This document shows positions 1-64,000 of a stretch of DNA of 64,000 nt, piece after piece; within the stretch, counting starts at the first letter, position 1; the number at the start of each line of letters is the position of its first letter. The position numbers were made by a program, and so were the translations under genes. The stretch lies in IMG/VR virus record IMGVR_UViG_3300033070_001583, positions 1-64,000 of that record; one strand, 5' to 3'. A model generated the notes under the pieces. The model worked only from the letters and a program-made list of their open reading frames with translations, did no database searches and had not been told where the DNA came from. The DNA comes from a virus (lineage: Duplodnaviria > Caudoviricetes).

Positions 1-224
1 TTTGAGATTACGTTACAGAGCAAGTCATCGCCAAGATCAAGAGTGATCTTTTTATAAAAAGTTGAGTAACACGATCCACAGGCGCCGTGAGACTCGAGCT
101 TTTCTAGATCATATTGATCTGTACACGCATATCCGCAGTGCTTGCACATCAGCGTTTGGCACCGTGGTGCATCGATATAGTGAACAGTATGCTCACCATA
201 TCTCCTCTTCTCAATCGTTTGCAT
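1..224 (-). CDS. Partial small Zn-finger-like protein, runs off the left edge; absent from the ORF track
   Basis: ATG at 224..222 reads MQTIEKRRYGEHTVHYIDAPRCQTLMCKHCGYACTDQYDLEKLESHGACGSCYSTFY..., two CxxC pairs. Its ATG overlaps the TTA ending the upstream gene (TTATG). Confidence 0.6.
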   Translation of the reverse strand, partial: MQTIEKRRYGEHTVHYIDAPRCQTLMCKHCGYACTDQYDLEKLESHGACGSCYSTFYKKITLDLGDDLLCNVIS

Positions 225-3200
225 AATCCAATGTAATTCACATATGAGTCTTTTTCATGCTTTGAAATCTCAATGCAAGAGTCGACCGCGTCTTTCATCT
301 GTTCAACGTGAGAGACAACGATTAGAAATCTGAATCTTGATGCGATTGAACGCAAGAGTCTAATGCAAGAGTCGACTCCCGCAGGATCTAGTGTACCGAA
401 TCCTTCATCGATAATCATGAAGTCTGGCTTTGGAAGAATCGAGATTCCATGCAGTACTGTGCGTATTGCAATCGACGCAATCGTTCTCTCCATACCTGAG
501 CTCAGCTCAATGACTCTTCTTGAGTCACCGTAATTGATGTAAATTTCCAGAGAGTTAGTGTCTCCATCTGCCTCAAGATCGATTGTGAAATCAACAATTC
601 CAGCAAGAAGATTTGAAATTTCAGCGTTAACGATTGGCAATTTCTCGCGAACGAGGAGAGATGGCACTCCTTTCTTTGAAAACGCTTTGCTAACGTATTC
701 TCGTAGTATCAGCTGCTTCATGAGGGGTTCTTTTTTCGAGTACTCATGAGTCAGCAATTCAAGCTTTGCTTCAACGCGTCCAAGTTCTTTTTGCGCATCG
801 GCGTGTCGATTCTTCGCAGATTTGACATCTGCTTGCATCTTCGCCATTGTTAGACTCACTGCGTGAGTGTCTCCACCATCAGAAACATCTCCGAGGAGCT
901 CCAATTCTTTCTTGATTCCAGCAAGCTTCGACTTCATGTTATCAAGAGCGATTCTGTTTGAATCAGCAGTACGTTCGGCAGCGAGAATTTTACCCTTCGC
1001 AGAATCGTGTTCCTTCAACAGGATCACTGGATCGCCGCCCGGCGCTGGAATCTCGAGTTGTTTGATAAGATTCGCAATTCTCTCTTGTTCGTCAACGAAA
1101 TTCTTGTTTGCCTGAATTACTGCGTCTTTAATGAACTGACACGATGAAAATTCACCATTTCCTCCACACGGTACTTGCTTCAATCGTACTTTTGAAGTCT
1201 GTGCGAGATCGATCGCAGCTTCAATCTGACGGTAATCGCTTCTTGCAGATTGAAGCTGCGATCTTCTTGTCTGCTCTGCTGTTAGTCTCGCAAGAAGATT
1301 TTCGACATTCACACCATCAATTTCCTTACGCTTCATTTCGATTGCTTCAACAAGCTTCATCAAAGATGCCTCTTGCTGCTGAATCGAAGTAGTTAGAGAC
1401 GCCAAATCTGATGAGAGACTTGCATGTTTTGCTTTCTTCAGTTCGAGAGCAACAACATCTCCAAATTCACGCTTTGTTCTCTCTACGAAATCTGAATACT
1501 CGCGCTCAAGTTGCGAAAGTGTAACGTTCTCAATCTCTACTCTGTTTGTCGCATCCGTTATTGCATCAGACGTTGCAACGATATCTTGAGCAATTTTGAA
1601 TGTATCGTAATTCCCAATCGAAATCCTCAGTTTCGTACACTCGTTCTTCAGTGCATCGTGAAGCTTATCGAAATATCCAAGATCGAGATATCTCGAGAGG
1701 TACGTCCACCTAGCTGTAGAACCGTCTTTGATCAGCTTTGATATATCATCTTGAGTTGACACGGAAGTCGTGATAAAGTCATCCTGCGTACCAATCAGCA
1801 GTCTGATCATTCTATCTGTATCTGACCGTTGCTCACCAGTGAGCTGAGTTTCAATTCCATCCCTGTAGTGATGTACATCAACTTTCGTTGGAGCGCCGAC
1901 AAGACCTTTCTTTTCTGAAAATATTTTTGTTGTCTGACGCGAAATTGTAAGATTATCAGCATCATTCAGCTTCAATTTCATGAGCACATCACATCCTGAT
2001 TTACGGATGTTGACGATATGCGCATTTTTCACAGATCCCCTGTCTGTGCCATTGTACAGAGCGTAAATCAGAGTTCCTATAATAGAAGACTTACCGGCTC
2101 TGTTCGGAGCAAAGAGTCCAACAAGTCCAGAGAGTTTCGAAAAATCGATTCGATTTCCTTCTCCGTACCCAAATGTATTGTTGAATTCGAGATCCTCAAC
2201 GGTCCATGTCATCCCAACAGGACTGTCAGTCACGCCAATTGTGGCCTGAGCCTTCTTGATTGTATCGTATACGTCCTCACGAGAGAATTCTGAACGATCG
2301 TATTCGATTACAAGGTCAGTAAGTGTATTTGCATCTCTGTAATTTGTCCTGCTAAGATTTAGCGCAGCTGATTTCTGTTTTGGCTGTTCCTTTTCTGACT
2401 TGAAAGTAATTTCGATAGGATCAGAAACATGCTTTACAAGAGATGCAATGTGACGAGCGTTATCGCTGACAGTAATCTTGTCGATTCTGAATCGCGATTT
2501 TGGAGGATACTGTTTGATCTCGCTTACGAATGATTCTTCATCTCCCGTCCACGGTATCGTAACGTATGGATGATCATTTGCAATCTTGTGAAAAGTACAA
2601 GTCCACTTTGATTTCGATTCGATATCCCACAGAAGAAATCCGTGATCCTGGACATCTTCTCCGTAGTTCTGCTGTACCGTGCTACCAGGATACGCGATCC
2701 ATGGCATAGAGTCGCCATCATCACTCGTCTTGTAGCCAAGAAATTGCTGCTTATGGATGTCACCAAGCAAAGCAATGTCATATTCTGAGAAGAACCTCGT
2801 GTCGATGCTGCCATGCATTGGGATACCTGTTTCGAGACGGCATCCATCAACTGCTCCGTGGTAACAAGCAATGTTAAATGCATTGGGATCTGGCTTTACT
2901 GTATCCCAAGATTTTGTATCAAAGAGGCTGTACACGCACCATTTTACTGGCGTGCCGTCTTCTAGAGAGAATTCAGCATCGTAAGTTCCCGAATCTTTGT
3001 ACAGCTCAATGTTCTTACCAGAAGTCTTGATAAGATCAACGATTGGTGTAACGGCGTCGAGACGACTGAAATTTGAGAGGTTGCCATCGTGATTACCAAG
3101 GATCATCACAGTTGGCGCGCATGCTGTGAGTTTATCAATCCAGATTGACAGTTCCCTGATATACTCAGGGGATATCCCAGCAGTCTTTGTGTGAAAGATA

Positions 3201-3331
3201 TCGCCGCCAACGAAAATTCTGTCTACTTTAAGACGTTTTGCCTCCTCGCAAACTCGATCGAATACCGTTCTGTACTCATCGTGCCGGCTTTGACCTCTGT
3301 AGTGTACATCGGCAATGTGCAAAATTCTCAT
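224..3331 (-). CDS. sbcCD: Fused SbcD/Mre11 nuclease + SbcC/Rad50 ATPase, 1035 aa with TTA stop (track ORF ends at 149)
   Basis: Phosphoesterase motifs HIADVH, GGDIFH, GNHD, LGDIH; Walker A APNRAGKSS; coiled coil with central Cys pair; signature LSSGME; Walker B IIDEGFGTLD; H-loop VSH. First in-frame TTA at 226..224. Confidence 0.9.
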
Positions 3332-3366
3332 TTTCTACATCCAATCCTATTAATCTTTTGATCCTT

Positions 3367-4365
3367 TTACTTCAACAAACGCTGTTTCATCTCTTCGAAT
3401 CCAACTGCGTGCGGCTTACATGATTCAATCGCTGCACAAATTTCATCATTTTTTCCAGCCATTGAACCCATGTCATCGAAACTTTCAGGTATTTTACTCC
3501 AATCAATAACACGCACTGTAACTCCGTAATCTGAGAGCGATGTTGCAATCTTTTTTGTCTTGTCTGGTACGTTTCGATCGTACATGATACAAACTTTTGA
3601 AGATCTTGCAACAAGAGAGCAGAATAGAACGTGATCAGGTGAAAGATTAGACCCGAGCGTAGAAACACTATTTCTTCTGCCTAGTGCCATCGCATCGAAT
3701 GGTCCCTCTACTATAAAAATCTCTGAATTCCAGTCGATATGCATCTCTCTAAAGATAATCGAATCTGCGTCCAATGGAGCATTGAAATATCTTCTTGATT
3801 TATTTCTATCGAGAGTTGTGCGTGCTGTGTAGTAATTCAATTCGAAATTCGAATCATACGATGGTATGACGACTGAATAACGATAATCGATCGAGTGTAT
3901 TGTGGGCGGACCGTACTTCAAGCCAAAGTACGCTGCTGTATCGAGACCTATATTTCTTCTTTTGAGATACGCGTGTACCCATTTACCGCTTTCGTCAAGA
4001 GAATCGTCAAGCGCATCTGATACGTAATTTCTGAGGCCGTATGGAAGCTTAAGAGCTCTCTGTTGCTCTTTTTCTTCTCCATCTTTTTGTACAAGACTAT
4101 ATTTTTTACCCGTGTACTGCGAGTAAGATGTGAGATCTTCTTTCGTACCAAATTTGAAAATGAGCGGAACGAGAGACTTCGCCCTCCACCCGCAAACCCA
4201 GCAATGATTCTTGTGAGTCTCAATGTTGATACTAAGCTTCTTCTTCGAAGAACCAGAGCATGCAGGCATTGGACATTTTACAACAATCTCTTTGCCACCT
4301 GATCCTAGTTGCGATGCTCCGAAGAGTCTCTCAACAAATGTTATGAGCTCAGATGCAGTGTACAC
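3367..4365 (-). CDS. DNA primase (Zn finger + TOPRIM)
   Basis: N-terminal CPMPAC...HCWVC; TOPRIM IFIVEGPFDAM and IMYD. GTG start, TAA stop. Confidence 0.85.
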   Translation of the reverse strand: MYTASELITFVERLFGASQLGSGGKEIVVKCPMPACSGSSKKKLSINIETHKNHCWVCGWRAKSLVPLIFKFGTKEDLTSYSQYTGKKYSLVQKDGEEKEQQRALKLPYGLRNYVSDALDDSLDESGKWVHAYLKRRNIGLDTAAYFGLKYGPPTIHSIDYRYSVVIPSYDSNFELNYYTARTTLDRNKSRRYFNAPLDADSIIFREMHIDWNSEIFIVEGPFDAMALGRRNSVSTLGSNLSPDHVLFCSLVARSSKVCIMYDRNVPDKTKKIATSLSDYGVTVRVIDWSKIPESFDDMGSMAGKNDEICAAIESCKPHAVGFEEMKQRLLK

Positions 4366-4380
4366 TGTGGTACATATTCA

Positions 4381-4992
4381 TCATGATGGGCCACTCTTTA
4401 CACCCGCCATGGCGATAACACATGAGTCCATTTCGTCATACCAATTCTTCTTTATTCCCTTGTGACTCGAAGTGCCGGGGGCCGCTTCATTTTCTGCTAG
4501 AATTTCCGTGGCTTGATTTCCCCACGTAAGATCATCATGCCAAACAGACAACCCCCATCTGAATACGAGCTGCTTCTCCTTTTCATCTGGATATTTTGCT
4601 GAGAAGTACTTCTTCTTGTATCCCACGAGCTTGCGTGCATGAGCGACATTGAGTCTTTCTGGATCGACGTGAAATCTCTTACCTGTAATCCAGCACACAA
4701 TTCCATTGAATTGTTGCAGAAGTGACAACGTATCTGATGACGATCTTCCCTGAGAAAATGACTTGAAAGCCTCTTCAACAAAAATGCGTTTGATTTTCAA
4801 ACCATTATCTGCAAAATCAGTATGCTTGCTGCACAAAAAATCCTCGTATGTTCGAGCTTTCTCCCATATCGTTGGATATTTCGGAGTAGGAAGTACGAGG
4901 CTGTCTGTGATCATAATGACTCCCGAGTCAGTTACACACGAAATACCGATTACAGATGTTGAGATATCGAGTCCAAGTACACAGTCAGTCAT
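4381..4992 (-). CDS. RuvC-like Holliday junction resolvase
   Basis: VLGLDISTSVIGIS, IFVEE and DEMDSCVIA match the RNase H-fold acidic motifs. Confidence 0.75.
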   Translation of the reverse strand: MTDCVLGLDISTSVIGISCVTDSGVIMITDSLVLPTPKYPTIWEKARTYEDFLCSKHTDFADNGLKIKRIFVEEAFKSFSQGRSSSDTLSLLQQFNGIVCWITGKRFHVDPERLNVAHARKLVGYKKKYFSAKYPDEKEKQLVFRWGLSVWHDDLTWGNQATEILAENEAAPGTSSHKGIKKNWYDEMDSCVIAMAGVKSGPS

Positions 4993-5339
4993 GGCGCGAT
5001 TATACGCAAGTCAGCGTCAGTAACGATTGCGTAAGTGCACCCGTGAGCAATACACCAATCACGCGCGGCGATTGCTTTACGAACATTTTTCGGTTTGACG
5101 GTGTGTTTCTCTGGCTTTATCTCGACGACAACAACGCCATGCTGCGTTTGTACAATGAAGTCCGGCCAGTACCATCTTGTTTTCCTCCCGCGAGTGTACG
5201 GAATACAAATCTGCTCATACGCAAATCTGAGTACGCGCGGATCAGAATCAAGATAAGAAATATATTTTTGTTCAAGACCCGATCTGTATGAGACGACGGA
5301 GTCTAGAACCAGCTTTGGAGATGTGACAGTCCCTGTAAT
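4989..5339 (-). CDS. TnsA-N / T4 gp4-like head-completion endonuclease; start uncertain
   Basis: YRSGLEQKY...YEQICIPY...YWPDFIV...VVEIKP is a PD-(D/E)xK motif. No ATG near the domain start; candidate ATT at 5339 overlaps the upstream TTA. Confidence 0.7.
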   Translation of the reverse strand: MTGTVTSPKLVLDSVVSYRSGLEQKYISYLDSDPRVLRFAYEQICIPYTRGRKTRWYWPDFIVQTQHGVVVVEIKPEKHTVKPKNVRKAIAARDWCIAHGCTYAIVTDADLRIIAP

Positions 5340-5572
5340 AGGGCCATGTCTTCTGGATCGCCGAATCCGTCGTCGTCCTCTTGCATTGCTGGCCCCGGGG
5401 CTAGCTCCTCCACTGGATCTTGTCCTTCCAGCTCCATTCCCTCTTCTTCGAGTTCTCCCAGTACGTCCATTCCCTCTTCTTGTGGGGGCATCATGTCCAT
5501 CGACTCTCTCACATATCTCTTGATCATTGTGCGGAGTTCTGAGAGCTTGATTTTCTTCTTTGAGCTTGCCAT
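5336..5572 (-). CDS. Small acidic protein with KIKLSELRTMIKRYVRE N-terminus, 78 aa with TTA stop
   Basis: Amphipathic basic N-terminal helix followed by a Glu/Asp-rich tail. In-frame TTA at 5338..5336 (track ends at 5303). Confidence 0.65.
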
Positions 5573-5596
5573 ATGAGTTCATCATAAATAATATGC

Positions 5597-7882
5597 TCAG
5601 ATGTCAATCTTAGCACGTAGCAAGTATTGATCGCCCATTCTTTTTAGAATCGGCTGAGCGTACGCAATTTTTGCGATTACGTTTAGATTTTCATCGTGAA
5701 GCTGCATTCCAGATATCCAAACGTGACCTTGCTGAGCATCCGGTGATCCTGTATCATCAACAGAATTTGTCCAGCTCGGATTCGACGAAGAATTTGCGGC
5801 AAGAGATCTGATTATGGCATCGACCTTGATTGTGTGATTCGTTCTATGGCCTTTAAATTTGATCTCATACGAATCTTTTCCAAACAGTGCGAGAGCCGGG
5901 TGTCTTACTATCACAAGACCCTCGTTGTAGAAAACTGATCCGACGGTGTTATTGATTGCTGGCTGCGAGACAGTATTATGTCTGTACAAACCTCCGAATC
6001 CGTCATCCCTTAGAGTGATTGCATTCGATAGACCGCTTGTACCCGTTGGAACGAGATCTGTTATTTCAAGCGTGCCTGGAAGTATTGATTCTCCATAATA
6101 CGCCGTGCTAACGTCGAAAATAACGATTTCATTAGAGCTGTTATCTCCCGTTCTCTGCAACACTGTCGGCAATCTCGTAGAAGTAGATCTCGCATCCTCA
6201 GGTGTTGACGGATTCACTGCTAGCTGAAATCTCGTATCAGAACTTTTGTAAGCGGGATTGATTGAAGCAGTTGGAATGATATCGTTGAGATTGATCCAAT
6301 CGATCGATTCGATCCCAATGTTGTCTGCATTTCTTTCGCTGATATACTGAATGTACCGAGAGTAGTCTCTGGTCGCGGTGCCATCATCGCATGGAAGGAT
6401 AAGATTGTTCCTTCTACGATTTTCTTGTCTCGTATAGAGGTGATCGTTTGCAGATAGAGTTAGAGGCGAAGAAGAAATGCTGGCGCTCATTTCTTGAAGT
6501 CGTGGAAAACTCTCATTCGCGAAATCGTAAAGCCAATTTTCTGAATTGAGACTGAGTCCTCCGACTCCAAACGACAGTTCACCAGCAAATGGTGCCGTAT
6601 CTGCACCGTCATCTGTTTGGAATGGCGTAATCAACATTCCTCCCTCGAGACCAACGTAACTTTTCGTTGGAGCTGTCGAAGTATACAACACAGGTACATC
6701 GAATGCGAGTACCGTCGAATCAGAATCTTTAAAGATCTTCATCTCGTGCACCTCTGCTCTTAGAGGATGCTTGAATGCATACTTGCTTGGATTATCAAAA
6801 TCCGTTGTACCTACGAGAGTGTAAGTTCCATTCCTTCTTGATGGGTTCGTTGCGAACCACAGGGACATCAGATTTGGCCCTGAGAGATTCGAGTTAACTC
6901 CTTCATAGTAGTTACCAACAAACAATACATCTCCATCTCCGCGGCCCATTACGTGTTGATATGCCACTGATTGAAGTGGTACAGGGTACTTTCCCTTCGT
7001 TTCCCCATCAATGACGAAGCTGCCAGTTGAATCGTTCTCGGTTCTTTGCCATTTTATTTGACAGTGATGCCATCTGTTGACTTCAAGAGAATTATCATCA
7101 GACATCCAGCAATATCCTGTCGGGTTTGGTCCAACGCTGCTTGGAGATACATCTGCAGATCCGCTCAATTGAAGAAGAAGTCTAAACGCGGTCGGGGCGC
7201 CCCTCGCATCTCTCGCGGTACCGCTCACAATTGAAATTGCATAGCTCGATGACATGTGAAACAGGGTACCAGCCCTGTACTCAGTGTCTCCATCAAGAGG
7301 CTCTTTGACTTTGATAGAAAAATCGAAATTGAATCCCGACATTACAGTGTACACGCCACCAACAAGATCGCTTGGCAACGTCGTATCTGGAATGTTTGGA
7401 TACATCAAAACCGGTTGTTCGTCAGTACCCGTCGCATAAAAATTAATGCAATCGTAATTCGAAACTCCCCAGTGATGTTGCTTGTGTACAGCGTGATTCT
7501 TCTGAAGGAGATTTCTCGCTATTCTTTTTGCTACATGGGTCTTATCAAAATTGAAACCAGGTCTGAATCTTACAATTTCAATTTTACGATTCTGTGAAGC
7601 ATCGACAGGCAAACGTTCGATCTCAGACATGTACTGTCTCATTCGCATGAAACCGCCAACACGACTGCTTACGGCGCCGGCTGCTTGTTTGAGAAGCGTA
7701 TCAATCGTTGTGTCTGTGTAGCTCCCAGTTGATCCAGCTATTCTTGATTTGATAATCGGACTCGTTCTACCTCTCAGCGCAACTGCGCCGGTCGAGCCGG
7801 CAGAACTCGATGCGTACTGCGTAAATGGTTTGAATACTACAGAGTGTGCAGTGATATCATCATTCGTGAGAGGTATGAACAC
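5597..7882 (-). CDS. Virion structural protein, LamG-like core and tail-collar (DUF3751-like) C-terminus
   Basis: NRWHHCQIKW...FVIDG (LamG-like). C-terminal ISGMQLHDENLNVIAKIAYAQP resembles the P2 gpH collar motif. Confidence 0.6.
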   Translation of the reverse strand: MFIPLTNDDITAHSVVFKPFTQYASSSAGSTGAVALRGRTSPIIKSRIAGSTGSYTDTTIDTLLKQAAGAVSSRVGGFMRMRQYMSEIERLPVDASQNRKIEIVRFRPGFNFDKTHVAKRIARNLLQKNHAVHKQHHWGVSNYDCINFYATGTDEQPVLMYPNIPDTTLPSDLVGGVYTVMSGFNFDFSIKVKEPLDGDTEYRAGTLFHMSSSYAISIVSGTARDARGAPTAFRLLLQLSGSADVSPSSVGPNPTGYCWMSDDNSLEVNRWHHCQIKWQRTENDSTGSFVIDGETKGKYPVPLQSVAYQHVMGRGDGDVLFVGNYYEGVNSNLSGPNLMSLWFATNPSRRNGTYTLVGTTDFDNPSKYAFKHPLRAEVHEMKIFKDSDSTVLAFDVPVLYTSTAPTKSYVGLEGGMLITPFQTDDGADTAPFAGELSFGVGGLSLNSENWLYDFANESFPRLQEMSASISSSPLTLSANDHLYTRQENRRRNNLILPCDDGTATRDYSRYIQYISERNADNIGIESIDWINLNDIIPTASINPAYKSSDTRFQLAVNPSTPEDARSTSTRLPTVLQRTGDNSSNEIVIFDVSTAYYGESILPGTLEITDLVPTGTSGLSNAITLRDDGFGGLYRHNTVSQPAINNTVGSVFYNEGLVIVRHPALALFGKDSYEIKFKGHRTNHTIKVDAIIRSLAANSSSNPSWTNSVDDTGSPDAQQGHVWISGMQLHDENLNVIAKIAYAQPILKRMGDQYLLRAKIDI

Positions 7883-7894
7883 TTGATCTCCAAA

Positions 7895-9085
7895 TCAGTA
7901 ATCCAGCCTCACGCGAATCGAAGCATCTCTTTCTGGATTTTTCTCCAATGGACGAGAAAGCTTTGCAACTGCAAGAAGCGTATCATCCGCTCCAAATAGT
8001 CCGACCGTTGTGATGTATGAGAATGCCTGCTGAGAATCTTCTTGACCTTCGTCGATTACTACGATTCTGCTATCAGTGTCTGTATACGTTGGATTTGAAG
8101 AATAGTTAAACTCTCCTGCTTCCGCCCTACAGAAAATCAGTGTCGAGTTAATCGAAGTTTGATTCTGGAATGTAATCGATGCATTCGATCCTGATCCAAA
8201 ATGAGATCCGCAGATGTGGTCAATCACGTTGTCAATCGATCCAGAAACGACAAAGTCAGGAATCATCTTTGCATTCGGGTTCTCTGATTTGTAAGTTCCA
8301 ATACCAGTTGTACCAGCTGAGCTTACTGCATCGATTGTACCGCTTGCGTGCTGGGTACCAGATAGAATTTTGTTCATATCGAGAACAACAATTCCTCTGT
8401 CATAGAAAATATTTCCAACGTATCTTGTTGGATCTCCGGCATCAATGAGATTTCCTACCTGACCGCCGAATGTTGTGAGCTTTGTTGTTGTCGATGCAAC
8501 GTCTGTATAAATCGTGCTGCCAGAAAGAGACGTTGTGTAGAGATTTGGAGCATTCGACGGAGAACTTGCAGACTGATAGTACTGCATTGCAAATGTCTCT
8601 CTTGCGATTTGATCTCTCGAAAAGAGTCTCTTGAAAGAAAGAATGAGAGCAGTATCGATTCTATTCGTCTGATCACTGCTGTCAAATGGAGCAGTAAAGT
8701 ACGCGTCTGAGTCTCCCAGTAGCGTCGACGCAAACTGTTGATACATTTGCATCTTCTCTCTCATCATGAGAGAAGAGGACGGGAACACAGGTTTTCCTGC
8801 TGAATCTTCACTGATTTTTGAGGATGATACAACGGAGCTGTTTGGATAGAGACCAAACGTAATGTCAAAAATTCCGTTTGCAGTCTGATAATTGAAATTT
8901 TGATCGTATACGGTCTGCCAAAGAGATGACGTAACACCCGGGCCAACGCCTCCTGTTACGAAGTGCTGATATTTCTTTCTTGATACTGAACCACTGATAT
9001 CCTCTCTTGGGATATCAACGAGTTGGTTCATAAAAGTACGTGATGTTTTGATATCGCCGGGAGAAAGTTCTTTGTAGGTTGACAT
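7895..9085 (-). CDS. Virion structural protein with tail-collar-like C-terminus
   Basis: Ser/Thr/Gly-rich; ends YITTVGLFGADDTLLAVAKLSRPLEK...IRVRLDY. Confidence 0.65.
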   Translation of the reverse strand: MSTYKELSPGDIKTSRTFMNQLVDIPREDISGSVSRKKYQHFVTGGVGPGVTSSLWQTVYDQNFNYQTANGIFDITFGLYPNSSVVSSSKISEDSAGKPVFPSSSLMMREKMQMYQQFASTLLGDSDAYFTAPFDSSDQTNRIDTALILSFKRLFSRDQIARETFAMQYYQSASSPSNAPNLYTTSLSGSTIYTDVASTTTKLTTFGGQVGNLIDAGDPTRYVGNIFYDRGIVVLDMNKILSGTQHASGTIDAVSSAGTTGIGTYKSENPNAKMIPDFVVSGSIDNVIDHICGSHFGSGSNASITFQNQTSINSTLIFCRAEAGEFNYSSNPTYTDTDSRIVVIDEGQEDSQQAFSYITTVGLFGADDTLLAVAKLSRPLEKNPERDASIRVRLDY

Positions 9086-9090
9086 TAAGT

Positions 9091-9807
9091 TAAGATTCCC
9101 TTCACAATGTTGATTCTAAACTCTTTTGTCGCGCCTGATTGCAAACCAGTAACCTTTGCGTACGTTGATATCACGTTTTTGTCTGATACTGTTCCGTAAA
9201 CGTTGAACTGTGCATTCGTGATCGATTTCACAGAAAGAGTAAACTGAAGCGTCGATCCCTGGAACGCGTTCTCCCCAGCTGATCTTGGGAGAATGTATTT
9301 TGCAGTTTGTCTTGAGTCGATCGAATCAGGTGTACGACGGAAGATTCCGAGGAACAGATTTGAGATTTCGACACTGAAATTCTGATCTCTCAGCTCTACG
9401 TCGATTGTCTGCTCATCTTGAATTGTCTGCTCAATCGAAATCTTTGCTCCGCGTTGTCTCAGTGATCCGAGCGAGATAATGTTTGAAGTACCATTCACAT
9501 TCGAATCTCCAGAAAGAGAGAACGTTGGCAATCTAACAAGATTTGGATTGCTCACAGTAATGAGTCTATTCTTGAACGCCTGCGCTGACGTTGTAATCGC
9601 TTCGAAAACCGGAGTGTTCTTTTCGATTTTTTCTCTTCCGACAGTTCTGCCGTATCGTTTGATGATTGTGTAATCAACTTCATCATCACCAAAAGCGAAC
9701 TTTTGGATTCTGAAACTACCATCATTTGCTGCAATCAGAGCGCGACCTGCGTCTGTTAGCACAGCATCGAGGATAGGGCTGTTCGTTGAGTTGTCGATTA
9801 GTCCCAT
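9091..9807 (-). CDS. Virion structural protein with tail-collar-like N-terminus, 238 aa with TTA stop
   Basis: ILDAVLTDAGRALIA...IQKFAFGDDEVDY. Ends ATC TTA ACT TAA. Confidence 0.65.
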
Positions 9808-9822
9808 ATGTGTAACCTAAGA

Positions 9823-11595
9823 TAAGATAGTTTCCTGCGTCGAATTGAAAATTGGCTTCGTAACATCTTTTAGGGTTATCTTTACATCTGCCGATTTTTG
9901 CACGTCTGTGTTCACAAACGAAAGCGTGTATGATGTTCCGGCGTTTTCTGTCGACCAAGCTTTCAAGTCATTTCCCTGCACGTCTGTCACTTTTGAAATC
10001 TTCGGGCAGAGATACAGATTGAATGATCCTTTTCTCTTTATCTTAACAGAATCTATGAAAGCATCTCTGTTGAGGAAAAAATTTGGATATGCTTTTGGAG
10101 CTCCAGAACGTGAGACATAACGTTTTATGACTTTCCTCGTCATTGAATCGATCTCTATCTCATGCTGTACTGAGTATCCAGAGGTGATCCCATGCACGTC
10201 GATTGATACAACTGCATACGTGTAGATGCTAGACGGTTCGAATTGGCCGTCCTTTGCGAGATGAGGACCCTTGAATTCTGTATCGATCCACATCGTTACA
10301 GGGGAACTCACTTTCTTCACAAATTTGCTATCTGTACCCTCTGGATTCGTAGCATAATGCGGGCCATGATCGTACTCTTGCATGAGAGTGAATGGCTCAT
10401 TAATATTCGAGCGTCGAAACACTTGGAATCTTGAAATATCTCTCTGAGGATTGTACGGGTAATCCCATGTCAAAACAAGTCCACCAGCATCGGGATCCCA
10501 GATGAATTGTAGATCACCCGGAGGAGGTGGCGGTACATCCTCTGTCGTAAGCACATCTGTATAGACAGGACGAGATGATACAAATAGCTTCGCTGATTTT
10601 TCAACGCCCTCGACCGTCACGGCAACTGTTGCCTTTGCGATCGCCCTCACAGAGTACGTGTATGTAACTCCGTACTTGATTCCTGTATCGAGATAGGTGC
10701 TTATTCTCGATCCATTGATTATTCTCGAGAATATTTCCTTGTACTCTACTCCAATTTTTTCGTATTTCGAAAGAATATATCCAACCACCTGAGATTCCAG
10801 AATCGAATCTGAACTCTTTCTTTTTAGACCGTATGCTGGCTCTCCAAGATGCACTGGTGAGACATCGGCGCGTGATTGATTTGTGTTCAGATCGTACTTA
10901 CTCGTTATTGATTGCGTTTGCTCTCTCAATTTATTTGGATCGAGCATGATGGCTGCAGACAGAGCAGAAGCGTGTTCTTTCTTTACGATGAACGTCAGTT
11001 CTGGAGCATCCTCGGGCCGTGCAAGAACACCGTGAGAGGCTGGACCGGAAGATTTGCCACGATCTAGTTCTCTTGGTGTATCTCTGAATGAAATGTTCGA
11101 ATTTGTACGTCTATCTGACATGTAGTCAGTTATGAATGTCTGATCAACACCAGATCTCGTCGAGATATCTTTTGAAATATCTCGACGAGATGTTTTATTC
11201 TCCGTTTGAACAGACAGAATCGATCCAGAGACGACAGAGCGTACTTTTATGTCGAATTCAGGATCTCTAAAGCCAACATGAGTAAAATTTCCACTGCAAA
11301 CATCATCTTCGTAAACAATGCTATCTTTATGCTTGTCTAGTTCTGGATCTGCACGACCTGAGCCAGCAATCGCAGACCATGAGATGAGTACAGTTCTAGG
11401 AAGTCTTTTATTTGCATAATCTACAGTGCTAACGTCCGGGGCAACTGACTTGTATTTTTTGTTAAACTGAGTCGATTCAGAATCGTTCGTCAACTCATCT
11501 TCAGCGAAGTAGTTGTAATCGAAAGATGCTGTGAGATTATCTACTTCGGGAACATCGAATACAGCAACTCTATCTTTTGAAAATACGATCGTCAT
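9823..11595 (-). CDS. Virion protein with FnIII/Ig-like domains, 590 aa with TTA stop
   Basis: PPPPPGDLQF...LVLTWDYP...FQVFRR...YTYAVVSID is FnIII-like. Ends ATC TTA TCT TAG. Confidence 0.55.
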
Positions 11596-14500
11596 CTTAC
11601 AAACTCTGCTGAAATTGTGTATGTCTCGTATGAGACATCTCCTGGGATTGTTCCAACTCTAACTGTACCATCTTTCGATATTTCAAGCTTACCGCTTTTC
11701 ACAAGATGATCCATGTCAGAGTCAGATATCTTTGTCTTCGTCTCATCAACAACGAATTCGTTAGGATCGACAATTATCGAAAAGACTCTGTCGAATCTTG
11801 ACGCAACGAAGTATCTCTTAAGAAAATTCGTTGCGTCAGTGTGCTCACCGAATCTGTTGAATCTTTCCAAAAATTCATTTACGTTGTTATCAAGATCGTT
11901 GCTTGCAGTACCGCCTTTATCAAGAACTTTCTTTTCTGCTCTTGAAACAGTATCTTCTGTTATTTTTGGGGTGGGGCGGTCAGGAGGAGAAGACGTATTT
12001 TTGACCTTTTCAGAATTCTCACGCTCGGTAACTGATTCTTGAACGTAAGGAATGATCTGAGATGTTTTTGAAATATCTGGATATTCGTCTTCATTGATGT
12101 CTACACCAATCGTCATCGAAACGTAGTACCTCAATTCGATGTCTTCTAGATGAGATCTCATCAGTGAATTTTTCTCTTGCTGCGATAGAAATCCGTACGA
12201 TTGATCTGAGAATGCACGATCTCCGGCCGTGACAAGCTTTTTACCAGTGTGCGAAACAGCGAAGTCAGTTGTTTGAACATCATTTGGTGATTTGCTTCTT
12301 TCAAGAAACTCCCAGTCAACGAATCTTGACAACTCGTATGTTCTATAGAGTGGCTTGAATACAACGTTAGGAAGTTCGAGATCAGTTCTTGTTACTGCTA
12401 TTCTGATGATATCTTTCTGATTCTGTCCCACTCTTCCACTCTTATCTCTGTCTGAATTCGCGGAGAATTTTGAAAATCCTCTTGGAAATCCAATCTGCAT
12501 CAGTCTCGCATTATCCGCAGTCGGGTGTCTCCTGATGGGCTGCTTTGCTTGCAAAAGTGCAAAATCAAAATCTTTTGGATGCGTTTCTTGAATAATGACA
12601 GGTGTCGTGCCAGAGTCTAGTCTCATTCTTACGGCATAACGATCAAATCTCTCTCTCACCAGAGAGATTTGCTGTTCATCGAAAATCTTGTAAAATCCAT
12701 CCGCGCCGATTGTGTCGACAATTTTTTGGAATTCTTTCTTGTTATTTCTAAAAGTTCCGATTGCAAGATTGATCGAATCCAAAACAGTATTGATGCAAAC
12801 AAGAGGAAAGATATGATGAGCTATTTCTCGAGTTTTAAGCGTTTTGATGTCCTGAAGTACATTCCTTCTGCTCGAAGTGATGTCGAATTTTGGCTGAGTA
12901 ATCGAGTAAACAGTTGTATTCTGATCTACGGGCTTCTCTTGGGCTGGATTGTAATTGTTCTTCTTCTTTTTCTTTGACTCGTGAGCATTTTGATCGGCTG
13001 CGGTCGTTGGAGTTTTCTGAACCGTACCTGCAATGTCAGAACCAACATGGGTACTCACGAATAGCGCGAATGCGTAAAAATATGCAGACGCCATATCAAG
13101 ATCGCTCAGATAACCAAATGCAGTCCTACGAGTTTTCAGAAGAGCCGTCGAAGATCTCTCATCTCCATCAAGTTTCTTGATGAAATCTCGTACGAGCTCG
13201 CATGCAGTAAAGAAGATTGGAGACTTCACGTCTGCAAGACTTTCCTTTAGAGCTACGTCTCCGATTGAATTGAGAACACTACCAGAATTTCCAGCAGAAT
13301 TTCCTCTATTTGCCTGGACATACTCTGAAACGCGTGTAACGATGGAATCAAGAAGCTTTCCGGCAGCAGCAGACGTTGTTGATGTAGAAAGTGCTTGATA
13401 TCCCGTCTGCTGCTGATTCTGTTGCGTTGTCTTATCAGAAAAATTGCTAGCGTATATGCTGAGATCTTCGTATGAACGGATCACTGTGTACGTGCAGAGC
13501 ATTGCCAGCAATTTTGGATCCTGTGTTGCGAGATTGAACACTGCGCAGAGCGGATCAGATATACTCTTCTTTGCAAAATTTGAGACAGAGTAGCGATCTA
13601 GATCATCGTCAGGGAGCTCAGTTGTCTTTCCCTGCAACTCTTCGGGTCTAACAAGCAGATGCAATACGAAATCGTTATAAAGATCAGATGCACTCTTGTG
13701 TCTGTTCTTTTTCAGTTTTGTTGTGAACACATCAACTTCTGCGCAGTGAGCAACGAATGCATCTTGTACAGATTTGATATCGTCTCTGTACGCTGAGACA
13801 TTATCATCTTTTGTGATGCCGGCAAATTGACTAATCAGAGAATCTGTGTAGTAAATCGGTGCAGGAGTAAGATATCCACCCGCGACTGACTGGTAATCTG
13901 ATTCGAATGCTGCAATTCCAACTTTTGCCGTAGGTCTCAGCGTGATTGAATCAAGAGCCTTAGAATTTACAAATGAGTTTGTATAGCCAACGAAACTTTC
14001 AGAAACACCAGTGACTGCCTGCGGGAAGTTTTGATTCCCAGTTTGCTGAGCTACGAAATTGAAGTCTGATTGTAGTCTCGTTGCATTTTTCCCGTCAAGA
14101 ATAAGACGACTATATTTCAATTCTTTTTCGATACCAAACAGAATTGATGCAATTTTCCTCTGAGAAGAGAATTTCGTATATGCATCCTGAATTGTAGAAA
14201 TGCTCGAAAGGAATGGCGAATAAACTGACTTGATGTTTGTCTGTCCATTCAAAATCGATATCGCGTTCTGAATCGAAGGGCTTGCTATGAATTTCAGTTT
14301 GTCATAGCAGTCTTGGGTCTCTATTGACGGATCACGATCCTCGAGCCATGCAAATGCTCTCCTTGTGTCTTTCCTTCCTATTTCCTGTGTCAGGGCTGAG
14401 AGTGATCTGCGATACACTGCAGTGCCTGCCGAGTCGCTTGGTACGCTTGATATCCAGTTTGAGTATAGAACTCTAAGATTTCGTACGTTTCCGAGATCTT

Positions 14501-15176
14501 TTATGATGTTAGCGATTGCGTTCTTAAGAGTTGTACCTCTTAGCTCGACGTTATCTTCTAGAATCGAATACAAAGTATCATCGAGATCGATCTGCTGTTC
14601 CATCAGATTTTGGATATTGTGACCGATTCTTGCCTGGGAGAGAGAAATTGCAGATACGCTCAACACGTTCGAGAGTTGCTTTCCTGTTTCGATCGCTCTT
14701 TGAAATCTCTCTCTGTCGCTTCGAACTATATTTGCAGCAGCTTCGCTATACTTTGAGTGAGACTTGTCTGCCTCTGCACGAGACCACCTTGTAAATTTCA
14801 AGAGATTCTGTTTATCTCTCAGGTATTTTCCAAAGAGTGTCAAGTTTCCAGAATCAGTATAAACTGGTCTGTATTTTGCAAGATATATGATCTCTGGCAG
14901 TATCTGTGATGTCGAATCGACAGCACCATACGTGCTAAATGTTGATTGTACCCTCGGCGGATCCTGTGAGGGTTCAGGAATGAGATCTTTTGGACGGATA
15001 TCTGGCTTCTCTGCTGTTGGTGCAGGAATTCCTTCTTTATTTTTACCCTTCGCCTGTGCAGATGTACCGTCTTTCACTTTCTTGGGAGGAGGCTTCTTTG
15101 CGTCCTGTTTTGGAGGCGAGCTCTGAGTCGGTTGCTGATTGATTTTTGTCGATACATCGCTGAGTGGTTTCTTCAT
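11592..15176 (-). CDS. Large hypothetical, probably virion, protein (1194 aa)
   Basis: Long ORF inside the structural block, ATGA-coupled on both sides. No recognisable catalytic motif. Confidence 0.6.
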   Translation of the reverse strand: MKKPLSDVSTKINQQPTQSSPPKQDAKKPPPKKVKDGTSAQAKGKNKEGIPAPTAEKPDIRPKDLIPEPSQDPPRVQSTFSTYGAVDSTSQILPEIIYLAKYRPVYTDSGNLTLFGKYLRDKQNLLKFTRWSRAEADKSHSKYSEAAANIVRSDRERFQRAIETGKQLSNVLSVSAISLSQARIGHNIQNLMEQQIDLDDTLYSILEDNVELRGTTLKNAIANIIKDLGNVRNLRVLYSNWISSVPSDSAGTAVYRRSLSALTQEIGRKDTRRAFAWLEDRDPSIETQDCYDKLKFIASPSIQNAISILNGQTNIKSVYSPFLSSISTIQDAYTKFSSQRKIASILFGIEKELKYSRLILDGKNATRLQSDFNFVAQQTGNQNFPQAVTGVSESFVGYTNSFVNSKALDSITLRPTAKVGIAAFESDYQSVAGGYLTPAPIYYTDSLISQFAGITKDDNVSAYRDDIKSVQDAFVAHCAEVDVFTTKLKKNRHKSASDLYNDFVLHLLVRPEELQGKTTELPDDDLDRYSVSNFAKKSISDPLCAVFNLATQDPKLLAMLCTYTVIRSYEDLSIYASNFSDKTTQQNQQQTGYQALSTSTTSAAAGKLLDSIVTRVSEYVQANRGNSAGNSGSVLNSIGDVALKESLADVKSPIFFTACELVRDFIKKLDGDERSSTALLKTRRTAFGYLSDLDMASAYFYAFALFVSTHVGSDIAGTVQKTPTTAADQNAHESKKKKKNNYNPAQEKPVDQNTTVYSITQPKFDITSSRRNVLQDIKTLKTREIAHHIFPLVCINTVLDSINLAIGTFRNNKKEFQKIVDTIGADGFYKIFDEQQISLVRERFDRYAVRMRLDSGTTPVIIQETHPKDFDFALLQAKQPIRRHPTADNARLMQIGFPRGFSKFSANSDRDKSGRVGQNQKDIIRIAVTRTDLELPNVVFKPLYRTYELSRFVDWEFLERSKSPNDVQTTDFAVSHTGKKLVTAGDRAFSDQSYGFLSQQEKNSLMRSHLEDIELRYYVSMTIGVDINEDEYPDISKTSQIIPYVQESVTERENSEKVKNTSSPPDRPTPKITEDTVSRAEKKVLDKGGTASNDLDNNVNEFLERFNRFGEHTDATNFLKRYFVASRFDRVFSIIVDPNEFVVDETKTKISDSDMDHLVKSGKLEISKDGTVRVGTIPGDVSYETYTISAEFVR

Positions 15177-17323
15177 AATTCAGCACCAACTATTACAGGT
15201 TCGGTTCTCACTTCTTTTCCCAACTCGTAGTCATCATAAACAGGTCTCAGACCGAAGATCATCTGACCGACATGATCGTCAGATATTACAATATCAAAAC
15301 TCTGTTGGAGATTCGACGTAGCTGATCCAATCAGTTCCCTCAGCCCTCCGTCGTATCTGTATATTTGAATGTGATCGATGAATCTTGATCGAGACGTATT
15401 GCTTAGTTCCCACGAGATTGTAATTTTCTTTTTCTTCACCACCACGCGGGATGACAAAATTGTCGGTCTGATATCTGGAATAGTGATTTCGAAGTACTCC
15501 TCTTGACCGACCCTTCCGTATTCGAATTGACTCGAGCCAGAATTTTTCGATCTAGTGGCTGCAGAGGCAATCGCTCCAGTTCTCAGTGTAGTTGGATGCA
15601 GATGCACAGACGGTTTCTGCTTGTACACTCTGCCTCTGTACGTTTTCTCCACCTCTAGTGTATCGTAAAGCGTTGATGCATCTCTCAACATTGGACAAAT
15701 AGAGTACACATACTTTCTACCAGCTTTCAGTGGAGAGAGCTGTAGCTTTGCCGCAAGCGATTGATCGTCAAACGTTCCACCCGCGATTATATCGAAACAA
15801 GCTCTCTCTCCAGTGAGACAATCTACTCTTGTAATGTCATAAGCAATCAGCTTTTTTAGCTTATCGCGGTCAGACATGGACTCGTTTTCGTATAGAGTAG
15901 ATTTTCCCTGCTGGGCAATCAGTTGCGCAACAATATCGGATTGGTTTTGTTGTATCTCTATTGAAACGTCGAATGTTACATTCGGTCCAGATTCAAGAAT
16001 ATCTGCTTTTTCATTTTCGACCCTGATATCAAGTTTTGTCTCAGGTACTGGAAGATGATAGTGCGGATAGCTTCCCGCAGTTCTCATTACTCCATTCACA
16101 GTGTAATACCTGATTGCATACTCGTATGAATTCCACTGCTTGACATTCGTATCGTAAACAGATTCGTGATACGAAAAATCGCTGACAGATCTAAATTCAG
16201 AAACATATTCGAATTGATCTATCGAATTTAGTTTCCTCTTCACGATAGCAAATGAAACTGCAGATTTAGGGAGTCTAAACGTGTCAATTCTCACCCCTAG
16301 CGCGTCGTATTTCACCATGAACGACGGCTCAGAATCCTGTACATCGGTCGATATAACGCCACTACCAAAAATATTTTTCTTTGAACCTGCATAACCAACT
16401 GGTACGGCTCTGTATATCGTTCTTCCGTTCGAAACCGCTGAAACGATGAATCTAGCCATCCCATTCACGGCTGATTGCGACGTTATGAATGTGTAATCGC
16501 TCGCCTGGATGTCATCGAGTTTTCTAGAATAGAGCTCAAAACTTTCGATATTCTCTCTCTCTTTTGACGTGACATTTATTACGTGATCGCTTCCAATACG
16601 TCTAACGTCTACTGTAGGTTCAAGCTTAGGAGAAAGAAATTCAACGAGAGTAGCTTGGTGATTCACAACAATCTCGTATGAGTCTACGACGACGTTTCTA
16701 TCGTCCTTCGCGGAAATCGATATTGTAAAAGATTCCTTCCCATACTTGTAAAGTCTGCAGTGAGCGATTTTTGTCGTCTTTTCGTCTAGTACTGACACAT
16801 AGTGATCTGGTTCAAGATCAGAAGCGCTTTTTACTGAAACTATATTTGCAGACGTAACTGCGTCATCAATTCCTGCGAGACTTATTAGAGACTTTGGTCC
16901 GGTCGGAACAACACTTGTACCCTTTCTCGCAGCTGCAATCGAGATAATTTTCTTTGATGAAAACGTTGATTTTGCAGGATCAATCTGTGAATCGATTACT
17001 TTTTTTGAAAGGAGAGGATTGTTCTGTATCTCATACGATGCTGATGTCACCGGAAATGTGTGAGTCAACTGAAAATTTGCTGGTAGCTCTGCGGCTTGTG
17101 TTGCTTTGTAAACTTTTTTTGTGATTGTTTCAACAGAGCACTGTCTCTTCTCGTCTCCTCCTATGATCTCTGCAGAAATAGTACCTGTAAACTTCGAAGC
17201 ATTCGATAGCTTTACGTTCAACGAGTAAACCGTAACATCACGAGAGCGATTATACGATTCAATCTCGTAAGAATCTTCGTCGATCACAAAAATCTGTTGA
17301 CGCTTAATCTTTATGGGAATCAT
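15173..17323 (-). CDS. Virion protein with beta-sandwich/Ig-like repeats (716 aa); second half of the 999-aa track ORF
   Basis: ATG at 17323, three nt after an in-frame TTA. Beta-rich pattern with YEYAIRY and YVYSICP motifs. Confidence 0.6.
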   Translation of the reverse strand: MIPIKIKRQQIFVIDEDSYEIESYNRSRDVTVYSLNVKLSNASKFTGTISAEIIGGDEKRQCSVETITKKVYKATQAAELPANFQLTHTFPVTSASYEIQNNPLLSKKVIDSQIDPAKSTFSSKKIISIAAARKGTSVVPTGPKSLISLAGIDDAVTSANIVSVKSASDLEPDHYVSVLDEKTTKIAHCRLYKYGKESFTISISAKDDRNVVVDSYEIVVNHQATLVEFLSPKLEPTVDVRRIGSDHVINVTSKERENIESFELYSRKLDDIQASDYTFITSQSAVNGMARFIVSAVSNGRTIYRAVPVGYAGSKKNIFGSGVISTDVQDSEPSFMVKYDALGVRIDTFRLPKSAVSFAIVKRKLNSIDQFEYVSEFRSVSDFSYHESVYDTNVKQWNSYEYAIRYYTVNGVMRTAGSYPHYHLPVPETKLDIRVENEKADILESGPNVTFDVSIEIQQNQSDIVAQLIAQQGKSTLYENESMSDRDKLKKLIAYDITRVDCLTGERACFDIIAGGTFDDQSLAAKLQLSPLKAGRKYVYSICPMLRDASTLYDTLEVEKTYRGRVYKQKPSVHLHPTTLRTGAIASAATRSKNSGSSQFEYGRVGQEEYFEITIPDIRPTILSSRVVVKKKKITISWELSNTSRSRFIDHIQIYRYDGGLRELIGSATSNLQQSFDIVISDDHVGQMIFGLRPVYDDYELGKEVRTEPVIVGAEL

Positions 17324-17326
17324 CTT

Positions 17327-18172
17327 TAACTCACTGAATTCGAGACAAAAAATACGAACGAAATTGTTGCAACCATTCGCGTCAGTGAACGTTTTCCCTA
17401 GGAATACAATCAATGGATTTTCAGAAAAGACTCTTGCCTGGAGCTTCGAGATATCTCCTCCGGAGTACTCGTAACTCTGCATGATGATATTTCCCTCAAC
17501 TGTTGTCGGATCGAATACGATCCGTTTTGAAGGATACGATTTCATCTCCAACCTAACATCTTTGACTGTTTTCTTTCTTGTCGCCTCGCCACTCGGTTTG
17601 TAAACACCTAGCTTGTCTCCATCGCGATCAATTGGTGGCATGTAACTGAAGTTATCGAGTGTTGACATGTCAGGATCTTCAAAGAGAGAATCGTGATCTT
17701 CAATCTTTTCTACTACGTTGTAACTTACTGGGCTCTCTTGAGTAACTGTGAACGAAACATTAGACGGACCTGCAGCAAAGCCATCGTCTCCAAAATCTTT
17801 GTTGACTGTCATCAAAATTCTTTGACGAGAGAGATTGACAGATGGCAACGCTGTCAGTTCATCAGTAATCGAATCGAGAGATCCTGTACTAAAGATTCTC
17901 GATCCAACGAGGTTAAACGTCTCTGACTTCAACGGAGCAAGCTTTCCGGAATCGTCTGACTCTAGAGTCACGAGATCGTGCGGAGAGCTGCCTTGTTCTA
18001 TGAATGCTAGACCTGCTACATCGTATGAGCCAGATACTGGAGCCGAGTAAACAACTCCGGTATCTGTCACGCTGGCATAGGAAATTTTGAAGGTACCAGC
18101 AGCAAGCTGCTTTCTTCCCTCGCTTGTTATTACTACATCTGCGATCTGAGATGCTGGATCAAGAATTCCCAT
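17327..18172 (-). CDS. Virion protein, N-terminal paralogue of 9091..9807 (281 aa, TTA stop)
   Basis: MGILDPASQIADVVITSEGRKQLAAGTFKI resembles MGLIDNSTNSPILDAVLTDAGRALIAA. The only in-frame TTA of the 999-codon ORF is at 17329..17327. Confidence 0.65.
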
Positions 18173-18181
18173 GTACTCATA

Positions 18182-19564
18182 TTACAATATCTCGCTCGCA
18201 AGAGTTGCAAGTTCTGAACGTACTCCTCTTATGAGAGATGCATGGGCAGAGATCTTCTTCCCTGCGAATCTGTCTACGACAATTGAAAGACCGCACGTTT
18301 TTGCATTCACGTGAGGATTATCAATCTGAGACATGTCTCCCATGAGAATTACCTTCGTGCCCTCTCCAGCTCGCGTGATAATTGTCTTGAGCTCGTGAAT
18401 TGTCAGATTCTGTGCTTCGTCGACAATGAAATACGAGTTTGTAATAGATCTTCCACGTACGTGTGAGATTGCTGCGATTTCGATTGTACCGTTATCAATC
18501 ATCAGATCCACGTAGGGGTCACCCGTTGTTACCTGAGAAGAGATACCATACGAGTTTTTGCCGTCCCTTCCAGACTTGGTCTGGCCACCTTTGCGTTCAT
18601 TCTTGGAAGAGTTCGGAAGTAGCTGAACGAGGTTATCCTTGATCGATCCAATCCAGGGCATCATCTTCTCCTCGATTGTACCCGGGAGGTACCCAATGTC
18701 TTTTCCAACGGGAATGACCGATCTTGTCACAATGAGCTTCTGATATACAGCTTTCTCGCCATGAGAAAACTTGTTCAGCTGACCTAGGCCGGCCGCTAGG
18801 GCAAGAAGAGTCTTGCCAGATCCAGCGGCTCCAGTCATCAATACAAGAGAGACATCTGGATCCGTCAAAACATCAAGAGCGTACCACTGCTCTTTATTCT
18901 GACCGGAGATATTGAACACCTTTTGCTGTTTGAGCGTTTCTAGCTTCCCATCTTTCCATCTGCAAAGCATCGTAGCAGAATTTGCTTCGTTGATCGCAGT
19001 CACGAAGTCATTTCCAACTGTCTCAATCGGCCAGTTTGAAGTGTCGAGAAACTTCTGTCTGCACAGAGTTTCGAACTCAGTCGGCGCAAGAAAAACGCTA
19101 TCGTCAGCTTTGACTGGAGTTGGGTCTTTCTTGTAAACGCCAGTTGCACTTTTGAAATCCTCAGATGTGATTCCAAGAGCTGCTGCCTTGACTCTAAGGT
19201 TCGCATCTTGGGTTACGAGGATAGGACAGTCAATCCCTGATGTTATTACAGCTTCAATGATCTTGTTGTCATTTTTCGTAAAATCAAGCTGATTCTCATC
19301 AAGCTGCTTTCTTTGAGTAAGAATGAACCTAAGTTTTCCACCTTCCGGAGTTGTAAGTTCACTTCTATTTTTCCCACGTGTGAGCTCATCAAGATTTCTG
19401 ATCACTGTGCGAGCCAGCAATCCGACATCGTCTTGCCGCGATTTCAAGTGATCGAGCTCTTCAATAACAACAAGAGGAATGTATACGTCGTGCTCTGCAA
19501 AACACGCATATCCCTCAGGATTAGTGATGAGAACGTTTGTATCGAGCACGTAATTTTTCTTCAT
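18182..19564 (-). CDS. phoH: PhoH-family ATPase with N-terminal PIN domain
   Basis: YVLDTNVLI (PIN), GAAGSGKT, RGRSI, IVDEAQN, GDMSQID. Confidence 0.92.
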   Translation of the reverse strand: MKKNYVLDTNVLITNPEGYACFAEHDVYIPLVVIEELDHLKSRQDDVGLLARTVIRNLDELTRGKNRSELTTPEGGKLRFILTQRKQLDENQLDFTKNDNKIIEAVITSGIDCPILVTQDANLRVKAAALGITSEDFKSATGVYKKDPTPVKADDSVFLAPTEFETLCRQKFLDTSNWPIETVGNDFVTAINEANSATMLCRWKDGKLETLKQQKVFNISGQNKEQWYALDVLTDPDVSLVLMTGAAGSGKTLLALAAGLGQLNKFSHGEKAVYQKLIVTRSVIPVGKDIGYLPGTIEEKMMPWIGSIKDNLVQLLPNSSKNERKGGQTKSGRDGKNSYGISSQVTTGDPYVDLMIDNGTIEIAAISHVRGRSITNSYFIVDEAQNLTIHELKTIITRAGEGTKVILMGDMSQIDNPHVNAKTCGLSIVVDRFAGKKISAHASLIRGVRSELATLASEIL

Positions 19565-19583
19565 CCTGCACAGATCATACGAT

Positions 19584-19847
19584 ATGGTTGATGATTGTGT
19601 TATGAAGAAACTTAATGTTTTGAATCAGAAGTGCTACGAACTCGTTGCAGAACACTCAGTTCCCTGCAATCGGAAATCGTGTTCTGCATGGGTTAAAACA
19701 GAAGAGTACAAGAATTGCTCAATTCTTGCGTCTGAACGTAAACACACTCTAGAAGAGATCAGTAATATGTTTGATATCTCACGTATGAGAATCTGTCAAA
19801 TCCAATACGATTCAATCAAACAGATTCACTCTGCACTTCAGATGTTA
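19584..19847 (+). CDS. Stand-alone sigma70 region-4 HTH with Cys-rich N-terminus (87 aa, TTA stop)
   Basis: HTLEEISNMFDISRMRICQIQ matches the sigma4 pattern TLEEIG..F.VTRERIRQIE; four Cys upstream. TTA at 19845. Confidence 0.75.
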
Positions 19848-20130
19848 CCTCTGGTAGAGGATTCTTGCGTGGCCGGCCGCCACGCTTCTTTTCAGGAGCT
19901 GGTGGTGGAGCTGGGAAATCTTCACGCAAGATAGGATGAGACGCCACGTCAACTAGTAGTGGCTCTTCAACGAAAGCTGGCTGTGATTGCGCAGCCGGAA
20001 CACTCTCGGCTGGTACGGATGATCGTACCGGCTTTGGCTTCAGGCTCCCTGTTTTGTGATCAAGCACATTCTCTTCTAGATGCGAGAGGCCTGCTTGTTC
20101 AATTTCTGCTATTACTGCACGATTTGCCAT
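19816..20130 (-). CDS. Pro-rich small protein with an AT-hook-like motif
   Basis: PAPPPAPEKKRGGRPRKNP near the C-terminus. Confidence 0.55.
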   Translation of the reverse strand: MANRAVIAEIEQAGLSHLEENVLDHKTGSLKPKPVRSSVPAESVPAAQSQPAFVEEPLLVDVASHPILREDFPAPPPAPEKKRGGRPRKNPLPEVTSEVQSESV

Positions 20131-20140
20131 GCAGTAATTA

Positions 20141-20485
20141 TAAGTCTTGTTTCTTTTTCTTTTTCGCTATTCTTGGATGACGACCCTTTGTTCTCCGCTC
20201 TGCAATGTCGTCTTTCAACGTAAGAGCGTCTTTTCTCATCACACCAATGTATTTTGAGAGATTTGCAAGAACGCGTCTGTATCTTACGATCGTGGGTATA
20301 TCGCCTCTTCCATTAAGAGAAAGTACAACAAGACGTTTTACTTCCCTTGCTGTTTGAACAAGCTTCTCGGCCTGCTCCAGTGCATGCTCTGCTAGAGCTG
20401 TATCAATAGGCGGCTGAGTGTCATAGAACGTTGGATCCGGATCTTCTTCTTCGACAATCTCTTCTTTTGGATCTTCATTTTCCAT
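20141..20485 (-). CDS. Hypothetical protein, acidic N-terminus and basic C-terminus (TTA stop)
   Basis: Ends CAA GAC TTA TAA; start overlaps the ClpP stop. Confidence 0.6.
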
Positions 20486-21101
20486 TCTTTTTCACTTTCT
20501 TCTTTTCCGGTACCGACGGTACGGCTCCAATAATCGCGTCTGCAAGGCCGTATTTCACAGCTGTGGGAGCATCAAAGTTATGATCGTGACCAAGCGTCAT
20601 GATCTTCTTAAGATCATCTGACGTAAGCTTACTGTGCCTCGAGACATACAGATCCATTCGATCTTGCAACCGTACCATCTCTTGCAATTCTGCTGCGATA
20701 TGAATTGCATTTCCACCTGTTGAAGTAGAAACAGGGTGCATCATGATTGTCGTGGACTCTCCTAGGAATCTCTTGCCTGGAGTACCTGCCGCAAGAATCA
20801 TAACACCAGCAGACATTACCTTGCCCAAGCCAGTCGTACGTACATCGCACCCATTCACATTCCTGACGATGTTAATTGCATCATATAGAGCAAAAGCATC
20901 GTGAACATTTCCACCGTATGTCGACATGACGATGTCGATTGGCGCAGAAGATTGCGAGCCAAGAGCGATAATATTCGCAATTGCATTTGTGATTCCATAC
21001 TCCTCAATCTCTCCCGTCAAGAAGATCATTCTTTCAACAGCCGAACCCTGAGATGTGTCGGTATTGTGATGCGATGACTTACTGGTGATATTTCTTCCCA
21101 T
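20475..21101 (-). CDS. clpP: ClpP-like ATP-dependent Clp protease proteolytic subunit
   Basis: IFLTGEI, STYGG, GKVMSAG (Ser), IMMHP (His), HD..F (Asp), AVKYGLAD; triad appears intact. Confidence 0.9.
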   Translation of the reverse strand: MGRNITSKSSHHNTDTSQGSAVERMIFLTGEIEEYGITNAIANIIALGSQSSAPIDIVMSTYGGNVHDAFALYDAINIVRNVNGCDVRTTGLGKVMSAGVMILAAGTPGKRFLGESTTIMMHPVSTSTGGNAIHIAAELQEMVRLQDRMDLYVSRHSKLTSDDLKKIMTLGHDHNFDAPTAVKYGLADAIIGAVPSVPEKKKVKKNGK

Positions 21102-21132
21102 GCTGTATCATTGTCCTTTTAGGTACTGATTT

Positions 21133-21363
21133 TCAATCTTCTCTTGAGAGACGATAATTTTCGAGATGCTGATTTGTGGAGCCAACGATATCGAGCATTG
21201 CTATGTTTGATTCGAGCTCGAGTGCAATCAAAGAGATGAGCTTGATGAGCTCAATGTCAGAGTGCAATTTTCTGAGTCGCTTTGCTTCGACTCTCAGCTC
21301 TTGGATTTTATCAGCTCTCTCTGCAAGCTCAGACTGTTGATTCTTCGCTGAATGATTCGACAT
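21133..21363 (-). CDS. Small coiled-coil hypothetical protein
   Basis: Heptad-like ELAERADKIQELRVEAKRLRKL; fills the gap between neighbours with a 35-nt overlap. Confidence 0.45.
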   Translation of the reverse strand: MSNHSAKNQQSELAERADKIQELRVEAKRLRKLHSDIELIKLISLIALELESNIAMLDIVGSTNQHLENYRLSRED

Positions 21364-21808
21364 TGAACATTTCCTTTGAAAAGATACGAATGTATTTTCC
21401 CTCTCTCATTCCATCATACGATTCCGTACTGAGCTGTATGATGGAATCCCAAATTGCATTTTCAATGACAAATTTGCAGTGTTCCCAAACAGGAACATCG
21501 CAACCCTCGGCATCGAGAACTGCTGCAATATTACTCGGTAGCTGAGGTCTGATCGTATCAATCGTATTGACTGATTTCAATTCCTCCTTACCATTGAGGA
21601 TTTTCGATGTACAGAGTTCAGTTACTCTGTGAACGATTCCACAGTTATTGCACTGAACCGTTTTTGCGATTACTGCATCATTCTCAGTTACGGAGAACAC
21701 TACGAATTGATGATTCGGAGGGTTCTGCATGCTTTTGTACTGTGGAAGAATGCAACGGCATTTGATAACATGCCTCGTTCCAATTTTTGTAGGAGTCTTA
21801 TCAGCCAT
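21329..21808 (-). CDS. Hypothetical Cys-containing protein (159 aa); second half of the 276-aa track ORF
   Basis: Own Shine-Dalgarno GAGGAG 9 nt before the ATG at 21808; CRC and CNNC motifs. Confidence 0.7.
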   Translation of the reverse strand: MADKTPTKIGTRHVIKCRCILPQYKSMQNPPNHQFVVFSVTENDAVIAKTVQCNNCGIVHRVTELCTSKILNGKEELKSVNTIDTIRPQLPSNIAAVLDAEGCDVPVWEHCKFVIENAIWDSIIQLSTESYDGMREGKYIRIFSKEMFNVESFSEESTV

Positions 21809-21826
21809 GAAAAGAAACTCCTCAAA

Positions 21827-22072
21827 TAATTTTTTTTTTGCCTGTACGGTTACTGCAGTCTGTGGCTGCACGAATGACTTCTCGGCGTGCATTATGAAAT
21901 TTGTATGAGTTCTGCTGAGATCGTTATTCATCAGAGCGAGAACAGACTGCACTTGCTCTTGAGTGAGACCAACCTTTTGCATATTCGATTTATTTTGCAA
22001 CGAATCAGATAGCGTATCTTTTAGTGAATCTCCGAGTTGCTGAAGGCTGCGGAGATATTCATTCTTTGTCAT
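21827..22072 (-). CDS. Hypothetical helical protein (81 aa, TTA stop)
   Basis: MTKNEYLRSL...QAKKK followed by TTA at 21829..21827. Confidence 0.6.
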
Positions 22073-22079
22073 GTACCGA

Positions 22080-23108
22080 TAATATCTTCGAGACGAACTG
22101 CAGTGCAAATATTTTTTCGCTTGCAAGAGATGCGATATACGGATACACTTTCGTACCATCGCTCGAACAACCTGATGATATGCAAGCAGACAGTTCTCTT
22201 ACGAACTGAGAGAGCTTATTTGCAATTCTTCTGGAGGACGTTATGATCTCAAATCGTTTTGACGACAACCTTGATAGTCTAGTATCAATCAGCTTTACAC
22301 CATCCTCTGTGGAACTAGCTCGTCTCTGCATTAGGTCTGATATCAGCGATCCTGAGGATTTAATCCCAGCTTCAGATTCTATCTCGACAGAATTCTCGCA
22401 AGTACGGATTGCTTCAACAGCAGTCAGAGAAGACGGGTCAATCGTGATAAGAAGCTCACCGGTGTGATAATTTCTGATCGAAGCTGAGCATGATGTTGCG
22501 ATATCTCCGATCGTTGCGATATTACCAACGTCAGTTGACACTGTGTGAATCCAAAGATTTTTGCAACGCTTCAGATCTTGTATTGCTTCTTTTGATATTC
22601 CTCCGCAGAATACATGAAGTTTTGACTGAGATAGCAAATTTGTGAATCTCGACAGCTCAGATGCAGACTCAATGTACCCATCGTACGGAAGCACGAACGC
22701 ATTTGTACACTCTTCTCCTGAAGATATCACGCTGCACACAGGAAACTTTGCACATGTGTACTTTCTACAAACGATAGATTGCTTCGTATGATCGACGATA
22801 ATGTGTACACGGTACCCGTACGGTACGCGAGAGAAGATGTCTGATATCATTTCAGCTTCAGTCCCGCTGAAATGAGTACGTACGAGGGAGTTCATATGAT
22901 CCTGAGAGAATCTCATCTGCGCTCCTTTCCCCTGCGCAGATACGACGCCTGGATACAATTTTTCAAGATTTGAAAGAGTAGACTGCTCTCTTTTATCAAA
23001 AAGAGAGAGTGCAACTAGCAAATCAGACGTGAGTTCATCTCCGGGTGTACGGATCAGAAATCGATCATCAAATCTAATTTGAGCTCTTTCTTTAAGAGAT
23101 TTAATCAT
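22080..23108 (-). CDS. Divergent GroEL/Cpn60 apical-domain-like protein (342 aa, TTA stop)
   Basis: FVLPYDGYIESASEL, TIGDIATSCSASI and KLIDTRLSRLSS resemble GroEL segments ILL.DKKISNI, LQDIATLTGGTV and KLQERVAKLAGG. No GDGTTT motif. Confidence 0.5.
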
Positions 23109-23151
23109 TCTTAAAGAGAAGAGATAAGACAATAAATTTCTCATTTGCAAT

Positions 23152-23655
23152 TTATTTGTGTAGAGCGTCCCAAATAAATTTCGCTAGCCCGCTCGTAGCA
23201 AATGTCATGACTGCCCAGAACAATTTGTTATAATTCCCTTGTAGTTCTGCGACTTCTTTACTACGCGTAACGAGTCTGTCCTCGAGCAAGGCAACCTTCT
23301 GATCGAGTTGCACGACTCTCTGAGCCTCACGCTCAGAGATGCTCTTTATGTAGTCAACTTGCAAATTTGCAGTTTGATGTCTCAGTTCTAGCTCTGCTAG
23401 CTTCACGTCTGTTTTGTCTTCTCTTTGCCAATTTGCAAATTTTTCGAGTGTATTTTCTACTCTTTCAAAAAGAGTTTCTACTTTAAGCATTCCAGATTCG
23501 AGTTTCGACTGTCCTGCTTCAAGCTTGGCTTGAATAGAAGAAATTCTGCTGAAGATACCCTTATCCGGATCGTAAAGTGTTTCTTCGATGTTCTTGAGGC
23601 GAGTTTGTACATCGCCCGCGCCGAGCTGTTCTAGCTTAGGAGATGATTGCGGCAT
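23152..23655 (-). CDS. Coiled-coil protein with one C-terminal transmembrane helix (XhlA/holin-like architecture); start uncertain
   Basis: Long heptad region, then LFWAVMTFATSGLAKFIW. Confidence 0.55.
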   Translation of the reverse strand: MPQSSPKLEQLGAGDVQTRLKNIEETLYDPDKGIFSRISSIQAKLEAGQSKLESGMLKVETLFERVENTLEKFANWQREDKTDVKLAELELRHQTANLQVDYIKSISEREAQRVVQLDQKVALLEDRLVTRSKEVAELQGNYNKLFWAVMTFATSGLAKFIWDALHK

Positions 23656-23699
23656 GTCATATGAAATAGGCTTGCACTTCTGAGTACTACCCGCCAACA

Positions 23700-25655
23700 A
23701 TGATCTATATGACATTCTTGAACCAGAAGTTCTCATCATTCTCAGTTGGTCAGGTACCGGATGATGCAGATGTTGTTTTTGTGGCTGATATGTTCGTTGA
23801 GGACGGAGTTCTTGGTGGCGCAGAACTTACAACGGATGCAATTCTGGATGCCAGTCCGTACAAAATTTTCAAGCTGAGATCACGTGATGTTGGACAGTTG
23901 GCACTTCAGACTGGATCGAACAAGAAGTGGATTTTCGGAAATTACTCTCAAATTCCTGCGAACATCTTCTATCAAGTTCTGATTGCATTCGCAGAGAATT
24001 TCAACTATAGCGTTATCGAATACGATTACAAGTACTGTGTTGCAAGATCTCCTGAGAAACACGCTGCTCAAACAGGAAAATGTAATTGTCCTGGAAGTCA
24101 ACACACAAGTGTAATCGAAAAGTTTTACGCCGGGGCGAAGAGAGTTTACTGGATGTCAGAGAAACAGATGATGAGCTCGCTGAAAGCAATGCCTGCGCTG
24201 AGCTCACTCGGTACGAATCACAGTGTTCTATCTTCAGTATTTTCAGCAGATACTCTTGTAAAGCTTAACGTCTTTAGAGATGCACGCTCGCTGACTGATT
24301 CTTATCACTCAAAAGATGAGTGGGCAGTGCTCTCAGCTAATTCATGGATCAAAGGTACGAAACAAGCGATCGATCACTGTGAGAGAGAAGGACTGAAGTA
24401 CAGGCTGATTGGAAATCTTGCGTACGATGATCTGCTGACCCAGCTATCACTGTGCAAAGGGCTTGTTTACATGCCGCCGGGCGGAGACACATGCCCAAGA
24501 CTCGTTATCGAAGCAAAACTCATGGGACTCGATCTCATTCTGAATGACAATGTTCAGCATAAAGATGAAGAGTGGTTCGCATCAATCGACTCTTGCCTCG
24601 AGTATCTTGCTGGTTCAGCTTCTGAGTTTTGGCAGATGGTGAGATCTGACATGTTCACAAAGCCAACAGTCAGCGGATACATGACTACGTTCAATGCTCT
24701 CTCGCGGGGGTACCCCATCAGAGAAGCGATCTCATCGCTCAGTTTCTGTGATGAGATCTGTATTGCAGATGGAGGATCGACGGACGGTACAGTCGAGTTC
24801 ATCTCAGAACTGAAATCTCTTCTTGGAGATAAACTGAAGATCCGCGTTTTCGGAGAGCAAGACGGTCTGAATGCGTGGGATGGACCTGACTTTGCTGTCA
24901 ACGATGGAAAATTGAAAGCTCTTGCGAGAGAGATGTGTACAATGCAGTACTGTTGGCAGCAAGATTCTGATGAGATTCTTCCAGAGTCAGACGGTGAAAA
25001 AGTGCACTCACTACTCGAGAGAGTTCCGAGAGTTGGAAAGTTTGTGATTGCGCTACCTGTCATCGAATACTGGGGTGACTCTGGAAAAGTCAGAGCCGAC
25101 GTGAATCCATGGAAGTGGAGACTGTCTCCCAACAATGGAGATATCACTCACGGAATTCCTGCAGAGCTCAGAGCCGGCTCATCACACTCTCTTCCTGGCT
25201 CAGACGGGTGCGATATGATCGATCGCGAAGGAAACAGAATTCCTCTAATGAGCTTCTACACGAATGATGTTCACGCAGCACGGATGGCATTCGTGAAAGG
25301 TGATTCAATTGCGGGAAAAAATTATTCTGAGTGGTACCAAAAGGTAACGAGTGAGCTACCAACGATTCATCACTACAGCTGGATCGATCTTGACAAAAAA
25401 ATCAAGCTATACAGAGATTACTGGACACGTCATTGGAACTCTCTGTACGGCTCGAGCCTCGAGGACACTGCAGAAACGAACATGTTTTTCGATAAGCCAT
25501 GGTCACAGGTAACAGACGAAGACATCTCTAACCTGGCAAAGAAGCTCAAAGACACCACATACGGATGGATATGGCATGTCAAGTGGAAGGGACAACGCAT
25601 TCCTGGTTTGACATCTTGGACCTCTGATCCTCTAGGACTTGTGAAGACAAATTAA
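23700..25655 (+). CDS. Bifunctional glycosyltransferase (GT-B/GT4-like + GT-A/GT2)
   Basis: DTCPRLVIEAKLMGL (GT4-like); VSGYMTTFN...EAISSL.FCDEICIADGGSTDGT and QQDSDE (GT2). Confidence 0.85.
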   Translation: MIYMTFLNQKFSSFSVGQVPDDADVVFVADMFVEDGVLGGAELTTDAILDASPYKIFKLRSRDVGQLALQTGSNKKWIFGNYSQIPANIFYQVLIAFAENFNYSVIEYDYKYCVARSPEKHAAQTGKCNCPGSQHTSVIEKFYAGAKRVYWMSEKQMMSSLKAMPALSSLGTNHSVLSSVFSADTLVKLNVFRDARSLTDSYHSKDEWAVLSANSWIKGTKQAIDHCEREGLKYRLIGNLAYDDLLTQLSLCKGLVYMPPGGDTCPRLVIEAKLMGLDLILNDNVQHKDEEWFASIDSCLEYLAGSASEFWQMVRSDMFTKPTVSGYMTTFNALSRGYPIREAISSLSFCDEICIADGGSTDGTVEFISELKSLLGDKLKIRVFGEQDGLNAWDGPDFAVNDGKLKALAREMCTMQYCWQQDSDEILPESDGEKVHSLLERVPRVGKFVIALPVIEYWGDSGKVRADVNPWKWRLSPNNGDITHGIPAELRAGSSHSLPGSDGCDMIDREGNRIPLMSFYTNDVHAARMAFVKGDSIAGKNYSEWYQKVTSELPTIHHYSWIDLDKKIKLYRDYWTRHWNSLYGSSLEDTAETNMFFDKPWSQVTDEDISNLAKKLKDTTYGWIWHVKWKGQRIPGLTSWTSDPLGLVKTN

Positions 25656-25692
25656 TTTGTCAAAATAGAGTGATGAGAGCCATAATCGTGAT

Positions 25693-26409
25693 ATGGCTCA
25701 AGAAAAAATTGATATCAAAGATTACTTGCAGAGGCTGGGAATCGCGACTGACTCAATCAACCTCGTAGATTACGATGTTATCGGTGAGCACTGCGCAAGA
25801 AAGAACAGAGAGCCAACTTCTGAGGTTGCAAAACGTAAGGGTATGTTCTTCAGACCAAACTATGAGAGGGGGATTCTCATTGATTCTGTTATGAGACACT
25901 ACGATCTCAAGTCGTATCTCGAAATTGGATTTGGAAGGGGATACTCTGCAATCTGTGCAGCACTCTCATTTGTAAAGAGAGGTCTTGAGCCAGACGTCAC
26001 TGTTGTCGATCCTTATCTCGATGAGAAGTACATTGCACATCTCTGCAAACTTTTTCCAATTGCGTCAAAATTCACTTACGTGAAGCAACCAAGTCACCAA
26101 TTCTGGTTTGAGAAAAATGGTACTTCAGAACGGTGGGACTTCTGTTATATTGATGGAGATCACTCAGAACACGCAACTGGAATCGACTGGAGCGGCGCAG
26201 AACAGCACACGAACCGGTTCGTTCTGTTCGATGATTACCATGAGCCAATGAAAATGGATATTGGCATTAAATGCGCTGATGCGATTGACAAAATTGATCG
26301 CGAAAAGCTGTACATTGTCACAGATCGTAGAATCTTTCCAGATGACCTCGGGCCACGTACTCTAAGTGAGATGAATTACGGTCAGGTACTGATTGATGTC
26401 ACAAAATAA
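25693..26409 (+). CDS. Class I SAM-dependent methyltransferase (Methyltransf_24-like)
   Basis: YLEIGFGRGYS, DFCYIDGDHS, VLFDDY. Confidence 0.85.
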   Translation: MAQEKIDIKDYLQRLGIATDSINLVDYDVIGEHCARKNREPTSEVAKRKGMFFRPNYERGILIDSVMRHYDLKSYLEIGFGRGYSAICAALSFVKRGLEPDVTVVDPYLDEKYIAHLCKLFPIASKFTYVKQPSHQFWFEKNGTSERWDFCYIDGDHSEHATGIDWSGAEQHTNRFVLFDDYHEPMKMDIGIKCADAIDKIDREKLYIVTDRRIFPDDLGPRTLSEMNYGQVLIDVTK

Positions 26410-27118
26410 TTTTGTTTTCATCGCTCCCATGTTCAATGCGGGTGACACTCTGCAAAGAATGCTCCATTCGCTGTATGGACAGTCTCACGAGAGTTGGAGA
26501 CTCATTCTCATTGATGACATGTCCTCAGACGAGCATGCTAGCAAGTGCGAAAATATCATCAAAAATTTCTCAGCATTCTCTGATAAAATTCATCTCATCA
26601 CAAATGATGAGAAGCGTTGGGAGGTCGCTAACGTTCTCAGAGGACTGAGCGAGTGCTCAGAGACTGACATTGTCTGTAGAATCGACGCGGATGATTGGTT
26701 GACAGATCTTGACGCACTCAAAATTCTTGATCAAGTATACTCAGCGACGTCAGCAGACGCAGTTTGGACGGCTCACCGCTGGGGATTTACAGATCAAAAC
26801 ATCTCCGGCGCCCTTCCAGATCGTGCGAATCCATACACTCATCCGTGGGTTTCAAGTCACTTGAAGACTTTTCGCAAGAGTATCATAACAGGAGTGAATG
26901 ATGAAAATTTCAGAGGAGAAAATGGACAGTACATCAAGCGTGCTGGTGATCAGGCGATTTATCTCCCAGTACTCCACAGAGCGAAGAAGCGCGTATTCGT
27001 ACCAAGAGTGATGTATCACTACACGATCGATCTTTCACCATCGACTTTTCAGACTCATGATGCAAAATTTCAAAGAGATGAAGCAATCTTCTTGAGAGAA
27101 CGTGGATTTGTAGAATAA
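26396..27118 (+). CDS. GT2-family glycosyltransferase
   Basis: FIAPMFNA...SLYGQS...LILIDDMSSD, RIDADD. Confidence 0.9.
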   Translation: MSQNNFVFIAPMFNAGDTLQRMLHSLYGQSHESWRLILIDDMSSDEHASKCENIIKNFSAFSDKIHLITNDEKRWEVANVLRGLSECSETDIVCRIDADDWLTDLDALKILDQVYSATSADAVWTAHRWGFTDQNISGALPDRANPYTHPWVSSHLKTFRKSIITGVNDENFRGENGQYIKRAGDQAIYLPVLHRAKKRVFVPRVMYHYTIDLSPSTFQTHDAKFQRDEAIFLRERGFVE

Positions 27119-27143
27119 CTTGCTCACGCGTAAGGATTACGGC

Positions 27144-28046
27144 ATGAAGTATCTTTACGCAAATCAAGCAGTCGTGAATGGCCCATGGGGAGGAGGGAAT
27201 GCATTCATTCGTGCGCTATACGATCTCGCTCCGGAGTTTGGATGGACAGTCACGAATGATGCATCGTACATAAAACCGGGCACCCCAGTACTCTGTACAA
27301 CTCTTTCTGGAGACGGAGGAATATCATTTTCGTCTATGCTTGCTGTAAGAGCGAATTGCCTCAAACATCGTGGAAGAGATATTCCGATTGTTCTGAGATG
27401 TAACGAGAACGACGCAAGAAAAGGTACGACTCACGTTGATTCTGCGTGGAGATCAGCATTCGAACACTCTCATAGAGTACTGTTCGTATCTCACTGGCTC
27501 CAATCGTATTTTGGGCTGGCTGGAGAAAAATACGGCGTTCTCATAAACGGAGTTGACACTGAGATTTTCTCACAAGTCGAAAGAGTCAAATCAGATCGGC
27601 CCTCTGTGGTGGCTCATCATTGGTCAGACAATCCTCTTAAAGGATCAGACGTGTACGCATATCTTGATCGTCTAGCAAAAGACAAAATTATAGATTTTAC
27701 GTACATTGGAAGAATCAGAACTCAGCTTCAGAATACGAAGATCATCGCACCGCTGCATGGAGTAGAGCTTGGAAAGGCTCTTGCTAATCACGATGTGTAT
27801 ATCAGTGGCTCACGATTCGATCCTGGTCCTAATCATATCCTCGAGGCACTGGCATGTGGTCTTCCAACCTACGTGCACAAGGATGGAGGCGGCTGCATTG
27901 AGTTTGCAGGAGAAGATCATGTGTACACTGACACCGACACTCTGTTCAAGCAAGTCATGAGTCCAAAGAAAAATGAGATTCGATTGTTTACGTGGAGGGA
28001 ATGCATTATGAATTTGATCAAAGAAGCGGAGTCTCTAGAATGTTGA
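27144..28046 (+). CDS. GT4-family glycosyltransferase
   Basis: LINGVDTEIF, DVYISGSRFDPGPNHILEALACGLP. Confidence 0.88.
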   Translation: MKYLYANQAVVNGPWGGGNAFIRALYDLAPEFGWTVTNDASYIKPGTPVLCTTLSGDGGISFSSMLAVRANCLKHRGRDIPIVLRCNENDARKGTTHVDSAWRSAFEHSHRVLFVSHWLQSYFGLAGEKYGVLINGVDTEIFSQVERVKSDRPSVVAHHWSDNPLKGSDVYAYLDRLAKDKIIDFTYIGRIRTQLQNTKIIAPLHGVELGKALANHDVYISGSRFDPGPNHILEALACGLPTYVHKDGGGCIEFAGEDHVYTDTDTLFKQVMSPKKNEIRLFTWRECIMNLIKEAESLEC

Positions 28047-28822
28047 TAGCTTGTCTTTCATGGATCACTGACGAGAATTACGATCGTCGAATTGAAAAAG
28101 CGACAGAGTCGTTGCACTCACTCAAGCCATTGGGATACAGCACATTTGTTATAGACAACGGAGGAAATGGTTGGGCAGAGTCGAAAGCAAAAGAGCTAGG
28201 ACTATGTTACAAGAAACTTTCGAAGAACTACTACGACGTTGCAGTACATCTCTCTGCTTACGAGCTTGCAAAGAAGCATGGACAAAAATATTTCTGTTAC
28301 ACTTATGATGATTTCGTTCTATACGATTACGAAGCTCTTTTTGATGCTGAGTCATGGCTAGACAGAAATCGAGATGTTATCAACATGAGAGTTCCGAAGT
28401 ATGTTGCAGGAGCAAAAGCGTTCGATACCGCCTACACAAGCAAAAGTAAGAATTGCGAAGCTGTACGACATATTGATGGAGCTGGTGGAGATCCTCTGCT
28501 CTTTGGAAACGAAGAAATGGTAGGAGAGCACCGATTCATGAGATCGAATTGGCGTCCTAACTCTCGTCCAATGATCTGGAGAACATCTGCATTCTCAGAC
28601 TACGCCCTCATAACTGAGAATTGTCCTGTTATGCAACCATTCGAGAAACACATGTACGATGTTGCAGATAGAAGTGCAAAGACAATGAGATACAGGAGTT
28701 CGCTACTCAACGGAGGAGCATTTTCGACATTCCCGCAGGAAACAAGTGACAGGATGCAGCATCCTGATCTCTGTGCGAACAAAACTGTAAACACAATAGA
28801 GCTGATGAAAGAATTGTCTTGA
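28040..28822 (+). CDS. Putative GT-A fold glycosyltransferase
   Basis: FVIDNGG and YFCYTYDDF (DxD-like); lies within the GT operon. Confidence 0.55.
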   Translation: MLIACLSWITDENYDRRIEKATESLHSLKPLGYSTFVIDNGGNGWAESKAKELGLCYKKLSKNYYDVAVHLSAYELAKKHGQKYFCYTYDDFVLYDYEALFDAESWLDRNRDVINMRVPKYVAGAKAFDTAYTSKSKNCEAVRHIDGAGGDPLLFGNEEMVGEHRFMRSNWRPNSRPMIWRTSAFSDYALITENCPVMQPFEKHMYDVADRSAKTMRYRSSLLNGGAFSTFPQETSDRMQHPDLCANKTVNTIELMKELS

Positions 28823-29589
28823 TGCCAAAAATTTACGTTGGTACAATGTGGGCCGGGGAGGGCGGATTCGATCACTGTGTCGAAGCAATAGCCAAACAAA
28901 AGAATGTTTCGATTACACATCAGATTGTTGCGTACAAACCAGAGAGAGAAGCGCATTCGATTCTGTATTCAACTTGGGAGAGCGTGAAGCACAAGTACGA
29001 TGCATTCGTGCAAGTTGATGCAGATACAGAGCTCATTGATTACAAGGTCATTGGTCTCATGTATGAGCTGCTACAGGAGCAATCAAAGAACGGTAAAACA
29101 TCACTACAGTCTCCTCTGTACGATTATCTTACGTGCAGAAATATCGCAGGTTTGAACATGTACCTCCCCACCGTGCGGTTCAAGGAACCATCTGAGCTTT
29201 TTTGTGATCGTTGCACAGAGAATAACGTCACTTATCTTGGAGCTCCAGCAAGGTACTCCTGCGTTGGGCGTCATGCTGAACACAGCACTGGAATACAGAG
29301 CTACAGATTTGGTGTGCATAGGGGTCTTAAACGTGGATTCGGAGATGATTTCAATGCAATCGTGAAAGCAATCAAAGATGCTCACTCTGCAAAGATCTCA
29401 TGCTATGGAGAGAACGAAGGTCTTTGGCCTGATTTCGAATTTCAACCTCAAGAGCTAGCTCTATGCGGCTTCTTTCACGCAGAACGCTTCAAGGGCAAGA
29501 AATTCGATTATGATAGCGATGAGCTTCATAATGAATTCAATGCCATTAGAGAATCTGACATCCGCGAGTACGTCAGGAAAGTTCTATGA
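28822..29589 (+). CDS. Putative GT-A fold glycosyltransferase
   Basis: AFVQVDADT DxD motif; TGATG and ATGA coupling to neighbours. Confidence 0.6.
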   Translation: MPKIYVGTMWAGEGGFDHCVEAIAKQKNVSITHQIVAYKPEREAHSILYSTWESVKHKYDAFVQVDADTELIDYKVIGLMYELLQEQSKNGKTSLQSPLYDYLTCRNIAGLNMYLPTVRFKEPSELFCDRCTENNVTYLGAPARYSCVGRHAEHSTGIQSYRFGVHRGLKRGFGDDFNAIVKAIKDAHSAKISCYGENEGLWPDFEFQPQELALCGFFHAERFKGKKFDYDSDELHNEFNAIRESDIREYVRKVL

Positions 29590-30500
29590 GAATCAGAGTT
29601 CTCGTTGAGAATGAAAAGTACGTTAGGGATGAAGTATATCTGTCGAATGCTCTCAGATACCTTGAGAGTGCACACGATATCTTCATTGAAGATTACTCGA
29701 CCAGTAACAGAGTTTCGCAGAGCGTCGACGTTACACTGAGTATGATTCGGATCAGAAATCTTCTGAAGTATGCTGATCAGATCGGACAGGATCCCATCGT
29801 TGTGAACGATTACGATCCATGGTGCTCGCTAGCGATAGATCAACCGTACACTGGGCTGTACGATCTCATTTGGAAGCGATTGAACATTAGAGCCTTTCTC
29901 GTTTCATCATACGAGTGGTGCAAGATCTCACGGGATATGGGATATCCGACCGCTTGGTACAGAATCGGTGTACAAGCAAAAGATTGCGATCATGGAAATC
30001 GATTCTGGAACAGAAGATCGATAGATCTAGAATTCAGAGGCTCACGGCATGAGTTCAGAGTGAAGGCATTCGATGATCTCGCAAAAGCAGGTCTAACTGT
30101 ACCTTGGCCCGCAAACAAAGTACCTCTCTCACAATTTGGTGACCATCTAAGAAATGTGAGAGTTTGGGCTCATGATGAGAGCTTGAAATTCAGAACAATC
30201 AGAGGAGAGTGCGTGAATTCAAACTGGCTCTGGCCCAAAACTTGCGAGGTACTAGCCCGTGGGTGTTTCGTTGTACGAGATGAGCAGATGGAGATGTATC
30301 ACTATGATCTCCACGAAATTCCAACTCTCATTACGTACAGAGGGATTGAAAATGCTAAGTCTGCATACGAGAGCATTCTTGCAATGAGTCCATCAGAACG
30401 AGATGACCGAATCAATCACGCAGTTGCACATATGCGACATGCAGATCCGTACAGAACATTTGCTGAAGAGTTTGAAAAAATCGTGTCAGACACACGGTAA
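29586..30500 (+). CDS. Putative GT-B glycosyltransferase (CgeB/Glyco_trans_1_2-like)
   Basis: IDLEFRGS...R and PKTCEVLARGCFVVRD resemble the R.FE..ACG motif. Confidence 0.6.
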   Translation: MRIRVLVENEKYVRDEVYLSNALRYLESAHDIFIEDYSTSNRVSQSVDVTLSMIRIRNLLKYADQIGQDPIVVNDYDPWCSLAIDQPYTGLYDLIWKRLNIRAFLVSSYEWCKISRDMGYPTAWYRIGVQAKDCDHGNRFWNRRSIDLEFRGSRHEFRVKAFDDLAKAGLTVPWPANKVPLSQFGDHLRNVRVWAHDESLKFRTIRGECVNSNWLWPKTCEVLARGCFVVRDEQMEMYHYDLHEIPTLITYRGIENAKSAYESILAMSPSERDDRINHAVAHMRHADPYRTFAEEFEKIVSDTR

Positions 30501-30508
30501 GATGTACC

Positions 30509-31636
30509 ATGTCAGAACTCATACAACTTCGTAAGAAGAATGATGATGTCAATACGAGACATCAAGAATTGACGCAAAAATTCTCAACATGGGGAGACAA
30601 GCTTCTACAACACACAGATGTTCTGAGTATGATTCAGAATCACGGTGAGTTCCGCCCAATCACTGTGCAGCTCAGTCCAACAGAGGCATGCGATTCTGAT
30701 TGCGATTTCTGTTCTGTTGCAGCTAGACCCATCAAATCGAAAATGTCATGGGAAACGATCGAAAAGACGCTGAGACAGTTTGCTCAAATTGGCGCAAAGA
30801 GCGTCGAAATCACAGGCGGAGGTAATCCCATGCTCTACAAAGACTCTGGAAAAACGATCAATGATATCGTCGTGCTGGCAGCCAATCTTGGATTGCAAGT
30901 TGGAATCATTACAAACTCAGAATCCCTCAAGAGACTGAATCCCACTGTATTCGATATGATCAGCTGGATTCGAATCAGTCTTATCAAACTCGATGAGGGA
31001 TGTAGTCCAGAAGATTACGATTTCTGTGGGTTTCCATACGAGAAACTGGGATTTAGTTACATCCTATACGGACCCTCGAGTGCAACACCAATCAAGAAGA
31101 AAGCTGTTCCCGGTACGACGATCGAAACGATTGAAAAGATTTCGAAGCTTGTCGACCTTCACGGTGGGAAAATAAAGTTTGTGCGCTTTGCTGGAAATTG
31201 CCTCGTAAAGGGAAACAATGCAGCGACAAAGAAATCATTTCAACAGATTATTGACGAAAATGATAATTACAAGAAATTTTTTATAAAAGACATTGACTCC
31301 GATGACGACGCATATGACCATGGTTGCTACGTTGGCGCGATTAGACCTTACGTTGCCGCTGATCCTTATGGAAACGGATCGTGGGTGTACACATGCACGT
31401 CGCATGTTCTCAATACACGAACGTACGATACAGATCACGCGTTGTGTCGCCCTGATGATATCGTTTCAACGTGGGCTGAGATGAGCGCAAGATACAGAGA
31501 ACGTGGGTACCCTTACGAGGTGAAAGGAAACTGCGGTAAGGGATGGTCAGAAACGTGTAAATTCTGTTACTACAAATTCAATAATCGTCTTCTTCACACC
31601 GTCGCGCAGCCTATGCCAGATAAGAACTTCGCATGA
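30509..31636 (+). CDS. Radical SAM enzyme with SPASM/twitch-like C-terminus
   Basis: CDSDCDFC (CxxxCxxC), ITGGGNP, IITNS; C-terminal CYVG...VYTC...C...CKFC. Confidence 0.9.
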   Translation: MSELIQLRKKNDDVNTRHQELTQKFSTWGDKLLQHTDVLSMIQNHGEFRPITVQLSPTEACDSDCDFCSVAARPIKSKMSWETIEKTLRQFAQIGAKSVEITGGGNPMLYKDSGKTINDIVVLAANLGLQVGIITNSESLKRLNPTVFDMISWIRISLIKLDEGCSPEDYDFCGFPYEKLGFSYILYGPSSATPIKKKAVPGTTIETIEKISKLVDLHGGKIKFVRFAGNCLVKGNNAATKKSFQQIIDENDNYKKFFIKDIDSDDDAYDHGCYVGAIRPYVAADPYGNGSWVYTCTSHVLNTRTYDTDHALCRPDDIVSTWAEMSARYRERGYPYEVKGNCGKGWSETCKFCYYKFNNRLLHTVAQPMPDKNFA

Positions 31637-32292
31637 CATACAGAGAAATCGATACAACAAAACCGGTTCGACAGGGTACAGAGTATGGAGAATCTTACTA
31701 CACGAGTAAGAACTACGCTGGGTACCTTGAACGGTCTACTCGGTACGAACGGATGGTATCAGACATTCACCACGATGTGTTCAGAAGGGTCGGATTGGAC
31801 TTCGTTAGTAAGCCTGTTCTTGACTTTGGCTGCGCAGCTGGATTCACTGTCGCATCGCTAGGACAGCTTGGGTACAAGTACGTCACTGGGTATGATGTAT
31901 CAGACTGGGCAGTACAATGGGGAAGAGCGAATCTTGGACTCAGTAACCTCACAACGAACGTCAAGTCTGTTGAGGGAAAGTACTGGGCACTCATGCTTGC
32001 ATTCGATGTATTCGAGCATATGAGCGAACCGGTTCTTGCAGAAACACTCTCTACTCTGAAACCAGATCATATTCTTGTAAGAATTCCAGTATCTGAGACA
32101 GACGGCGGTCGATACGTTCTTTCTGTGTCGGAGGCAGACAAAACTCACATTATACGACTCACAAAATCATCTTGGTGTGAGTGGTTCTCGAATCATGGGT
32201 ACACAAGAGTGTTCAGCGTTAACACTGGTGGATTTTACGATTCGGATGGCGTTATGTGTGCAATGTTCAGAAAATCTTCGATAAGATGGTGA
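31633..32292 (+). CDS. Class I SAM-dependent methyltransferase
   Basis: VLDFGCAAGF, TGYDVS, AFDVFEHM. Confidence 0.88.
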   Translation: MTYREIDTTKPVRQGTEYGESYYTSKNYAGYLERSTRYERMVSDIHHDVFRRVGLDFVSKPVLDFGCAAGFTVASLGQLGYKYVTGYDVSDWAVQWGRANLGLSNLTTNVKSVEGKYWALMLAFDVFEHMSEPVLAETLSTLKPDHILVRIPVSETDGGRYVLSVSEADKTHIIRLTKSSWCEWFSNHGYTRVFSVNTGGFYDSDGVMCAMFRKSSIRW

Positions 32293-32293
32293 T

Positions 32294-32653
32294 ATGAAGA
32301 AAACATTTCACGATATCTTCTCTGATCAGTTGAGACTCATTCTTGGAAAATACAGAGATGATCGTCTCAACGATTCAACATGCTCACTGATCTATCAGGA
32401 CATCTATCAACAGTTGCTTGAGGTTCTCAAAGGTTCGTCTCTCAACGTGCATCAAGACACCGTGAACTGGCTTTCACAGCAGTATTATGACGGTATCAAG
32501 ATAAACGGTAATAGCTCGCTGAATCCTAACATCTTTACAAAGAGACCGAATCTTACAGATCTTCCTACAAAAGATCTTGTAGTCCTGCTTGCAATGACGC
32601 AAAAGACAGGTTTTGCTCGCGATGTTGCAGAGGAGCTCAAAAAGCGTGGATTA
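32294..32653 (+). CDS. Hypothetical protein (119 aa, TTA stop)
   Basis: Ends EELKKRG then TTA at 32651..32653, the reverse complement of the convergent gene's TAA. Confidence 0.65.
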
Positions 32654-33421
32654 GATACCTCGTGGGTTCTTTAGCATACCGCGTGCAGCAAGATCATAAA
32701 TGAGAGATGACGTAGTGATGTGACCAATCACTCCCCTTGATCCCCCGCCAGCTGCAGCAGGTCCAACGGGAGGCTTAGCAAGCCAGAATCTTCCGTTGCT
32801 CTGCTTGATTGTTCTTTCACAGTTCTTTATGCACTGTCCTCCTTCATCAACTTGTCCACCATCAACTGATTTCAGGAGAGTTCCATCTGGAGAAACTTCT
32901 TTACACACAAGAACGTGTTCGAATCCTCCTCCAGCGGCTCCTCCAATGAGAACAATATCTCCCGCTCCTGGAAGTACGAGCTTGTCGCCAGGAACCCAGT
33001 ACTGACGGCCAAGCTGCTTTGATAGTTTTTGTGCGCCGGCAACGAAATATTCAATACTCTTTGCGACTGCCCACTTTGATGCTTCCTCTTGCTTTGAGAT
33101 GTCGCCATCGAGATTATCATCATCTCTGTTCGTGAACTTATCGATTTCAACTCCCGAAATCGACAGAACAATACCTGCAAGATCCGTGCAAGCCGTATAT
33201 CCTGCCCATACATGACGACCCTCTGTCATCAAAAACAGCTTTGCAATCTGCAGTTCAGTCGCACCTGGTTTCTGAGTTCCATCCGAGAAATACTCTGCAG
33301 TTCTTACGATTGCTTCCTGAATTCCCTCACCAGACATTGAAGTAAAGTCGACAGACGAGAACTGTGACATCACAAGTTCTGTCAAACGTTTCCTCTGAGA
33401 AATCCATTGTTGAAAATTCAT
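32651..33421 (-). CDS. CHAP/NlpC-P60-like cysteine hydrolase (putative peptidoglycan hydrolase)
   Basis: TACTDL (Cys), GDIVLI, FEHVLVC (His), SVDGGQ; RBS AGGTGAG before the ATG at 33421. Confidence 0.6.
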   Translation of the reverse strand: MNFQQWISQRKRLTELVMSQFSSVDFTSMSGEGIQEAIVRTAEYFSDGTQKPGATELQIAKLFLMTEGRHVWAGYTACTDLAGIVLSISGVEIDKFTNRDDDNLDGDISKQEEASKWAVAKSIEYFVAGAQKLSKQLGRQYWVPGDKLVLPGAGDIVLIGGAAGGGFEHVLVCKEVSPDGTLLKSVDGGQVDEGGQCIKNCERTIKQSNGRFWLAKPPVGPAAAGGGSRGVIGHITTSSLIYDLAARGMLKNPRGI

Positions 33422-33447
33422 AACGCTCACCTAAGAATAGATACCAA

Positions 33448-34395
33448 ATGAAGGTTTATTTTGACAACGTCGACTTCAACTCACGAACTGGTCCGAATAC
33501 ATTCGCGATCAGACTGGCCCAGGCGCTCGGTTACAAATCAGTGACAATCGCTGATAGCGATGATTATGACATTGCGCTTTCTTTCATCGAACCGTCTTCT
33601 GCTTTGAATAAAGACAAACCGTATGTTTTGAGACTCGACGGTTTCTGGTTTTCCCCGAAAGACTGGTCAACTCGTAATGTATCAATGAAGTCAGCGCATG
33701 AGAGTGCAGCTGCTGTAGTTTATCAGTCAGAGTTTGATAAAAAATTCTGTCAGACGGCTTTTGGAAAGCCAAAATCAGAGCACGTTATCTTGAACGGTTC
33801 TTCAATTGGAAATCCAATTGCTGATGATTCTCTCTTGCGTCTGAGAAAGGAATACGATCAATTGTGGTGCTGCTCTGCAAACTGGCATGCACAGAAGAGA
33901 TTTGAAGAAAATTATCGTCTCTTGAAGCACGTTAGAGAGAAGACTGGAATGAAAATCGGTATGATCGTCCTCGGTAAGGATCCTCCAATTAACATGTCAG
34001 CGAAGGATCGTGATGTATTTTACACAGGTAGCGTCGGTCACTATCAATGCATGAAAATATACGGAGCATGTGACTGGATGGTTCACATGGCCTGGCTGGA
34101 TCACTGTCCAAATACTGTTGTTGAAGCCCTATCGGTTGGTACACCGGTGATTGTAGCAGGATCTGGAGGTACTCCAGAGCTTGTTTCTGCTACGGATGGT
34201 GGTATTGTCATACCGGACACTGAGTTTGACTTCACTCCGAACGATTACGAAAATCCCCCTCCCGTGCTCGGTATTGATTCATTCGAGCTGCCGAGAAACA
34301 AGATCTTCCCGAATATGGATGGAGTCGATATCAGAATTGTCGCTGACAAATACATAGAAGTGTTTGAAATGGTACTCGGTACCAAAGTACAATAA
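33448..34395 (+). CDS. GT4-family glycosyltransferase
   Basis: VILNGS, DHCPNTVVEALSVGTPVI...GGTPELV. Confidence 0.88.
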   Translation: MKVYFDNVDFNSRTGPNTFAIRLAQALGYKSVTIADSDDYDIALSFIEPSSALNKDKPYVLRLDGFWFSPKDWSTRNVSMKSAHESAAAVVYQSEFDKKFCQTAFGKPKSEHVILNGSSIGNPIADDSLLRLRKEYDQLWCCSANWHAQKRFEENYRLLKHVREKTGMKIGMIVLGKDPPINMSAKDRDVFYTGSVGHYQCMKIYGACDWMVHMAWLDHCPNTVVEALSVGTPVIVAGSGGTPELVSATDGGIVIPDTEFDFTPNDYENPPPVLGIDSFELPRNKIFPNMDGVDIRIVADKYIEVFEMVLGTKVQ

Positions 34396-34398
34396 AGC

Positions 34399-35496
34399 AT
34401 GTATGATTTCCTGATTGTTGGATGCGGACTCTTTGGAGCGACATTCGCTCAGCAGGCAATCGCAAATGGGAAGAAAGTTCTCATTGTTGATGTGAGAGAA
34501 CATATCGCTGGAAACTGTTACACAGAGAGAAAGCATAACATCGACGTACACAAGTACGGCCCACACATTTTCCACACGTCGAATAAAGCGATATGGGAGT
34601 ACGTACAGCGTTTCTCGGAATTCAATTCGTATCGGCACCACGGGCGTGCACGAGTTGGAGATACTGTATACTCGTTTCCCATCAATTTGATGACGCTTCA
34701 GAGCGTGTATGGTGTCAAAACTCCAGACGAAGCAGAGGCTCTATTCGCAGAGTTTCATAAGTCTGCGTCAGATCTCGACATCACGAATCTTGAAGGGTGG
34801 GCGATCTCTCAGATCGGTGAGAAGCTCTACGAGATGTTCGTAAAGGGTTACACTCAGAAACAGTGGGGTCGCGATCCTAAAGAGCTTCCTGCATCCATCA
34901 TTCGTAGAATTCCTGTAAGGATGACGTACGATGATCGGTATTTCAACGATGTGTATAACGGAATTCCAGTTGACGGTTATACTGGAATGGTTCGGAATAT
35001 GATCGAGGGAGCTGATGTCGTTCTCGGTTTCGATTATCTCAAGGACAGAAACAAGTACTCCGCTCATCACACGATCTTCACAGGTCCAATCGATGCTTAC
35101 TACGAATACAAATTCGGTAAGCTAGAGTACAGAACGCTGAGATTCGAAGAAGAGACTCACGAAACTCAGTTCTATCAGGGTGCAAGCATCATCAACTACA
35201 ACGATGTATCTGTACCATACACACGAATCACAGAACACAAGATGTTCACACTGGAACGTGGTTCTGATCGCACGATCATAACGAAAGAGTATCCTGACGA
35301 GTGGACACACGGTAAAGAACCCTTCTATCCCATTGCATGTATTAGAAACAAGACAATGCTTCAGTGGTATCAGGGTCTTGCAAATTCAGAGAGTAACGTA
35401 ACATTCGGAGGGCGATTGGGCACTTACCAGTATTACGACATGCATCAAGTAATCGCGCAAGCGCTTACAATGTCAAAGAAATTTTTTAGCAAATGA
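34399..35496 (+). CDS. glf: UDP-galactopyranose mutase
   Basis: DFLIVGCGLFG, HIAGNCY, HKYGPHIFHT, GYTQKQWG, KLEYRTL, FGGRLGTYQYYDMHQVIAQAL. Confidence 0.97.
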   Translation: MYDFLIVGCGLFGATFAQQAIANGKKVLIVDVREHIAGNCYTERKHNIDVHKYGPHIFHTSNKAIWEYVQRFSEFNSYRHHGRARVGDTVYSFPINLMTLQSVYGVKTPDEAEALFAEFHKSASDLDITNLEGWAISQIGEKLYEMFVKGYTQKQWGRDPKELPASIIRRIPVRMTYDDRYFNDVYNGIPVDGYTGMVRNMIEGADVVLGFDYLKDRNKYSAHHTIFTGPIDAYYEYKFGKLEYRTLRFEEETHETQFYQGASIINYNDVSVPYTRITEHKMFTLERGSDRTIITKEYPDEWTHGKEPFYPIACIRNKTMLQWYQGLANSESNVTFGGRLGTYQYYDMHQVIAQALTMSKKFFSK

Positions 35497-35879
35497 AGAT
35501 AAAAGAAAAGCTCACAGATCGTGATCTCGCGCAGATCACGCACAATGTTGTACGAGCATGTTCGTATGATGAATCATGTAGTGTTACGACTGAAATGTTG
35601 GATTATTTTCTGAATCTCGATATTCAAGATGATCTCAGCGTATCAGTGATGTCAAATCCCGTTGAGCTGGTACCAACTAAAAAAAGTGAATTTGAAGCAG
35701 TCTGTTCAGAGTCTCACAAGGCGGGTACGGGACCTGATGATAGGGAGACGTTTGCGAAGCATTTCAAAGGTGTTGTAACAAGCAGATATGCTCTCGGGTA
35801 CAAAAAACTGTGGATCTACTGCTCAATGTTCTCAAAATCTGGGCAGTTTTGGTGTAGAATTGGATGGAGTAGAAAATGA
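35493..35879 (+). CDS. Hypothetical protein
   Basis: ATGA-coupled on both sides; no motif recognised. Confidence 0.55.
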   Translation: MKIKEKLTDRDLAQITHNVVRACSYDESCSVTTEMLDYFLNLDIQDDLSVSVMSNPVELVPTKKSEFEAVCSESHKAGTGPDDRETFAKHFKGVVTSRYALGYKKLWIYCSMFSKSGQFWCRIGWSRK

Positions 35880-36259
35880 CAGTCATCGGCGATCAAATCA
35901 ATATCTCTTCGATCAGAGCAAACATGGATGGCCCGGGCTTTGCAGCCACAAAGGGCGCAGTCGTACCGCAATACGAGATGCTTGAGAGAGCGATCAACAT
36001 CAAGCTACCTGCGAATGTCACCGCAAAGTTGATGATGAATCCCAGCGAAAATATCTGGGACGATACAGGAAAAGCAGTACCTGCCCAAGCGAGCGTGATT
36101 CGGATCTGCTCAGCTAGTGAAAACCCAGTGCAAGTTTTGCAGATGATGATCGACAATCAGAGCAAAACTTCTAAAAATAACATATTCTGCATCTACTGGT
36201 TGCTTTTTCAAGGACCTGATAACAACTGGTTTACAAGAAGCGCTTGGGTAAAATGCTTA
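35876..36259 (+). CDS. Hypothetical protein (127 aa, TTA stop; track extends it to 36499)
   Basis: TTA at 36257 turns a 256-nt track overlap with the next gene into a 7-nt ATGCTTA overlap. Confidence 0.6.
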
Positions 36260-37065
36260 AATTTCCGACAGGAAAGAAGCATATATCGTACTCAGAATTC
36301 AGAATGTGGAAGGAGTGCACGTACAGACATTTCCTTACTCACGTTGAACGCGTTGATGATACGAAAGATGAGAACCCAACTCTCGCATTCGGTACGTCAA
36401 TGCACAAGTTTTGCGAGTTGTATTTTTCAACGAGAGATCACACCGCAAGCATCAAATCTGCGATTTCCGAGTTCGAATCAGCATGGGAGTCAGGTCTAAA
36501 GTCAAAAGACAGAGCCGTCTTCACAGAAAAGGAGAAGAAGAGATGCATTACGAATCTCATCAACTTCAGTGTAGACATACCTGAGTGGTTTGACGAGAAA
36601 TTTCCAGGTTGGAAACTGATCGCAACTGAAGCTGCGATCATGACGCCAGTCGATGAGGAGCACGGGACGGCCGGATATTCCTTCAAAGGATTCATCGACA
36701 TCGTAATCGAATATGATGGAGACACATGGATTCTTGATTGGAAAACATCAAACAAGGGATGGTCATCATCGAAGCGTAATGATGAGCTAACTCACAAGCA
36801 GCTTCAAATGTATGCAGCGTATTACAAGTCTCTTGGACTTCCTCAACCTGGCAATATCAGAGGCGGCTTCGTAATTCTGAACAGATCTGCTGAACTTGGT
36901 GACAGGTCTTGCGATCTCGTAGAGATCAATCTTGACGAGACAAAACAGCAGGACGGTAAGAAATCAATCAAGCACATGCTGAAAGTCATTGAGCGAGGAA
37001 TCAGCATAAAAGATAAATCGGCTTGTTTCTTTTGTCCGTACACAAAAACAGAACATTGCCCATTA
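36253..37065 (+). CDS. PD-(D/E)XK nuclease, Cas4/AddB-like with four Cys (270 aa, TTA stop)
   Basis: ISYSE...ECTYRH, FGTSMH, GFIDIV...ILDWKTS, QLQMYA, C-terminal CFFCPY...HCP then TTA. Confidence 0.88.
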
Positions 37066-37112
37066 TCTGTTTATTTATAACGGAATCTTGCGTACAGTAT
37101 TGCCAACAGTAC

Positions 37113-38369
37113 ATGGCAATCGCAAAACGCAAGATTCTGATGATCTCGGATCACCCTCTGTGTTCAAGCGGAGTTGGAACTCAGTCTAGATATCTCACAC
37201 ACGGATTGATATCGACTGGAAAGTACACTTTTCGCTGCCTCGGTGCTGCGCAGAAGCACGATAGTTACGAGGACGTTGCTCCACTACCTGATCTCATTAT
37301 CAAACCAATCAATGGGTTTGGCGATAGAGACATGCTCCGTGGATTGCTGATCAACGAGCGTCCAGATGCTCTTCTAATTTTCAACGATCCCAGATTTTTT
37401 ATCTGGGCATGGGAGATGGAAGATGAGATTCATCAAATCTGTCCGATCGTTTACAATCATCTTTGGGACAATCTTCCAGTACCAAGTTTCAACAAAGTAC
37501 TGTATGAGTCGACGGATCTGATCAACTGCATCAATTACGATACGTACAGTTTCGTTTCGAAATGGTTTCCCGAGAAAACTAATTACGTTCCTCACGCGCT
37601 ACCCACGAATCTGTTTCATCCTCTGCCAGAACAAAACAGAAACGAAGCAAGAGAAAAATTGCTCGGTAGCGATAAGAAGGATAATTTTCTCCTTCTGTGG
37701 GTGAACAGAAATGCTAGAAGAAAGCAGCCAGGAGATCTTCTCGCTGGATGGAAGCAATTCGTCGATAATCACGTATCTGAGCACGGAACAAAACCAGCCG
37801 CAACACTGATCATGCACACTGATCCGTTCGATATGGAAGGACCGAATCTCGTTGAAATCGTAAAGCTTCTCGAGCTCGAAGACTCAGTGAGATTTTCGAA
37901 CGCAAGATGCGATTTCTCTGACATGAACATGATGTACAATGCAGCAGATGCTGTCATTAACGTCTCGTCTGCTGAGGGTTTTGGTCTCAGTACACTCGAA
38001 GCAATGTATGCTGGTAAGCCGATCATCGCGCATGCGACAGGTGGACTCAAACGTCAGGTTCGCGATTACAAAACAGACGAGCTGTACGGAGTTGAACTTG
38101 TTCCAGATGTCAAATCTCTAGTAGGCACCCAGATGTGTCCGTTCATATACGAGGATTTCCTTTCGCACAAATCAATTGCGAATGGAATCATGCAAATGTA
38201 TAACAAAAGTCACAGTGAACGTGTTAGCATTGGCAAGAGAGCAATGGAATATGCTCACAGAGAATATAACATGGATTCACTGATCAAGTCTTGGGACGAT
38301 ACTTTGACGAACACTATCGACGCTTGGAAAGCAAACAAGAGCAGATCATGGTCGCAGGTGACTCTATGA
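37113..38369 (+). CDS. GT4-family glycosyltransferase
   Basis: KILMISDHP...SGVG, VNRNARRKQ, SSAEGFGLSTLEAMYAGKPII. Confidence 0.92.
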   Translation: MAIAKRKILMISDHPLCSSGVGTQSRYLTHGLISTGKYTFRCLGAAQKHDSYEDVAPLPDLIIKPINGFGDRDMLRGLLINERPDALLIFNDPRFFIWAWEMEDEIHQICPIVYNHLWDNLPVPSFNKVLYESTDLINCINYDTYSFVSKWFPEKTNYVPHALPTNLFHPLPEQNRNEAREKLLGSDKKDNFLLLWVNRNARRKQPGDLLAGWKQFVDNHVSEHGTKPAATLIMHTDPFDMEGPNLVEIVKLLELEDSVRFSNARCDFSDMNMMYNAADAVINVSSAEGFGLSTLEAMYAGKPIIAHATGGLKRQVRDYKTDELYGVELVPDVKSLVGTQMCPFIYEDFLSHKSIANGIMQMYNKSHSERVSIGKRAMEYAHREYNMDSLIKSWDDTLTNTIDAWKANKSRSWSQVTL

Positions 38370-39547
38370 AGATCCTACTCAGAGCTCCATTGCTCACACA
38401 GTCTGGTTACGGTGTACACTCACGTCAGGTGTATGATTGGCTGAAAAGCGTTACAAAGACATTTGACTGTGCTCCACTAAACTGGGGTAACACTGCGTGG
38501 TATCTCGATCGAGATGCTCTCGATGGTAGAATCGGTGAGATTATTGATAGATCGAGAGCAATCCAGCAAAGCTATGACGTATCCATACAGCTACAACTAC
38601 CAGATGAGTGGGATATCAGAATTGCAAAAATCAACATCGGTATAACGGCGGGAGTTGAAACAGATTTCTGTAATCCGCTTTGGATTGATTACGTCAACAG
38701 AATGTCGCTTGTGATTGTGCCAAGTCAGCATACAAAAAATGCATTCGTAAAATCTGCAAAACTGTATGACAAAGAGATCACGACTCAGATTTGCGTGATT
38801 CCTGAGTTTTACGAGAAAGAATACGTAAAGCCAGCAACCGGTTCTGTGCTAGATCTGAGCAAGAATTTCAATTTTCTTATTGTCGGTCAGCTTACTGATC
38901 ACAAGGAAAATCGCGATAGAAAAAATAACATGGCGACAGTGAGAGCGCTTCTAGAAGAGTTCACTCCAGATGATGACGTTGGAGTCGTCATCAAAACAAA
39001 TTCTTCTAGAAATACGAAGATCGATCGTGCAGTTACACAAAAGTGTATTGAAGATGTTGTAAACTCGACTCGCTCGAAGCTGAAACGAGACACCATTCCA
39101 ATCGTGTATGTTCATGGAAACATGACAAACGAAGAAATGAATAACGTCTATCGTGATGAGCGTATCAAAGCTTATGTGAATCTTACGAGCGGAGAAGGAT
39201 TTGGACTTCCGATTATGGAAGCGGCCCTTGCAGGGCTTCCTGTGATCGCCACCGACTGGTCTGCACACACTGAATACCTTGGCGATCGTTTCTCAAAGGT
39301 ATCGTATAGACTGAAGCACATTCCGAATGAGAAGGTCGACGGAAGAATCTTCGTCGCTGGCTCTTCTTGGGCAAAGCCAGATATGACTGATTTTGCAAAG
39401 AAAGCGCGCGCGCTTGTTTCTGATGAAACATCGTACACGCTAGCGAAGATGTCAGCTAGGGCTAAATCAGAGCATCTGAAAGATATTCTTTCGAGCAAGA
39501 AAGTTTTCTATCAGTACTCGCAGCTGCTTGGTAAAATCATCAAATGA
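38366..39547 (+). CDS. GT4-family glycosyltransferase
   Basis: SGYGVHSR, DRKN, TSGEGFGLPIMEAALAGLPVIATDWSAH. Confidence 0.92.
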   Translation: MKILLRAPLLTQSGYGVHSRQVYDWLKSVTKTFDCAPLNWGNTAWYLDRDALDGRIGEIIDRSRAIQQSYDVSIQLQLPDEWDIRIAKINIGITAGVETDFCNPLWIDYVNRMSLVIVPSQHTKNAFVKSAKLYDKEITTQICVIPEFYEKEYVKPATGSVLDLSKNFNFLIVGQLTDHKENRDRKNNMATVRALLEEFTPDDDVGVVIKTNSSRNTKIDRAVTQKCIEDVVNSTRSKLKRDTIPIVYVHGNMTNEEMNNVYRDERIKAYVNLTSGEGFGLPIMEAALAGLPVIATDWSAHTEYLGDRFSKVSYRLKHIPNEKVDGRIFVAGSSWAKPDMTDFAKKARALVSDETSYTLAKMSARAKSEHLKDILSSKKVFYQYSQLLGKIIK

Positions 39548-39846
39548 TCTACCTGATCTCATTCATTGCGATCATTGAGCTGATCGCAATCATAATTCTT
39601 GCAAGAAAATGCTACCAGTTTGGTATTATGATTCTCGGAATAGAGAACAGAATCGAAAGATGCATTGATTCTCTGAATGATTGCAATCGAAAGATCAAAT
39701 CAAATCCGCATTACATGCTGTTTGAAGATCCTAGGATCAATGCAGCTCTCGATGTTGTCGTAATAGCTCGCACGAGCATTGATAATGTAGCAAAATTGCT
39801 ACAGTCAAGTTTTGAAGAATTCAAGAAGGAGGCTGAAAATGAGTGA
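39544..39846 (+). CDS. Small membrane protein with an N-terminal TM helix
   Basis: MIYLISFIAIIELIAIIILA followed by a coiled coil. Confidence 0.6.
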   Translation: MIYLISFIAIIELIAIIILARKCYQFGIMILGIENRIERCIDSLNDCNRKIKSNPHYMLFEDPRINAALDVVVIARTSIDNVAKLLQSSFEEFKKEAENE

Positions 39847-40588
39847 AACAGTAGAAACAGCGGTTACGGAGCTAAAGAAACCAGCACCAAAGCGCAGAAG
39901 AAAAAAGAATACAGATCCGACAAAGCATTATTTCAATGCAGACACATCTGCTGCGATTGTCGAGTACTGCTCTGAAACTGATCGCAAAAAGAAAGAAGCT
40001 GTTTACATTTCGCGAATCAGACCTGCCTTCACAAAGCTTGTTGAGAACCTGATCAACATCCACAAGTTTACATCAATGCACGATTCGCAGGCGGATCTCA
40101 GAGACGACTGTGTGACTTATTTGTTCGAGACAATGACGAAATTCGATCCATCGCGAGGAAGCAATGCGTTCAGTTACTTCAACGTCGTCGCAAAGAATCT
40201 TCTCATTGTGAAAGTAAAAGACAAAACTCAGAAGATGAGACGATATGTCTCTCTCGATGATCAGATGTCACAAAATGATCTTGAGAAGGTGGAAAGTACA
40301 AATAAGACGTTTCTTGATCCATCGATTCTTTGTCAATCAACAGAATCCAAGAAAGCTCTCGTTGAACGGCTTAACAAGATGATTGTGATCATGGATAATT
40401 CCATTGATCGTGTTGTTATCGACGCAATCAAAAGTTTGCTTGAATCTGCGGATGATATCGACATCATGGGACGATCGGCTGCGATGATGTACATGAGAGA
40501 AGTGACCGGTCTCCCAATGAAACAGCTTACAAGCGTGATCAGACGTATCAAAAAAAGATATGACCAAATAAATAAATGGGAGATTTGA
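39839..40588 (+). CDS. Phage sigma70-like factor (region 2 type)
   Basis: DLRDDCVTYLFETMTKFDPSRGSNAFSYFNVVAKN matches sigma region 2 (KFDP.RG..FSTY). Confidence 0.75.
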   Translation: MSETVETAVTELKKPAPKRRRKKNTDPTKHYFNADTSAAIVEYCSETDRKKKEAVYISRIRPAFTKLVENLINIHKFTSMHDSQADLRDDCVTYLFETMTKFDPSRGSNAFSYFNVVAKNLLIVKVKDKTQKMRRYVSLDDQMSQNDLEKVESTNKTFLDPSILCQSTESKKALVERLNKMIVIMDNSIDRVVIDAIKSLLESADDIDIMGRSAAMMYMREVTGLPMKQLTSVIRRIKKRYDQINKWEI

Positions 40589-40589
40589 A

Positions 40590-40946
40590 ATGTCAATTGA
40601 CGAAGAGATCAAAACAGCCGACGAACAATCAAAAAAATTCTCAGATATTCTTGATCGTATTGAAGACGTACCGTCCCAACAAAAGACTCTCTGGCTAGAA
40701 ATTTACGCGAATGCTGTCGAAGACCGTGCGAGGGCGCGATCAATGTTCGATGTGCTAGTTGAAACGTGTAAGAGCGCATCAGGAGAGCTAGCAGTACACG
40801 GTGCTACAATAGCAAAATTTCTTGAGAGAATGTCAAAAGCAAACGATCAGCTTGGGAAGCTGTCTGAACTTATCTCGCTTGTCAAAGAAAAGAACGAAAA
40901 AATTGACATTGAAGATGCGTACAACGCAATAGAAAAGAAGAAGTGA
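40590..40946 (+). CDS. Hypothetical helical protein
   Basis: Clean ORF between the sigma-like and baseplate genes. Confidence 0.6.
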   Translation: MSIDEEIKTADEQSKKFSDILDRIEDVPSQQKTLWLEIYANAVEDRARARSMFDVLVETCKSASGELAVHGATIAKFLERMSKANDQLGKLSELISLVKEKNEKIDIEDAYNAIEKKK

Positions 40947-42311
40947 ATGTCTGAAGCTGACATCATCAAACAGATAGCTGAAGGAGCAAGTTATAGAACT
41001 CTAGTTGATCGTCTCATGAGAGACGTGATCAATGGTCTCTATCAACCTGGACTACCTCCAGTGCTGCACAGGTATATTGCACTGGAGGTATTTTCGAATC
41101 CGATCTCTGAACTTGATGATGAAAAGTATGCAGCACTTCACGAAAAATATGATTTCTCAGATGAAATAAATTGGAGAGATCTTCCGATTGGTACCATTCT
41201 CGCAGTAAAACAACAAGACGGTACATCTCAATCGCGTGGAAGGTTTGTATATCCAATCTTTTCTTCTCACCTACAGCTTCCGATCAAACCAGGTGAACAC
41301 ATCTGGGTGATGTTCGAGACATTGATCGATCAAGCGATTCAGAGAGCTTATTACATCGGTAGGATTCACGAGCCAAGATCCGTAGAGGATGCAAATCATA
41401 CGCACGCGCCGAGAGCATGGTGCGCAGCGGCGAATCCTCTCGAATCTGATGAGCCAGGAAAACCGCCGCAGTATAATTTTGCGAATGGTGTTGCAACTGT
41501 AGATCCAGCCGATGGAAGCGTTTACGTCTCCCCGGAGACTGCTCCGCTTCCTGGCGGAGAAACAGCATACGAAGATCTTCTTCAAACATCAGTAACTAGC
41601 GCATCTCATAAACGACAATCAGTACCCAGATTTCATAAGCCGCCGCCAGATGCTGCGGTAATGGGATCTAACAACACGCTCATTCATCTTGGAACTCTAG
41701 AGCAAGGTGATACAAAAGAAGGAGTAATCGACACCGTAGTGGGCCGCGGACGCACTCCAGAGACAGCTCCCCTCACTGTTGAAAACTCATTGAAAGAGAC
41801 CGAGGCTGACAAATCCAATGGGAATGAGAACCCAAATGAGGGTAATGCAGACTATACGAACGATGCAGCGCGAGTCATGCTTTGCATCAATGTCAACCTT
41901 GACGATCTTTTCAAGCTCTCACTGCAGAACTCCGGTGTGAGCGGATCAGATGGCTCGGGAATCGTTATCAAAGCAGACCATCTGAGATTCATCGCAAGAA
42001 AATCTTGTATGATCACCGTGAAAGGATCGTCAAAGGATCCAACGACGGGAATTGAAGTTGAGTCTGACGATCCGACGACCTGGTGTAGCTTTGGAGTCGT
42101 CGACGGTAACTTCATCTTCAAGCCGTCTGAAACGGGATACATCAAGCTCGGAGGAGACGATGCAAATCAAGCAATTCTCTGCACATCACAGCCCGCGGCG
42201 GTGGCGGGCGGGACTGTTACTGCTCCTCCCACGATATCGACAATGGGAGGAGCGATTGGAACGGGAGCGCCGAGTCAAGGTGGATATTCAAAGAAAGTTT
42301 TGATTAAATGA
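40947..42311 (+). CDS. Baseplate hub/spike protein, T4 gp5/VgrG-like
   Basis: OB-fold-like LPIKPGEHIWVMFE, beta-helix-like SGIVIKADHLRFIARK, tip GGYSKKVLIK; lies upstream of gp25. Confidence 0.65.
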   Translation: MSEADIIKQIAEGASYRTLVDRLMRDVINGLYQPGLPPVLHRYIALEVFSNPISELDDEKYAALHEKYDFSDEINWRDLPIGTILAVKQQDGTSQSRGRFVYPIFSSHLQLPIKPGEHIWVMFETLIDQAIQRAYYIGRIHEPRSVEDANHTHAPRAWCAAANPLESDEPGKPPQYNFANGVATVDPADGSVYVSPETAPLPGGETAYEDLLQTSVTSASHKRQSVPRFHKPPPDAAVMGSNNTLIHLGTLEQGDTKEGVIDTVVGRGRTPETAPLTVENSLKETEADKSNGNENPNEGNADYTNDAARVMLCINVNLDDLFKLSLQNSGVSGSDGSGIVIKADHLRFIARKSCMITVKGSSKDPTTGIEVESDDPTTWCSFGVVDGNFIFKPSETGYIKLGGDDANQAILCTSQPAAVAGGTVTAPPTISTMGGAIGTGAPSQGGYSKKVLIK

Positions 42312-44011
42312 AATGTCAAGAGGGGGCTGGTATTCTCGATGCGAATGGTAAACTAACAAAACCAGCAAGAGACAAATTCGTAGAAGATGTCAAAAAAAAG
42401 CTGAAGGCTCTTGATACTGGATTCCCAGTTCCATGCGGGAAGCCTTTGAAACCAATCTCGCTCGATATTCCGCTCGAGGACGAGGCTCTGTTCCCAGATT
42501 TTCACAAGTCTTACGTTGGAGCATACGAGGCAATCGCAAAGACGCTTAATGTTGAATCGAATTTCGCGTTCCTACCACTCTGCGATATTCTTGCGTTTGG
42601 AGTCAACCTTAATCTAAATGTTCCGCAACTATCACTTCCAGATTTGCTTGCCGCACTTATTGTTCCAACACCAGACTTTTTGTTGGATTTTGGAGTACCG
42701 GTACCAGATCTTCCGAGCATTGTTGCAAAATTTCCTTCTTTTAACATTCCAGTTGTTAAAATACCTCCATTCGATCTTCCTCCAATTCCAGCTTACGATG
42801 TACCTCTTCCTGCGTTCGATTTTTTTGTAAAATTTCCTCTAGAACTTCCAAAGCTTCTGGTTGATCTAGCACTGCAGATTCCTTCATTTGCTGCAAAAAT
42901 TCCAATAGAATTTTTGGCAGACATCTGTAAGCTAGTACAAAAAGTTCTTCCTCCACCGGCGCCGCTTGGAAGTCCTGATCCATCAGCGGTAGAACTATCA
43001 GTAGTCCAAATCGCCGGTGCACAGGTGCTTGCAGAGAAAACTACAGAATGTCTCTCTATCGCAGTGGTTGGGTCAACACTTGGCGTTGCGGACGCTGGAC
43101 TCGTTGGTCACATGGGCGCTGGATACGGTTACAGACCTCCGCCTGCAAGTGGAGAACAGAAAAAGCTTACACCGCCAGAACAGATTATCAAACTTGCAAA
43201 AGGAGCATCAGGTCTCAGTTACGTTTCGACATACATTAAGTCAATTGTAAAAAATGATAAGGGAAAAGATGAGCCGAAATTTACCGAAGTGTCGACAAGA
43301 GAGAAGTACCTTCAATTCATTCTTCCAACTGATACTCCAACATTTCAACAAAATACTGGCAAGACTCTTTCATCTTGCGGAACTTTTCTGAGAGCACTTC
43401 TATTCCACGCAGGATCAAAGCGTGATGAAATCACTCAGCCGTATGAGACTCTCACAAAGACGAAATCGATACTTGCAGTTCTTCTTGATCTAGGCAGAGA
43501 GCTCGATAAGATGGTGTACGATCTGTCTGATGGAAAGTCTCCTGAAAAGAAACCAACAGCTAGCATGTTCAACATCCAGCCGGGAGAGAAAGCATATGCA
43601 GTTCTTGTTGGGGGCTCCGGACAGTACGAAAAAGAGTTCGGTGGTACAGAACACATTCTTCTTATCACATCAAGAGTAGAAAATTCAGATGAATCGCTTG
43701 GAATCAAACGTCCTGGAACGCCTCATGGGCCGGCCTACATTGGAATCGAAGGTGGCCAGGGAACATCTGCAAAAGGATACGGAATCGGTACTGCGCTATA
43801 CGGATTCTACACAGATGCGAATGGATATGGTTGGGCCACACGGTGGTTCAGATCAGATCAAAAAGAAATTATTTCTTATGATACAGGATCTCCCGGCGAT
43901 CCTGCGAATCAAGTGACTGCTCTACCAGATAGCACGAAATACGCTCCTGCTGAGTCAAGAAAAATAAGGGCAATCATTGACCTCGGAGGCATTCTAGCTG
44001 CGACGAAATAG
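42308..44011 (+). CDS. Baseplate-associated protein: Pro-rich spacer plus C-terminal CHAP-like domain
   Basis: LP/FP/IP-rich tract; SSCGTF (Cys), TEHIL (His), IEGGQ. Confidence 0.55.
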   Translation: MKCQEGAGILDANGKLTKPARDKFVEDVKKKLKALDTGFPVPCGKPLKPISLDIPLEDEALFPDFHKSYVGAYEAIAKTLNVESNFAFLPLCDILAFGVNLNLNVPQLSLPDLLAALIVPTPDFLLDFGVPVPDLPSIVAKFPSFNIPVVKIPPFDLPPIPAYDVPLPAFDFFVKFPLELPKLLVDLALQIPSFAAKIPIEFLADICKLVQKVLPPPAPLGSPDPSAVELSVVQIAGAQVLAEKTTECLSIAVVGSTLGVADAGLVGHMGAGYGYRPPPASGEQKKLTPPEQIIKLAKGASGLSYVSTYIKSIVKNDKGKDEPKFTEVSTREKYLQFILPTDTPTFQQNTGKTLSSCGTFLRALLFHAGSKRDEITQPYETLTKTKSILAVLLDLGRELDKMVYDLSDGKSPEKKPTASMFNIQPGEKAYAVLVGGSGQYEKEFGGTEHILLITSRVENSDESLGIKRPGTPHGPAYIGIEGGQGTSAKGYGIGTALYGFYTDANGYGWATRWFRSDQKEIISYDTGSPGDPANQVTALPDSTKYAPAESRKIRAIIDLGGILAATK

Positions 44012-44041
44012 CCCGTGAGTGGGTTATTATGATAAGACGGA

Positions 44042-44518
44042 ATGCCAATCAGTTTTAAGAACGTAGGTAAGACTGTTATACAGAAGCAGGAACAGGCTGA
44101 CGCTATCATACAGCAATCAGTTCCATACGGATTTCTTACGCCTCTAAAGCTCGGATCTGATACTGACGGTATCTTTGCGATGTCGACATCGCTCGATGCG
44201 CAGATATCAGATAATCTAAGAAATCTACTTCAGACGAATCATGGCGAAAGATTGGGACTCCCAGGACTAGGAGCAAATCTAAGACCTTTGGCTTTGGAGT
44301 ATACGAACACAGATTCTTTTGATGCTCTCGCAGTTGAAAGAATCAAGGCTGCGGTTTCGAAATGGATGCCGTACATTGATCTTCAAACATTCTCTTCCGC
44401 TGTCGTCTCTGGCAATAGAGGAAATAGAGTGGCCGCTGTAAATATAACGATTGGTTATGGAATACCATCACTCAGTGTGCAAGATAGACAGATAACTGTA
44501 ACGATTTACGTAACATGA
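44042..44518 (+). CDS. Baseplate wedge subunit, GPW/gp25 family
   Basis: QISDNLRNLLQTNHGERLGLPGLGANL...IKAAVSKWMPYI. Confidence 0.9.
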   Translation: MPISFKNVGKTVIQKQEQADAIIQQSVPYGFLTPLKLGSDTDGIFAMSTSLDAQISDNLRNLLQTNHGERLGLPGLGANLRPLALEYTNTDSFDALAVERIKAAVSKWMPYIDLQTFSSAVVSGNRGNRVAAVNITIGYGIPSLSVQDRQITVTIYVT

Positions 44519-46353
44519 CAACATCAGATACAAAAACACAGCAAGTACGCCAGCGAACGTATCTGAACAGAGACTTCGCGACAAACAGGAATGCAATTGT
44601 CAATTACGCAAGGAAGTACTACCCAACAAAAATTCAAGATCTATCTGAAACAGGTGTTGGAGGTCTTCTTGTAGATATGGCGGCAGTCGTAGGAGACAAT
44701 CTAAACTTCTATCTCGATTTCCAGTTCTCAGAACTCGATATCGATACAGCAGTAGAAAATGTCAACATTGAACGTGCTCTTAGGAACTCTGGCGTTCCAA
44801 TTTCTGGTGCGGCGCCGGCGATTGTACCAGTTGATATTACGTTCGAGATACCGGCAGTAACGACAGGTGGAAAATCTGAGCCAGATACGACTGCACTTCC
44901 AGTACTACAAACTGCAGTAATTGCTAGCGATTCTGGAGTGCAGTTCAATCTATTGGAATCCATAAACTTTACAACAAGAAACGCAGATGGTACTCTTGCA
45001 GCATCTGTTTCAATACTGAAAACATTCCCTGATGGAACAATTAAAAGCTACGCTATCACGAAAAGAGGAACAGCACTCTCTGGAAATATAACGACAGAAA
45101 CTGTTGTCATCGGTTCAAACTTCGTGCCATTCAGAAGAGTTGCTCTCTCGCAGAAAGATATTTCAGAGATTATCAGCGTGCAAGATGATCTAGGAAATGT
45201 GTATTACGAAGTAAAAGATTTGAGTCAAGATACCGTTTTTGTTCCTGTTACGAATACGTCGTCTGACTCGATGGAGGTACCGTCAAGCCTGAAAATGATA
45301 TCTGCACCGTACCGTTACACAAAGCAAGTTGAACTTTCGACTCGATCTACTGTTCTAACTCTCGGTGGCGGTAATGCAGAAACATTTGAGGATGACGTAA
45401 TTCCAGATCCATCGGACATAGCGCTTCCGTATCAGTACAGATCTAGCTTCCCGATTGAGCCAATCGATCCGAATTCTTTGCTAGCAACGAAGACTCTTGG
45501 AGTATACGCCGTCAATACAAACCTGAACGTGACGTACAGGTATGGAGGAGGATTGAATCACAATGCAATCGCAAATTCAATCAGATCTGTCGAAACATTT
45601 CAGCTTACGTTTCCTGGAAATCCTTCATTCTCGGTTTCAAGGAGCGTGAGAGCATCGATTAAATGTAACAACCCTGTTCGCGCAAGAGGCGGTGACGATG
45701 CTCCTTCTATCGATGAGCTGAAGTCTGTTGTTGGCGCATATAGGAATTCGCAATCGAGAATCGTGACTGCAAGCGATATGCTGGCCAGAGTGTACACGCT
45801 CCCATCAAATTTTGGACGTGTGTACAGGGCCGGAATCAGATCGTCATCTAATTCTCCATTTGCAACAAAACTTTACATCATCTCTAGGGACGGAGATGGT
45901 AAGCTCGCTGTATCAAGTGATACACTGAAGAAAAATCTAAGAACGTATCTCAACCCGCAGAGACTGATAGGAGATGCAGTCGATATTCTTGATGTGAGCA
46001 TCGTAAATCTGAAAGTCGAATTTGATATTTCAACCGATTCAATATCGAACCGTCAGGTTGTGATCCAGTCAGTCCTCAAGAATTTGAAAAAGTTCTTTGA
46101 CACAAAGAACTTTAACGTAGATCAGCCGATCATCATCACTGAGGTATCGAAAGTCATCTCGATAACGCCTGGTGTCATATCTGTAAATCAGATCAAATTT
46201 TCTGAATTGCAGGGATTCATAAACAACAGAGAATATCCTGGTTCGTCTTTCGATGTTGCCGGATCAACGAAGCGAAACATTTTGTACCCGCCAGAGGGCG
46301 GAATGTTTGAGATAAGATATCCAGACACTGACATTATTGGAAGAGCAGAATTA
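44515..46353 (+). CDS. Baseplate wedge protein, gp6/baseplate-J-like (612 aa, TTA stop)
   Basis: YLNRDF, LNFYLD, YRYGGG, RIVTASD; ends YPDTDIIGRAE then TTA-A-ATG of the next gene. Confidence 0.85.
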
Positions 46354-46354
46354 A

Positions 46355-47854
46355 ATGATACTTGCACTCACTGCCAGCGCTGATGGTTACATCACAAATC
46401 GTTACATCGGTGGTATATCGCGCACCCGTTCGAATACTGGAAGGGCAGGAACGCTTGATATTTTCAAACTGTATGGAGTTACGTCAACGCTATTTGGTAC
46501 TGGTTCCGTACCAAATAGAGAAATATCTCGCGCTCTCATAAAATTTGATCTTGAGCCTCTGAGACGTCTCGTTTCTGCAGGAGCTATATCATTTGCAGAC
46601 TCGACGTTCTCTGCAAATATGAAGCTTTACAATTCCAACGGTGGACAGTCGATACCTGAGAATTTTACTCTCTCTTTGCATCCTCTGTCTGCTAGCTTCG
46701 ATGAGGGAAGAGGAAGAGACATTGCTCTGTTCAATGACGTCGACTCATGTAACTGGCTTACATCTAGCGTCAATCCTCTCCGCACCTGGGTACAATCGGG
46801 TGCAGGAGCATCAGGATCTGCAGGACAGAGTGTCGACATTCTTACAGATGTCGGATCTCAGCAGGTATCTGCGTCACAGAGATTCGTAACGGGTCTCGAA
46901 GATCTCTCTGTGAATGTGACACCATACGTTTCTTGTACGCTGGCAGGGATCGCATCAGATAACGGTTTCAGACTCTCTTTTTCATCAGTCGAAGAAGACG
47001 ATGAATACACATATTTTGTTAAACGTTTTGCCTCTCGTCACACGCATGATAAGAGACTACAACCGAAGCTTTTCATCACATATGATGATTCTATCTTGGA
47101 TGATTCTCCAGCTCCGCTGTTCTCAGTCACGGGAACTTATGCGTTCACGAATTCTCTGAGAGGCCGCCCAGTACCATTTACATCTGCTTCTGTGCAGATT
47201 ACTGGATCATCAAGAGTGAATCTGAGATTGGTGAACAGATCGTCTGGTAGTGCTACAACGTACATTTTTCCGGGTGCTTCTGCAGTGAACAGGAGCGCAG
47301 GAACATACATTGCCAGCGGTTCCATAACACCAACGCAGCATATGCTCGAGCAACTGGCTGTATCAGGATCGGTCAAATTCGAATCGTACTGGGAGTCTGT
47401 TGATGGAACTGTATCCTATGCAACGGGATCAAATCTCAGATTTCGTACAGTTACGCTAGCTCCGACAGTTCCAAGTGCGGCAACAGTCGTCAATGTAACT
47501 GGAGCATCGGGAGAGATAGAGAAATCGAACGGGATCACAATGACATGCTTCATTGACGATCCATTCAACAAATCTGATACTCCTCCGTCTAGAACGCCAA
47601 GAGCCAGCAAAACTGTGCTCTACAGAGATGTGCACTATCAAATCCGCGAGAAGCAGACAGGAAACATCTGTGTACCGATTGATACAATCACGCATTCGAC
47701 AAGAATGTCGAATGACGAAGATCGTTACTATTTCACGCTTCCTACGAGCTGTCTATCTCCTGGAGTCGTATACGTTGTTGACGTCGTAATATGGAATGGC
47801 ACTGATCGAGTTGATTTCAAGTCAGCTTCTGGTCAGTTTTGGGTAGTAGAATGA
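46355..47854 (+). CDS. Virion structural protein (DNRLRE-like N-terminus)
   Basis: ASADGYI...SRALIKFDL...GFRL...PKLFITY pattern; baseplate context. Confidence 0.55.
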   Translation: MILALTASADGYITNRYIGGISRTRSNTGRAGTLDIFKLYGVTSTLFGTGSVPNREISRALIKFDLEPLRRLVSAGAISFADSTFSANMKLYNSNGGQSIPENFTLSLHPLSASFDEGRGRDIALFNDVDSCNWLTSSVNPLRTWVQSGAGASGSAGQSVDILTDVGSQQVSASQRFVTGLEDLSVNVTPYVSCTLAGIASDNGFRLSFSSVEEDDEYTYFVKRFASRHTHDKRLQPKLFITYDDSILDDSPAPLFSVTGTYAFTNSLRGRPVPFTSASVQITGSSRVNLRLVNRSSGSATTYIFPGASAVNRSAGTYIASGSITPTQHMLEQLAVSGSVKFESYWESVDGTVSYATGSNLRFRTVTLAPTVPSAATVVNVTGASGEIEKSNGITMTCFIDDPFNKSDTPPSRTPRASKTVLYRDVHYQIREKQTGNICVPIDTITHSTRMSNDEDRYYFTLPTSCLSPGVVYVVDVVIWNGTDRVDFKSASGQFWVVE

Positions 47855-50800
47855 TCATCAAACCAAAACTGCTTTCAAAATCTGAGATATCATCGCTGAA
47901 ACATGGAAATAGTCCAGTATCTCACTCGATATCATCTCTACCTGAAACGAACGTATCGGATGAAAATAACATCAGGTACGCTAGAGGTAATGGTGTCAAA
48001 TCAACACAGCAGCTTCGAGTTAATTGGTCTAATTTCTCAGATCACACATTTTTTCAATCCGCTGTCGTAAAAACGAACGTTGCATTCGATAACATTATCA
48101 ACGAGTATCCATTCGATGGATCTCGAGCAATTATCGAATCGTTCGAAGACTCACTGACAGGATTCGAAAAATGGGTTCTTGATTCATTTCCAAAGTCAGT
48201 GGGATACGTTCAGCTGTCTGGAACGAATGCCCCAGAAGCCTCCGGTGGAGCTTATCTTCAAGTACAAGATTCAAAAGGATATCTCTATCCTGAAACGATC
48301 AGTGAATCTGGATTGCCTGCGTTCGTTACAACTGGTAGTTTCTGTTTGGAATTTCATGCGAATGTTCCCTCAAGATCAAACGCAAATCAGGCAATATTTC
48401 AGATGCTCGGCACAGATCAGGGACTGTCTGTGCACCTCAGTGGTTCTTCTACGTCGAATGCGACAATCGAATTTAATGTGTGGTCCGGTAGTCTGTCTCT
48501 TAGCAGCCAGCACACTGCACAAAAGGGAGTGTTCAATCACCATGCATGCGTGTACGATTCAGAAACCGGGACGTTCAGGACATACTTGAATGGCGCGTTT
48601 TCGAGCGAATCATCGACAGTTGCAAAGGCGATCTCTATAAGATCGTCTGTCGGACCAGCTGTCACGATTGCGACTGGCACTAATTGTACATTTCCGGGCG
48701 GTAGCATTTCTCTATCTGAAACATTTTCTGGTTCACTGGATGAATTGAGATTTTTCAAATCAGCTAGAACAGCAGATCAGATCTCATATTACAGAACGAG
48801 AAATGTTTTTAGAGACAGTACAAATGAATTGTCTCTTTGTTATAGATTCAACGAACCTAATGACGGAATGTCGTCTGGAACGCTATCAAGATTCGTTCTA
48901 GATTATTCTGGCAATTCGTTGCACAGCTTGTGGTCAGATTCAGCTTACGTAACACGTGTAACTGGGACAAGAGATCAAAATCCTCTTACGAACGAAAGAG
49001 AGAGAGATAATCATGTTCTTTTTGCTTCAAATCAGAGAGTCGAGTCGTTCAATCAAGAACTCATCACATCTGGTACAGAATATGATCTTGTAAATCCAAA
49101 CACGATTACAAGGCTCGTGCCTCCGCACTATTTGCTCGATGGAAAGAATGAGAGGTTCGATGATACAATCTACGGGAATGCTACGGATGCTTACAGTGCA
49201 GCCGCGGGACCTGGTACTGGCAAAACTCCAGCCCCACAAGAGTTTCTCGGTCTACTACACTCATACGCTCAGTACTACGACGAATTGAAACTGTTTGTCG
49301 CATCTGCCGCAAATCTGAGATTTGTCGATTATAACGAGTATGATACAGCTCCTGATGAATTTCTGAGAGATCTTGCAAAGTCTTACGGAATTACACTCCC
49401 GCCTCTGTACGTTGGAGCATCGCTCGGTCAGTACACAGAGGGATACGACTCAGTCGAAACAAACGATTCAGAACGTTCACTCGAGTACGTGCAAAATGAG
49501 CTTACAAGAAGATTCCTCACATCAGCGAATCATCTTTTGAGATCCAAGGGAACGCAAGAGAGTATAAAGGGAACTCTAAGGGCGTATGGTCTCGATCCAA
49601 ATAACACGTTCAAAATAAAAGAACGCGGTGGCACAGCAATTTCAGATATACGGCTTGCAAGAGAGAAAAGATCTGACGTATTCCCAATGGTATCATTCGG
49701 AGACACAGCGGGAGTCGTTCTGTCATATCTTTCTTCTAGCAGAATTGAAGTTGGATCACCGTCTTCAACGGCATTCGTTCAACAGACACAGTACCCGCCT
49801 CACGGAATTTCGCCAACAAAGTCTGATGGTCTCTTTACATCAGGCTCGTGGACGTTTGAAACTTACGTAAGATTTCCTACAGCGGCATCGCGAGCCGGAT
49901 ATGCAACCATCGCAAGGTTTGCTACGACTGGAACAATATCAACAAAGCCTGTCTGCTGGGGAGCCGTTACTGCATACAGCTCTTCTCTTCCAGGCGAGGG
50001 TCACATCACGTTTGCAGTATGCCCGTACTCTGGATCAGTTACGAATGAGATCGTAGTCTCAGGCAGCATATACGATGGATCTGTCTGGCATATTGCAGCA
50101 GGAAGAGACAGAGCTGACATTGCGTCAGGTTCTTTCGCTATTTCATCGTCGTATTTTCTCTATGTCACGCGTCAGACGAATGATGGTGGAACTTCTCTAA
50201 ATGCCACGTCATCATTCGTTTATGATGGAGCATCAAGCATACTACAAAACATCTCGACATCGCATAATGCATCTGGCAGTATGATTCTTTTCGGAGCCGG
50301 TACTGGGGCAGTTGCAACAGGAGCAGGTTTTATCGAAGGAAATGAATTTGCATCAGGTTCATCTGGATATCGTCTTGGTAGAACAAGATGGTGGAATCAC
50401 GCTCTGTCTTACAAAGCAATCAGAGAGCATGCACTCGATCCGTACAATTATGGAAGCGATGATGCTCTCTCATCAGGACTGAGATACAGCGATGTTACAG
50501 GCTCTTGGGGAAGACTGAGATCAGAGATTTTTGTAAAGCAGACAGAGCCAGCGACGAGCGCGGGCGCGTTCTCATTCGCGAATACGATTTCTGGATCACT
50601 TGTATCAGGAATCGGAAGTGGCTTCGAAGCATCTGTCACTCCTTACAAAAACGCGTATTTCGAATACACGCACATTGCCCCATCGTTCGATGAGTCGATT
50701 ACTGATTACAAGATTAGAATTAGAAGTTATCAAGATAGGAGCTCTTTTGAAGGGTACAGCTGGGAGGATATCGCTCCTGTGACAAGAATTAATCCAAAGG

Positions 50801-51237
50801 AAACTTCTTACGATAATCCGTACGTCACAGTAGAGATGGGACTCGTTGATATCTACAACAGAGACATCATCAGGTCAATCGGAAATCCAGAGCTCCTCGA
50901 CACATACATGGGAGCTGTACACAATTTGTACGATGATTCGTACTCTGATATTGCAAAGCTAGTCTCGGCTCATTCTTCAAGGCTCGCCGGAAGAGTCAAT
51001 TTCAAGACCTATCACTCATTCTTCAAATGGATTCAAGCAAGTATAGGTGATCTACTTGCTCAGTTCATACCGAATAAAGCAAGATTCAATGGTATGAACT
51101 ACGTGATCGAACCTGGATTGCACGAGAGGGCAAGAATTCGTTACATACCGCCAACTTATTACATCAGCGAGAGTGATTCTCTGAGAGACCGGCAGATTGG
51201 CCTGACACTCATAACTGGACTTGTAAGGAGATACTGA
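47851..51237 (+). CDS. Large baseplate/tail protein with LamG domains and a P2 gpI-like segment
   Basis: FNHHACVYD...YLNG...GSLDELRFF...YRFNE (LamG); FLRDLAKSYG...SKGTQESI (gpI-like). Confidence 0.7.
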   Translation: MIIKPKLLSKSEISSLKHGNSPVSHSISSLPETNVSDENNIRYARGNGVKSTQQLRVNWSNFSDHTFFQSAVVKTNVAFDNIINEYPFDGSRAIIESFEDSLTGFEKWVLDSFPKSVGYVQLSGTNAPEASGGAYLQVQDSKGYLYPETISESGLPAFVTTGSFCLEFHANVPSRSNANQAIFQMLGTDQGLSVHLSGSSTSNATIEFNVWSGSLSLSSQHTAQKGVFNHHACVYDSETGTFRTYLNGAFSSESSTVAKAISIRSSVGPAVTIATGTNCTFPGGSISLSETFSGSLDELRFFKSARTADQISYYRTRNVFRDSTNELSLCYRFNEPNDGMSSGTLSRFVLDYSGNSLHSLWSDSAYVTRVTGTRDQNPLTNERERDNHVLFASNQRVESFNQELITSGTEYDLVNPNTITRLVPPHYLLDGKNERFDDTIYGNATDAYSAAAGPGTGKTPAPQEFLGLLHSYAQYYDELKLFVASAANLRFVDYNEYDTAPDEFLRDLAKSYGITLPPLYVGASLGQYTEGYDSVETNDSERSLEYVQNELTRRFLTSANHLLRSKGTQESIKGTLRAYGLDPNNTFKIKERGGTAISDIRLAREKRSDVFPMVSFGDTAGVVLSYLSSSRIEVGSPSSTAFVQQTQYPPHGISPTKSDGLFTSGSWTFETYVRFPTAASRAGYATIARFATTGTISTKPVCWGAVTAYSSSLPGEGHITFAVCPYSGSVTNEIVVSGSIYDGSVWHIAAGRDRADIASGSFAISSSYFLYVTRQTNDGGTSLNATSSFVYDGASSILQNISTSHNASGSMILFGAGTGAVATGAGFIEGNEFASGSSGYRLGRTRWWNHALSYKAIREHALDPYNYGSDDALSSGLRYSDVTGSWGRLRSEIFVKQTEPATSAGAFSFANTISGSLVSGIGSGFEASVTPYKNAYFEYTHIAPSFDESITDYKIRIRSYQDRSSFEGYSWEDIAPVTRINPKETSYDNPYVTVEMGLVDIYNRDIIRSIGNPELLDTYMGAVHNLYDDSYSDIAKLVSAHSSRLAGRVNFKTYHSFFKWIQASIGDLLAQFIPNKARFNGMNYVIEPGLHERARIRYIPPTYYISESDSLRDRQIGLTLITGLVRRY

Positions 51238-51887
51238 TGATACCATTCGATGATTCACCGCAGAGACCCCAAACAGGTTCAGGAGGAATTGACACATCTG
51301 AGTATGATAGATTCAGATCAGGAGTTGAGATCAGATCTCAAAAACAAGCTCTGCAGCCAATGTGCGTTATTCACAGCGGAGATTCAGAAGATGCAACGAA
51401 TCACGACTTCGTCGACACTTCCATCGGTCACGCAGAAGCAAAGTACTTTACTACCGTTTCTGACTCTGATTATGAGATATCGCCGGCGCTACGATTGAGA
51501 TCTTCCGTTACGAATGTTACAGGATCGTTTGTCATGCAGAGTACAGCCAAAGGGTACTCTGCTGTACGCAGCGTTGGTGCAGATGAGACGTCTTCATTCG
51601 GTGATAGGGATATCCCTCCAATATCGGTCGATCCTCTGAAAGATGGCGGTGTGTCGGATAGATACTCAGGTATAAGAGTAGAAAAATACTCGAGACAACG
51701 AATCAGTCTAAAATTCGACGATACGAGATACAGACGATACATCTCAAGAATCGCATTCTCGCAGCCTGACACGAGCTATAATACAGAAGAATCTGGCGTT
51801 GGAGTGAGATACAGAGGCACAAGCGGATTTGTTTGCGACACTCCGTATGGAACTGACAGCGTTGCATACTGTGGACTCACAAAATGA
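51237..51887 (+). CDS. Hypothetical virion protein
   Basis: Tightly coupled ORF in the tail operon. Confidence 0.6.
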   Translation: MIPFDDSPQRPQTGSGGIDTSEYDRFRSGVEIRSQKQALQPMCVIHSGDSEDATNHDFVDTSIGHAEAKYFTTVSDSDYEISPALRLRSSVTNVTGSFVMQSTAKGYSAVRSVGADETSSFGDRDIPPISVDPLKDGGVSDRYSGIRVEKYSRQRISLKFDDTRYRRYISRIAFSQPDTSYNTEESGVGVRYRGTSGFVCDTPYGTDSVAYCGLTK

Positions 51888-54800
51888 TGAATCTAGACGA
51901 TTATGTGCTTACGAAAAAGATTGCGAAAGAGTTCGCGCCGGTTGCTCTAACTCCAGAACAGCTTTACTCTCGCTATCTTGGGTACACACTAGTAATCGCT
52001 CATAGAAATCCAGCGGCAGGAGTTGGAGTGGGCGACACATACACTGATGATGTATTCGGAGGGATTATCACAGGATCTGCACCCTTCCCAGCCAGTCAGT
52101 ACTCTACGTTTGGTGCAGCAAATACTGCATTTACTCGTACAAGCTTCGCAATTGGATTCAGTTTTCCATTCGAGTTTAGCAATTACGATTACGTTTTCGT
52201 AAACTCGAATGGGTGGTTGCAACTCACAGATGGAGCATCGTCAATACCGTCTGTGAGCACTGTAACTCCGAGTTACGCAGCAACGCCTGAGGGACCGAGA
52301 CTATTTCCATGGCACGATGATCTTACAATGGCGCGAAGCACCGAGGGCGGAGGAGTCTTCGTGAGGAGTTTCGTCGACCCGGAAGACGGTCTAAAAACGT
52401 TCTGTACGAGATGGACAGCATGGGCAACATACACGTCTGATACTGCTATATTGAATTTTGAATGCTGGCTGAAGCCAACTGGTGAAATTCAGTATAGATA
52501 CTCGCCTAAAAGAAATTTTTCTGGTGCATCGTCAGCAGCTGCGATCGGTACAATTATCTCAACTACAAAATATAGAGATTTTACAACAAATATCGAGCTT
52601 AGAGGCGGATCTAGAACAGTCACAAGGGTTAACGCGCAGCTTGATAGAGACTGGCCCGGGTCTGATAACGCCGGAGCTGTGCTCAAGTTCCGCCCAAAGA
52701 GTCCAACGAATTCTAATGGACCGAGAGTACGCATTAGAGATGCAGATATCGAAAGATATCTTCCCGATGCCGGCGAATTTGACGACAGGATTACGATCAT
52801 AGAGAAACCACAGAACGTATCCTTTCCGACACTTCTTCCAGTAAGGTACGCAGATACGACTCGACTTGCTGATGGAGCAGTCGATGTTACAACCACAATC
52901 ACTTCAACTCTATCTCCGCGAACGTATACGAGCGATGGGTGGATAGGGAGAAGACGTAGCAGTACTAAACCTTTTAGCGAACACATCTGGCTCGGCGATA
53001 CTGGCGACGCGTCGACGATCTCGAGTGGCACACGCTATCAGACGGCTAGCCCGGAGCCCGTACCAGTTTCTGGTCCGACGAGTTCAGAGAGATGTATAAC
53101 GTTTAGTATACCAGTTGCATCCTCCAGTGCAATGCTAGCGCAAGCTCCTGATCTTCTATATTACAATTCTCAAACGCAGAGATTTGATAGTATTGGACCC
53201 GCTGGTGTTTATAGAACTCCGGGATTCGAAGATTACAAGCTCTTTGGACCTTTTGGCGTAATACAATTCTCTGGCTCTTTGTATCAGCCAACCGTTGGTC
53301 AAATAGCTGTACAGCCCAACAAAGAATTTACGAAAGCTTCATCTTATTTGATGAGCAATGTGATATCGGGATCGAATCCACTGAATATTGCGGAGTTTAA
53401 ACATGATACGAATTCTTGTATCGAGTACACTGGAACAGAGCCGATCATTGTTGACAAGGTTTCTTTCTCGATACCAATCAAAGCAGGACCTGGATGGTTC
53501 TCTGACAAAACAAGATTCGTAGAGGCTCAAAATTATAGATCTGTTGGTGGTCCTGCAGTCACTTTCGCGCTTATAAGACAAAGAGACGAAACTGCGAGAG
53601 ATTTGATCGCTTCCGGAACGATAATTCCAACGCAAGATAACATTCTTACGAGCTCAATCTATCCAGGGCCTCAAGATCTGATCACGTATCACCCGATTGG
53701 TTACAGACAGTTTGGATACCCTACAGTTGTTGTCGCGTCATCTTCAAACGGTTATTACACTGGTAGTATACAGTCGACTGTAAAGGCAACGAAAACAACA
53801 GGATTTCTGCTAGCAGGGCAAGCAGTAGAATATTCAAGAGATGCAGAGGCGTACGCTGCGATTCCGCATGGCCACCGCTACGATGGATCTGTATCACCAA
53901 GATCGCTTTTTACTGCAATAACGTCTCCGACAACACAGTCTCTCGACTCTGCTTTCGATTATGTCGGTGTACACGGTTACGATACAGCAGCAGTCGCCGC
54001 GGCGGCATATGGTGTAGACCCTTTTGCAGTTTTCTACACTCAATTTCAAAATTTCACAAAAACTGTCGAAACTCCGTACATCGTATATCCTGGCGATAAA
54101 TTCATAATCGCGCTAGCGAAACACAGACCATGGTTTGGAGCAGAAACGACATGGCAGACGGCTGATATTGTACACATTACAGGATCTCACGATATCTCTG
54201 TTAACGTTGGTCAGGGAATAGTGCAACTACACGGTTACACGCTAACGGCTGGAAATCAAAGAGAATTCTTTCCCGTAACTGAACAAGATCAGACTCCAGC
54301 AATCAGGGTTACTGATGCATCTCCGCCGTCAGATATATTTCTTCTTGACAGATCAGACGCTTACATTGGATCTGTTTTTGATTCACAGTTCTCTGGAAGC
54401 TTGGTCACCAAGCTAGCTAGTTCAACTCGTGCCGTACAGCTTGTAACAGGAACAAGAGATTATGCTGGCTCTCGCATTAGATCATCTGAAAACTCTTTCG
54501 ATTTTACGAAAGTCTCATCAGACAGATATATTCCAAGATACGAAACTTGTGGGTTCGAAAAATTCTTTACAAGCGTGTCAGATGACGAGTGCATTTATGA
54601 CAGTTTGCCTCCGAATCCAATTGACATTCTGAAACTCTCTGGACAGTATTCTGTCGATCCTATAGAACATAAACTTGGAAACGTCGGTCAGCTAAGAGGA
54701 TTTACAACTTCTTCATTTGCTGCAAAATACTATCAATACGTAAGCATTCACGGTTACGATGGAATCAGAAGATGGGATCGCGCTTTTCCATTCGAACCGT

Positions 54801-55783
54801 ATTACGCAAACGCTCAAAGAATAAATGGTGCAATCGGATTCGAAAAGTTGATTGATGCTGACCATTCTGCATCTCTTACTTCATTTTCATCGATTACTTT
54901 TGGAGTTCCAAGAACTCCAACAAGTCTAGCTACACTCGGATGGGCTGAAATGGTAACTGTTGCGATCGATGGAGTTACTCCTTTGAGCAGCAGTTTTAAA
55001 TCAAATGCAGGTGTATATGGAGGGCTTATGCTGCTAGCTGAGCCAACGGAGTTTACGCCGCTAAATGGATTTAGATCTTCTTCGATTGCAATGCCTCCGG
55101 AAAACGTCTATATGGCGCACATGTATGGCATTGGCGATACTGCTCCATCACTAATAGATGATCAATACGCGTATACTGGATCGATGTCGTACAAAGATTC
55201 TTCTGGTACAACAATACACGGAGGATTCTCTGTAACAAAAAGACTTCTAAATGCACCGAGCTTTAGAAAAGTTATTCCGTACATGTATAACGATTCAACG
55301 CGCCCGTGCGGGTGGAAAACGATAGACAATGAAGGAATTACCAATGTAAATCCTCTATCTTTTTCTTTCGGTACGAATGACGGTGTACCTACAGTCATAG
55401 GATACGGAGCCGTACTAAGAGGATATCGATATGGTCTCGCAGGCATTCAAGCTCGTCAGTCAACTGCAATTTTCTCATCTAGAAATTTTGGTATGATGAG
55501 AGACATGCTCGAACAGAGACAAGACACAAAATTCGTGTCTAAAAGAGGTCGCACTCAGATCAAATCTGCACCAGTTAGTGTTAGATTCGTATCAATAGAT
55601 TCAGGTACAGACGTAGAGCCGGCTCTTACTGATTCTAGCAATCTTTCAACTGAAGCTACGTCTTCGCTTCCTTTCTTTGACAACACTTCTAGAAATAGAC
55701 CAGAGCTTGTTAAAGAAACACTCAAAAATGCAAATCTCAAGATTACCTTGCAAGGTAAGAATACAAAAAATCTTTCTCTGTGA
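51884..55783 (+). CDS. Large tail/virion protein (1299 aa) with a nidogen/NIDO-like beta-rich segment
   Basis: IGFSFPF...YVFVNSNGWL...LFPWHDDL...TRW...FECWL...GEIQYRY resembles NIDO-like domains. Confidence 0.55.
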   Translation: MMNLDDYVLTKKIAKEFAPVALTPEQLYSRYLGYTLVIAHRNPAAGVGVGDTYTDDVFGGIITGSAPFPASQYSTFGAANTAFTRTSFAIGFSFPFEFSNYDYVFVNSNGWLQLTDGASSIPSVSTVTPSYAATPEGPRLFPWHDDLTMARSTEGGGVFVRSFVDPEDGLKTFCTRWTAWATYTSDTAILNFECWLKPTGEIQYRYSPKRNFSGASSAAAIGTIISTTKYRDFTTNIELRGGSRTVTRVNAQLDRDWPGSDNAGAVLKFRPKSPTNSNGPRVRIRDADIERYLPDAGEFDDRITIIEKPQNVSFPTLLPVRYADTTRLADGAVDVTTTITSTLSPRTYTSDGWIGRRRSSTKPFSEHIWLGDTGDASTISSGTRYQTASPEPVPVSGPTSSERCITFSIPVASSSAMLAQAPDLLYYNSQTQRFDSIGPAGVYRTPGFEDYKLFGPFGVIQFSGSLYQPTVGQIAVQPNKEFTKASSYLMSNVISGSNPLNIAEFKHDTNSCIEYTGTEPIIVDKVSFSIPIKAGPGWFSDKTRFVEAQNYRSVGGPAVTFALIRQRDETARDLIASGTIIPTQDNILTSSIYPGPQDLITYHPIGYRQFGYPTVVVASSSNGYYTGSIQSTVKATKTTGFLLAGQAVEYSRDAEAYAAIPHGHRYDGSVSPRSLFTAITSPTTQSLDSAFDYVGVHGYDTAAVAAAAYGVDPFAVFYTQFQNFTKTVETPYIVYPGDKFIIALAKHRPWFGAETTWQTADIVHITGSHDISVNVGQGIVQLHGYTLTAGNQREFFPVTEQDQTPAIRVTDASPPSDIFLLDRSDAYIGSVFDSQFSGSLVTKLASSTRAVQLVTGTRDYAGSRIRSSENSFDFTKVSSDRYIPRYETCGFEKFFTSVSDDECIYDSLPPNPIDILKLSGQYSVDPIEHKLGNVGQLRGFTTSSFAAKYYQYVSIHGYDGIRRWDRAFPFEPYYANAQRINGAIGFEKLIDADHSASLTSFSSITFGVPRTPTSLATLGWAEMVTVAIDGVTPLSSSFKSNAGVYGGLMLLAEPTEFTPLNGFRSSSIAMPPENVYMAHMYGIGDTAPSLIDDQYAYTGSMSYKDSSGTTIHGGFSVTKRLLNAPSFRKVIPYMYNDSTRPCGWKTIDNEGITNVNPLSFSFGTNDGVPTVIGYGAVLRGYRYGLAGIQARQSTAIFSSRNFGMMRDMLEQRQDTKFVSKRGRTQIKSAPVSVRFVSIDSGTDVEPALTDSSNLSTEATSSLPFFDNTSRNRPELVKETLKNANLKITLQGKNTKNLSL

Positions 55784-55790
55784 GAATTGA

Positions 55791-56798
55791 ATGTTTAGGC
55801 CTGTAAAAGCAAGCGAAATTGAAAAAGAACCGTTCGTCATCGTACGAGATGACGCTGATCGGATTAAGAGAATTGCGATTCCTCATCCATTGCAGATTGG
55901 TACCACTTCCAGTCCATCAGAATTGCAACTTACTTCCAGATTTTCAGTAGCATCAGCCGATTATGAGAATCAAAGAGAGATCTCTCTCAACGATGATAAT
56001 TGTTGGGTGAATATCGGAGTACGAGAGATGGGCGTGACATGCACACTTCCACCCGATCCGAGAGATGGACAGATGGTGTTCATCAAAGATGCAGCTGGAA
56101 TTGCGTCTGTCTATCCTATCATGATTCTAGGCGAATCCGGCGCAGACATTGACGGATGGACCAAATATATGCTCACGTCGTCATATGCAGCAGTTTGCAT
56201 GTCGTGGGATAAAACGCAATGGGTGACATTCGGAGCCGGAGGATCATCTGGTGGAGGCGGAGGAGTTGGACCAACGGGCCCGACCGGTCCAACTGGAGCT
56301 GACGGTACGAATGGCACGGACGGTCTAGACGGTGCTACGGGTCCAACTGGACCAGCCGGTACAGATTCCACAAGTTCGAATCCATCTCGCGTTTGCAGAC
56401 TCTGGATGGGAGCCGGTACCGATTCAACAACACAAAGTATTCTCTCTAAGAAGATCATCGGATCAACACGTTTTGCTTACACTGATTTTTTGACGGCCAG
56501 TAAGCTCTGGACATTCAGAGCAACAATTCAGACAACATCACCATATCAGTCTGCTTCAATCGATCTGTACGACACAGACGGTATCATAACGTACCCGCCT
56601 GCGCAAGTTGTAGGCAGTACATTGTCAACGAGTGGTGTCGGGCCAACGCAGCTGTCTGTGAATCTAACATCTCTTTTTAATACAATAACGGGCTCCGGTG
56701 TTATCGAAGCAAGACTATGGATGTATCCTTCTGGTACAGTGATCGGAGAGCATTTCGTTTCTTGCACAGAAGCATATATTGAAGGAAAGTTTACCTGA
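55791..56798 (+). CDS. Tail fibre protein with a collagen-like segment
   Basis: VTCTLPPDPRDGQMVFIKDAAG fibre motif followed by (GXY)10. Confidence 0.75.
   Translation: MFRPVKASEIEKEPFVIVRDDADRIKRIAIPHPLQIGTTSSPSELQLTSRFSVASADYENQREISLNDDNCWVNIGVREMGVTCTLPPDPRDGQMVFIKDAAGIASVYPIMILGESGADIDGWTKYMLTSSYAAVCMSWDKTQWVTFGAGGSSGGGGGVGPTGPTGPTGADGTNGTDGLDGATGPTGPAGTDSTSSNPSRVCRLWMGAGTDSTTQSILSKKIIGSTRFAYTDFLTASKLWTFRATIQTTSPYQSASIDLYDTDGIITYPPAQVVGSTLSTSGVGPTQLSVNLTSLFNTITGSGVIEARLWMYPSGTVIGEHFVSCTEAYIEGKFT
56268..56360 (+). repeat. Collagen-like Gly-X-Y repeat (10 triplets)
   Basis: GPTGPTGPTGADGTNGTDGLDGATGPTGPAG. Confidence 0.9.
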
Positions 56799-56799
56799 C

Positions 56800-57960
56800 A
56801 TGCCAACGTATAAAGGATCTATTGAGCATCTGTTTGCCGTGATACCGACAATATCGGGAACGATTCAAGCAATGTTCAAAGTCACATATGACTTTCTGAA
56901 CAGCGGATCTGATCTCGGGATTCAGAGACTTGCATATAACACCGGGACTCGACCGAGCGACTGCGGACAAACAGGTACGAATTTTTATGATCAGAATCAG
57001 CCGTTCGGAGATAATAGCTGGGCGTGTTTTAGATTTGCGTCTGCTTCTGTTCCATTCGACATTCTCATACAGTACTCTGGTACGGGAGTAACATTCGGTA
57101 ACACGACGAACGATCATGCGAAAATAGGAGGTTCTGCAGCTGCATCACAAAATAATTTTGGAATTGCTGTTGCGACTGCATTTAGCGGATCGACGGCAAT
57201 CGACCCGTGGAACGGAACGACAACGCTAAGCGGATCTGATCGAAAGGGTACGGCGGTCTGGACAAGCGGATCTGCAACAAATAGATTGTCTGTATTTCCA
57301 CGCTCTAATGCATTTGGAGGATCGTTTGTTACAACAAATGACGATATGGTCGCATTCGTATTTCAGTTTTCGACTTCGGCTCCGCACAGATATCAAATCG
57401 TTGCAAGCAAAGATTCAATCTATATCGCACGTGATCAGTGGGATGACTCTGCATACGATAAATTTTTCTATGCTGGATCGTATAATCCGATTAGCGGAAG
57501 CTCTCCTACTGTACCATTTGTTGTTTGGTCTCCCCTTACGACGAATGAAACTGCTGGTACTCAAATACCAGCAACGACGGTTGGAACGTCGTACTCTACA
57601 GACGGAGGAATAGCACATCCGCTTTTTGTCGATACGAAATTTCTATCTATTGATCGTCTTTCGTATTTTAATCAAACAACTGCGTTGCAACCGAATAACT
57701 CTTTCTCTCCAACACAATACGATGAATTTCCGATCTACGTTGGAATGAACGAAACGACATCATCGTACGGAATATGCGGCACGCTAGACTTTGTACGCGA
57801 AATATACAAAACGAATGTGCACGATATCAATAACGTTACACAAAGGGCCGTACTAGGATCAGACTCATCTGTTTCTTCGATCAAGCACTCAATCCCATGG
57901 GTTAGCGGAACGACTCCAGGAACAGGTACAACTCGCGCAGGAGTTCAATTCTCGAGGTTA
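56800..57960 (+). CDS. Putative tail fibre/virion protein (386 aa, TTA stop)
   Basis: Ser/Thr/Gly-rich; ends TTRAGVQFSR then TTA-C-ATG of the next gene. Confidence 0.6.
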
Positions 57961-57961
57961 C

Positions 57962-58264
57962 ATGGCAGTAATCAATTCAAATTTTGCAGGTACACTCGGC
58001 ATTCAGCACGGGCCTAGAATCAGGGAACTGAATACTAATAAGCTTGTTGTAGAATTTAGTGGATCGATTCAATACGTAACGGTGACGTCTCCTCTCAAGA
58101 CGGTCTACAAGATGAAGGCATGGTCGAACGTAAGCAACCGTCACATTTATTGGGTTGCAACGTCATCGACGACTGGGCATCCTGTGTCTGGTTCAATGGC
58201 TGATACATCGCACGTTGTTGGTCATCAATCTCTTGACTTTACTGCGTTTGATATCACTCCATTA
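57962..58264 (+). CDS. Small virion-type beta protein (100 aa, TTA stop)
   Basis: TTA at 58262..58264 is the reverse complement of the convergent gene's TAA. Confidence 0.6.
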
Positions 58265-58717
58265 GGAATCGTGAATTGAAGAGCGCTCGATCAGAAGCTG
58301 AGTTCTCGAGACTGAGAACAACTCTTCAATCTGCTCCCAAGTTACGTCACGATCATCACTAAACACTTGGATCTTGCTCCAGTCTAGATGATTGCACCAA
58401 TGAGGAAATCCTCGGGCACGATATGCAGTCCAATCCGGAGAGTATCCAGAAGCAATGATTGTTGCAAGCAGAGCAGATAGTGCAAGGATCATTCCCATGC
58501 CATCGCCTTTCCCGGCTTTGATAACTGCACCAACGATCGAATGATGCGTTGCCCACCATTCACCTGGGACGGGATTCCTGTGAATAAAGCTTTCAAACGG
58601 GCCCTTGTAAAGTGAAACGTCACCTTTGATATGACGTTTTCCGCAGTCAAGAATTCTTTCTGCTTTGATGAGAATGTCGTATGCACGAGAAGACGGAGTC
58701 TTATCTTTTTTTGACAT
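58262..58717 (-). CDS. Hypothetical protein, weakly DUF6197-like
   Basis: SIVGAV...IQVFSDDRDVTWEQIEELF resembles the C..GA...WND...T..EV...F pattern. Confidence 0.45.
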   Translation of the reverse strand: MSKKDKTPSSRAYDILIKAERILDCGKRHIKGDVSLYKGPFESFIHRNPVPGEWWATHHSIVGAVIKAGKGDGMGMILALSALLATIIASGYSPDWTAYRARGFPHWCNHLDWSKIQVFSDDRDVTWEQIEELFSVSRTQLLIERSSIHDS

Positions 58718-58718
58718 C

Positions 58719-59129
58719 TAATTCACCGGGAGTCATGTCAGGAGGTGGTTCGGGATAGAACCGCTTGCGCTTTTTCTTTTGATTTTTGGAAGCGCTATGA
58801 GGAGATTTTACGATGCTGATATCGAGTCTCCTTCCACACACATCAAGAGCTAGCTCTTCATTGTACCAGCCAATCTCTTTTTTATCTCCTTCGCCTCTCG
58901 ATAGCAAAAAAGCCTTCGTAATCTCGCCGCCCGATTGAAGTATGTCGATACCGATACCTTCGAATTCTTTTTCTTCGAATCCCTGAAGAATCACACGAGT
59001 CGTGTATCCCAAATCAGAGAATTTCTTGTCTGTCTTCTTACGAAGATATGCGTGTACGCTGATGACATCATCGACAAGACAAAGAATCGTGGGCTCGTGG
59101 AGAAGATTCCGAAATTTGTATGTGATCAT
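58719..59129 (-). CDS. Hypothetical protein (136 aa, TTA stop)
   Basis: GAA TTA G ATG junction with the next gene. Confidence 0.55.
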
Positions 59130-59160
59130 CTATGAACATCTTCAGATTTTTATGAAGTAT

Positions 59161-59397
59161 TTACACTTCTTGCTTCCAAAGTTTCCATTCATAGTTCGTT
59201 TCGCTTGAACAGATATCGCATTTTACTGAGAAACCTGATGGTATCTTACTCACATGGAGTTTCTCAGGATGCCATGGGTTATCAGGGCATTTACATCCAG
59301 AGATCCGAATTTCAGCGATTATTTGGCTGAAGAGATCTTCTGTTTTACCGTTCAATTTCTCTATCAGGCTGCTGAGAGTAAATGTTTTCTTTTCCAC
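59161..59397 (-). CDS. Small Zn-ribbon-like protein
   Basis: CKC...CDIC. Confidence 0.55.
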   Translation of the reverse strand: MEKKTFTLSSLIEKLNGKTEDLFSQIIAEIRISGCKCPDNPWHPEKLHVSKIPSGFSVKCDICSSETNYEWKLWKQEV

Positions 59398-59415
59398 AGC
59401 CCGATTGTACGATTA

Positions 59416-59721
59416 TCAGTTAAGCTTTGATTCTAGATTTTCAAGCTTAAGCCATTTTTTCGTTTTTATTGCATATCGTATCGATTCAGCATCAGGAATC
59501 TCGATCCACAGTTTCAATCCTGTAAGAGAACGCTTTCTCTGTGCAGAAGGAAGAAGCTTGTAACAAGCATCACAGATTTTCGTTTCTTTTTGAATCGAAA
59601 CGTAAGTCGCAAAATCTCCGCATGAACACTTTGGTACGTATACGGAGATAATGTCTAGAAGCTTTGCGATTCCGTTTGCAAGAACAAGGCCAACGTTCGC
59701 TTTTGGTTTTGTACGTTTCAT
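59416..59721 (-). CDS. Small Zn-finger-like protein
   Basis: CSC...CDAC. Confidence 0.55.
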   Translation of the reverse strand: MKRTKPKANVGLVLANGIAKLLDIISVYVPKCSCGDFATYVSIQKETKICDACYKLLPSAQRKRSLTGLKLWIEIPDAESIRYAIKTKKWLKLENLESKLN

Positions 59722-59903
59722 AATTTTGAGCTCGAATATCCGTCAGATGCCCAGCCGCCGCCAACCAACAAGAATTTCGTCAGAGAGATCAATCTTTTGA
59801 ATCCTTCTGATCCGCATTTTGGACATTTGGTAGGTACATCGTCTTTCACACTTGCCTCGTATTCACTGATTTCGCACACCTTGCATTGGCACTCATATAT
59901 CAT
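59721..59903 (-). CDS. FmdB-family zinc-ribbon protein (60 aa, TTA stop)
   Basis: MIYECQCKVC...CPKCG...KRLIS...F.L.GGGWASDGY is the FmdB pattern; ends AAA TTA TGA. Confidence 0.85.
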
Positions 59904-60523
59904 GGTGTCACTATAATCGGAGTGTTCTGAGATTGCACTCCGTGACCCCAGCAGTGCCACCCCGGGGCTGTCTCACGTGCAAAAAGCTCGATTCTGGGAC
60001 GATCGCCGAAAAGCTGCGTGATTCTCTCACGGAAGACGGGTGGCTTCCATGAATGTGCACCTCTGGGTGTGAAGACATTCTGCTCTTGACTCTCTGTCAA
60101 GAGAGGAAACGTTCTTCCCGTTGGGACGGTCGATGCAATGATCAAGAATTCGTCAAGCTGCTTTACGTGAGATGGACGAACGCCCTGAGCTCCGATCACT
60201 TTTCCAGTTTTCTTAGATGTCTTGATCCAAACGGCACCGAGCCCACGGTCATAGAGCCCCCAAGCGGCAATACATCTGTATGCCATTGACATCTTGGGTC
60301 CGGTTGCCCAAACAAAGGCAACTCCACGTTTTCCAAATAGCTTGCGCACAGGAAGAGCTGAGATATCCGCCTCTGACATGAGCGAGTAATGCTTTCCAGC
60401 TGCACCCATCTTGTTGGGATCTCCATCGTATGGCCACGGTGGATCGATATACGCGATATCGAACAGTCCGCCGAATCTTGTCGTAACATCATCCAGAGAG
60501 CCGCCGTGAACAAATGTGCTCAA
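59900..60523 (-). CDS. MT-A70-family N6-adenine methyltransferase
   Basis: DIAYIDPPW, HYSLMS, FVWAT, WIK, HSWKP, RIELFARE...GW..WG. Confidence 0.92.
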   Translation of the reverse strand: MSTFVHGGSLDDVTTRFGGLFDIAYIDPPWPYDGDPNKMGAAGKHYSLMSEADISALPVRKLFGKRGVAFVWATGPKMSMAYRCIAAWGLYDRGLGAVWIKTSKKTGKVIGAQGVRPSHVKQLDEFLIIASTVPTGRTFPLLTESQEQNVFTPRGAHSWKPPVFRERITQLFGDRPRIELFARETAPGWHCWGHGVQSQNTPIIVTP

Positions 60524-60915
60524 GGAGTACCTCCAAGCTTTCTGATCTCTGCATTAACATTGAGTCCAAGAGATTCAAGCTTTGTCTTGTGATCCCTGAG
60601 CGAAGCGATTACCCAGTCAACTCCATCCTTCTGCAAACCTGTACCATCCATCCAGAACGTTTTTAGTTCCCAAGATCTGTAACCCGCGATCCATCGATGT
60701 TCGCAACTCAGAAAGCAAGGTCTCTGTTCATATCTGAATTCGAATGTATACGAATATTTTTCCGGAGATTCAGACGGTGGCGCCACAGACTGGGATGTTT
60801 GAGACACTGGCGGTGTAACTCCCCATCCAAGAGGATGAGGAGAGAACCCTCCGAGTCCAGGATACCCACCGATTCCTCCGATATTTTGTGCTCCAGTGCA
60901 CCACTGTGCTGACAT
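60520..60915 (-). CDS. Hypothetical protein with a Gly/Pro-rich N-terminus
   Basis: Coupled to the MT-A70 start. Confidence 0.55.
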   Translation of the reverse strand: MSAQWCTGAQNIGGIGGYPGLGGFSPHPLGWGVTPPVSQTSQSVAPPSESPEKYSYTFEFRYEQRPCFLSCEHRWIAGYRSWELKTFWMDGTGLQKDGVDWVIASLRDHKTKLESLGLNVNAEIRKLGGTP

Positions 60916-60953
60916 ACACACATTATATTAATTGCGGAGCTAATTATACCAAG

Positions 60954-61328
60954 ATGTCTCTAGGAAACCCAAAATCAGGATTTGGAATGGTACCCGAATA
61001 CCAAGTCTCTGCTCTACCATGGATTACTGCGTCGACGCTCCCGGTAGGTGGAGTCGTTCACAGATTTCCATGGGCAACGCAATATTTTACACTGCAAAAC
61101 GACTCCGCTTCTGTTATTAACGTAGGATTTTCTCCAAGTGTGACAGGATCTAAATATTTTCCAGTTGGCGTGTCCGGATCGCTTTCGCTTGATGTACGTA
61201 TAGTCAATTTGTATCTTACAGGTACGGCCGGTTCGCAATATTCACTCTTCGCTGGGCTGACGACGATTGACAGAACAATGTCACCAAATTTGCTGATTGA
61301 GCTTATGCCATCTGGATCGTCGATATGA
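60954..61328 (+). CDS. Small virion structural protein
   Basis: GFGMVPEYQVSALPWITAS...YSLFAGLT beta-rich pattern; heads a fibre operon. Confidence 0.6.
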   Translation: MSLGNPKSGFGMVPEYQVSALPWITASTLPVGGVVHRFPWATQYFTLQNDSASVINVGFSPSVTGSKYFPVGVSGSLSLDVRIVNLYLTGTAGSQYSLFAGLTTIDRTMSPNLLIELMPSGSSI

Positions 61329-61501
61329 AGAAAAAAATACGTACAATATCGAGAATTCAATATTTTAATTCTCGATATTCTATAGTTGGATATCTTGGAT
61401 CATCGCAAGTAACTCAAACAACGCCGCCGCCTGAAAATCTTTTGATTACAGAAAGTGGTGATTTTATTTCTACTGAATCCGGAGATTTGATAAAGACATG
61501 A
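61325..61501 (+). CDS. 58-aa protein with a TESG repeat; absent from the ORF track
   Basis: MKKKIRTISRIQYFNSRYSIVGYLGSSQVTQTTPPPENLLITESGDFISTESGDLIKT; ATGA overlaps at both ends. Confidence 0.75.
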   Translation: MKKKIRTISRIQYFNSRYSIVGYLGSSQVTQTTPPPENLLITESGDFISTESGDLIKT

Positions 61502-62742
61502 CGAACGTAAAAATAACAGATCTGCCATCCGCATCGCTTCCGCTATCTGATGCAGAAATAGCCGTACTTGTACAGTCTGGTGTAACAAAACAAGTAAGCG
61601 TATCAAATTTTGGTAGCGCATCTTTGGCAGCGCATATTGCGGCGTCAGATCCGCATACTGTTTATGCGCTAACAGCATCGCTAGCTGGTACGATCAACCA
61701 AGCAATGATTGCTCACAATTCTGCATCGAATCCCCATACGCAGTATGTACTGACGAGCTCACTTCCAATTAACAATTTTCTTGCAGTTACGCCTCCAACC
61801 GTTTCTAATGACAGTACGCAAGGATATACGACTGGATCACGATGGATTGACGTGAGCGGTTCTCTTGCATGGACGTGTCAAAGCGCCGCCGCGGGCTCGG
61901 CTAACTGGATCTTGAATGGATCCAGAGCAAACGTGTACACAGTTCCGGGATCGTATACGTGGACAAAACCCGCTTACGCAAGATCAGTAGAAGTCGTAAT
62001 GATAGGAGGCGGCGGGGGCGGGGGATCAGGAAGACGCGGTCTTGCAGGTACGGTGCGCTCCGCTGGAGCCGGCGGTGGAGGAGGAGGAAGATCTGAGACT
62101 ACGATTCCTGCATCTGCGCTAGGAGCGACTGAAACGGTAATCGTCGGAATAGGTGGTCCTGGTGGAGCTGCGATTGCAGTTGACTCTACAAACGGTGCTG
62201 CTGGTACTGCCGGAGGTACATCAAGTTTTGGAACAGGCACGACTATTGTGCGTGCAACTGGAGCCTTCGGCGGGGGTGGCGGTACCGCCGTAGCCGTAGC
62301 GGGTGGTACTGCTGGAGTAGGAGAGCTCGCCGGCGCGGCTGGTGGAGGATCAAGCGCAACTGGAGCTGCAGGTACTGTTGGAGCAGCGAGCCCCGGCGGA
62401 GGAAGCGGTGGTGGCGGGGGCGGAGGAATCACGACCGCAAACGTAGCAAGCGCCGGCGCTGCCGGCGGAGCTCGAGCAACAATGTGGGGATCTACGACTG
62501 GAGGTACTGCTGGCGGGGCTGGAGTTGCCGGTGGGGCCGGCCCATCTGCGGCGGTTGGATATCCCGCCGGTGGGGGCGGTGGAGGAGGGGGGGGAGCTGC
62601 GCTAGCAGCTCCAGCAGCCGCTGGTGGTACTGGAGGGAACTACGGTGCAGGCGGTGGAGGAGGAGGAGCTAGCGAAAATGGTTTCGCATCTGGAGCTGGC
62701 GGCGCTGGCGCCGGCGGAATTGTTGTCGTTATCTCATGGTAA
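61498..62742 (+). CDS. Glycine-rich tail fibre-like protein
   Basis: MTNVKITDLP fibre start; VYTVPGSYTWTKP...VEVVMIGGGGGGG...GAGGIVVVISW Gly-rich domain. Confidence 0.8.
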   Translation: MTNVKITDLPSASLPLSDAEIAVLVQSGVTKQVSVSNFGSASLAAHIAASDPHTVYALTASLAGTINQAMIAHNSASNPHTQYVLTSSLPINNFLAVTPPTVSNDSTQGYTTGSRWIDVSGSLAWTCQSAAAGSANWILNGSRANVYTVPGSYTWTKPAYARSVEVVMIGGGGGGGSGRRGLAGTVRSAGAGGGGGGRSETTIPASALGATETVIVGIGGPGGAAIAVDSTNGAAGTAGGTSSFGTGTTIVRATGAFGGGGGTAVAVAGGTAGVGELAGAAGGGSSATGAAGTVGAASPGGGSGGGGGGGITTANVASAGAAGGARATMWGSTTGGTAGGAGVAGGAGPSAAVGYPAGGGGGGGGGAALAAPAAAGGTGGNYGAGGGGGGASENGFASGAGGAGAGGIVVVISW

Positions 62743-62773
62743 CACCTATATAATACTCGGGAGATCATAGATC

Positions 62774-63040
62774 ATGGCAGCATTGGGAGATATTGTAAAG
62801 TTTACACTGACGGTTGAAAGTGCATTGCTCGACCGCCCTGCAATTGTGATGGACGCAATGGGCGATACACTTCAACTGATGGTGTTTGTTGACGGATTGG
62901 CTGATTCGACCGGTCTTGAAGAGAACGAAAAGATCGAAAATCAGCCTGCAGTTGGCGGAAATAACGTACCAGTCAAGTGCGTTATGAGATCATCTGTTTC
63001 AAAGAACCTCACGCAGACAGCCGGGTGCTGGCGTCCCTTA
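62774..63040 (+). CDS. Small phage beta-barrel-like protein (88 aa, TTA stop)
   Basis: RPAIV...LQLMVFVDG...SSV...GCWRP then TTA; I recall this phage family ending at G.W..P. Confidence 0.6.
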
Positions 63041-63060
63041 GACGCTAGAGAGTCTCGCTT

Positions 63061-63109
63061 CTTAAATGCACAATGGGACTTCGAATCGAAGTCCCATTGT
63101 GCATTTAAG
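63061..63109. terminator. Perfect 24-bp inverted repeat with 1-nt spacer; probable bidirectional terminator or cruciform
   Basis: CTTAAATGCACAATGGGACTTCGA-A-TCGAAGTCCCATTGTGCATTTAAG between convergent genes. Confidence 0.75.
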
Positions 63110-63113
63110 CCTC

Positions 63114-63962
63114 TAATCTGAACTTGCGTCTCTTACCCGTTGGATGAATCAGGATGAGATCATTCGAGAAACAGACAGATCCGTCAATCTGAGCTCCTTC
63201 TGGTATGACAGAGTCCAAATCGAGAGCGCATCCGCTTCCATCTGTCACGTCGCAGTAAATGTCCCAGCTGTAAGCGCAGGACCACTCTACGAATTCAGCA
63301 TCTGTGAGGTGATACTCATGCTTGTCTTGAAGCTTATTTAGCAGCACGTCAATCAGTCTGTTAAGCTTCGTTCCAGTCAGACGTAGCCCACTGTATGCCG
63401 CAGGGTCTCCAGCGAGATACGAGTCATTCGCGAGCTTATCTGTGTTCCTTCTTGTTGCAGGGACATATTGCGCATTTTTGAGACGGTCCGGAGGATTAAA
63501 CATATGCGTTGTCGCAATCCCACGACCAGAAGTTTTGAACTCAGGCACCCAGACAGTACCTGCCGGAGAGAGATAGTTCTGATGCGTCTCATACGTGCCC
63601 TTTGAGCGTGTTACTGAATCGATGAGACTGGAAAGCTTATTCAAGAAAGTTTCAGCAGGCAAGAGATCTGTTTCAAGATCTTGATTCATTGAAAAATTCA
63701 ATGTATATGAAACTTTGTCATAATTGCCAGCAGGTCTCTTCTCTTCAAATCCGGTGTGTAGGTAGTAAGTGTATCCTGCAGCGTCAAGAGCTTTATTTAC
63801 GATCTGTTGGAACGTGTTCTCGTCAATCGTAATGAGACGTTTCGGTAGTCTCTCGGCAGCTGCAAGAATCTCTTGAAAATACTTACGACGAGCCCATACA
63901 TCGTCTCCAGCTTGCCCAGGTGGTTCTGATTCGAGAATCAGATTCTTTAGTGTATGATTCAT
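63114..63962 (-). CDS. Hypothetical protein with LKNLILE N-terminus (282 aa, TTA stop)
   Basis: Ends ILIHPTGKRRKFR then TTA. Confidence 0.65.
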
Positions 63963-64000
63963 TTGTAGCTCTTCTTTCTTCCTGTTGGTGATGTAATCAC
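63959..64000 (-). CDS. C-terminal end of an upstream probable paralogue (partial)
   Basis: VITSPTGRKKSYK-TGA; ATGA overlap with the next gene. Confidence 0.6.
   Translation of the reverse strand: MITSPTGRKKSYK

Follow-up and report, generated by a model that had tools for sequence, protein, structure and literature searches.

Evidence for UUA as a probable fourth stop codon in a fragment of a T4-like jumbo phage

The phage fragment and the distribution of TTA

The window analyzed here is a stretch of 64,000 nt (positions 1 to 64,000) of the viral record IMGVR_UViG_3300033070_001583, which is 75 kb long in total. The record does not represent a whole genome: at 21% completeness, it covers only part of that of a T4-like jumbo phage, with a G+C content of 44%. 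Comparisons rest mainly on a relative with a 255.8-kb genome and 70–96% protein identity to the window, of which about 115–116 kb was sampled and 141 kb (55% of the phage genome) was left out. This syntenic relative carries the Pfam domains Gp23, Portal_T4, Peptidase_S77, Terminase_6N, Phage_T4_gp13, Phage_sheath, T4_baseplate and GPW_gp25, and with its capsid, portal, prohead protease, large terminase, sheath and baseplate genes the criteria for a T4-like (gp23/gp20 type) myovirus are met. The window's own 612-aa gene matches the baseplate wedge family phrog_219, and a PIN-PhoH fusion protein is encoded at 18182–19564. For the capsid protein, the nearest named phages are just 31–41% identical.

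The distribution of TTA in this fragment is strongly dependent on reading frame. In the 57 ORFs that reach 100 aa or more under table 11 (20,939 codons in all), TTA occurs in frame 23 times, against 214 occurrences of TTG, 230 of CTA and 465 of CTT. Seventeen of the 23 lie within 29 codons of a canonical stop, four fall in the first 16 codons, upstream of the likely true starts, and two are in-frame joints between two genes (17329–17327 and 21829–21827). No interior in-frame TTA was found in the 20,939 codons, just as the first-pass annotation had claimed. Off-frame copies in gene bodies number 611, with 62 of them in the 1299-aa tail protein gene, for which that annotation had given about 60. 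Its suggested comparison with synonymous codon usage was also carried out and sets the absence of interior TTA against an expectation of at least 190: about 190 in-frame copies are expected from TTG × CTA/CTG, and 244–550 from the in-frame to off-frame ratio of 0.4–0.9 in normal-code relatives of similar G+C. When each of the 61 sense codons was tried as a stop, TTA was the outlier, with 90% of total ORF length kept once it was added, as opposed to 79% for the next-best codon, CGG. UCA and UUG are still ordinary sense codons in the window's phage.

Reading TTA as a stop also alters the gene layout in the manner originally proposed. Overlaps are trimmed, with those between neighbors of more than 10 nt falling from 15 to 9, and two fusions are undone, the joints at 17329–17327 and 21829–21827 being separate genes in the relative. 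TTA gene ends account for 19 of the 69 genes in the record (about 28%) and 33 of 98 in the relative (34%). The TTA-N-ATG and TTATG junctions mirror TGA-N-ATG couplings, and nearly all TTA sites are followed by a new gene with its own start, often with a Shine-Dalgarno motif. A TTA is followed by a fall in coding potential like that seen beyond a canonical stop: codon log-odds go from +0.12 before TTA to −0.13 after it, and stand at −0.12 beyond canonical stops (p = 8e-6 and p = 0.82). All 19 triplets originally listed are in frame and stand at an ORF 3′ end or an in-frame joint. The accompanying warning, that ends with a canonical stop close by are equivocal, can be softened, as a canonical stop within 7 codons of a TTA end (11 of 19) is no more common than a second stop after a canonical end (19 of 50). 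It remains that several TTA ends with a canonical stop 1–7 codons on are individually compatible with a last leucine.

Gene ends at TTA and their counterparts in relatives

Five TTA ends, all on the plus strand, align exactly with a TGA or TAA of the relative. At 19845–19847, TTA ends a small gene, 87 codons from the first start, and coincides with the relative's TGA, with 79% protein identity up to that point. At 32651–32653, it ends a 119-aa gene and matches the relative's TAA (...RKRG, then TAA); the same three base pairs form the TAA of a convergent CHAP-domain gene. The TTA at 36257–36259 ends a 127-aa gene at the relative's TGA (...KC, then TGA), with the bases downstream conserved, and does away with a 256-nt overlap between the table-11 ORF (35876–36499) and the next gene, from 36244. 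The 612-aa baseplate-wedge-like gene ends at 46351–46353, one base before the next ATG, and the C-terminus predicted for it (...IIGRAE) coincides exactly, at the sequence level, with that of the relative, where TGA lies in an ATGA overlap. At 57958–57960, TTA ends a 386-aa gene, again one base before the next ATG, and matches the relative's TAA (...GVQFSR, then TAA), with a spacer to the ATG that differs by 2 nt.

Four minus-strand sites correspond nearly exactly to a canonical stop in the relative. The SbcCD-like nuclease/ATPase gene (1035 aa) ends in TTA at 224–226, in a TTATG overlap with the next start; its table-11 ORF continues for 25 codons, and the relative's 1034-aa ortholog has TGA within one residue. 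At 15176–15178, TTA TGA closes a 715-aa gene where the relative has ACG TGA; this twentieth site, absent from the first-pass annotation, is equivocal, being either a tandem stop or a last leucine. A 114-aa gene closes with TTA TAA at 20141–20143, ahead of a conserved hairpin, and the relative's ortholog has TGA just upstream of the same hairpin; this site is likewise equivocal alone. The 342-aa gene ending at 22080–22082 has an ortholog that ends in TGA, although the alignment is inexact because the last 10–14 residues have diverged. The reverse case is also found, with the window's TAA at 23154–23152 aligning with a TTA in the relative.

At other sites, the TTA itself is kept, and at some of them the sequence beyond it is not. 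On the minus strand, the 78-aa protein ending at 5336–5338 is identical to that of the relative up to the shared TTA, with divergence right after 'TTA CAG G'. The 590-aa gene ending at 9823–9825 has TTA in both phages despite unlike C-terminal tails, and the relative's next canonical stop lies 15 codons on, within the next gene. At 17327–17329, TTA separates a 281-aa gene from the 715-aa gene, in frame in the window; it is conserved in three phages, with a gap of 0, 4 or 5 nt to the following ATG, which makes what lies behind it non-coding, and the homologues exist as two proteins, one of 282/289 aa and one of 716 aa. The second joint, at 21827–21829, ends a gene of ~110 aa and is followed by GAGGAG, a spacer and the next gene's ATG in frame, where the relative reads TTA CTT TAG GAGAG ... 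ATG between two called genes of 84 and 159 aa. A 136-aa gene ends at 58719–58721, one base before the next ATG, and the relative's ortholog has TTA at codon 136. On the plus strand, the TTA at 58262–58264 ends a 100-aa gene on the base pairs that form the TAA of a convergent gene, and is kept in the relative after ...FDITP, with unrelated sequence beyond.

Five further sites complete the list. At 9091–9093 (minus strand), the TTA of a 238-aa gene is kept in the relative with a different next codon (ACT versus CAG), and a canonical TAA lies 2 codons on; it is equivocal alone. So is the end of the 273-aa PD-(D/E)XK-family gene at 37063–37065 (plus strand), where a second TTA and a TAA follow 4–5 codons on and the relative has the same TTA ... 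TTA TAA layout. At 63114–63116 (minus strand), TTA ends the first member (282 aa) of a tandem paralog array, and other members, in the record and the relative, also have TTA and then a close canonical stop. TTA TGA closes a 79-aa ORF at 59721–59723 (minus strand), in an ATGA overlap with the next gene; this site is equivocal and has no detailed comparison with the relative. An 88-aa ORF ending at 63038–63040 (plus strand) rests on the window ORF and junction only, with no ortholog compared.

The alignments as a whole follow the same pattern. Alignment of the window with the relative gives 8,836 orthologous codons, over which the five remaining leucine codons replace one another freely and not one TTA occurs; the ~116 kb of the relative that was sampled likewise showed no interior TTA. 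TTA falls on homologues' stops and never on leucine columns, as the alignment check proposed in the first-pass annotation required. Shared extensions beyond TTA, which would have refuted its reading, were looked for and are not present: the sequences part at once downstream of TTA, with indels whose lengths are no multiple of three. The same TTA pattern occurs in independent assemblies, namely ENA ERZ869929 and ERZ869911, a 12-kb contig from JGI, one from Logan, and contigs of IMG/VR.

The major capsid gene extends this comparison to 79 relatives, in which the same last residue is followed by TGA (37), TAA (29), TAG (10) or TTA (3), and the three genes ending in TTA are those of the TTA-free genomes. 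The capsid genes L077 and L005 are 95% identical and end in TTA and TGA, respectively; reading through TTA would add a 35-codon tail in L077 only, the L077-type capsid otherwise ending ...DMNII. In the majority of relatives with a similar G+C, TTA is used normally; the TTA-stop trait is found on two or more separate branches of the capsid tree. It is a property of particular branches and not of the phage group as a whole.

The sister phage G006 (IMGVR_UViG_3300037010_002844; 309 kb, 91% complete) belongs to the same T4-like capsid clade and is strongly depleted in TTA, with 22 in 82,362 codons. It differs in that TTA rarely ends genes and is still leucine at conserved positions, among them the FEN motif and a nearly invariant leucine of a short release-factor-like gene. 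That gene has a PPT motif, which is found also in phages with normal TTA use. Depletion alone is thus no proof of a stop. G006 also demonstrates that the conserved-position test is able to detect a TTA leucine, and this mark of the standard code, a rare codon at conserved leucine positions, is seen in G006 and not in the window's lineage. G006 looks like a stage before the capture of TTA as a stop.

Probable termination at UUA and alternative explanations

Taken together, these observations establish that UUA is missing from gene bodies, marks gene ends and swaps with canonical stops. The five exact exchanges for TGA or TAA, the capsid ends and the non-coding composition after TTA support the reading first put forward, and we consider it likely that in infected cells UUA is not leucine but a fourth stop, beside UGA, UAA and a rare UAG, although there is no protein-level evidence. 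The designation of a "new code" holds at the level of gene structure and comparative genomics and cannot be extended to protein chemistry, because the termination machinery has not been found. The 75-kb record, ~115 kb of the relative and five other fragments yielded neither a tRNA gene nor a gene for a release factor, and no RF-1 or PCRF domain was detected in G000 or five related fragments; the machinery for UUA termination is therefore hypothetical. To our knowledge, standard RF1 and RF2 do not read UUA.

The most likely mechanism is inferred by analogy with that proposed for organelles. The translating system would have no effective UUA-decoding tRNA-Leu(UAA), and an RF2-type class-I release factor with relaxed second-position recognition (U-A/G/U-A) would end translation at UUA. 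TAG is scarce, accounting for 3 of 167 stops here and for 39 of 412 among relatives with the normal code (p = 1e-4); this is a hint of an RF2-type factor and would fit RF2-dominated termination. Whether such a factor and the tRNA loss are host-borne or lie within the unsampled 55% of the phage genome is undecided; we lean slightly toward the host because the capsid tree shows the trait on two or more separate branches. Planctomycetota that carry the closest Glf gene were checked as candidate hosts, and their genomes do use interior TTA. The fuller scenario, in which UUA was captured as a true stop at least twice in one T4-like jumbo-phage clade via a phage or host RF2-type factor reading U-(A/G/U)-A, is offered only as a tentative possibility.

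An alternative is that UUA is an unassigned, or 'hungry', codon that no tRNA reads, tRNA-Leu(UAA) being absent from the host or destroyed by the phage. Stalled ribosomes would then be released by an ArfB-type hydrolase, near-cognate RF2 or drop-off, and UUA would be a stop in effect, without dedicated recognition. This would account for the same comparative data, with TTA missing from gene bodies and present at their ends, and it is in keeping with the failure to find a dedicated release factor in the sampled sequences and with the ~49 tRNAs of G006, which include Leu-CAG, Leu-UAG and Leu-CAA and no Leu-UAA. The window's PIN-PhoH protein might be added, as its domain class presumably includes tRNA-cutting toxins, but it matches a large phage family (phrog_2765) and is thus unspecific to the trait. 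With a third of genes ending in TTA, including the major capsid gene in three phages, fast and clean release would be needed, whereas the rescue routes known so far work slowly or mark their product for degradation. The TTA-N-ATG and TTATG junctions also resemble TGA-N-ATG couplings. We therefore regard an unassigned codon as unlikely.

The canonical stops within 7 codons of 11 of the 19 TTA ends, several of them TTA-TGA, TTA-TAA or TTA-TAG pairs, could instead suggest a standard code with extreme bias, in which TTA is a very slow leucine tolerated in the last few codons before readthrough to the canonical stop, and G006 combines just such depletion with a leucine meaning. That account is very improbable, as it would create fusions of 999 aa and 276 aa absent from relatives and the capsid tail confined to L077, and it is at odds with the exact swaps at five orthologous ends, the composition and indels after TTA, and nearby canonical stops no more common than after ordinary ones. 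We give hardly any credence to programmed recoding, in which a rare codon would trigger, for instance, ribosome hopping or a frameshift, as has been suggested for UUA-headed coding gaps in Streptomyces phages. Gaps of this kind have been reported (PMC10732093), and the relative has two TTA 12 codons apart between a 92-aa ORF and the portal body. However, a GTG lies 3′ of the second TTA, and the Pfam portal domain begins 71 residues beyond that GTG, so a separate upstream gene explains this layout; elsewhere, the start that follows nearly every TTA and the ordinary stops at the same places in relatives also speak against recoding. An artefact, whether sequencing or assembly error, base modification read as T, or synthetic recoded sequence, has a negligible chance of being the explanation: no supporting evidence was found, the effect is frame-specific with off-frame TTA abundant, and the same sites recur across assemblies of four or more different origins, which have diverged naturally (70–100%).

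Significance and comparison with known systems

If UUA is indeed a stop in these phages, a sense codon can become a stop outside organelles, in a bacteriophage, with repeated origin among close relatives and a natural series from normal use through rare leucine to stop. In such genomes, standard annotation would then get C-termini wrong and join separate genes, a problem that here touches at least 20 genes in 64 kb. A phage-borne factor would truncate UUA-containing proteins of the host and rival phages, making the code change a weapon of host shutoff and exclusion; a host-borne factor would imply a bacterial lineage with a four-stop code, missed by current gene callers and code-inference tools. 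How release factors gain a new codon, a long-standing question, would become directly testable, and the answer would matter both for conflicts over translation between phage and host and for designing recoded organisms.

In crAss-like and Lak phages, TAG or TGA is read as an amino acid. As in those phages, genes here are misread by table 11 and close relatives keep the standard code, but the direction is opposite, from sense to stop, and the whole sampled genome is affected without a suppressor tRNA, whereas in those phages the change concerns late genes only. In Streptomyces, UUA is a rare codon served by the bldA tRNA, and actinophage genes with UUA-headed gaps have been reported (PMC10732093). 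The likeness lies in the singling out of UUA, probably since host tRNA is scarce or absent. At ~70% G+C, however, TTA is rare by composition in Streptomyces and its phages and is still leucine or heads bypassed gaps, whereas at 44% G+C some 200–500 TTA are expected here and the codon replaces stops.

The closest parallels are organellar. UUA is a stop in NCBI table 23 (Thraustochytrium/labyrinthulean mitochondria), in peDinoflagellate plastids (UUA/UCA) and in Marsupiomonadales mitochondria (UUA/UUG), and these changes are tied to RF2 Ser204 substitutions or altered mtRF1a (PMC12574857). The same codon has passed from leucine to terminator alongside canonical stops, and is recognized in the same way, by absence from sense positions and presence at homologues' stops. 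Organelles have small genomes and nuclear-encoded RF2/RF1a with identified substitutions, whereas here the genome is that of a ~256-kb phage with 44% G+C and no identified release factor; unlike the organelle cases, UCA and UUG stay sense and the trait recurs in separate phage branches. In the literature searched, sense-to-stop reassignment is described only for organelles (mitochondria and plastids), and recoded phages are those in which stops have turned into amino acids.

TTA inside genes and at their ends

The 57 ORFs called in the window with table 11 comprise 20,939 codons, among which TTA occurs in frame 23 times, against 214 TTG, 230 CTA and 465 CTT codons. Seventeen of the 23 lie within 29 codons of a canonical stop, four fall within 16 codons of the ORF start, ahead of what are likely the true starts, and two sit at in-frame joints that join two genes. 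The claim of the first-pass annotation that gene interiors are free of TTA is borne out (0 in 20,939 codons), while the same gene bodies contain 611 off-frame TTA. The expected in-frame number is approximately 190 when derived from TTG x CTA/CTG, and 244-550 when normal-code relatives supply the in-frame/off-frame ratio. Of the 61 sense codons, each tried as an extra stop, TTA kept 90% of ORF length and the runner-up, CGG, kept 79%. All 19 TTA gene ends listed at first pass were recovered, together with a twentieth at 15178-15176. Codon log-odds are +0.12 over the 20 codons preceding TTA and drop to -0.13 beyond it, a value indistinguishable from the -0.12 seen after canonical stops.

Comparison with a syntenic 255.8-kb phage genome gives the same picture from homologous genes. 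Across 24 ortholog pairs (8,836 aligned codons), the other five leucine codons are nearly randomised among themselves, and TTA is absent from both genomes. The window's TTA codons at 19845, 32651, 36257, 46351 and 57958 align exactly with a TGA or TAA in the relative, and those at 226, 15178, 20143 and 22082 do so nearly exactly (within one residue or with a diverged tail). The reverse case is also found, with a TTA in the relative opposite the window's TAA at 23154-23152, and at eight further ends TTA is present in both genomes and the sequence diverges downstream of it. At the 17329 joint, three phages share a conserved GAG TTA followed by 0, 4 or 5 nt to the next ATG, which indicates that the stretch after TTA is non-coding; the two genes are in frame by chance, and only in the window. 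The capsid gene extends this comparison to 79 IMG/VR relatives, whose proteins have a common last residue (...D[M/L]N[I/V]I) followed by TGA in 37, TAA in 29, TAG in 10 and TTA in 3. The TTA-ended cases, loci L077, L078 and L085, are the very genomes that lack interior TTA, and the capsid protein of L077 is 95% identical to that of the 255.8-kb relative, with TTA as its end codon versus TGA. Ortholog and capsid ends alike place TTA at homologue stops, a check that the first-pass annotation had proposed. Downstream of the capsid gene, both of these close relatives (L077 11890-11905; L005 of the 255.8-kb genome, 21471-21485) carry a pair of in-frame terminators at a distance of three codons, as TGA ... 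TGA in one genome, TTA ... TTA in the other.

The record and its 255.8-kb relative

The window (44% G+C) covers the opening 64 kb of a linear IMG/VR record of 75,153 bp, 21% complete according to CheckV. Its genes include an SbcCD-like nuclease, a PIN-PhoH protein, ClpP, a block of glycosyltransferase, Glf, radical-SAM and methyltransferase genes, a baseplate-wedge-like gene and an MT-A70 methylase. The relative is represented by two assemblies, ERZ869929 NODE_3 (255,832 bp) and ERZ869911 NODE_2 (255,853 bp), whose different start points make a complete, circularly permuted genome probable. It was sampled at 1-76 kb and 217-256 kb only, with 141 kb outside the sample. Beside the window's genes it carries a T4-type large terminase, an intein-bearing portal, a prohead protease, gp23 capsid, gp13, two sheath genes and baseplate genes, and the presence of these T4-type structural genes in a syntenic genome identifies the window as a piece of a T4-like jumbo phage. 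The capsid protein is only 31-41% identical to those of the nearest named phages.

Several further features of these genomes were observed. In the relative, two large sheath-like genes (996 and 1028 aa) lie side by side (L076 11255-17361), and the intein inside the T4-type portal gene contains an HNH endonuclease domain (L005 11524-15147); table-11 calling joins a 92-aa upstream ORF to this portal over two TTA codons. A 12-kb JGI contig (L002 1-12252) matches window 11900-23900 at 100% identity over approximately 6 kb and then at 88% protein identity, which suggests a recent recombination mosaic. Immediately 3' of the TTA TAA end of a 114-aa gene, a hairpin at window 20105-20140 on the minus strand (TTACTGCA ... 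TGCAGTAA), kept in the relative, looks like a terminator. Past a tandem paralog array lies a stretch of small ORFs where G+C climbs from 44% to 55-62% (L007 6000-11153, record 70-75 kb). A chimeric assembly at this end was ruled out, as the relative shows an equal rise after the array (L346 1-7000), making it a feature of the lineage. A search of cultured-phage DNA with the window gave no match, two window proteins scanned against viral and genome collections found nothing, and a homologue search with a gene near the record end returned only itself. The sample accession numbers turned up in no paper.

Distribution among related phages

Most relatives (56-66% capsid identity, 34-47% G+C) use TTA normally, with in-frame/off-frame ratios of 0.4-0.9; the ratio in the window's lineage is 0.02-0.04, the residual counts coming from fused ORFs. 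L078 (40% G+C) and L085 (47% G+C) form a second lineage with TTA only at ends and joints, and in a capsid tree well-supported branches of normal-code phages part it from the window's lineage, the tree being a quick search tree only. Their sister G006 (309 kb, 91% complete, 55.6% G+C) is intermediate in TTA use, with 22 TTA in 82,362 codons, of which some occupy conserved leucine sites. It has approximately 49 tRNAs that include Leu-CAG, Leu-UAG and Leu-CAA with no Leu-UAA. Taken together, the phages read as a series from normal use through a rare codon to a captured stop, reached more than once. Adaptation to a property of the host would account for such repeated origin more easily than a phage factor invented several times over, but a factor passed from phage to phage cannot be ruled out. 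Also in G006 (L244 4776-4851; L245 1502-1650), one tRNA has the anticodon UUA, which reads UAA, and two have CUA, which reads UAG, alongside approximately 46 ordinary tRNAs; genes called with table 11 cover only 80% of this phage.

How UUA may be read

That TTA ends genes and does not encode leucine is strongly supported, and on sequence evidence we regard it as very likely when decoded termination and stalling with release are taken together. The narrower inference, that a release factor reads UUA as a decoded stop, is probable, its main rival being stalling and rescue at UUA instead of decoded termination. A canonical stop nearby is no commoner after TTA than after ordinary stops (difference not significant). 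Nothing thus indicates a need for back-up stops, and they were rejected as a sign of leaky termination. As for a dedicated factor, the record and five related fragments from IMG/VR yielded neither an RF-1 nor a PCRF domain, further translation-related Pfam families were absent from the window and 75-kb record, and tRNA scans and Pfam annotations revealed no termination machinery in the approximately 115 kb sampled of the relative. ARAGORN scans of the record, 49 kb of the relative and two additional 20-kb stretches detected no tRNA, and tRNA-Ala is the only tRNA of the related fragment G003. The window also encodes a 460-aa PIN_4-PhoH fusion of the PhoH2 type (18182-19564, minus strand), which matches the common phage family phrog_2765. 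PIN domains include tRNA-cutting toxins, and by analogy of domain class alone this protein would be a candidate cause of tRNA depletion, although its family is a common one.

A short class-I release-factor-like gene does lie inside the tRNA island of G006 (L243 7033-7700, minus strand; 260.5-261.2 kb of that genome). It lacks domain 1, has PPT and GGQ motifs and must pass a prfB-like AGGGGT CTT TGA G site by a +1 frameshift. The gene belongs to a family of 6,902 members, many of them from contigs of jumbo-phage size. It was rejected as the UUA reader, because the same motif occurs in phages using TTA normally and the gene itself has TTA at a nearly invariant leucine, and it is thus not specific to the trait. 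The host is only weakly indicated. The closest Glf homologues are from Planctomycetota MAGs (52-54% identity), which were set aside as hosts because they use interior TTA (64 in 55,444 codons), and the ESM Atlas gives a weak pointer to Bacillota.

The remaining stops offer a hint as to the factor. TAG ends 3 of 167 genes in the TTA-stop lineages (2 of 69 in the record, 1 of 98 in the relative) versus 39 of 412 (9.5%) in normal-code relatives (p = 1e-4), and with TAG nearly unused the stop set is essentially U-(A/G/U)-A. This scarcity points tentatively to an RF2-type factor, which with relaxed second-base reading would yield that set. In the searchable literature we found no phage or bacterium described as using UUA as a stop. 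In organelles, UUA stops accompany substitution of the RF2 SPF serine (PMC12574857), and the RF2-type reading proposed here for the phage matches this precedent.

What the first reader, a model, noticed from the sequence alone, without database searches (positions are those of the whole stretch)
1..64000. Unexplained UUA-termination machinery must lie outside this window or in the host
I recognised no release factor, tRNA or ribosome-rescue gene in the window, yet about a quarter to a third of its genes, both replication and structural, appear to end at UUA. Inference, three models: (a) a phage- or host-encoded RF1/RF2 variant with an altered anticodon-recognition loop (PxT/SPF), together with loss or cleavage of tRNA-Leu(UAA); (b) a host lacking tRNA-Leu(UAA), with stalling resolved by ArfB/tmRNA-type rescue; (c) U-to-A mRNA editing of UUA to UAA, which would equally purge internal TTA. 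A high-GC host where UUA is nearly vacant is a plausible route, but the host is unknown.
Basis: inference. Interest (0 to 1): 0.75.

Follow-up and report, generated by a model that had tools for sequence, protein, structure and literature searches.

The report
Phage TTA stop: machinery lies elsewhere
This T4-like giant phage ends about a quarter of its genes with TTA, normally a leucine codon. The window holds none of the parts needed for that, but sister phages show two of them: a tRNA set without a TTA reader and a tmRNA whose tag ends in TTA.

Summary
In-frame TTA is almost absent inside genes (0.25 per 1000 codons) but common in the last 25 codons of table-11 ORFs (10.7 per 1000). It sits where homologues and paralogues have TAA, TGA or TAG. 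It closes 15 of 57 window ORFs.

The window has no tRNA, tmRNA, release-factor or ArfB-type gene. Neither does the 75-kb contig, nor about 170 kb of DNA I read from the same clade.

- (c) RNA editing is refuted: out-of-frame TTA is abundant and lies on conserved Tyr and Phe codons.
- (b) tmRNA-type rescue is disfavoured: the tmRNA of two sister lineages ends its own tag frame ...ALAA-TTA.
- (a) is partly supported: sister lineages carry 31-32 tRNAs with Leu(CAA), Leu(UAG) and Leu(GAG) but no Leu(UAA), while standard-code relatives carry Leu(UAA).

Stop use in the window is TGA 30, TTA 15, TAA 11, TAG 1. This fits one RF2-type factor reading U-[A/G/U]-A. That factor was not found. It is probably the host's, or lies in about 90 kb I could not read. 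The host is unknown.

This scan has noted TTA stops in other phages before. I found no publication of such a change outside organelles.

The parts
1..64000 (.). Whole window. T4-like jumbo-phage DNA: replication genes, a glycan module, baseplate and tail genes. It holds no tRNA, tmRNA, release-factor or rescue-factor gene.
   Evidence: Pfam/PHROG.
224..226 (-). TTA that ends the fused SbcD-SbcC gene (codon 1036). The next gene's ATG overlaps it as TTATG (ATG at 222-224).
   Evidence: After the TTA the SbcCD frame diverges between 87-100% relatives, while the other frame is conserved as the next protein. Standard-code relatives stop 1-2 residues from this place.
9091..9093 (-). TTA two codons before TAA at the end of ORF 9085-9807.
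   Evidence: On its own it is ambiguous, because a standard stop follows closely.
9823..9825 (-). TTA two codons before TAG at the end of ORF 9817-11595.
15176..15178 (-). TTA as the last codon of ORF 15173-18172, in a TTATGA overlap with the next gene's ATG.
17327..17329 (-). The only TTA deep inside a window ORF of at least 150 aa. It is followed by AAG ATG, so the 999-codon ORF is best read as two genes of 281 and 716 aa.
20141..20143 (-). TTA directly before TAA at the end of ORF 20138-20485.
22080..22082 (-). TTA seven codons before TGA at the end of ORF 22059-23150.
32651..32653 (+). TTA ending plus-strand gene 32294-. The same three base pairs are the TAA stop of the convergent minus-strand gene 32651-33430.
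37063..37065 (+). TTA ending the PD-(D/E)XK nuclease gene 36244-. The Pfam profile ends at residue 267 and the TTA is codon 274.
46351..46353 (+). TTA ending the baseplate-J-like gene 44515-. The next gene's ATG is at 46355.
   Evidence: Two standard-code relatives end IIG/ILG plus 3 residues then a stop; this gene has IIG plus 3 residues then TTA.
57958..57960 (+). TTA ending gene 56779-. The next gene's ATG is at 57962.
58262..58264 (+). TTA ending gene 57962-. The same base pairs are the TAA of the convergent gene 58262-58717.
58719..58721 (-). TTA ending gene 58701-59129. The next gene's ATG is at 58715-58717.
63038..63064 (+). Two in-frame TTA (63038-63040 and 63062-63064) at the end of gene 62774-. 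The second abuts a perfect hairpin shared with the convergent gene.
63114..63116 (-). TTA ending the first paralogue (63105-63962) of a tandem array.
   Evidence: In four paralogues TTA lies 6-7 residues after the TG[K/R] motif, where five other paralogues have a standard stop.
18182..19564 (-). PIN_4 + PhoH (PhoH2-type) protein. It is the only RNA-nuclease-like gene in the window and a weak candidate for acting on host RNA. It is not specific to the TTA-stop clade.
   Evidence: PIN_4 E 2e-26, PhoH E 5e-42; full-length PHROG 2765; relatives at 28-40% identity in phages whose loci use TTA normally.

Best explanation
UUA is a true fourth stop codon for this clade of T4-like jumbo phages, and the apparatus is not in the window.

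Shown:
- TTA is kept out of gene interiors and stands at the homologous position of ordinary stops.
- In two sister lineages the phage supplies 31-32 tRNAs that read every leucine codon except UUA: Leu(CAA), Leu(UAG) and Leu(GAG), with no Leu(UAA).
- Standard-code relatives of the same family do carry tRNA-Leu(UAA).
- The sister lineages' own tmRNA ends its tag frame ...ALAA with UUA.

Inferred:
- With no decoder, UUA is recognised in the ribosomal A site by a class-I release factor of RF2 type whose second-position reading is relaxed to U-[A/G/U]-A. Organellar RF2 with its conserved Ser204 replaced is proposed to work this way.
- The factor is most likely the host's. The host would also lack an active tRNA-Leu(UAA) and make little use of RF1.
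- Failing that, the factor is encoded in the roughly 90 kb of the phage genome I could not read.
For: TTA as stop:
- Tail-versus-interior enrichment is 36-fold and frame-specific.
- Downstream genes start at TTATG or TTA-N-ATG.
- The major capsid protein of the same phage lineage reads ...LDMNII-TTA where relatives read ...LDMNII-stop. Two more genes behave alike.
- Of the 120 best capsid homologues listed (7,784 scored at E <= 1e-50), only this lineage's is 665 aa. All but one of the others are 625-647 aa (one is 1127 aa) and cover only its first 95%.
- The window's baseplate-J-like gene and SbcCD end at the relatives' stop position, or within 1-2 residues of it.
- Four of nine paralogues have TTA where five have a standard stop.
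- Some of this lineage's TTA align with TGA or TAA in a syntenic 255-kb relative, and six TTA are conserved there at gene ends.
- The trait is specific to the lineage: 44 relatives at about 50% terminase identity use TTA at 3-49 per 1000 codons, spread through their genes.

tRNA side:
- Standard-code relatives G004 and G005 each carry tRNA-Leu(UAA).
- The islands of the TTA-stop lineages hold Leu(CAA), Leu(UAG) and Leu(GAG) and no UAA anticodon.

tmRNA:
- Rfam RF00023 scores 109 bits, E 1.6e-42.
- The tag ends GCG GCG TTA in both lineages. The two differences inside the tag are synonymous, and indels begin right after the TTA.
- The standard-code relative's tag ends ...ALAA-TAA.

RF2-type reading:
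- Window stops are TGA 30, TTA 15, TAA 11, TAG 1. Relatives pooled are TAA 230, TAG 98, TGA 56.
- UUG stays leucine (10 per 1000 codons). This matches the published RF2 Ser204 route for UUA alone, not the mtRF1a route that takes both UUA and UUG (PMC12574857).

Host-encoded factor:
- No release-factor domain or GGQ context in about 170 kb of clade DNA (Pfam flags).
- None in the 201-kb and 267-kb standard-code relatives.
Against: - No release factor of any kind was seen, so its type and owner are inference only.
- The tRNA island and tmRNA come from sister lineages (60-90% protein identity in syntenic genes, about 82-85% DNA identity to one another), not from the window's own genome. A 3.7-kb fragment (L114) that may be the window's lineage shows only part of the island.
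- About 90 kb of the 255-kb relative was not read.
- The host is unknown, so absence of a host tRNA-Leu(UAA) is untested.
- The TGA-rich, TAG-poor stop usage could partly reflect composition or host bias rather than the release-factor set.
- A standard stop follows within two codons of 7 of 21 TTA stops, against 7 of 51 ordinary stops. This might hint at leaky termination.
Confidence: 0.55

Rival explanations
1. The phage brings its own UUA-reading factor, either a diverged release factor or a new kind of protein or RNA. It would be encoded in the unread part of the genome or among the many small orphan genes. This lets the phage impose the code on a standard-code host.
For: - The clade carries a near-complete tRNA set and a tmRNA, so it invests heavily in translation.
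- Orphan genes sit inside the tRNA island and have no homologue in standard-code relatives.
- About 90 kb of the 255-kb relative is unread.
Against: - No RF-1 or PCRF domain and no GGQ context in about 170 kb.
- Standard-code relatives of 201-267 kb have no release factor either.
- The 293-aa island protein models as an all-helical fold with no match to solved structures, unlike release factors.
Confidence: 0.2
2. UUA is merely unreadable because no tRNA exists for it. Ribosomes stall there, and the peptide is freed by a rescue path of ArfB type, or by mRNA cleavage followed by tmRNA.
For: - The phage tRNA set has no UUA reader.
- A phage tmRNA exists.
- From my own knowledge, ArfB is reported to act on ribosomes stalled within an mRNA.
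Against: - The tmRNA's own tag frame ends in UUA, so tmRNA cannot be what resolves UUA.
- tmRNA tagging would mark a quarter of the proteome, the capsid protein included, with an ...ALAA degradation tag.
- No ArfB or RF-1 domain was found.
- A standard-code relative has a tmRNA too, so the tmRNA is not tied to the code change.
Confidence: 0.1
3. The mRNA is edited from UUA to UAA, so the ribosome sees an ordinary stop.
For: None beyond the fact that editing would also explain the purge of in-frame TTA.
Against: - The purge is frame-specific: 15 in-frame TTA against 305 and 209 out of frame.
- Out-of-frame TTA lies on Tyr and Phe codons of terminase and capsid protein where relatives keep aromatic residues: Asn is seen 0 times, Tyr 87 times, and Phe in 44 of 44 at two sites. 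A frame-blind editor would wreck these proteins.
- The switch from tRNA-Leu(UAA) to Leu(CAA) points to decoding, not editing.
- From my own knowledge, no U-to-A editing enzyme is known.
Confidence: 0.01
4. TTA is still leucine, just a very rare codon tolerated only in dispensable C-terminal tails. The pattern would then come from gene calling or chance.
For: Several TTA lie only 1-3 codons before a standard stop, where either reading fits.
Against: - The 36-fold enrichment is unique to this codon.
- TTA matches homologues' stop positions exactly.
- Tails after TTA diverge or overlap conserved downstream genes.
- TTA is conserved, not swapped for other leucine codons, between lineages at 60-90% protein identity.
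- The tmRNA tag ends in TTA.
Confidence: 0.02

Closest known systems
UUA = stop in labyrinthulean (Thraustochytrium) mitochondria (NCBI table 23, number from my own knowledge) and in peDinoflagellate plastids (PMC12574857)
   Same: The same codon changes in the same direction, from leucine to stop. UUA occurs only where homologues stop, UUG stays leucine, and no cognate tRNA is supplied. The stop set is compatible with an RF2-type reader.
   Different: Those are small organelle genomes whose nuclear-encoded RF2 carries a Ser204 substitution. Here it is a jumbo phage of about 250 kb that translates on bacterial ribosomes. No release factor has been identified, the host is unknown, and the phage itself carries 31-32 tRNAs and a tmRNA adapted to the code.
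UUA/UUG = stop in mitochondria of Pseudoscourfieldia (Pycnococcus) and Marsupiomonadales; UCA/UCG = stop in Sphaeropleales (PMC6821328, PMC12574857)
   Same: These are sense-to-stop changes recognised by the same test: the codon appears only at 3' ends and there is no cognate tRNA.
   Different: They involve mtRF1a changes and take both UUA and UUG. Here UUG is an ordinary leucine codon with its own phage tRNA-Leu(CAA).
Stop-codon-recoded phages (TAG to Gln, TGA to Trp) with suppressor tRNAs, such as crAss-like and Lak phages (PMC7886860, PMC8346664)
   Same: A phage lineage departs from the standard code and carries a tRNA complement that matches its code.
   Different: Those changes run from stop to sense and rely on suppressor tRNAs. 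Here the change runs from sense to stop, there is no suppressor tRNA, and table 11 already leaves about 97% of the window in open frames.
Phage-encoded tRNA islands and tmRNAs of large phages
   Same: A large tRNA island lies next to a tmRNA gene, and a standard-code relative (G004) has a tmRNA as well.
   Different: The island omits exactly the UUA reader that relatives carry, and the tmRNA tag frame is closed by TTA instead of TAA.

Membership tests
Leu-to-stop UUA reassignment (table-23-type code) | UUA is absent from gene interiors, including conserved leucine positions | tested here: met
   0.25 per 1000 interior codons. The few interior cases are gene junctions or doubtful ORFs.
Leu-to-stop UUA reassignment (table-23-type code) | UUA stands where homologues have a termination codon | tested here: met
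   Capsid protein, orf140 and orf541; baseplate-J-like gene and SbcCD in the window; paralogue array; TTA against TGA/TAA in the 255-kb relative; tmRNA tag.
Leu-to-stop UUA reassignment (table-23-type code) | No tRNA cognate to UUA is available | tested here: inconclusive
   The phage tRNA islands of two sister lineages lack Leu(UAA). The window's own island was seen only in part, in a fragment not proven to be this lineage. The host tRNA set is unknown.
Leu-to-stop UUA reassignment (table-23-type code) | RF2 with an altered codon-recognition motif (Ser204 of SPF replaced) | not testable with these tools
   No release-factor gene was found in any clade DNA. The host is not identified. I had no way into candidate host genomes.
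Stop-to-sense recoded phages (TAG or TGA read as an amino acid) | In-frame TAG or TGA inside genes, and a suppressor tRNA | tested here: not met
   Table-11 ORFs cover about 97% of the window. No tRNA with anticodon CUA, UCA or UUA occurs in the islands.
Termination by ribosome rescue (tmRNA/SmpB, ArfA, ArfB) | A rescue factor is present and can itself resolve UUA | tested here: not met
   There is none in the window. A tmRNA exists in sister lineages, but its own tag frame ends in UUA.
T4-like (Gp23-type) jumbo myovirus | Gp23-family capsid protein, T4-type terminase, portal, sheath, gp13, gp25 and baseplate-J, primase, fused gp47/gp46-like SbcD-SbcC | tested here: met
   The nearest isolates have 39-41% terminase identity (Microcystis phage Mel-JY01, Flavobacterium phage immuto).

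The most novel reading that the evidence does not exclude
The code change is a takeover weapon. The phage infects a standard-code host, removes or outcompetes host tRNA-Leu(UAA), and runs translation on its own 31-32 tRNAs. It also supplies or retunes a factor so that UUA terminates. Host mRNAs, which contain internal UUA, would then yield truncated proteins, while phage mRNAs are read correctly.
Probability: 0.12. Interest if true: 0.95.

Novelty: new variant of a known kind. Interest (0 to 1): 0.8.

Why it matters
In the literature I could search, sense-to-stop changes of the genetic code are reported only for mitochondria and, since 2025, one plastid lineage (PMC6821328, PMC12574857). A phage clade that ends a quarter of its genes, and its tmRNA tag, with UUA implies a bacterial translation system that terminates at a leucine codon.

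The results turn the open question "who reads UUA?" into testable predictions:
- an RF2-type factor with relaxed second-position reading;
- little or no RF1 activity;
- no active tRNA-Leu(UAA).

There is also a practical side. Standard gene callers give these phages false C-terminal tails and fused genes. Examples here are the capsid protein called at 665 instead of 630 aa, the 999-aa and 879-aa fusions, and the 411-aa "RNase H".

Tried and rejected
- **Whole-record search of the 255-kb relative:** not possible, because the record is not held.
- **Finding the window lineage's own tRNA island:**
  - Two DNA patterns in viral contigs gave nothing.
  - Two protein scans of viral contigs gave nothing.
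  - A homologue search with the 879-aa ORF missed it.
  - The NADAR anchor gave a 3.7-kb fragment (L114) and a further sister lineage (L115).
- **Host identification:** capsid relatives in binned genomes sit in unrelated taxa (Phycisphaerae, Halobacteriovorax, Methylococcaceae, Flavobacteriales) and are probably mis-binned phage contigs. Relatives cannot be drawn for a virus record.
I could not test it. The tag's ANDNV start recalls, from memory only, myxobacterial tags, and a paper search for that tag found nothing.
- **The 293-aa island protein as a hidden factor:** it has no Pfam family. Its model has pLDDT 80, is all-helical and matches no solved structure. I rejected it as release-factor-like.
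- **The 90-nt tRNA-Ile(UAU) as a mutated tRNA-Leu(UAA):** rejected. Its D-arm is of the ordinary class-I type and it aligns poorly with Leu(UAA).
- **Backup stops after TTA:** only weakly enriched. An immediate stop follows 4 of 21 TTA against 5 of 51 ordinary stops.
- **PIN-PhoH protein as an anticodon nuclease:** kept only as a weak lead, because standard-code phages have it too.
Full report
**What the DNA is**

The window is the first 64 kb of a 75,153-bp IMG/VR virus record, estimated 21% complete. Its genes are a fused SbcD-SbcC, a primase, PIN-PhoH, ClpP, a run of glycosyltransferases with Glf and a radical-SAM enzyme, a late sigma factor, gp25- and baseplate-J-like proteins and tail fibres.

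Three short contigs at 87-100% identity continue the genome to the left. They carry terminase, portal, a Gp23-type capsid protein and sheath. The nearest isolates are Microcystis phage Mel-JY01 and Flavobacterium phage immuto, at 39-41% terminase identity. It is therefore a T4-like jumbo myovirus of roughly 250-350 kb.

**Is TTA a stop?**

Under table 11 the ORFs pack tightly and all end in TAA, TGA or TAG. TTA nevertheless behaves unlike any other sense codon.
- It occurs 15 times in frame against 305 and 209 times in the other two frames.
- It reaches 10.7 per 1000 codons in the last 25 codons against 0.25 per 1000 further in. That is a 36-fold ratio; the next codon reaches 2.5-fold.
- Downstream genes begin at TTATG (position 224) or one base after the TTA (46355, 57962, 58717).
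- The one deep TTA in a large ORF (17327-17329) is followed by AAG ATG, so that ORF is two genes.

Comparison with homologues is decisive.
- The capsid gene of the same lineage reads ...LDMNII-TTA, then 34 more codons. Relatives read ...LDMNII-stop. Two neighbouring genes behave the same way.
- Of the 120 best capsid homologues listed (7,784 scored at E <= 1e-50), only this lineage's is 665 aa. All but one of the others are 625-647 aa, one is 1127 aa, and they cover only its first 95%.
- In the window, the baseplate-J-like gene has IIG plus three residues then TTA. Two standard-code relatives have IIG or ILG plus three residues then a stop. SbcCD ends within 1-2 residues of its relatives' stops.
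- After the SbcCD TTA, that frame diverges between close relatives, while the other frame is conserved as the next protein.
- In the tandem paralogue array, four members have TTA where five have a standard stop.

The trait is specific to the lineage. Forty-four relatives at about 50% terminase identity use TTA at 3-49 per 1000 codons, spread through their genes. With TTA as a stop, the window's ORFs end TGA 30, TTA 15, TAA 11, TAG 1.

**Is any apparatus in the window?**

No.
- No tRNA or tmRNA and no Rfam family at gathering score.
- No RF-1 or PCRF domain in six frames, while controls ring.
- No release-factor-like GGQ context.
- No translation or rescue domain in about 58 ORFs scanned.

The only RNA-nuclease-like gene is the PIN_4 + PhoH protein at 18182-19564. 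Homologues occur in phages whose loci use TTA normally, so it is at most a weak lead.

**Looking outside the window**

I extended the lineage about 16 kb to the right and 4 kb to the left by exact-protein look-ups. Both extensions hold small orphan genes and no tRNA.

A metagenome scan with the RNase H gene found a 255,832-bp contig (ERZ869929) that is syntenic at 60-90% protein identity. In its conserved stretches TTA occurs in frame only 7 times in 2,989 codons. Six of those are the same TTA as in this lineage and lie at gene ends. Two of this lineage's TTA align with TGA and TAA there. Among 61 called genes, 14 TTA lie in tails and 10 further in. Of the interior sites, I inspected the two in the 879-aa ORF, which is two genes joined. 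The "411-aa RNase H" of this lineage is likewise two genes, which lie in different frames in the relative. The relative therefore shares the code.

**The tRNA island**

Standard-code relatives G004 (267 kb) and G005 (201 kb) carry 9 and 7 tRNAs, each set including tRNA-Leu(UAA), and no release factor.

The 255-kb TTA-stop relative has an island of 31 tRNAs with Leu(CAA), Leu(UAG) and Leu(GAG), but no Leu(UAA). A further sister lineage (a 42-kb contig, L115) has the same order with 32 tRNAs, again without Leu(UAA). A 3.7-kb fragment that may belong to the window's lineage shows the Thr-Pro-Tyr-Leu(GAG) part.

The clade thus supplies readers for every leucine codon except UUA, while its standard-code kin supply exactly the UUA reader.

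**The tmRNA**

A tmRNA gene lies next to tRNA-Leu(CAA) (Rfam RF00023, 109 bits, E 1.6e-42). Its tag frame reads ANDNVDASVPALALAA, then TTA, in both sister lineages.
- The two nucleotide differences inside the tag are synonymous.
- Right after the TTA the sequences differ by indels.
- The standard-code relative's tag is ANTDTYNDYALAA followed by TAA.

The canonical ...ALAA end is therefore closed by UUA. This is independent evidence, from an RNA gene, that UUA terminates. It also shows that tmRNA cannot be the device that resolves UUA.

**The three models**

- *(c) Editing fails.* The purge is frame-specific. Out-of-frame TTA lies on Tyr and Phe codons of terminase and capsid protein where relatives keep aromatic residues (Tyr 87, Asn 0; Phe 44 of 44 at two sites).
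- *(b) Rescue is weakened* in its tmRNA form. It survives only as ArfB-type release, for which no gene was found.
- *(a) Release-factor variant is partly supported.* The loss of the UUA reader is seen on the phage side. Stop usage shifts from TAA 60%, TAG 26%, TGA 15% in relatives to TGA 53%, TTA 26%, TAA 19%, TAG 2% in the window, and UUG stays leucine. This is the pattern expected of one RF2-type factor reading U-[A/G/U]-A. The published organellar cases of UUA-only termination are tied to replacement of Ser204 in RF2, while cases taking both UUA and UUG are tied to mtRF1a changes (PMC12574857; PMC6821328).

No release factor was found in about 170 kb of clade DNA or in the large standard-code relatives. 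I therefore favour a host factor (about 0.55), with a phage factor in the unread 90 kb as the main rival (about 0.2).

**What is known, and what the scan noted before**

Full-text searches found no report of a sense-to-stop change in a phage or bacterium.

This scan's earlier AI notes list TTA stops in several other phages, including one whose tmRNA tag ends in TTA. One note proposes a myxobacterial host with an altered release factor. I found the tmRNA result here before reading those notes. I could not test the host proposal.

**Limits**

- Gene calls are heuristic.
- The tRNA and tmRNA evidence comes from sister lineages, not from the window's own genome.
- The host is unknown.
- There are no RNA or protein data.

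Noticed in passing
L003:2501-6145 (same phage lineage, left of the window): The 1214-codon 'portal' ORF starts with a small upstream gene closed by TTA (codons 96 and 108). The portal itself carries an insert of about 380 aa (residues about 460-840) with an HNH endonuclease domain that relatives lack. It looks like an intein or a homing-endonuclease insertion.
   Followed up: partly
window 63105-64000, continuing to 70722 of the contig: Tandem array of nine to ten diverged paralogues of 220-285 aa on the minus strand, sharing a C-terminal TG[K/R] motif. They have no Pfam family.
   Followed up: partly
window 18182-19564 (-): The 'PhoH' gene is a PIN_4 + PhoH fusion (PhoH2 type), that is, a predicted RNA nuclease joined to an ATPase.
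   Followed up: partly
L109:7738-7812, L106:3781-3856, L106:6973-7048, L106:4296-4385: All three leucine tRNAs of the island are 75-76 nt and lack the long variable arm usual for tRNA-Leu. The D-arm of Leu(CAA) closely resembles that of the relatives' Leu(UAA). A 90-nt tRNA-Ile(UAU) has an odd extra segment of about 24 nt in its variable region.
   Followed up: partly
window (GC 0.43-0.50) versus L062, L071, L080, L115 (GC 0.52-0.55): The early-gene and tRNA region of the same phage clade is about 10 points richer in G+C than the structural and replication region.
   Followed up: no
window 63065-63104: A perfect inverted repeat lies between convergent genes. It looks like a two-way terminator, and the TTA of the plus-strand gene and the TAA of the minus-strand gene abut it.
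   Followed up: no
window, all genes: Codons ending in CC are rare (TCC, ACC and CCC about 4 per 1000, GCC 7 per 1000), as are CGG, AGG and GGG. AGA and GGA dominate their families. The cause is unknown.
   Followed up: no
window 149-3331 (-): SbcD (Mre11-like) and SbcC (Rad50-like) are fused in one gene of about 1035 aa. The standard-code relatives have the same fusion, with open frames of 1051-1061 aa.
   Followed up: partly
L109:14337-14813 and L115:10001-10480: A NADAR-domain gene sits in the middle of the tRNA island, alongside orphan genes of 293, 219 and about 175 aa. The two tested (293 and 219 aa) have no homologue in the standard-code relatives.
   Followed up: partly

Follow-up and report, generated by a model that had tools for sequence, protein, structure and literature searches.

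A stop triplet shared by convergent genes points to UUA as a probable termination codon in a lineage of large T4-like phages

How can a single triplet close two genes that are read towards each other? The question is raised by positions 32651-32653 of the window, by which we mean the whole stretch of DNA analysed here, namely the first 64 kb (64,000 nucleotides) of the linear 75,153-bp IMG/VR virus record IMGVR_UViG_3300033070_001583 (G000). The record has a completeness of 21% according to the CheckV estimate, and the phage is a large, T4-like one with a GC content of ~44%. From 32642 to 32659 the plus strand reads AAG CGT GGA TTA GAT ACC, where TTA is codon 120 of an open reading frame at 32294..32674 (32294+357 = 32651), and a minus-strand frame at 32651..33430 terminates GGT ATC TAA on the identical three base pairs. 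An earlier note on this DNA had described the plus-strand TTA and the minus-strand TAA as lying on one and the same triplet, and on rechecking of frames and letters this was found to be correct as written. Under translation table 11 the plus frame continues for seven codons past ...KRG, the TTA included, to a TAG stop at 32672-32674, giving a protein of 126 aa whose add-on LDTSWVL is the antisense of the last codons of the minus gene.

As TTA is the reverse complement of TAA, convergent genes lying in antisense codon register can share one triplet, and a bidirectional stop codon of this kind would be a geometric consequence of a code in which TTA is a stop; in the standard code it is impossible. 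We propose that UUA ends translation in this phage lineage instead of encoding leucine, alongside UAA, UGA and a rare UAG, and comparison of related genomes leads us to give this reading a probability of about 0.82. At the junction considered here (site 1), the 119-aa plus protein would then stop on TTA and the CHAP-like minus protein on TAA, with neither reading past the triplet, and if TTA stops, the add-on downstream of it stays untranslated. The features on which the argument draws are collected in the table.

Features of the window, with their positions and the state of the corresponding site in related sequences
Feature	Position	Strand	Remarks
Plus gene, 119-aa protein	32294..32650	+	no Pfam or PHROG family; orthologue P0003 also 119 aa
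Shared stop triplet (site 1)	32651..32653	both	plus gene ends TTA, minus gene ends TAA; reversed in the relative
Minus gene, 256-aa protein ending ...NPRGI	32654..33421	-	259 aa if GTG 33430 is the start
Table-11 add-on to the plus frame, 6 codons + TAG (LDTSWVL including the TTA)	32654..32674	+	absent from the 119-aa orthologue
Shared triplet (site 2)	58262..58264	both	TTA is codon 101 of plus gene 57962..; TAA ends minus gene 58262..58717
TTA ending the SbcCD-like gene, 1035 aa	224..226	-	protein of the relative 1034 aa, ends TGA
TTA ending the 127-aa gene 35876..	36257..36259	+	within the ATG-CTT-AAA start of the next gene; relative has TGA
TTA ending the baseplate-wedge gene	46351..46353	+	1 nt ahead of ATG 46355; C-termini of three distant homologues lie 0-3 residues away
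TTA ending the tail-module gene 56779..	57958..57960	+	1 nt ahead of ATG 57962; relative has TAA at the same codon

Among IMG/VR and GenBank phages no close relatives of either site-1 gene were found, and only a large protein collection gave them. A syntenic relative, reached through the 126-aa form of the plus protein, is contig NODE_3 of ENA sample ERZ869929 (255,832 bp), and the same region is also present on shorter contigs from four other samples. The two phages share ~82-87% amino acid identity and are saturated at synonymous sites. The NODE_3 contig is circularly permuted relative to the window record, as seen at one locus (L044), and the full genome is therefore probably ~256 kb in size. 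We read 141 kb of it in all (record 3.7-24.1, 33.1-140.7 and 238.2-251.3 kb), which contained T4-like structural, replication and nucleotide-metabolism genes.

Between window and relative, the plus gene shows a pN of 0.128 against a pS of 0.80 over 119 compared codons, and the minus gene a pN of 0.095 against a pS of 0.71 over 256. Because pN lies far under pS in each case, both can be regarded as real genes under strong purifying selection. The ATG of the plus gene follows 1 nt past the TGA of an upstream methyltransferase gene (TGA-N-ATG, 32290-32296), and the 256-aa form of the minus protein is supported by an orthologue (L006) that begins MNFQQW at an ATG. The minus protein had been called CHAP-like in the earlier note; viral CHAP-domain clusters rank first in an ESM-Atlas feature search (0.95-0.96), whereas no match was found in Pfam, PHROG or PDB sequences. 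The protein contains a cysteine (...YTACTD...) and a histidine (...GFEHV...). A candidate peptidoglycan hydrolase of CHAP-like type is hence a reasonable lead, short of a demonstrated membership of the family. Neither an intrinsic terminator nor a hairpin was found at the site-1 junction. Elsewhere in the window, a long perfect palindrome (ATGCACAATGGGACTTCGAATCGAAGTCCCATTGTGCAT) resembling a bidirectional terminator lies at 63040-63114 between convergent genes; site 1 has no such element.

The relative provides a natural experiment at this very triplet, in which a single base flip exchanges TTA and TAA between the strands while both protein ends are kept. In the window, the plus gene reads ...KRG and then TTA and the minus gene ...NPRGI and then TAA; in the relative, the plus gene reads ...KRG and then TAA and the minus gene ...NPRGR and then TTA, this TTA being in frame exactly at the position of the window's TAA. 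The DNA alignment places GGA TTA GAT of the window over GGA TAA TCT of the relative, so that site 1 is kept with reversed polarity. A T/A transversion at the middle base would be the sole substitution that retains both stops, and the relative has precisely that flipped state. The plus orthologue (82% identity) is exactly 119 aa long. The earlier note had singled out LDTSWVL as the segment whose presence in homologues would make it a genuine extension; the closest non-identical homologue, recovered on several contigs of different samples, does without it. Table 11 would lengthen the relative's minus gene by 32 codons, the TTA included, running antisense through the conserved plus gene. As for the overlaps which the standard code would entail, the plus add-on is missing from the orthologue and the relative's minus add-on is missing from the window. 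As far as these alignments go, both proteins hold their lengths in both genomes only if TTA terminates. The window state (TTA/TAA) was found again in an independent JGI contig (L011) and the flipped state (TAA/TTA) in five contigs from different samples (L006-L010), and since both recur in independent contigs, neither is an assembly error.

The exchange is not confined to site 1. In a gene-by-gene survey of the window against the fetched loci of the relative, eight homologous gene ends were found at which TTA of one genome corresponds to TAA or TGA of its counterpart; at one of the eight, the two stops are offset by a residue. The window has TTA where the relative has TAA or TGA at 32651 (plus strand), 36257, 57958 and 224, and it has a standard stop where the relative has TTA in the minus gene at 32651 and in the genes 23152.., 39812.. 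and 40590... Both genomes have TTA at the ends of genes 9085.. and 36244... No TTA was aligned to a sense codon anywhere in the comparison. At 36257, TGC TTA of the window corresponds to TGC TGA of the relative, and the change turns CTT into CTG in the overlapping next gene, which is synonymous. In three cases (46351, 57958 and 58719) a single base separates the TTA from the ATG of the following gene, a spacing equal to that of the TGA-N-ATG ahead of the plus gene. Judged by these alignments, the two genomes, whose synonymous sites are saturated, demonstrably treat TTA as the functional equivalent of a stop.

Homologues at greater distance point in the same direction. The table-11 'extension' after the TTA of the SbcCD-like gene amounts to 25 residues in the window, 72 in a 94%-identical relative and none in a 77% relative; being unconserved in length and sequence, it behaves as untranslated sequence. 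Eleven of 12 more distant SbcCD homologues end at the window's TTA or within three residues of it, and a Microcystis phage homologue does likewise. In the case of the baseplate wedge, three distant homologues have their C-termini (...RAI, ...RITTL and ...RVRSFG) at the point that corresponds to ...RAE and the TTA in the window. Two features by which a codon reassignment may be recognised are thus found here, namely that the codon is absent from conserved internal positions (in the window's record, and alike in the relative's 141 kb) and that it occurs where homologues carry standard stops, as in the eight swaps and the distant homologue ends. The proposal of the earlier note that UUA acts as a stop is supported by the flip in the relative, by the other exchanges of TTA with stops and by the ends of distant homologues.

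Codon usage over the whole record was counted in 79 long ORFs comprising 24,609 codons. TTA occurs 29 times in frame (frame 0) as against 378 and 256 times in frames 1 and 2, which makes it the rarest sense codon of the record, the next being CGG with 78 occurrences. CTA, whose overall frequency as a trinucleotide is about equally low, has 256 in-frame occurrences and TTG has 253, so UUG is not affected. In distant IMG/VR relatives of similar GC, which were identified through a radical-SAM protein of 48-60% identity and use the standard code, TTA accounts for 6-16 per 1000 codons, from which 155-390 in-frame TTAs would be predicted here in place of the 29 found. Moreover, 19 of the 29 fall within 25 codons of the end of a table-11 ORF and 14 within 10, for which the background is 8.0% and 3.2% respectively (P about 1e-14). 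Four of the remaining ten are upstream of starts that the relative's orthologues support; the last six comprise two in short antisense ORFs, one at a TTA-AAG-ATG junction at 17327 and three that could not be placed (21827, 70976 and 72036). The TTA at 17327-17329 (minus strand), with AAG ATG coming next, is the sole mid-frame TTA of a 999-codon ORF at 15173..18172, and this ORF probably represents two genes, of 281 and 716 aa, which table 11 fuses.

When genes are called with four stops, the 82 genes of the record end on TGA (43), TTA (22), TAA (13) and TAG (4), that is, ~27% of them end on TTA. The relative behaves alike: over 112 kb, in-frame TTA accounts for 46 of 35,767 codons as against 559 and 305 out of frame, its 'internal' TTAs reduce to gene junctions (for example TTATG, or a double TTA and then ATG), and the gene ends in the 141 kb read are 71 TGA, 40 TTA, 31 TAA and 2 TAG. 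The base after TTA stops is T in 27 cases, G in 15, A in 10 and C in 10, with no clear difference from the base after standard stops. A +1 frameshift into TAR was considered and is ruled out, the base following TTA being mostly T or C. A downstream in-frame standard stop lies nearer to TTA-ended genes (median 6.5 versus 16 codons, P = 0.012) in a comparison for which the TTA set is biased by its selection; this could mean that TTA is a weak or conditional stop, and we do not rely on it.

The sharing of the triplet is in itself less telling than it may seem. The earlier note had considered the exact coincidence hard to explain if TTA encodes leucine, which was overstated, as a single in-register overlap has a chance of about 1/3. 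Under a four-stop code, neither gene of a convergent pair can run past the TAA of its partner when their codons are aligned in antisense, and with a chance of ~1/3 for this register, roughly one in three tightly packed pairs is expected to share its stop. A survey of convergent junctions had been suggested in the earlier note. Shared TTA/TAA triplets are present at 2 of 6 credible junctions in the window's record (32651 and 58262), 3 of 7 in the relative and 2 of 3, 2 of 9 and 1 of 4 in G001, G002 and G004, which gives 10 of 29 for the five related genomes together. This figure is far above what a smooth distribution of gap sizes would yield (P about 8e-7 at a 5% null), and it matches the 1/3 chance of register (P = 0.52). 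At site 2 the relative has no shared triplet: its plus gene keeps the TTA, and its minus gene, which carries a 17-nt indel, ends 8 nt further at another TAA, giving an 11-nt overlap of the two genes. Since 10 of 29 fits one third and the sharing at site 2 is not conserved, triplet sharing most likely arises as a side effect of the code and of compaction and not as a selected device. Three other observations do go beyond chance: the frame-specific loss of TTA across the genome, the concentration of TTA at ORF ends and its exchange with stops.

How, then, do other explanations fare? With the standard code, TTA would be an extremely rare leucine codon, the two ORFs would overlap by 24 nt and their register would be a 1-in-3 coincidence. 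That a lone in-register convergent overlap is not improbable has to be granted, and a phage of a sister clade (G003, 55.6% GC) does have a very rare TTA that is nevertheless sense. However, relatives at 44% GC use TTA at the ordinary rates given above, and this explanation leaves unaccounted for why 22 of 82 genes have the rarest codon precisely at a conserved C-terminus, why eight ends are swapped with TAA or TGA and no TTA faces a sense codon, and why the extensions are unconserved; we regard it as very improbable. Less credible still is an artefact, be it a triplet misread in sequencing or assembly or one ORF that is not a gene, in view of the two triplet states seen in independent assemblies from several samples and of the strong purifying selection on both ORFs.

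A more serious alternative treats UUA as an unassigned or 'hungry' codon, for which the host has no tRNA-Leu(UAA), or has lost it to destruction by the phage or by a host defence; ribosomes would pause and then be released by rescue (ArfB-like or trans-translation) or by slow non-cognate release, so that UUA would be a gene end in effect without a strict reassignment of the code. The lack of a release factor gene and of tRNA genes in the 216 kb examined would suit such a state, as would, weakly, the tendency of downstream standard stops to be close. A PIN-domain RNase fused to a PhoH-like ATPase, encoded at 18182..19564, would suit it too, being only a candidate RNA nuclease. On the other hand, ~27% of the genes end in this way, SbcCD-like repair, baseplate and tail genes among them; the next ATG often lies 1 nt downstream, where a stalled ribosome would stand in the way of coupled initiation; proteins tagged by tmRNA would be degraded; and the free exchange of TTA with TAA or TGA over saturated synonymous divergence argues for equal efficiency. 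We therefore consider it unlikely. Still less likely is a conditional or leaky stop, with UUA read as leucine at some stage (for example early, when host tRNA is present) and as a stop at another, giving short as well as extended or fused forms. The in-frame arrangement TTA-AAG-ATG within the 999-codon frame and the double TTAs and backup stops near some gene ends would be in keeping with it, whereas the extensions are unconserved between relatives of 94% and 77% identity, and read-through at site 1 of the relative would proceed for 32 codons antisense through a conserved gene.

If UUA is a stop, as we favour, a factor that reads UUA is implied. Reading of UUA is not known from bacterial RF1 or RF2. 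The codon could be decoded by a class-I release factor of widened specificity, encoded by phage or host, with tRNA-Leu(UAA) lacking or unused alongside it. This pairing is our best guess, held at slightly under even odds and by analogy with the changes in RF2 and RF1 of organelles (PMC12574857); depletion of the tRNA together with a rescue route is the main alternative to it. The fuller claim that such a widened class-I factor reads UUA in a bacterial translation system, which would make this the first sense-to-stop code outside organelles, is more tentative again. The release-factor domain PF00472 had no match in G000, G001, G002, G004 or G005, no tRNA gene was found in the 75 kb of G000 or in G001, G002 or G004, and neither a release factor among the called genes nor a tRNA was found in the 141 kb of the relative; a rescue factor was found in neither of the two. 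A family of short release factors lacking domain 1, with a member in G003, was tried as the UUA reader and rejected, as TTA is sense in G003 and none of the 80 IMG/VR loci that carry the family has the TTA-stop signature; their codon-reading loop, RVPPTE, is nearly invariant over these loci. Such class-I homologues occur within tRNA clusters of related T4-like jumbo phages, without a link to TTA loss. The PIN-PhoH fusion mentioned above is on the minus strand (Pfam E 2e-26 and 5e-42) and is a possible RNA or tRNA nuclease, judging from its domains.

Stops of this type have precedents in organelles. UUA is a stop codon in NCBI translation table 23, that of labyrinthulean (Thraustochytrium) mitochondria. 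As in the phage, a leucine codon there has come to mean termination, is missing inside genes and is present at the stops of homologues; the setting differs, being a small organelle genome with a linked change in mtRF2a as against a phage of ~250 kb or more with a bacterial host. The UUA stop of these mitochondria has been tied to the substitution of Ser204 in mtRF2a (cited in PMC12574857). Stops of UUA and UCA in peDinoflagellate plastids and of UUA and UUG in the mitochondria of Marsupiomonadales and Pseudoscourfieldia have also been described, and the organellar UUA or UUR stops accompany specific substitutions in factors of RF2 or RF1 type (PMC12574857). These plastids and green-algal mitochondria resemble the phage in the change of UUA from sense to stop, in a translation system of bacterial type and in the large share of genes that end on it; they differ in being organelles with an identified modified pRF2 or mtRF1a, and UUG is spared in the phage. 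In the literature, the change of UUA to a stop was found only for labyrinthulean mitochondria, peDinoflagellate plastids and some green-algal mitochondria, and no report for a phage or bacterium was found.

Non-standard codes are also known in crAss-like, Lak and other large phages, in which TAG is recoded to glutamine and TGA to tryptophan, and these phages carry suppressor tRNAs and sometimes release factors. Like the present phage they are large and uncultured; their change, however, is from stop to sense, whereas here it would be from sense to stop, with no tRNA found in the 216 kb read. In the bldA system of Streptomyces, UUA is a rare regulatory codon which is still read as leucine by a dedicated tRNA, and a GC content of ~70% explains its rarity (PMC10732093). 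The near absence of TTA from coding sequence is common to Streptomyces and the phage, but the phage has a GC of 44% and has TTA at gene ends. With a phage lineage in which UUA closes about a quarter of the genes, the sense-to-stop change would reach bacterial or phage translation, and our own contribution lies in the bidirectional stop and in the base flip as a natural experiment. Annotation of such phages with table 11 would produce false C-terminal tails, false fusions such as the 999-aa frame, and false overlaps. If the reading is true, a UUA stop may double as host shut-off or as a genetic barrier, by which UUA-containing host genes are truncated and UUA-free phage genes are not.

The distribution of the signature was surveyed in 80 loci found with the major capsid protein (MCP) of the relative. 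The TTA-stop signature was observed in the window's own clade (L039, L052/G004) and also in a second clade, represented by two IMG/VR records of T4-like phages of 70 and 104 kb (L053/G001 and L060/G002), in which 28 of 72 and 37 of 102 called genes respectively end on TTA. In the MCP tree (a quick maximum-likelihood tree with no bootstrap), standard-code lineages separate the second clade from that of the window, and this separation suggests that T4-like jumbo phages evolved or acquired the TTA stop on at least two occasions. The record G003 (IMGVR_UViG_3300037010_002844, loci L133-L148; 309 kb, 91% complete) occupies a sister position to G001 and G002. It was examined as a further TTA-stop phage and rejected, its TTA being depleted yet sense: the codon falls within the conserved helix-hairpin motif (G-x-G) of a 5'-3' exonuclease, and also within the TVAV-L segment of the phage's own release factor. 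G003 encodes a tmRNA and 49 tRNAs, none of them Leu(UAA); the tRNAs include two with a CUA anticodon and a stop-reading one with the anticodon UUA. Its short RF1-type gene, a member of the short-factor family mentioned above, lies at 260532-261359 inside the tRNA cluster.

A few further observations concern related sequences and the end of the window. At 15368-15720 of one locus of the relative (L036; record ~48.4 kb), a 93-aa gene ends on TTA and is followed by a perfect hairpin (arms TGCCACTGTAAA and TTTACAGTGGCA) right before the portal gene; the gene caller had merged the 93-aa gene, hairpin and portal into a 'portal' of 1207 aa. Intein or HNH insertions are present in the relative's portal, ribonucleotide reductase large subunit and DNA polymerase III alpha (L048/L049 at record ~102-109 kb, L036 and L047), and the DNA polymerase III alpha was called in several pieces (633 + 344 + 497 + 343 aa). 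In a standard-code distant relative (L012, 3275-3616), ARAGORN calls a tmRNA with the tag AEPSFAIAA just 3' of the radical-SAM gene, which may be a false positive. Finally, over 62.0-64.0 kb of the window the GC content climbs to 0.53, as compared with ~0.44 elsewhere, and a tandem array of small minus-strand genes begins there.
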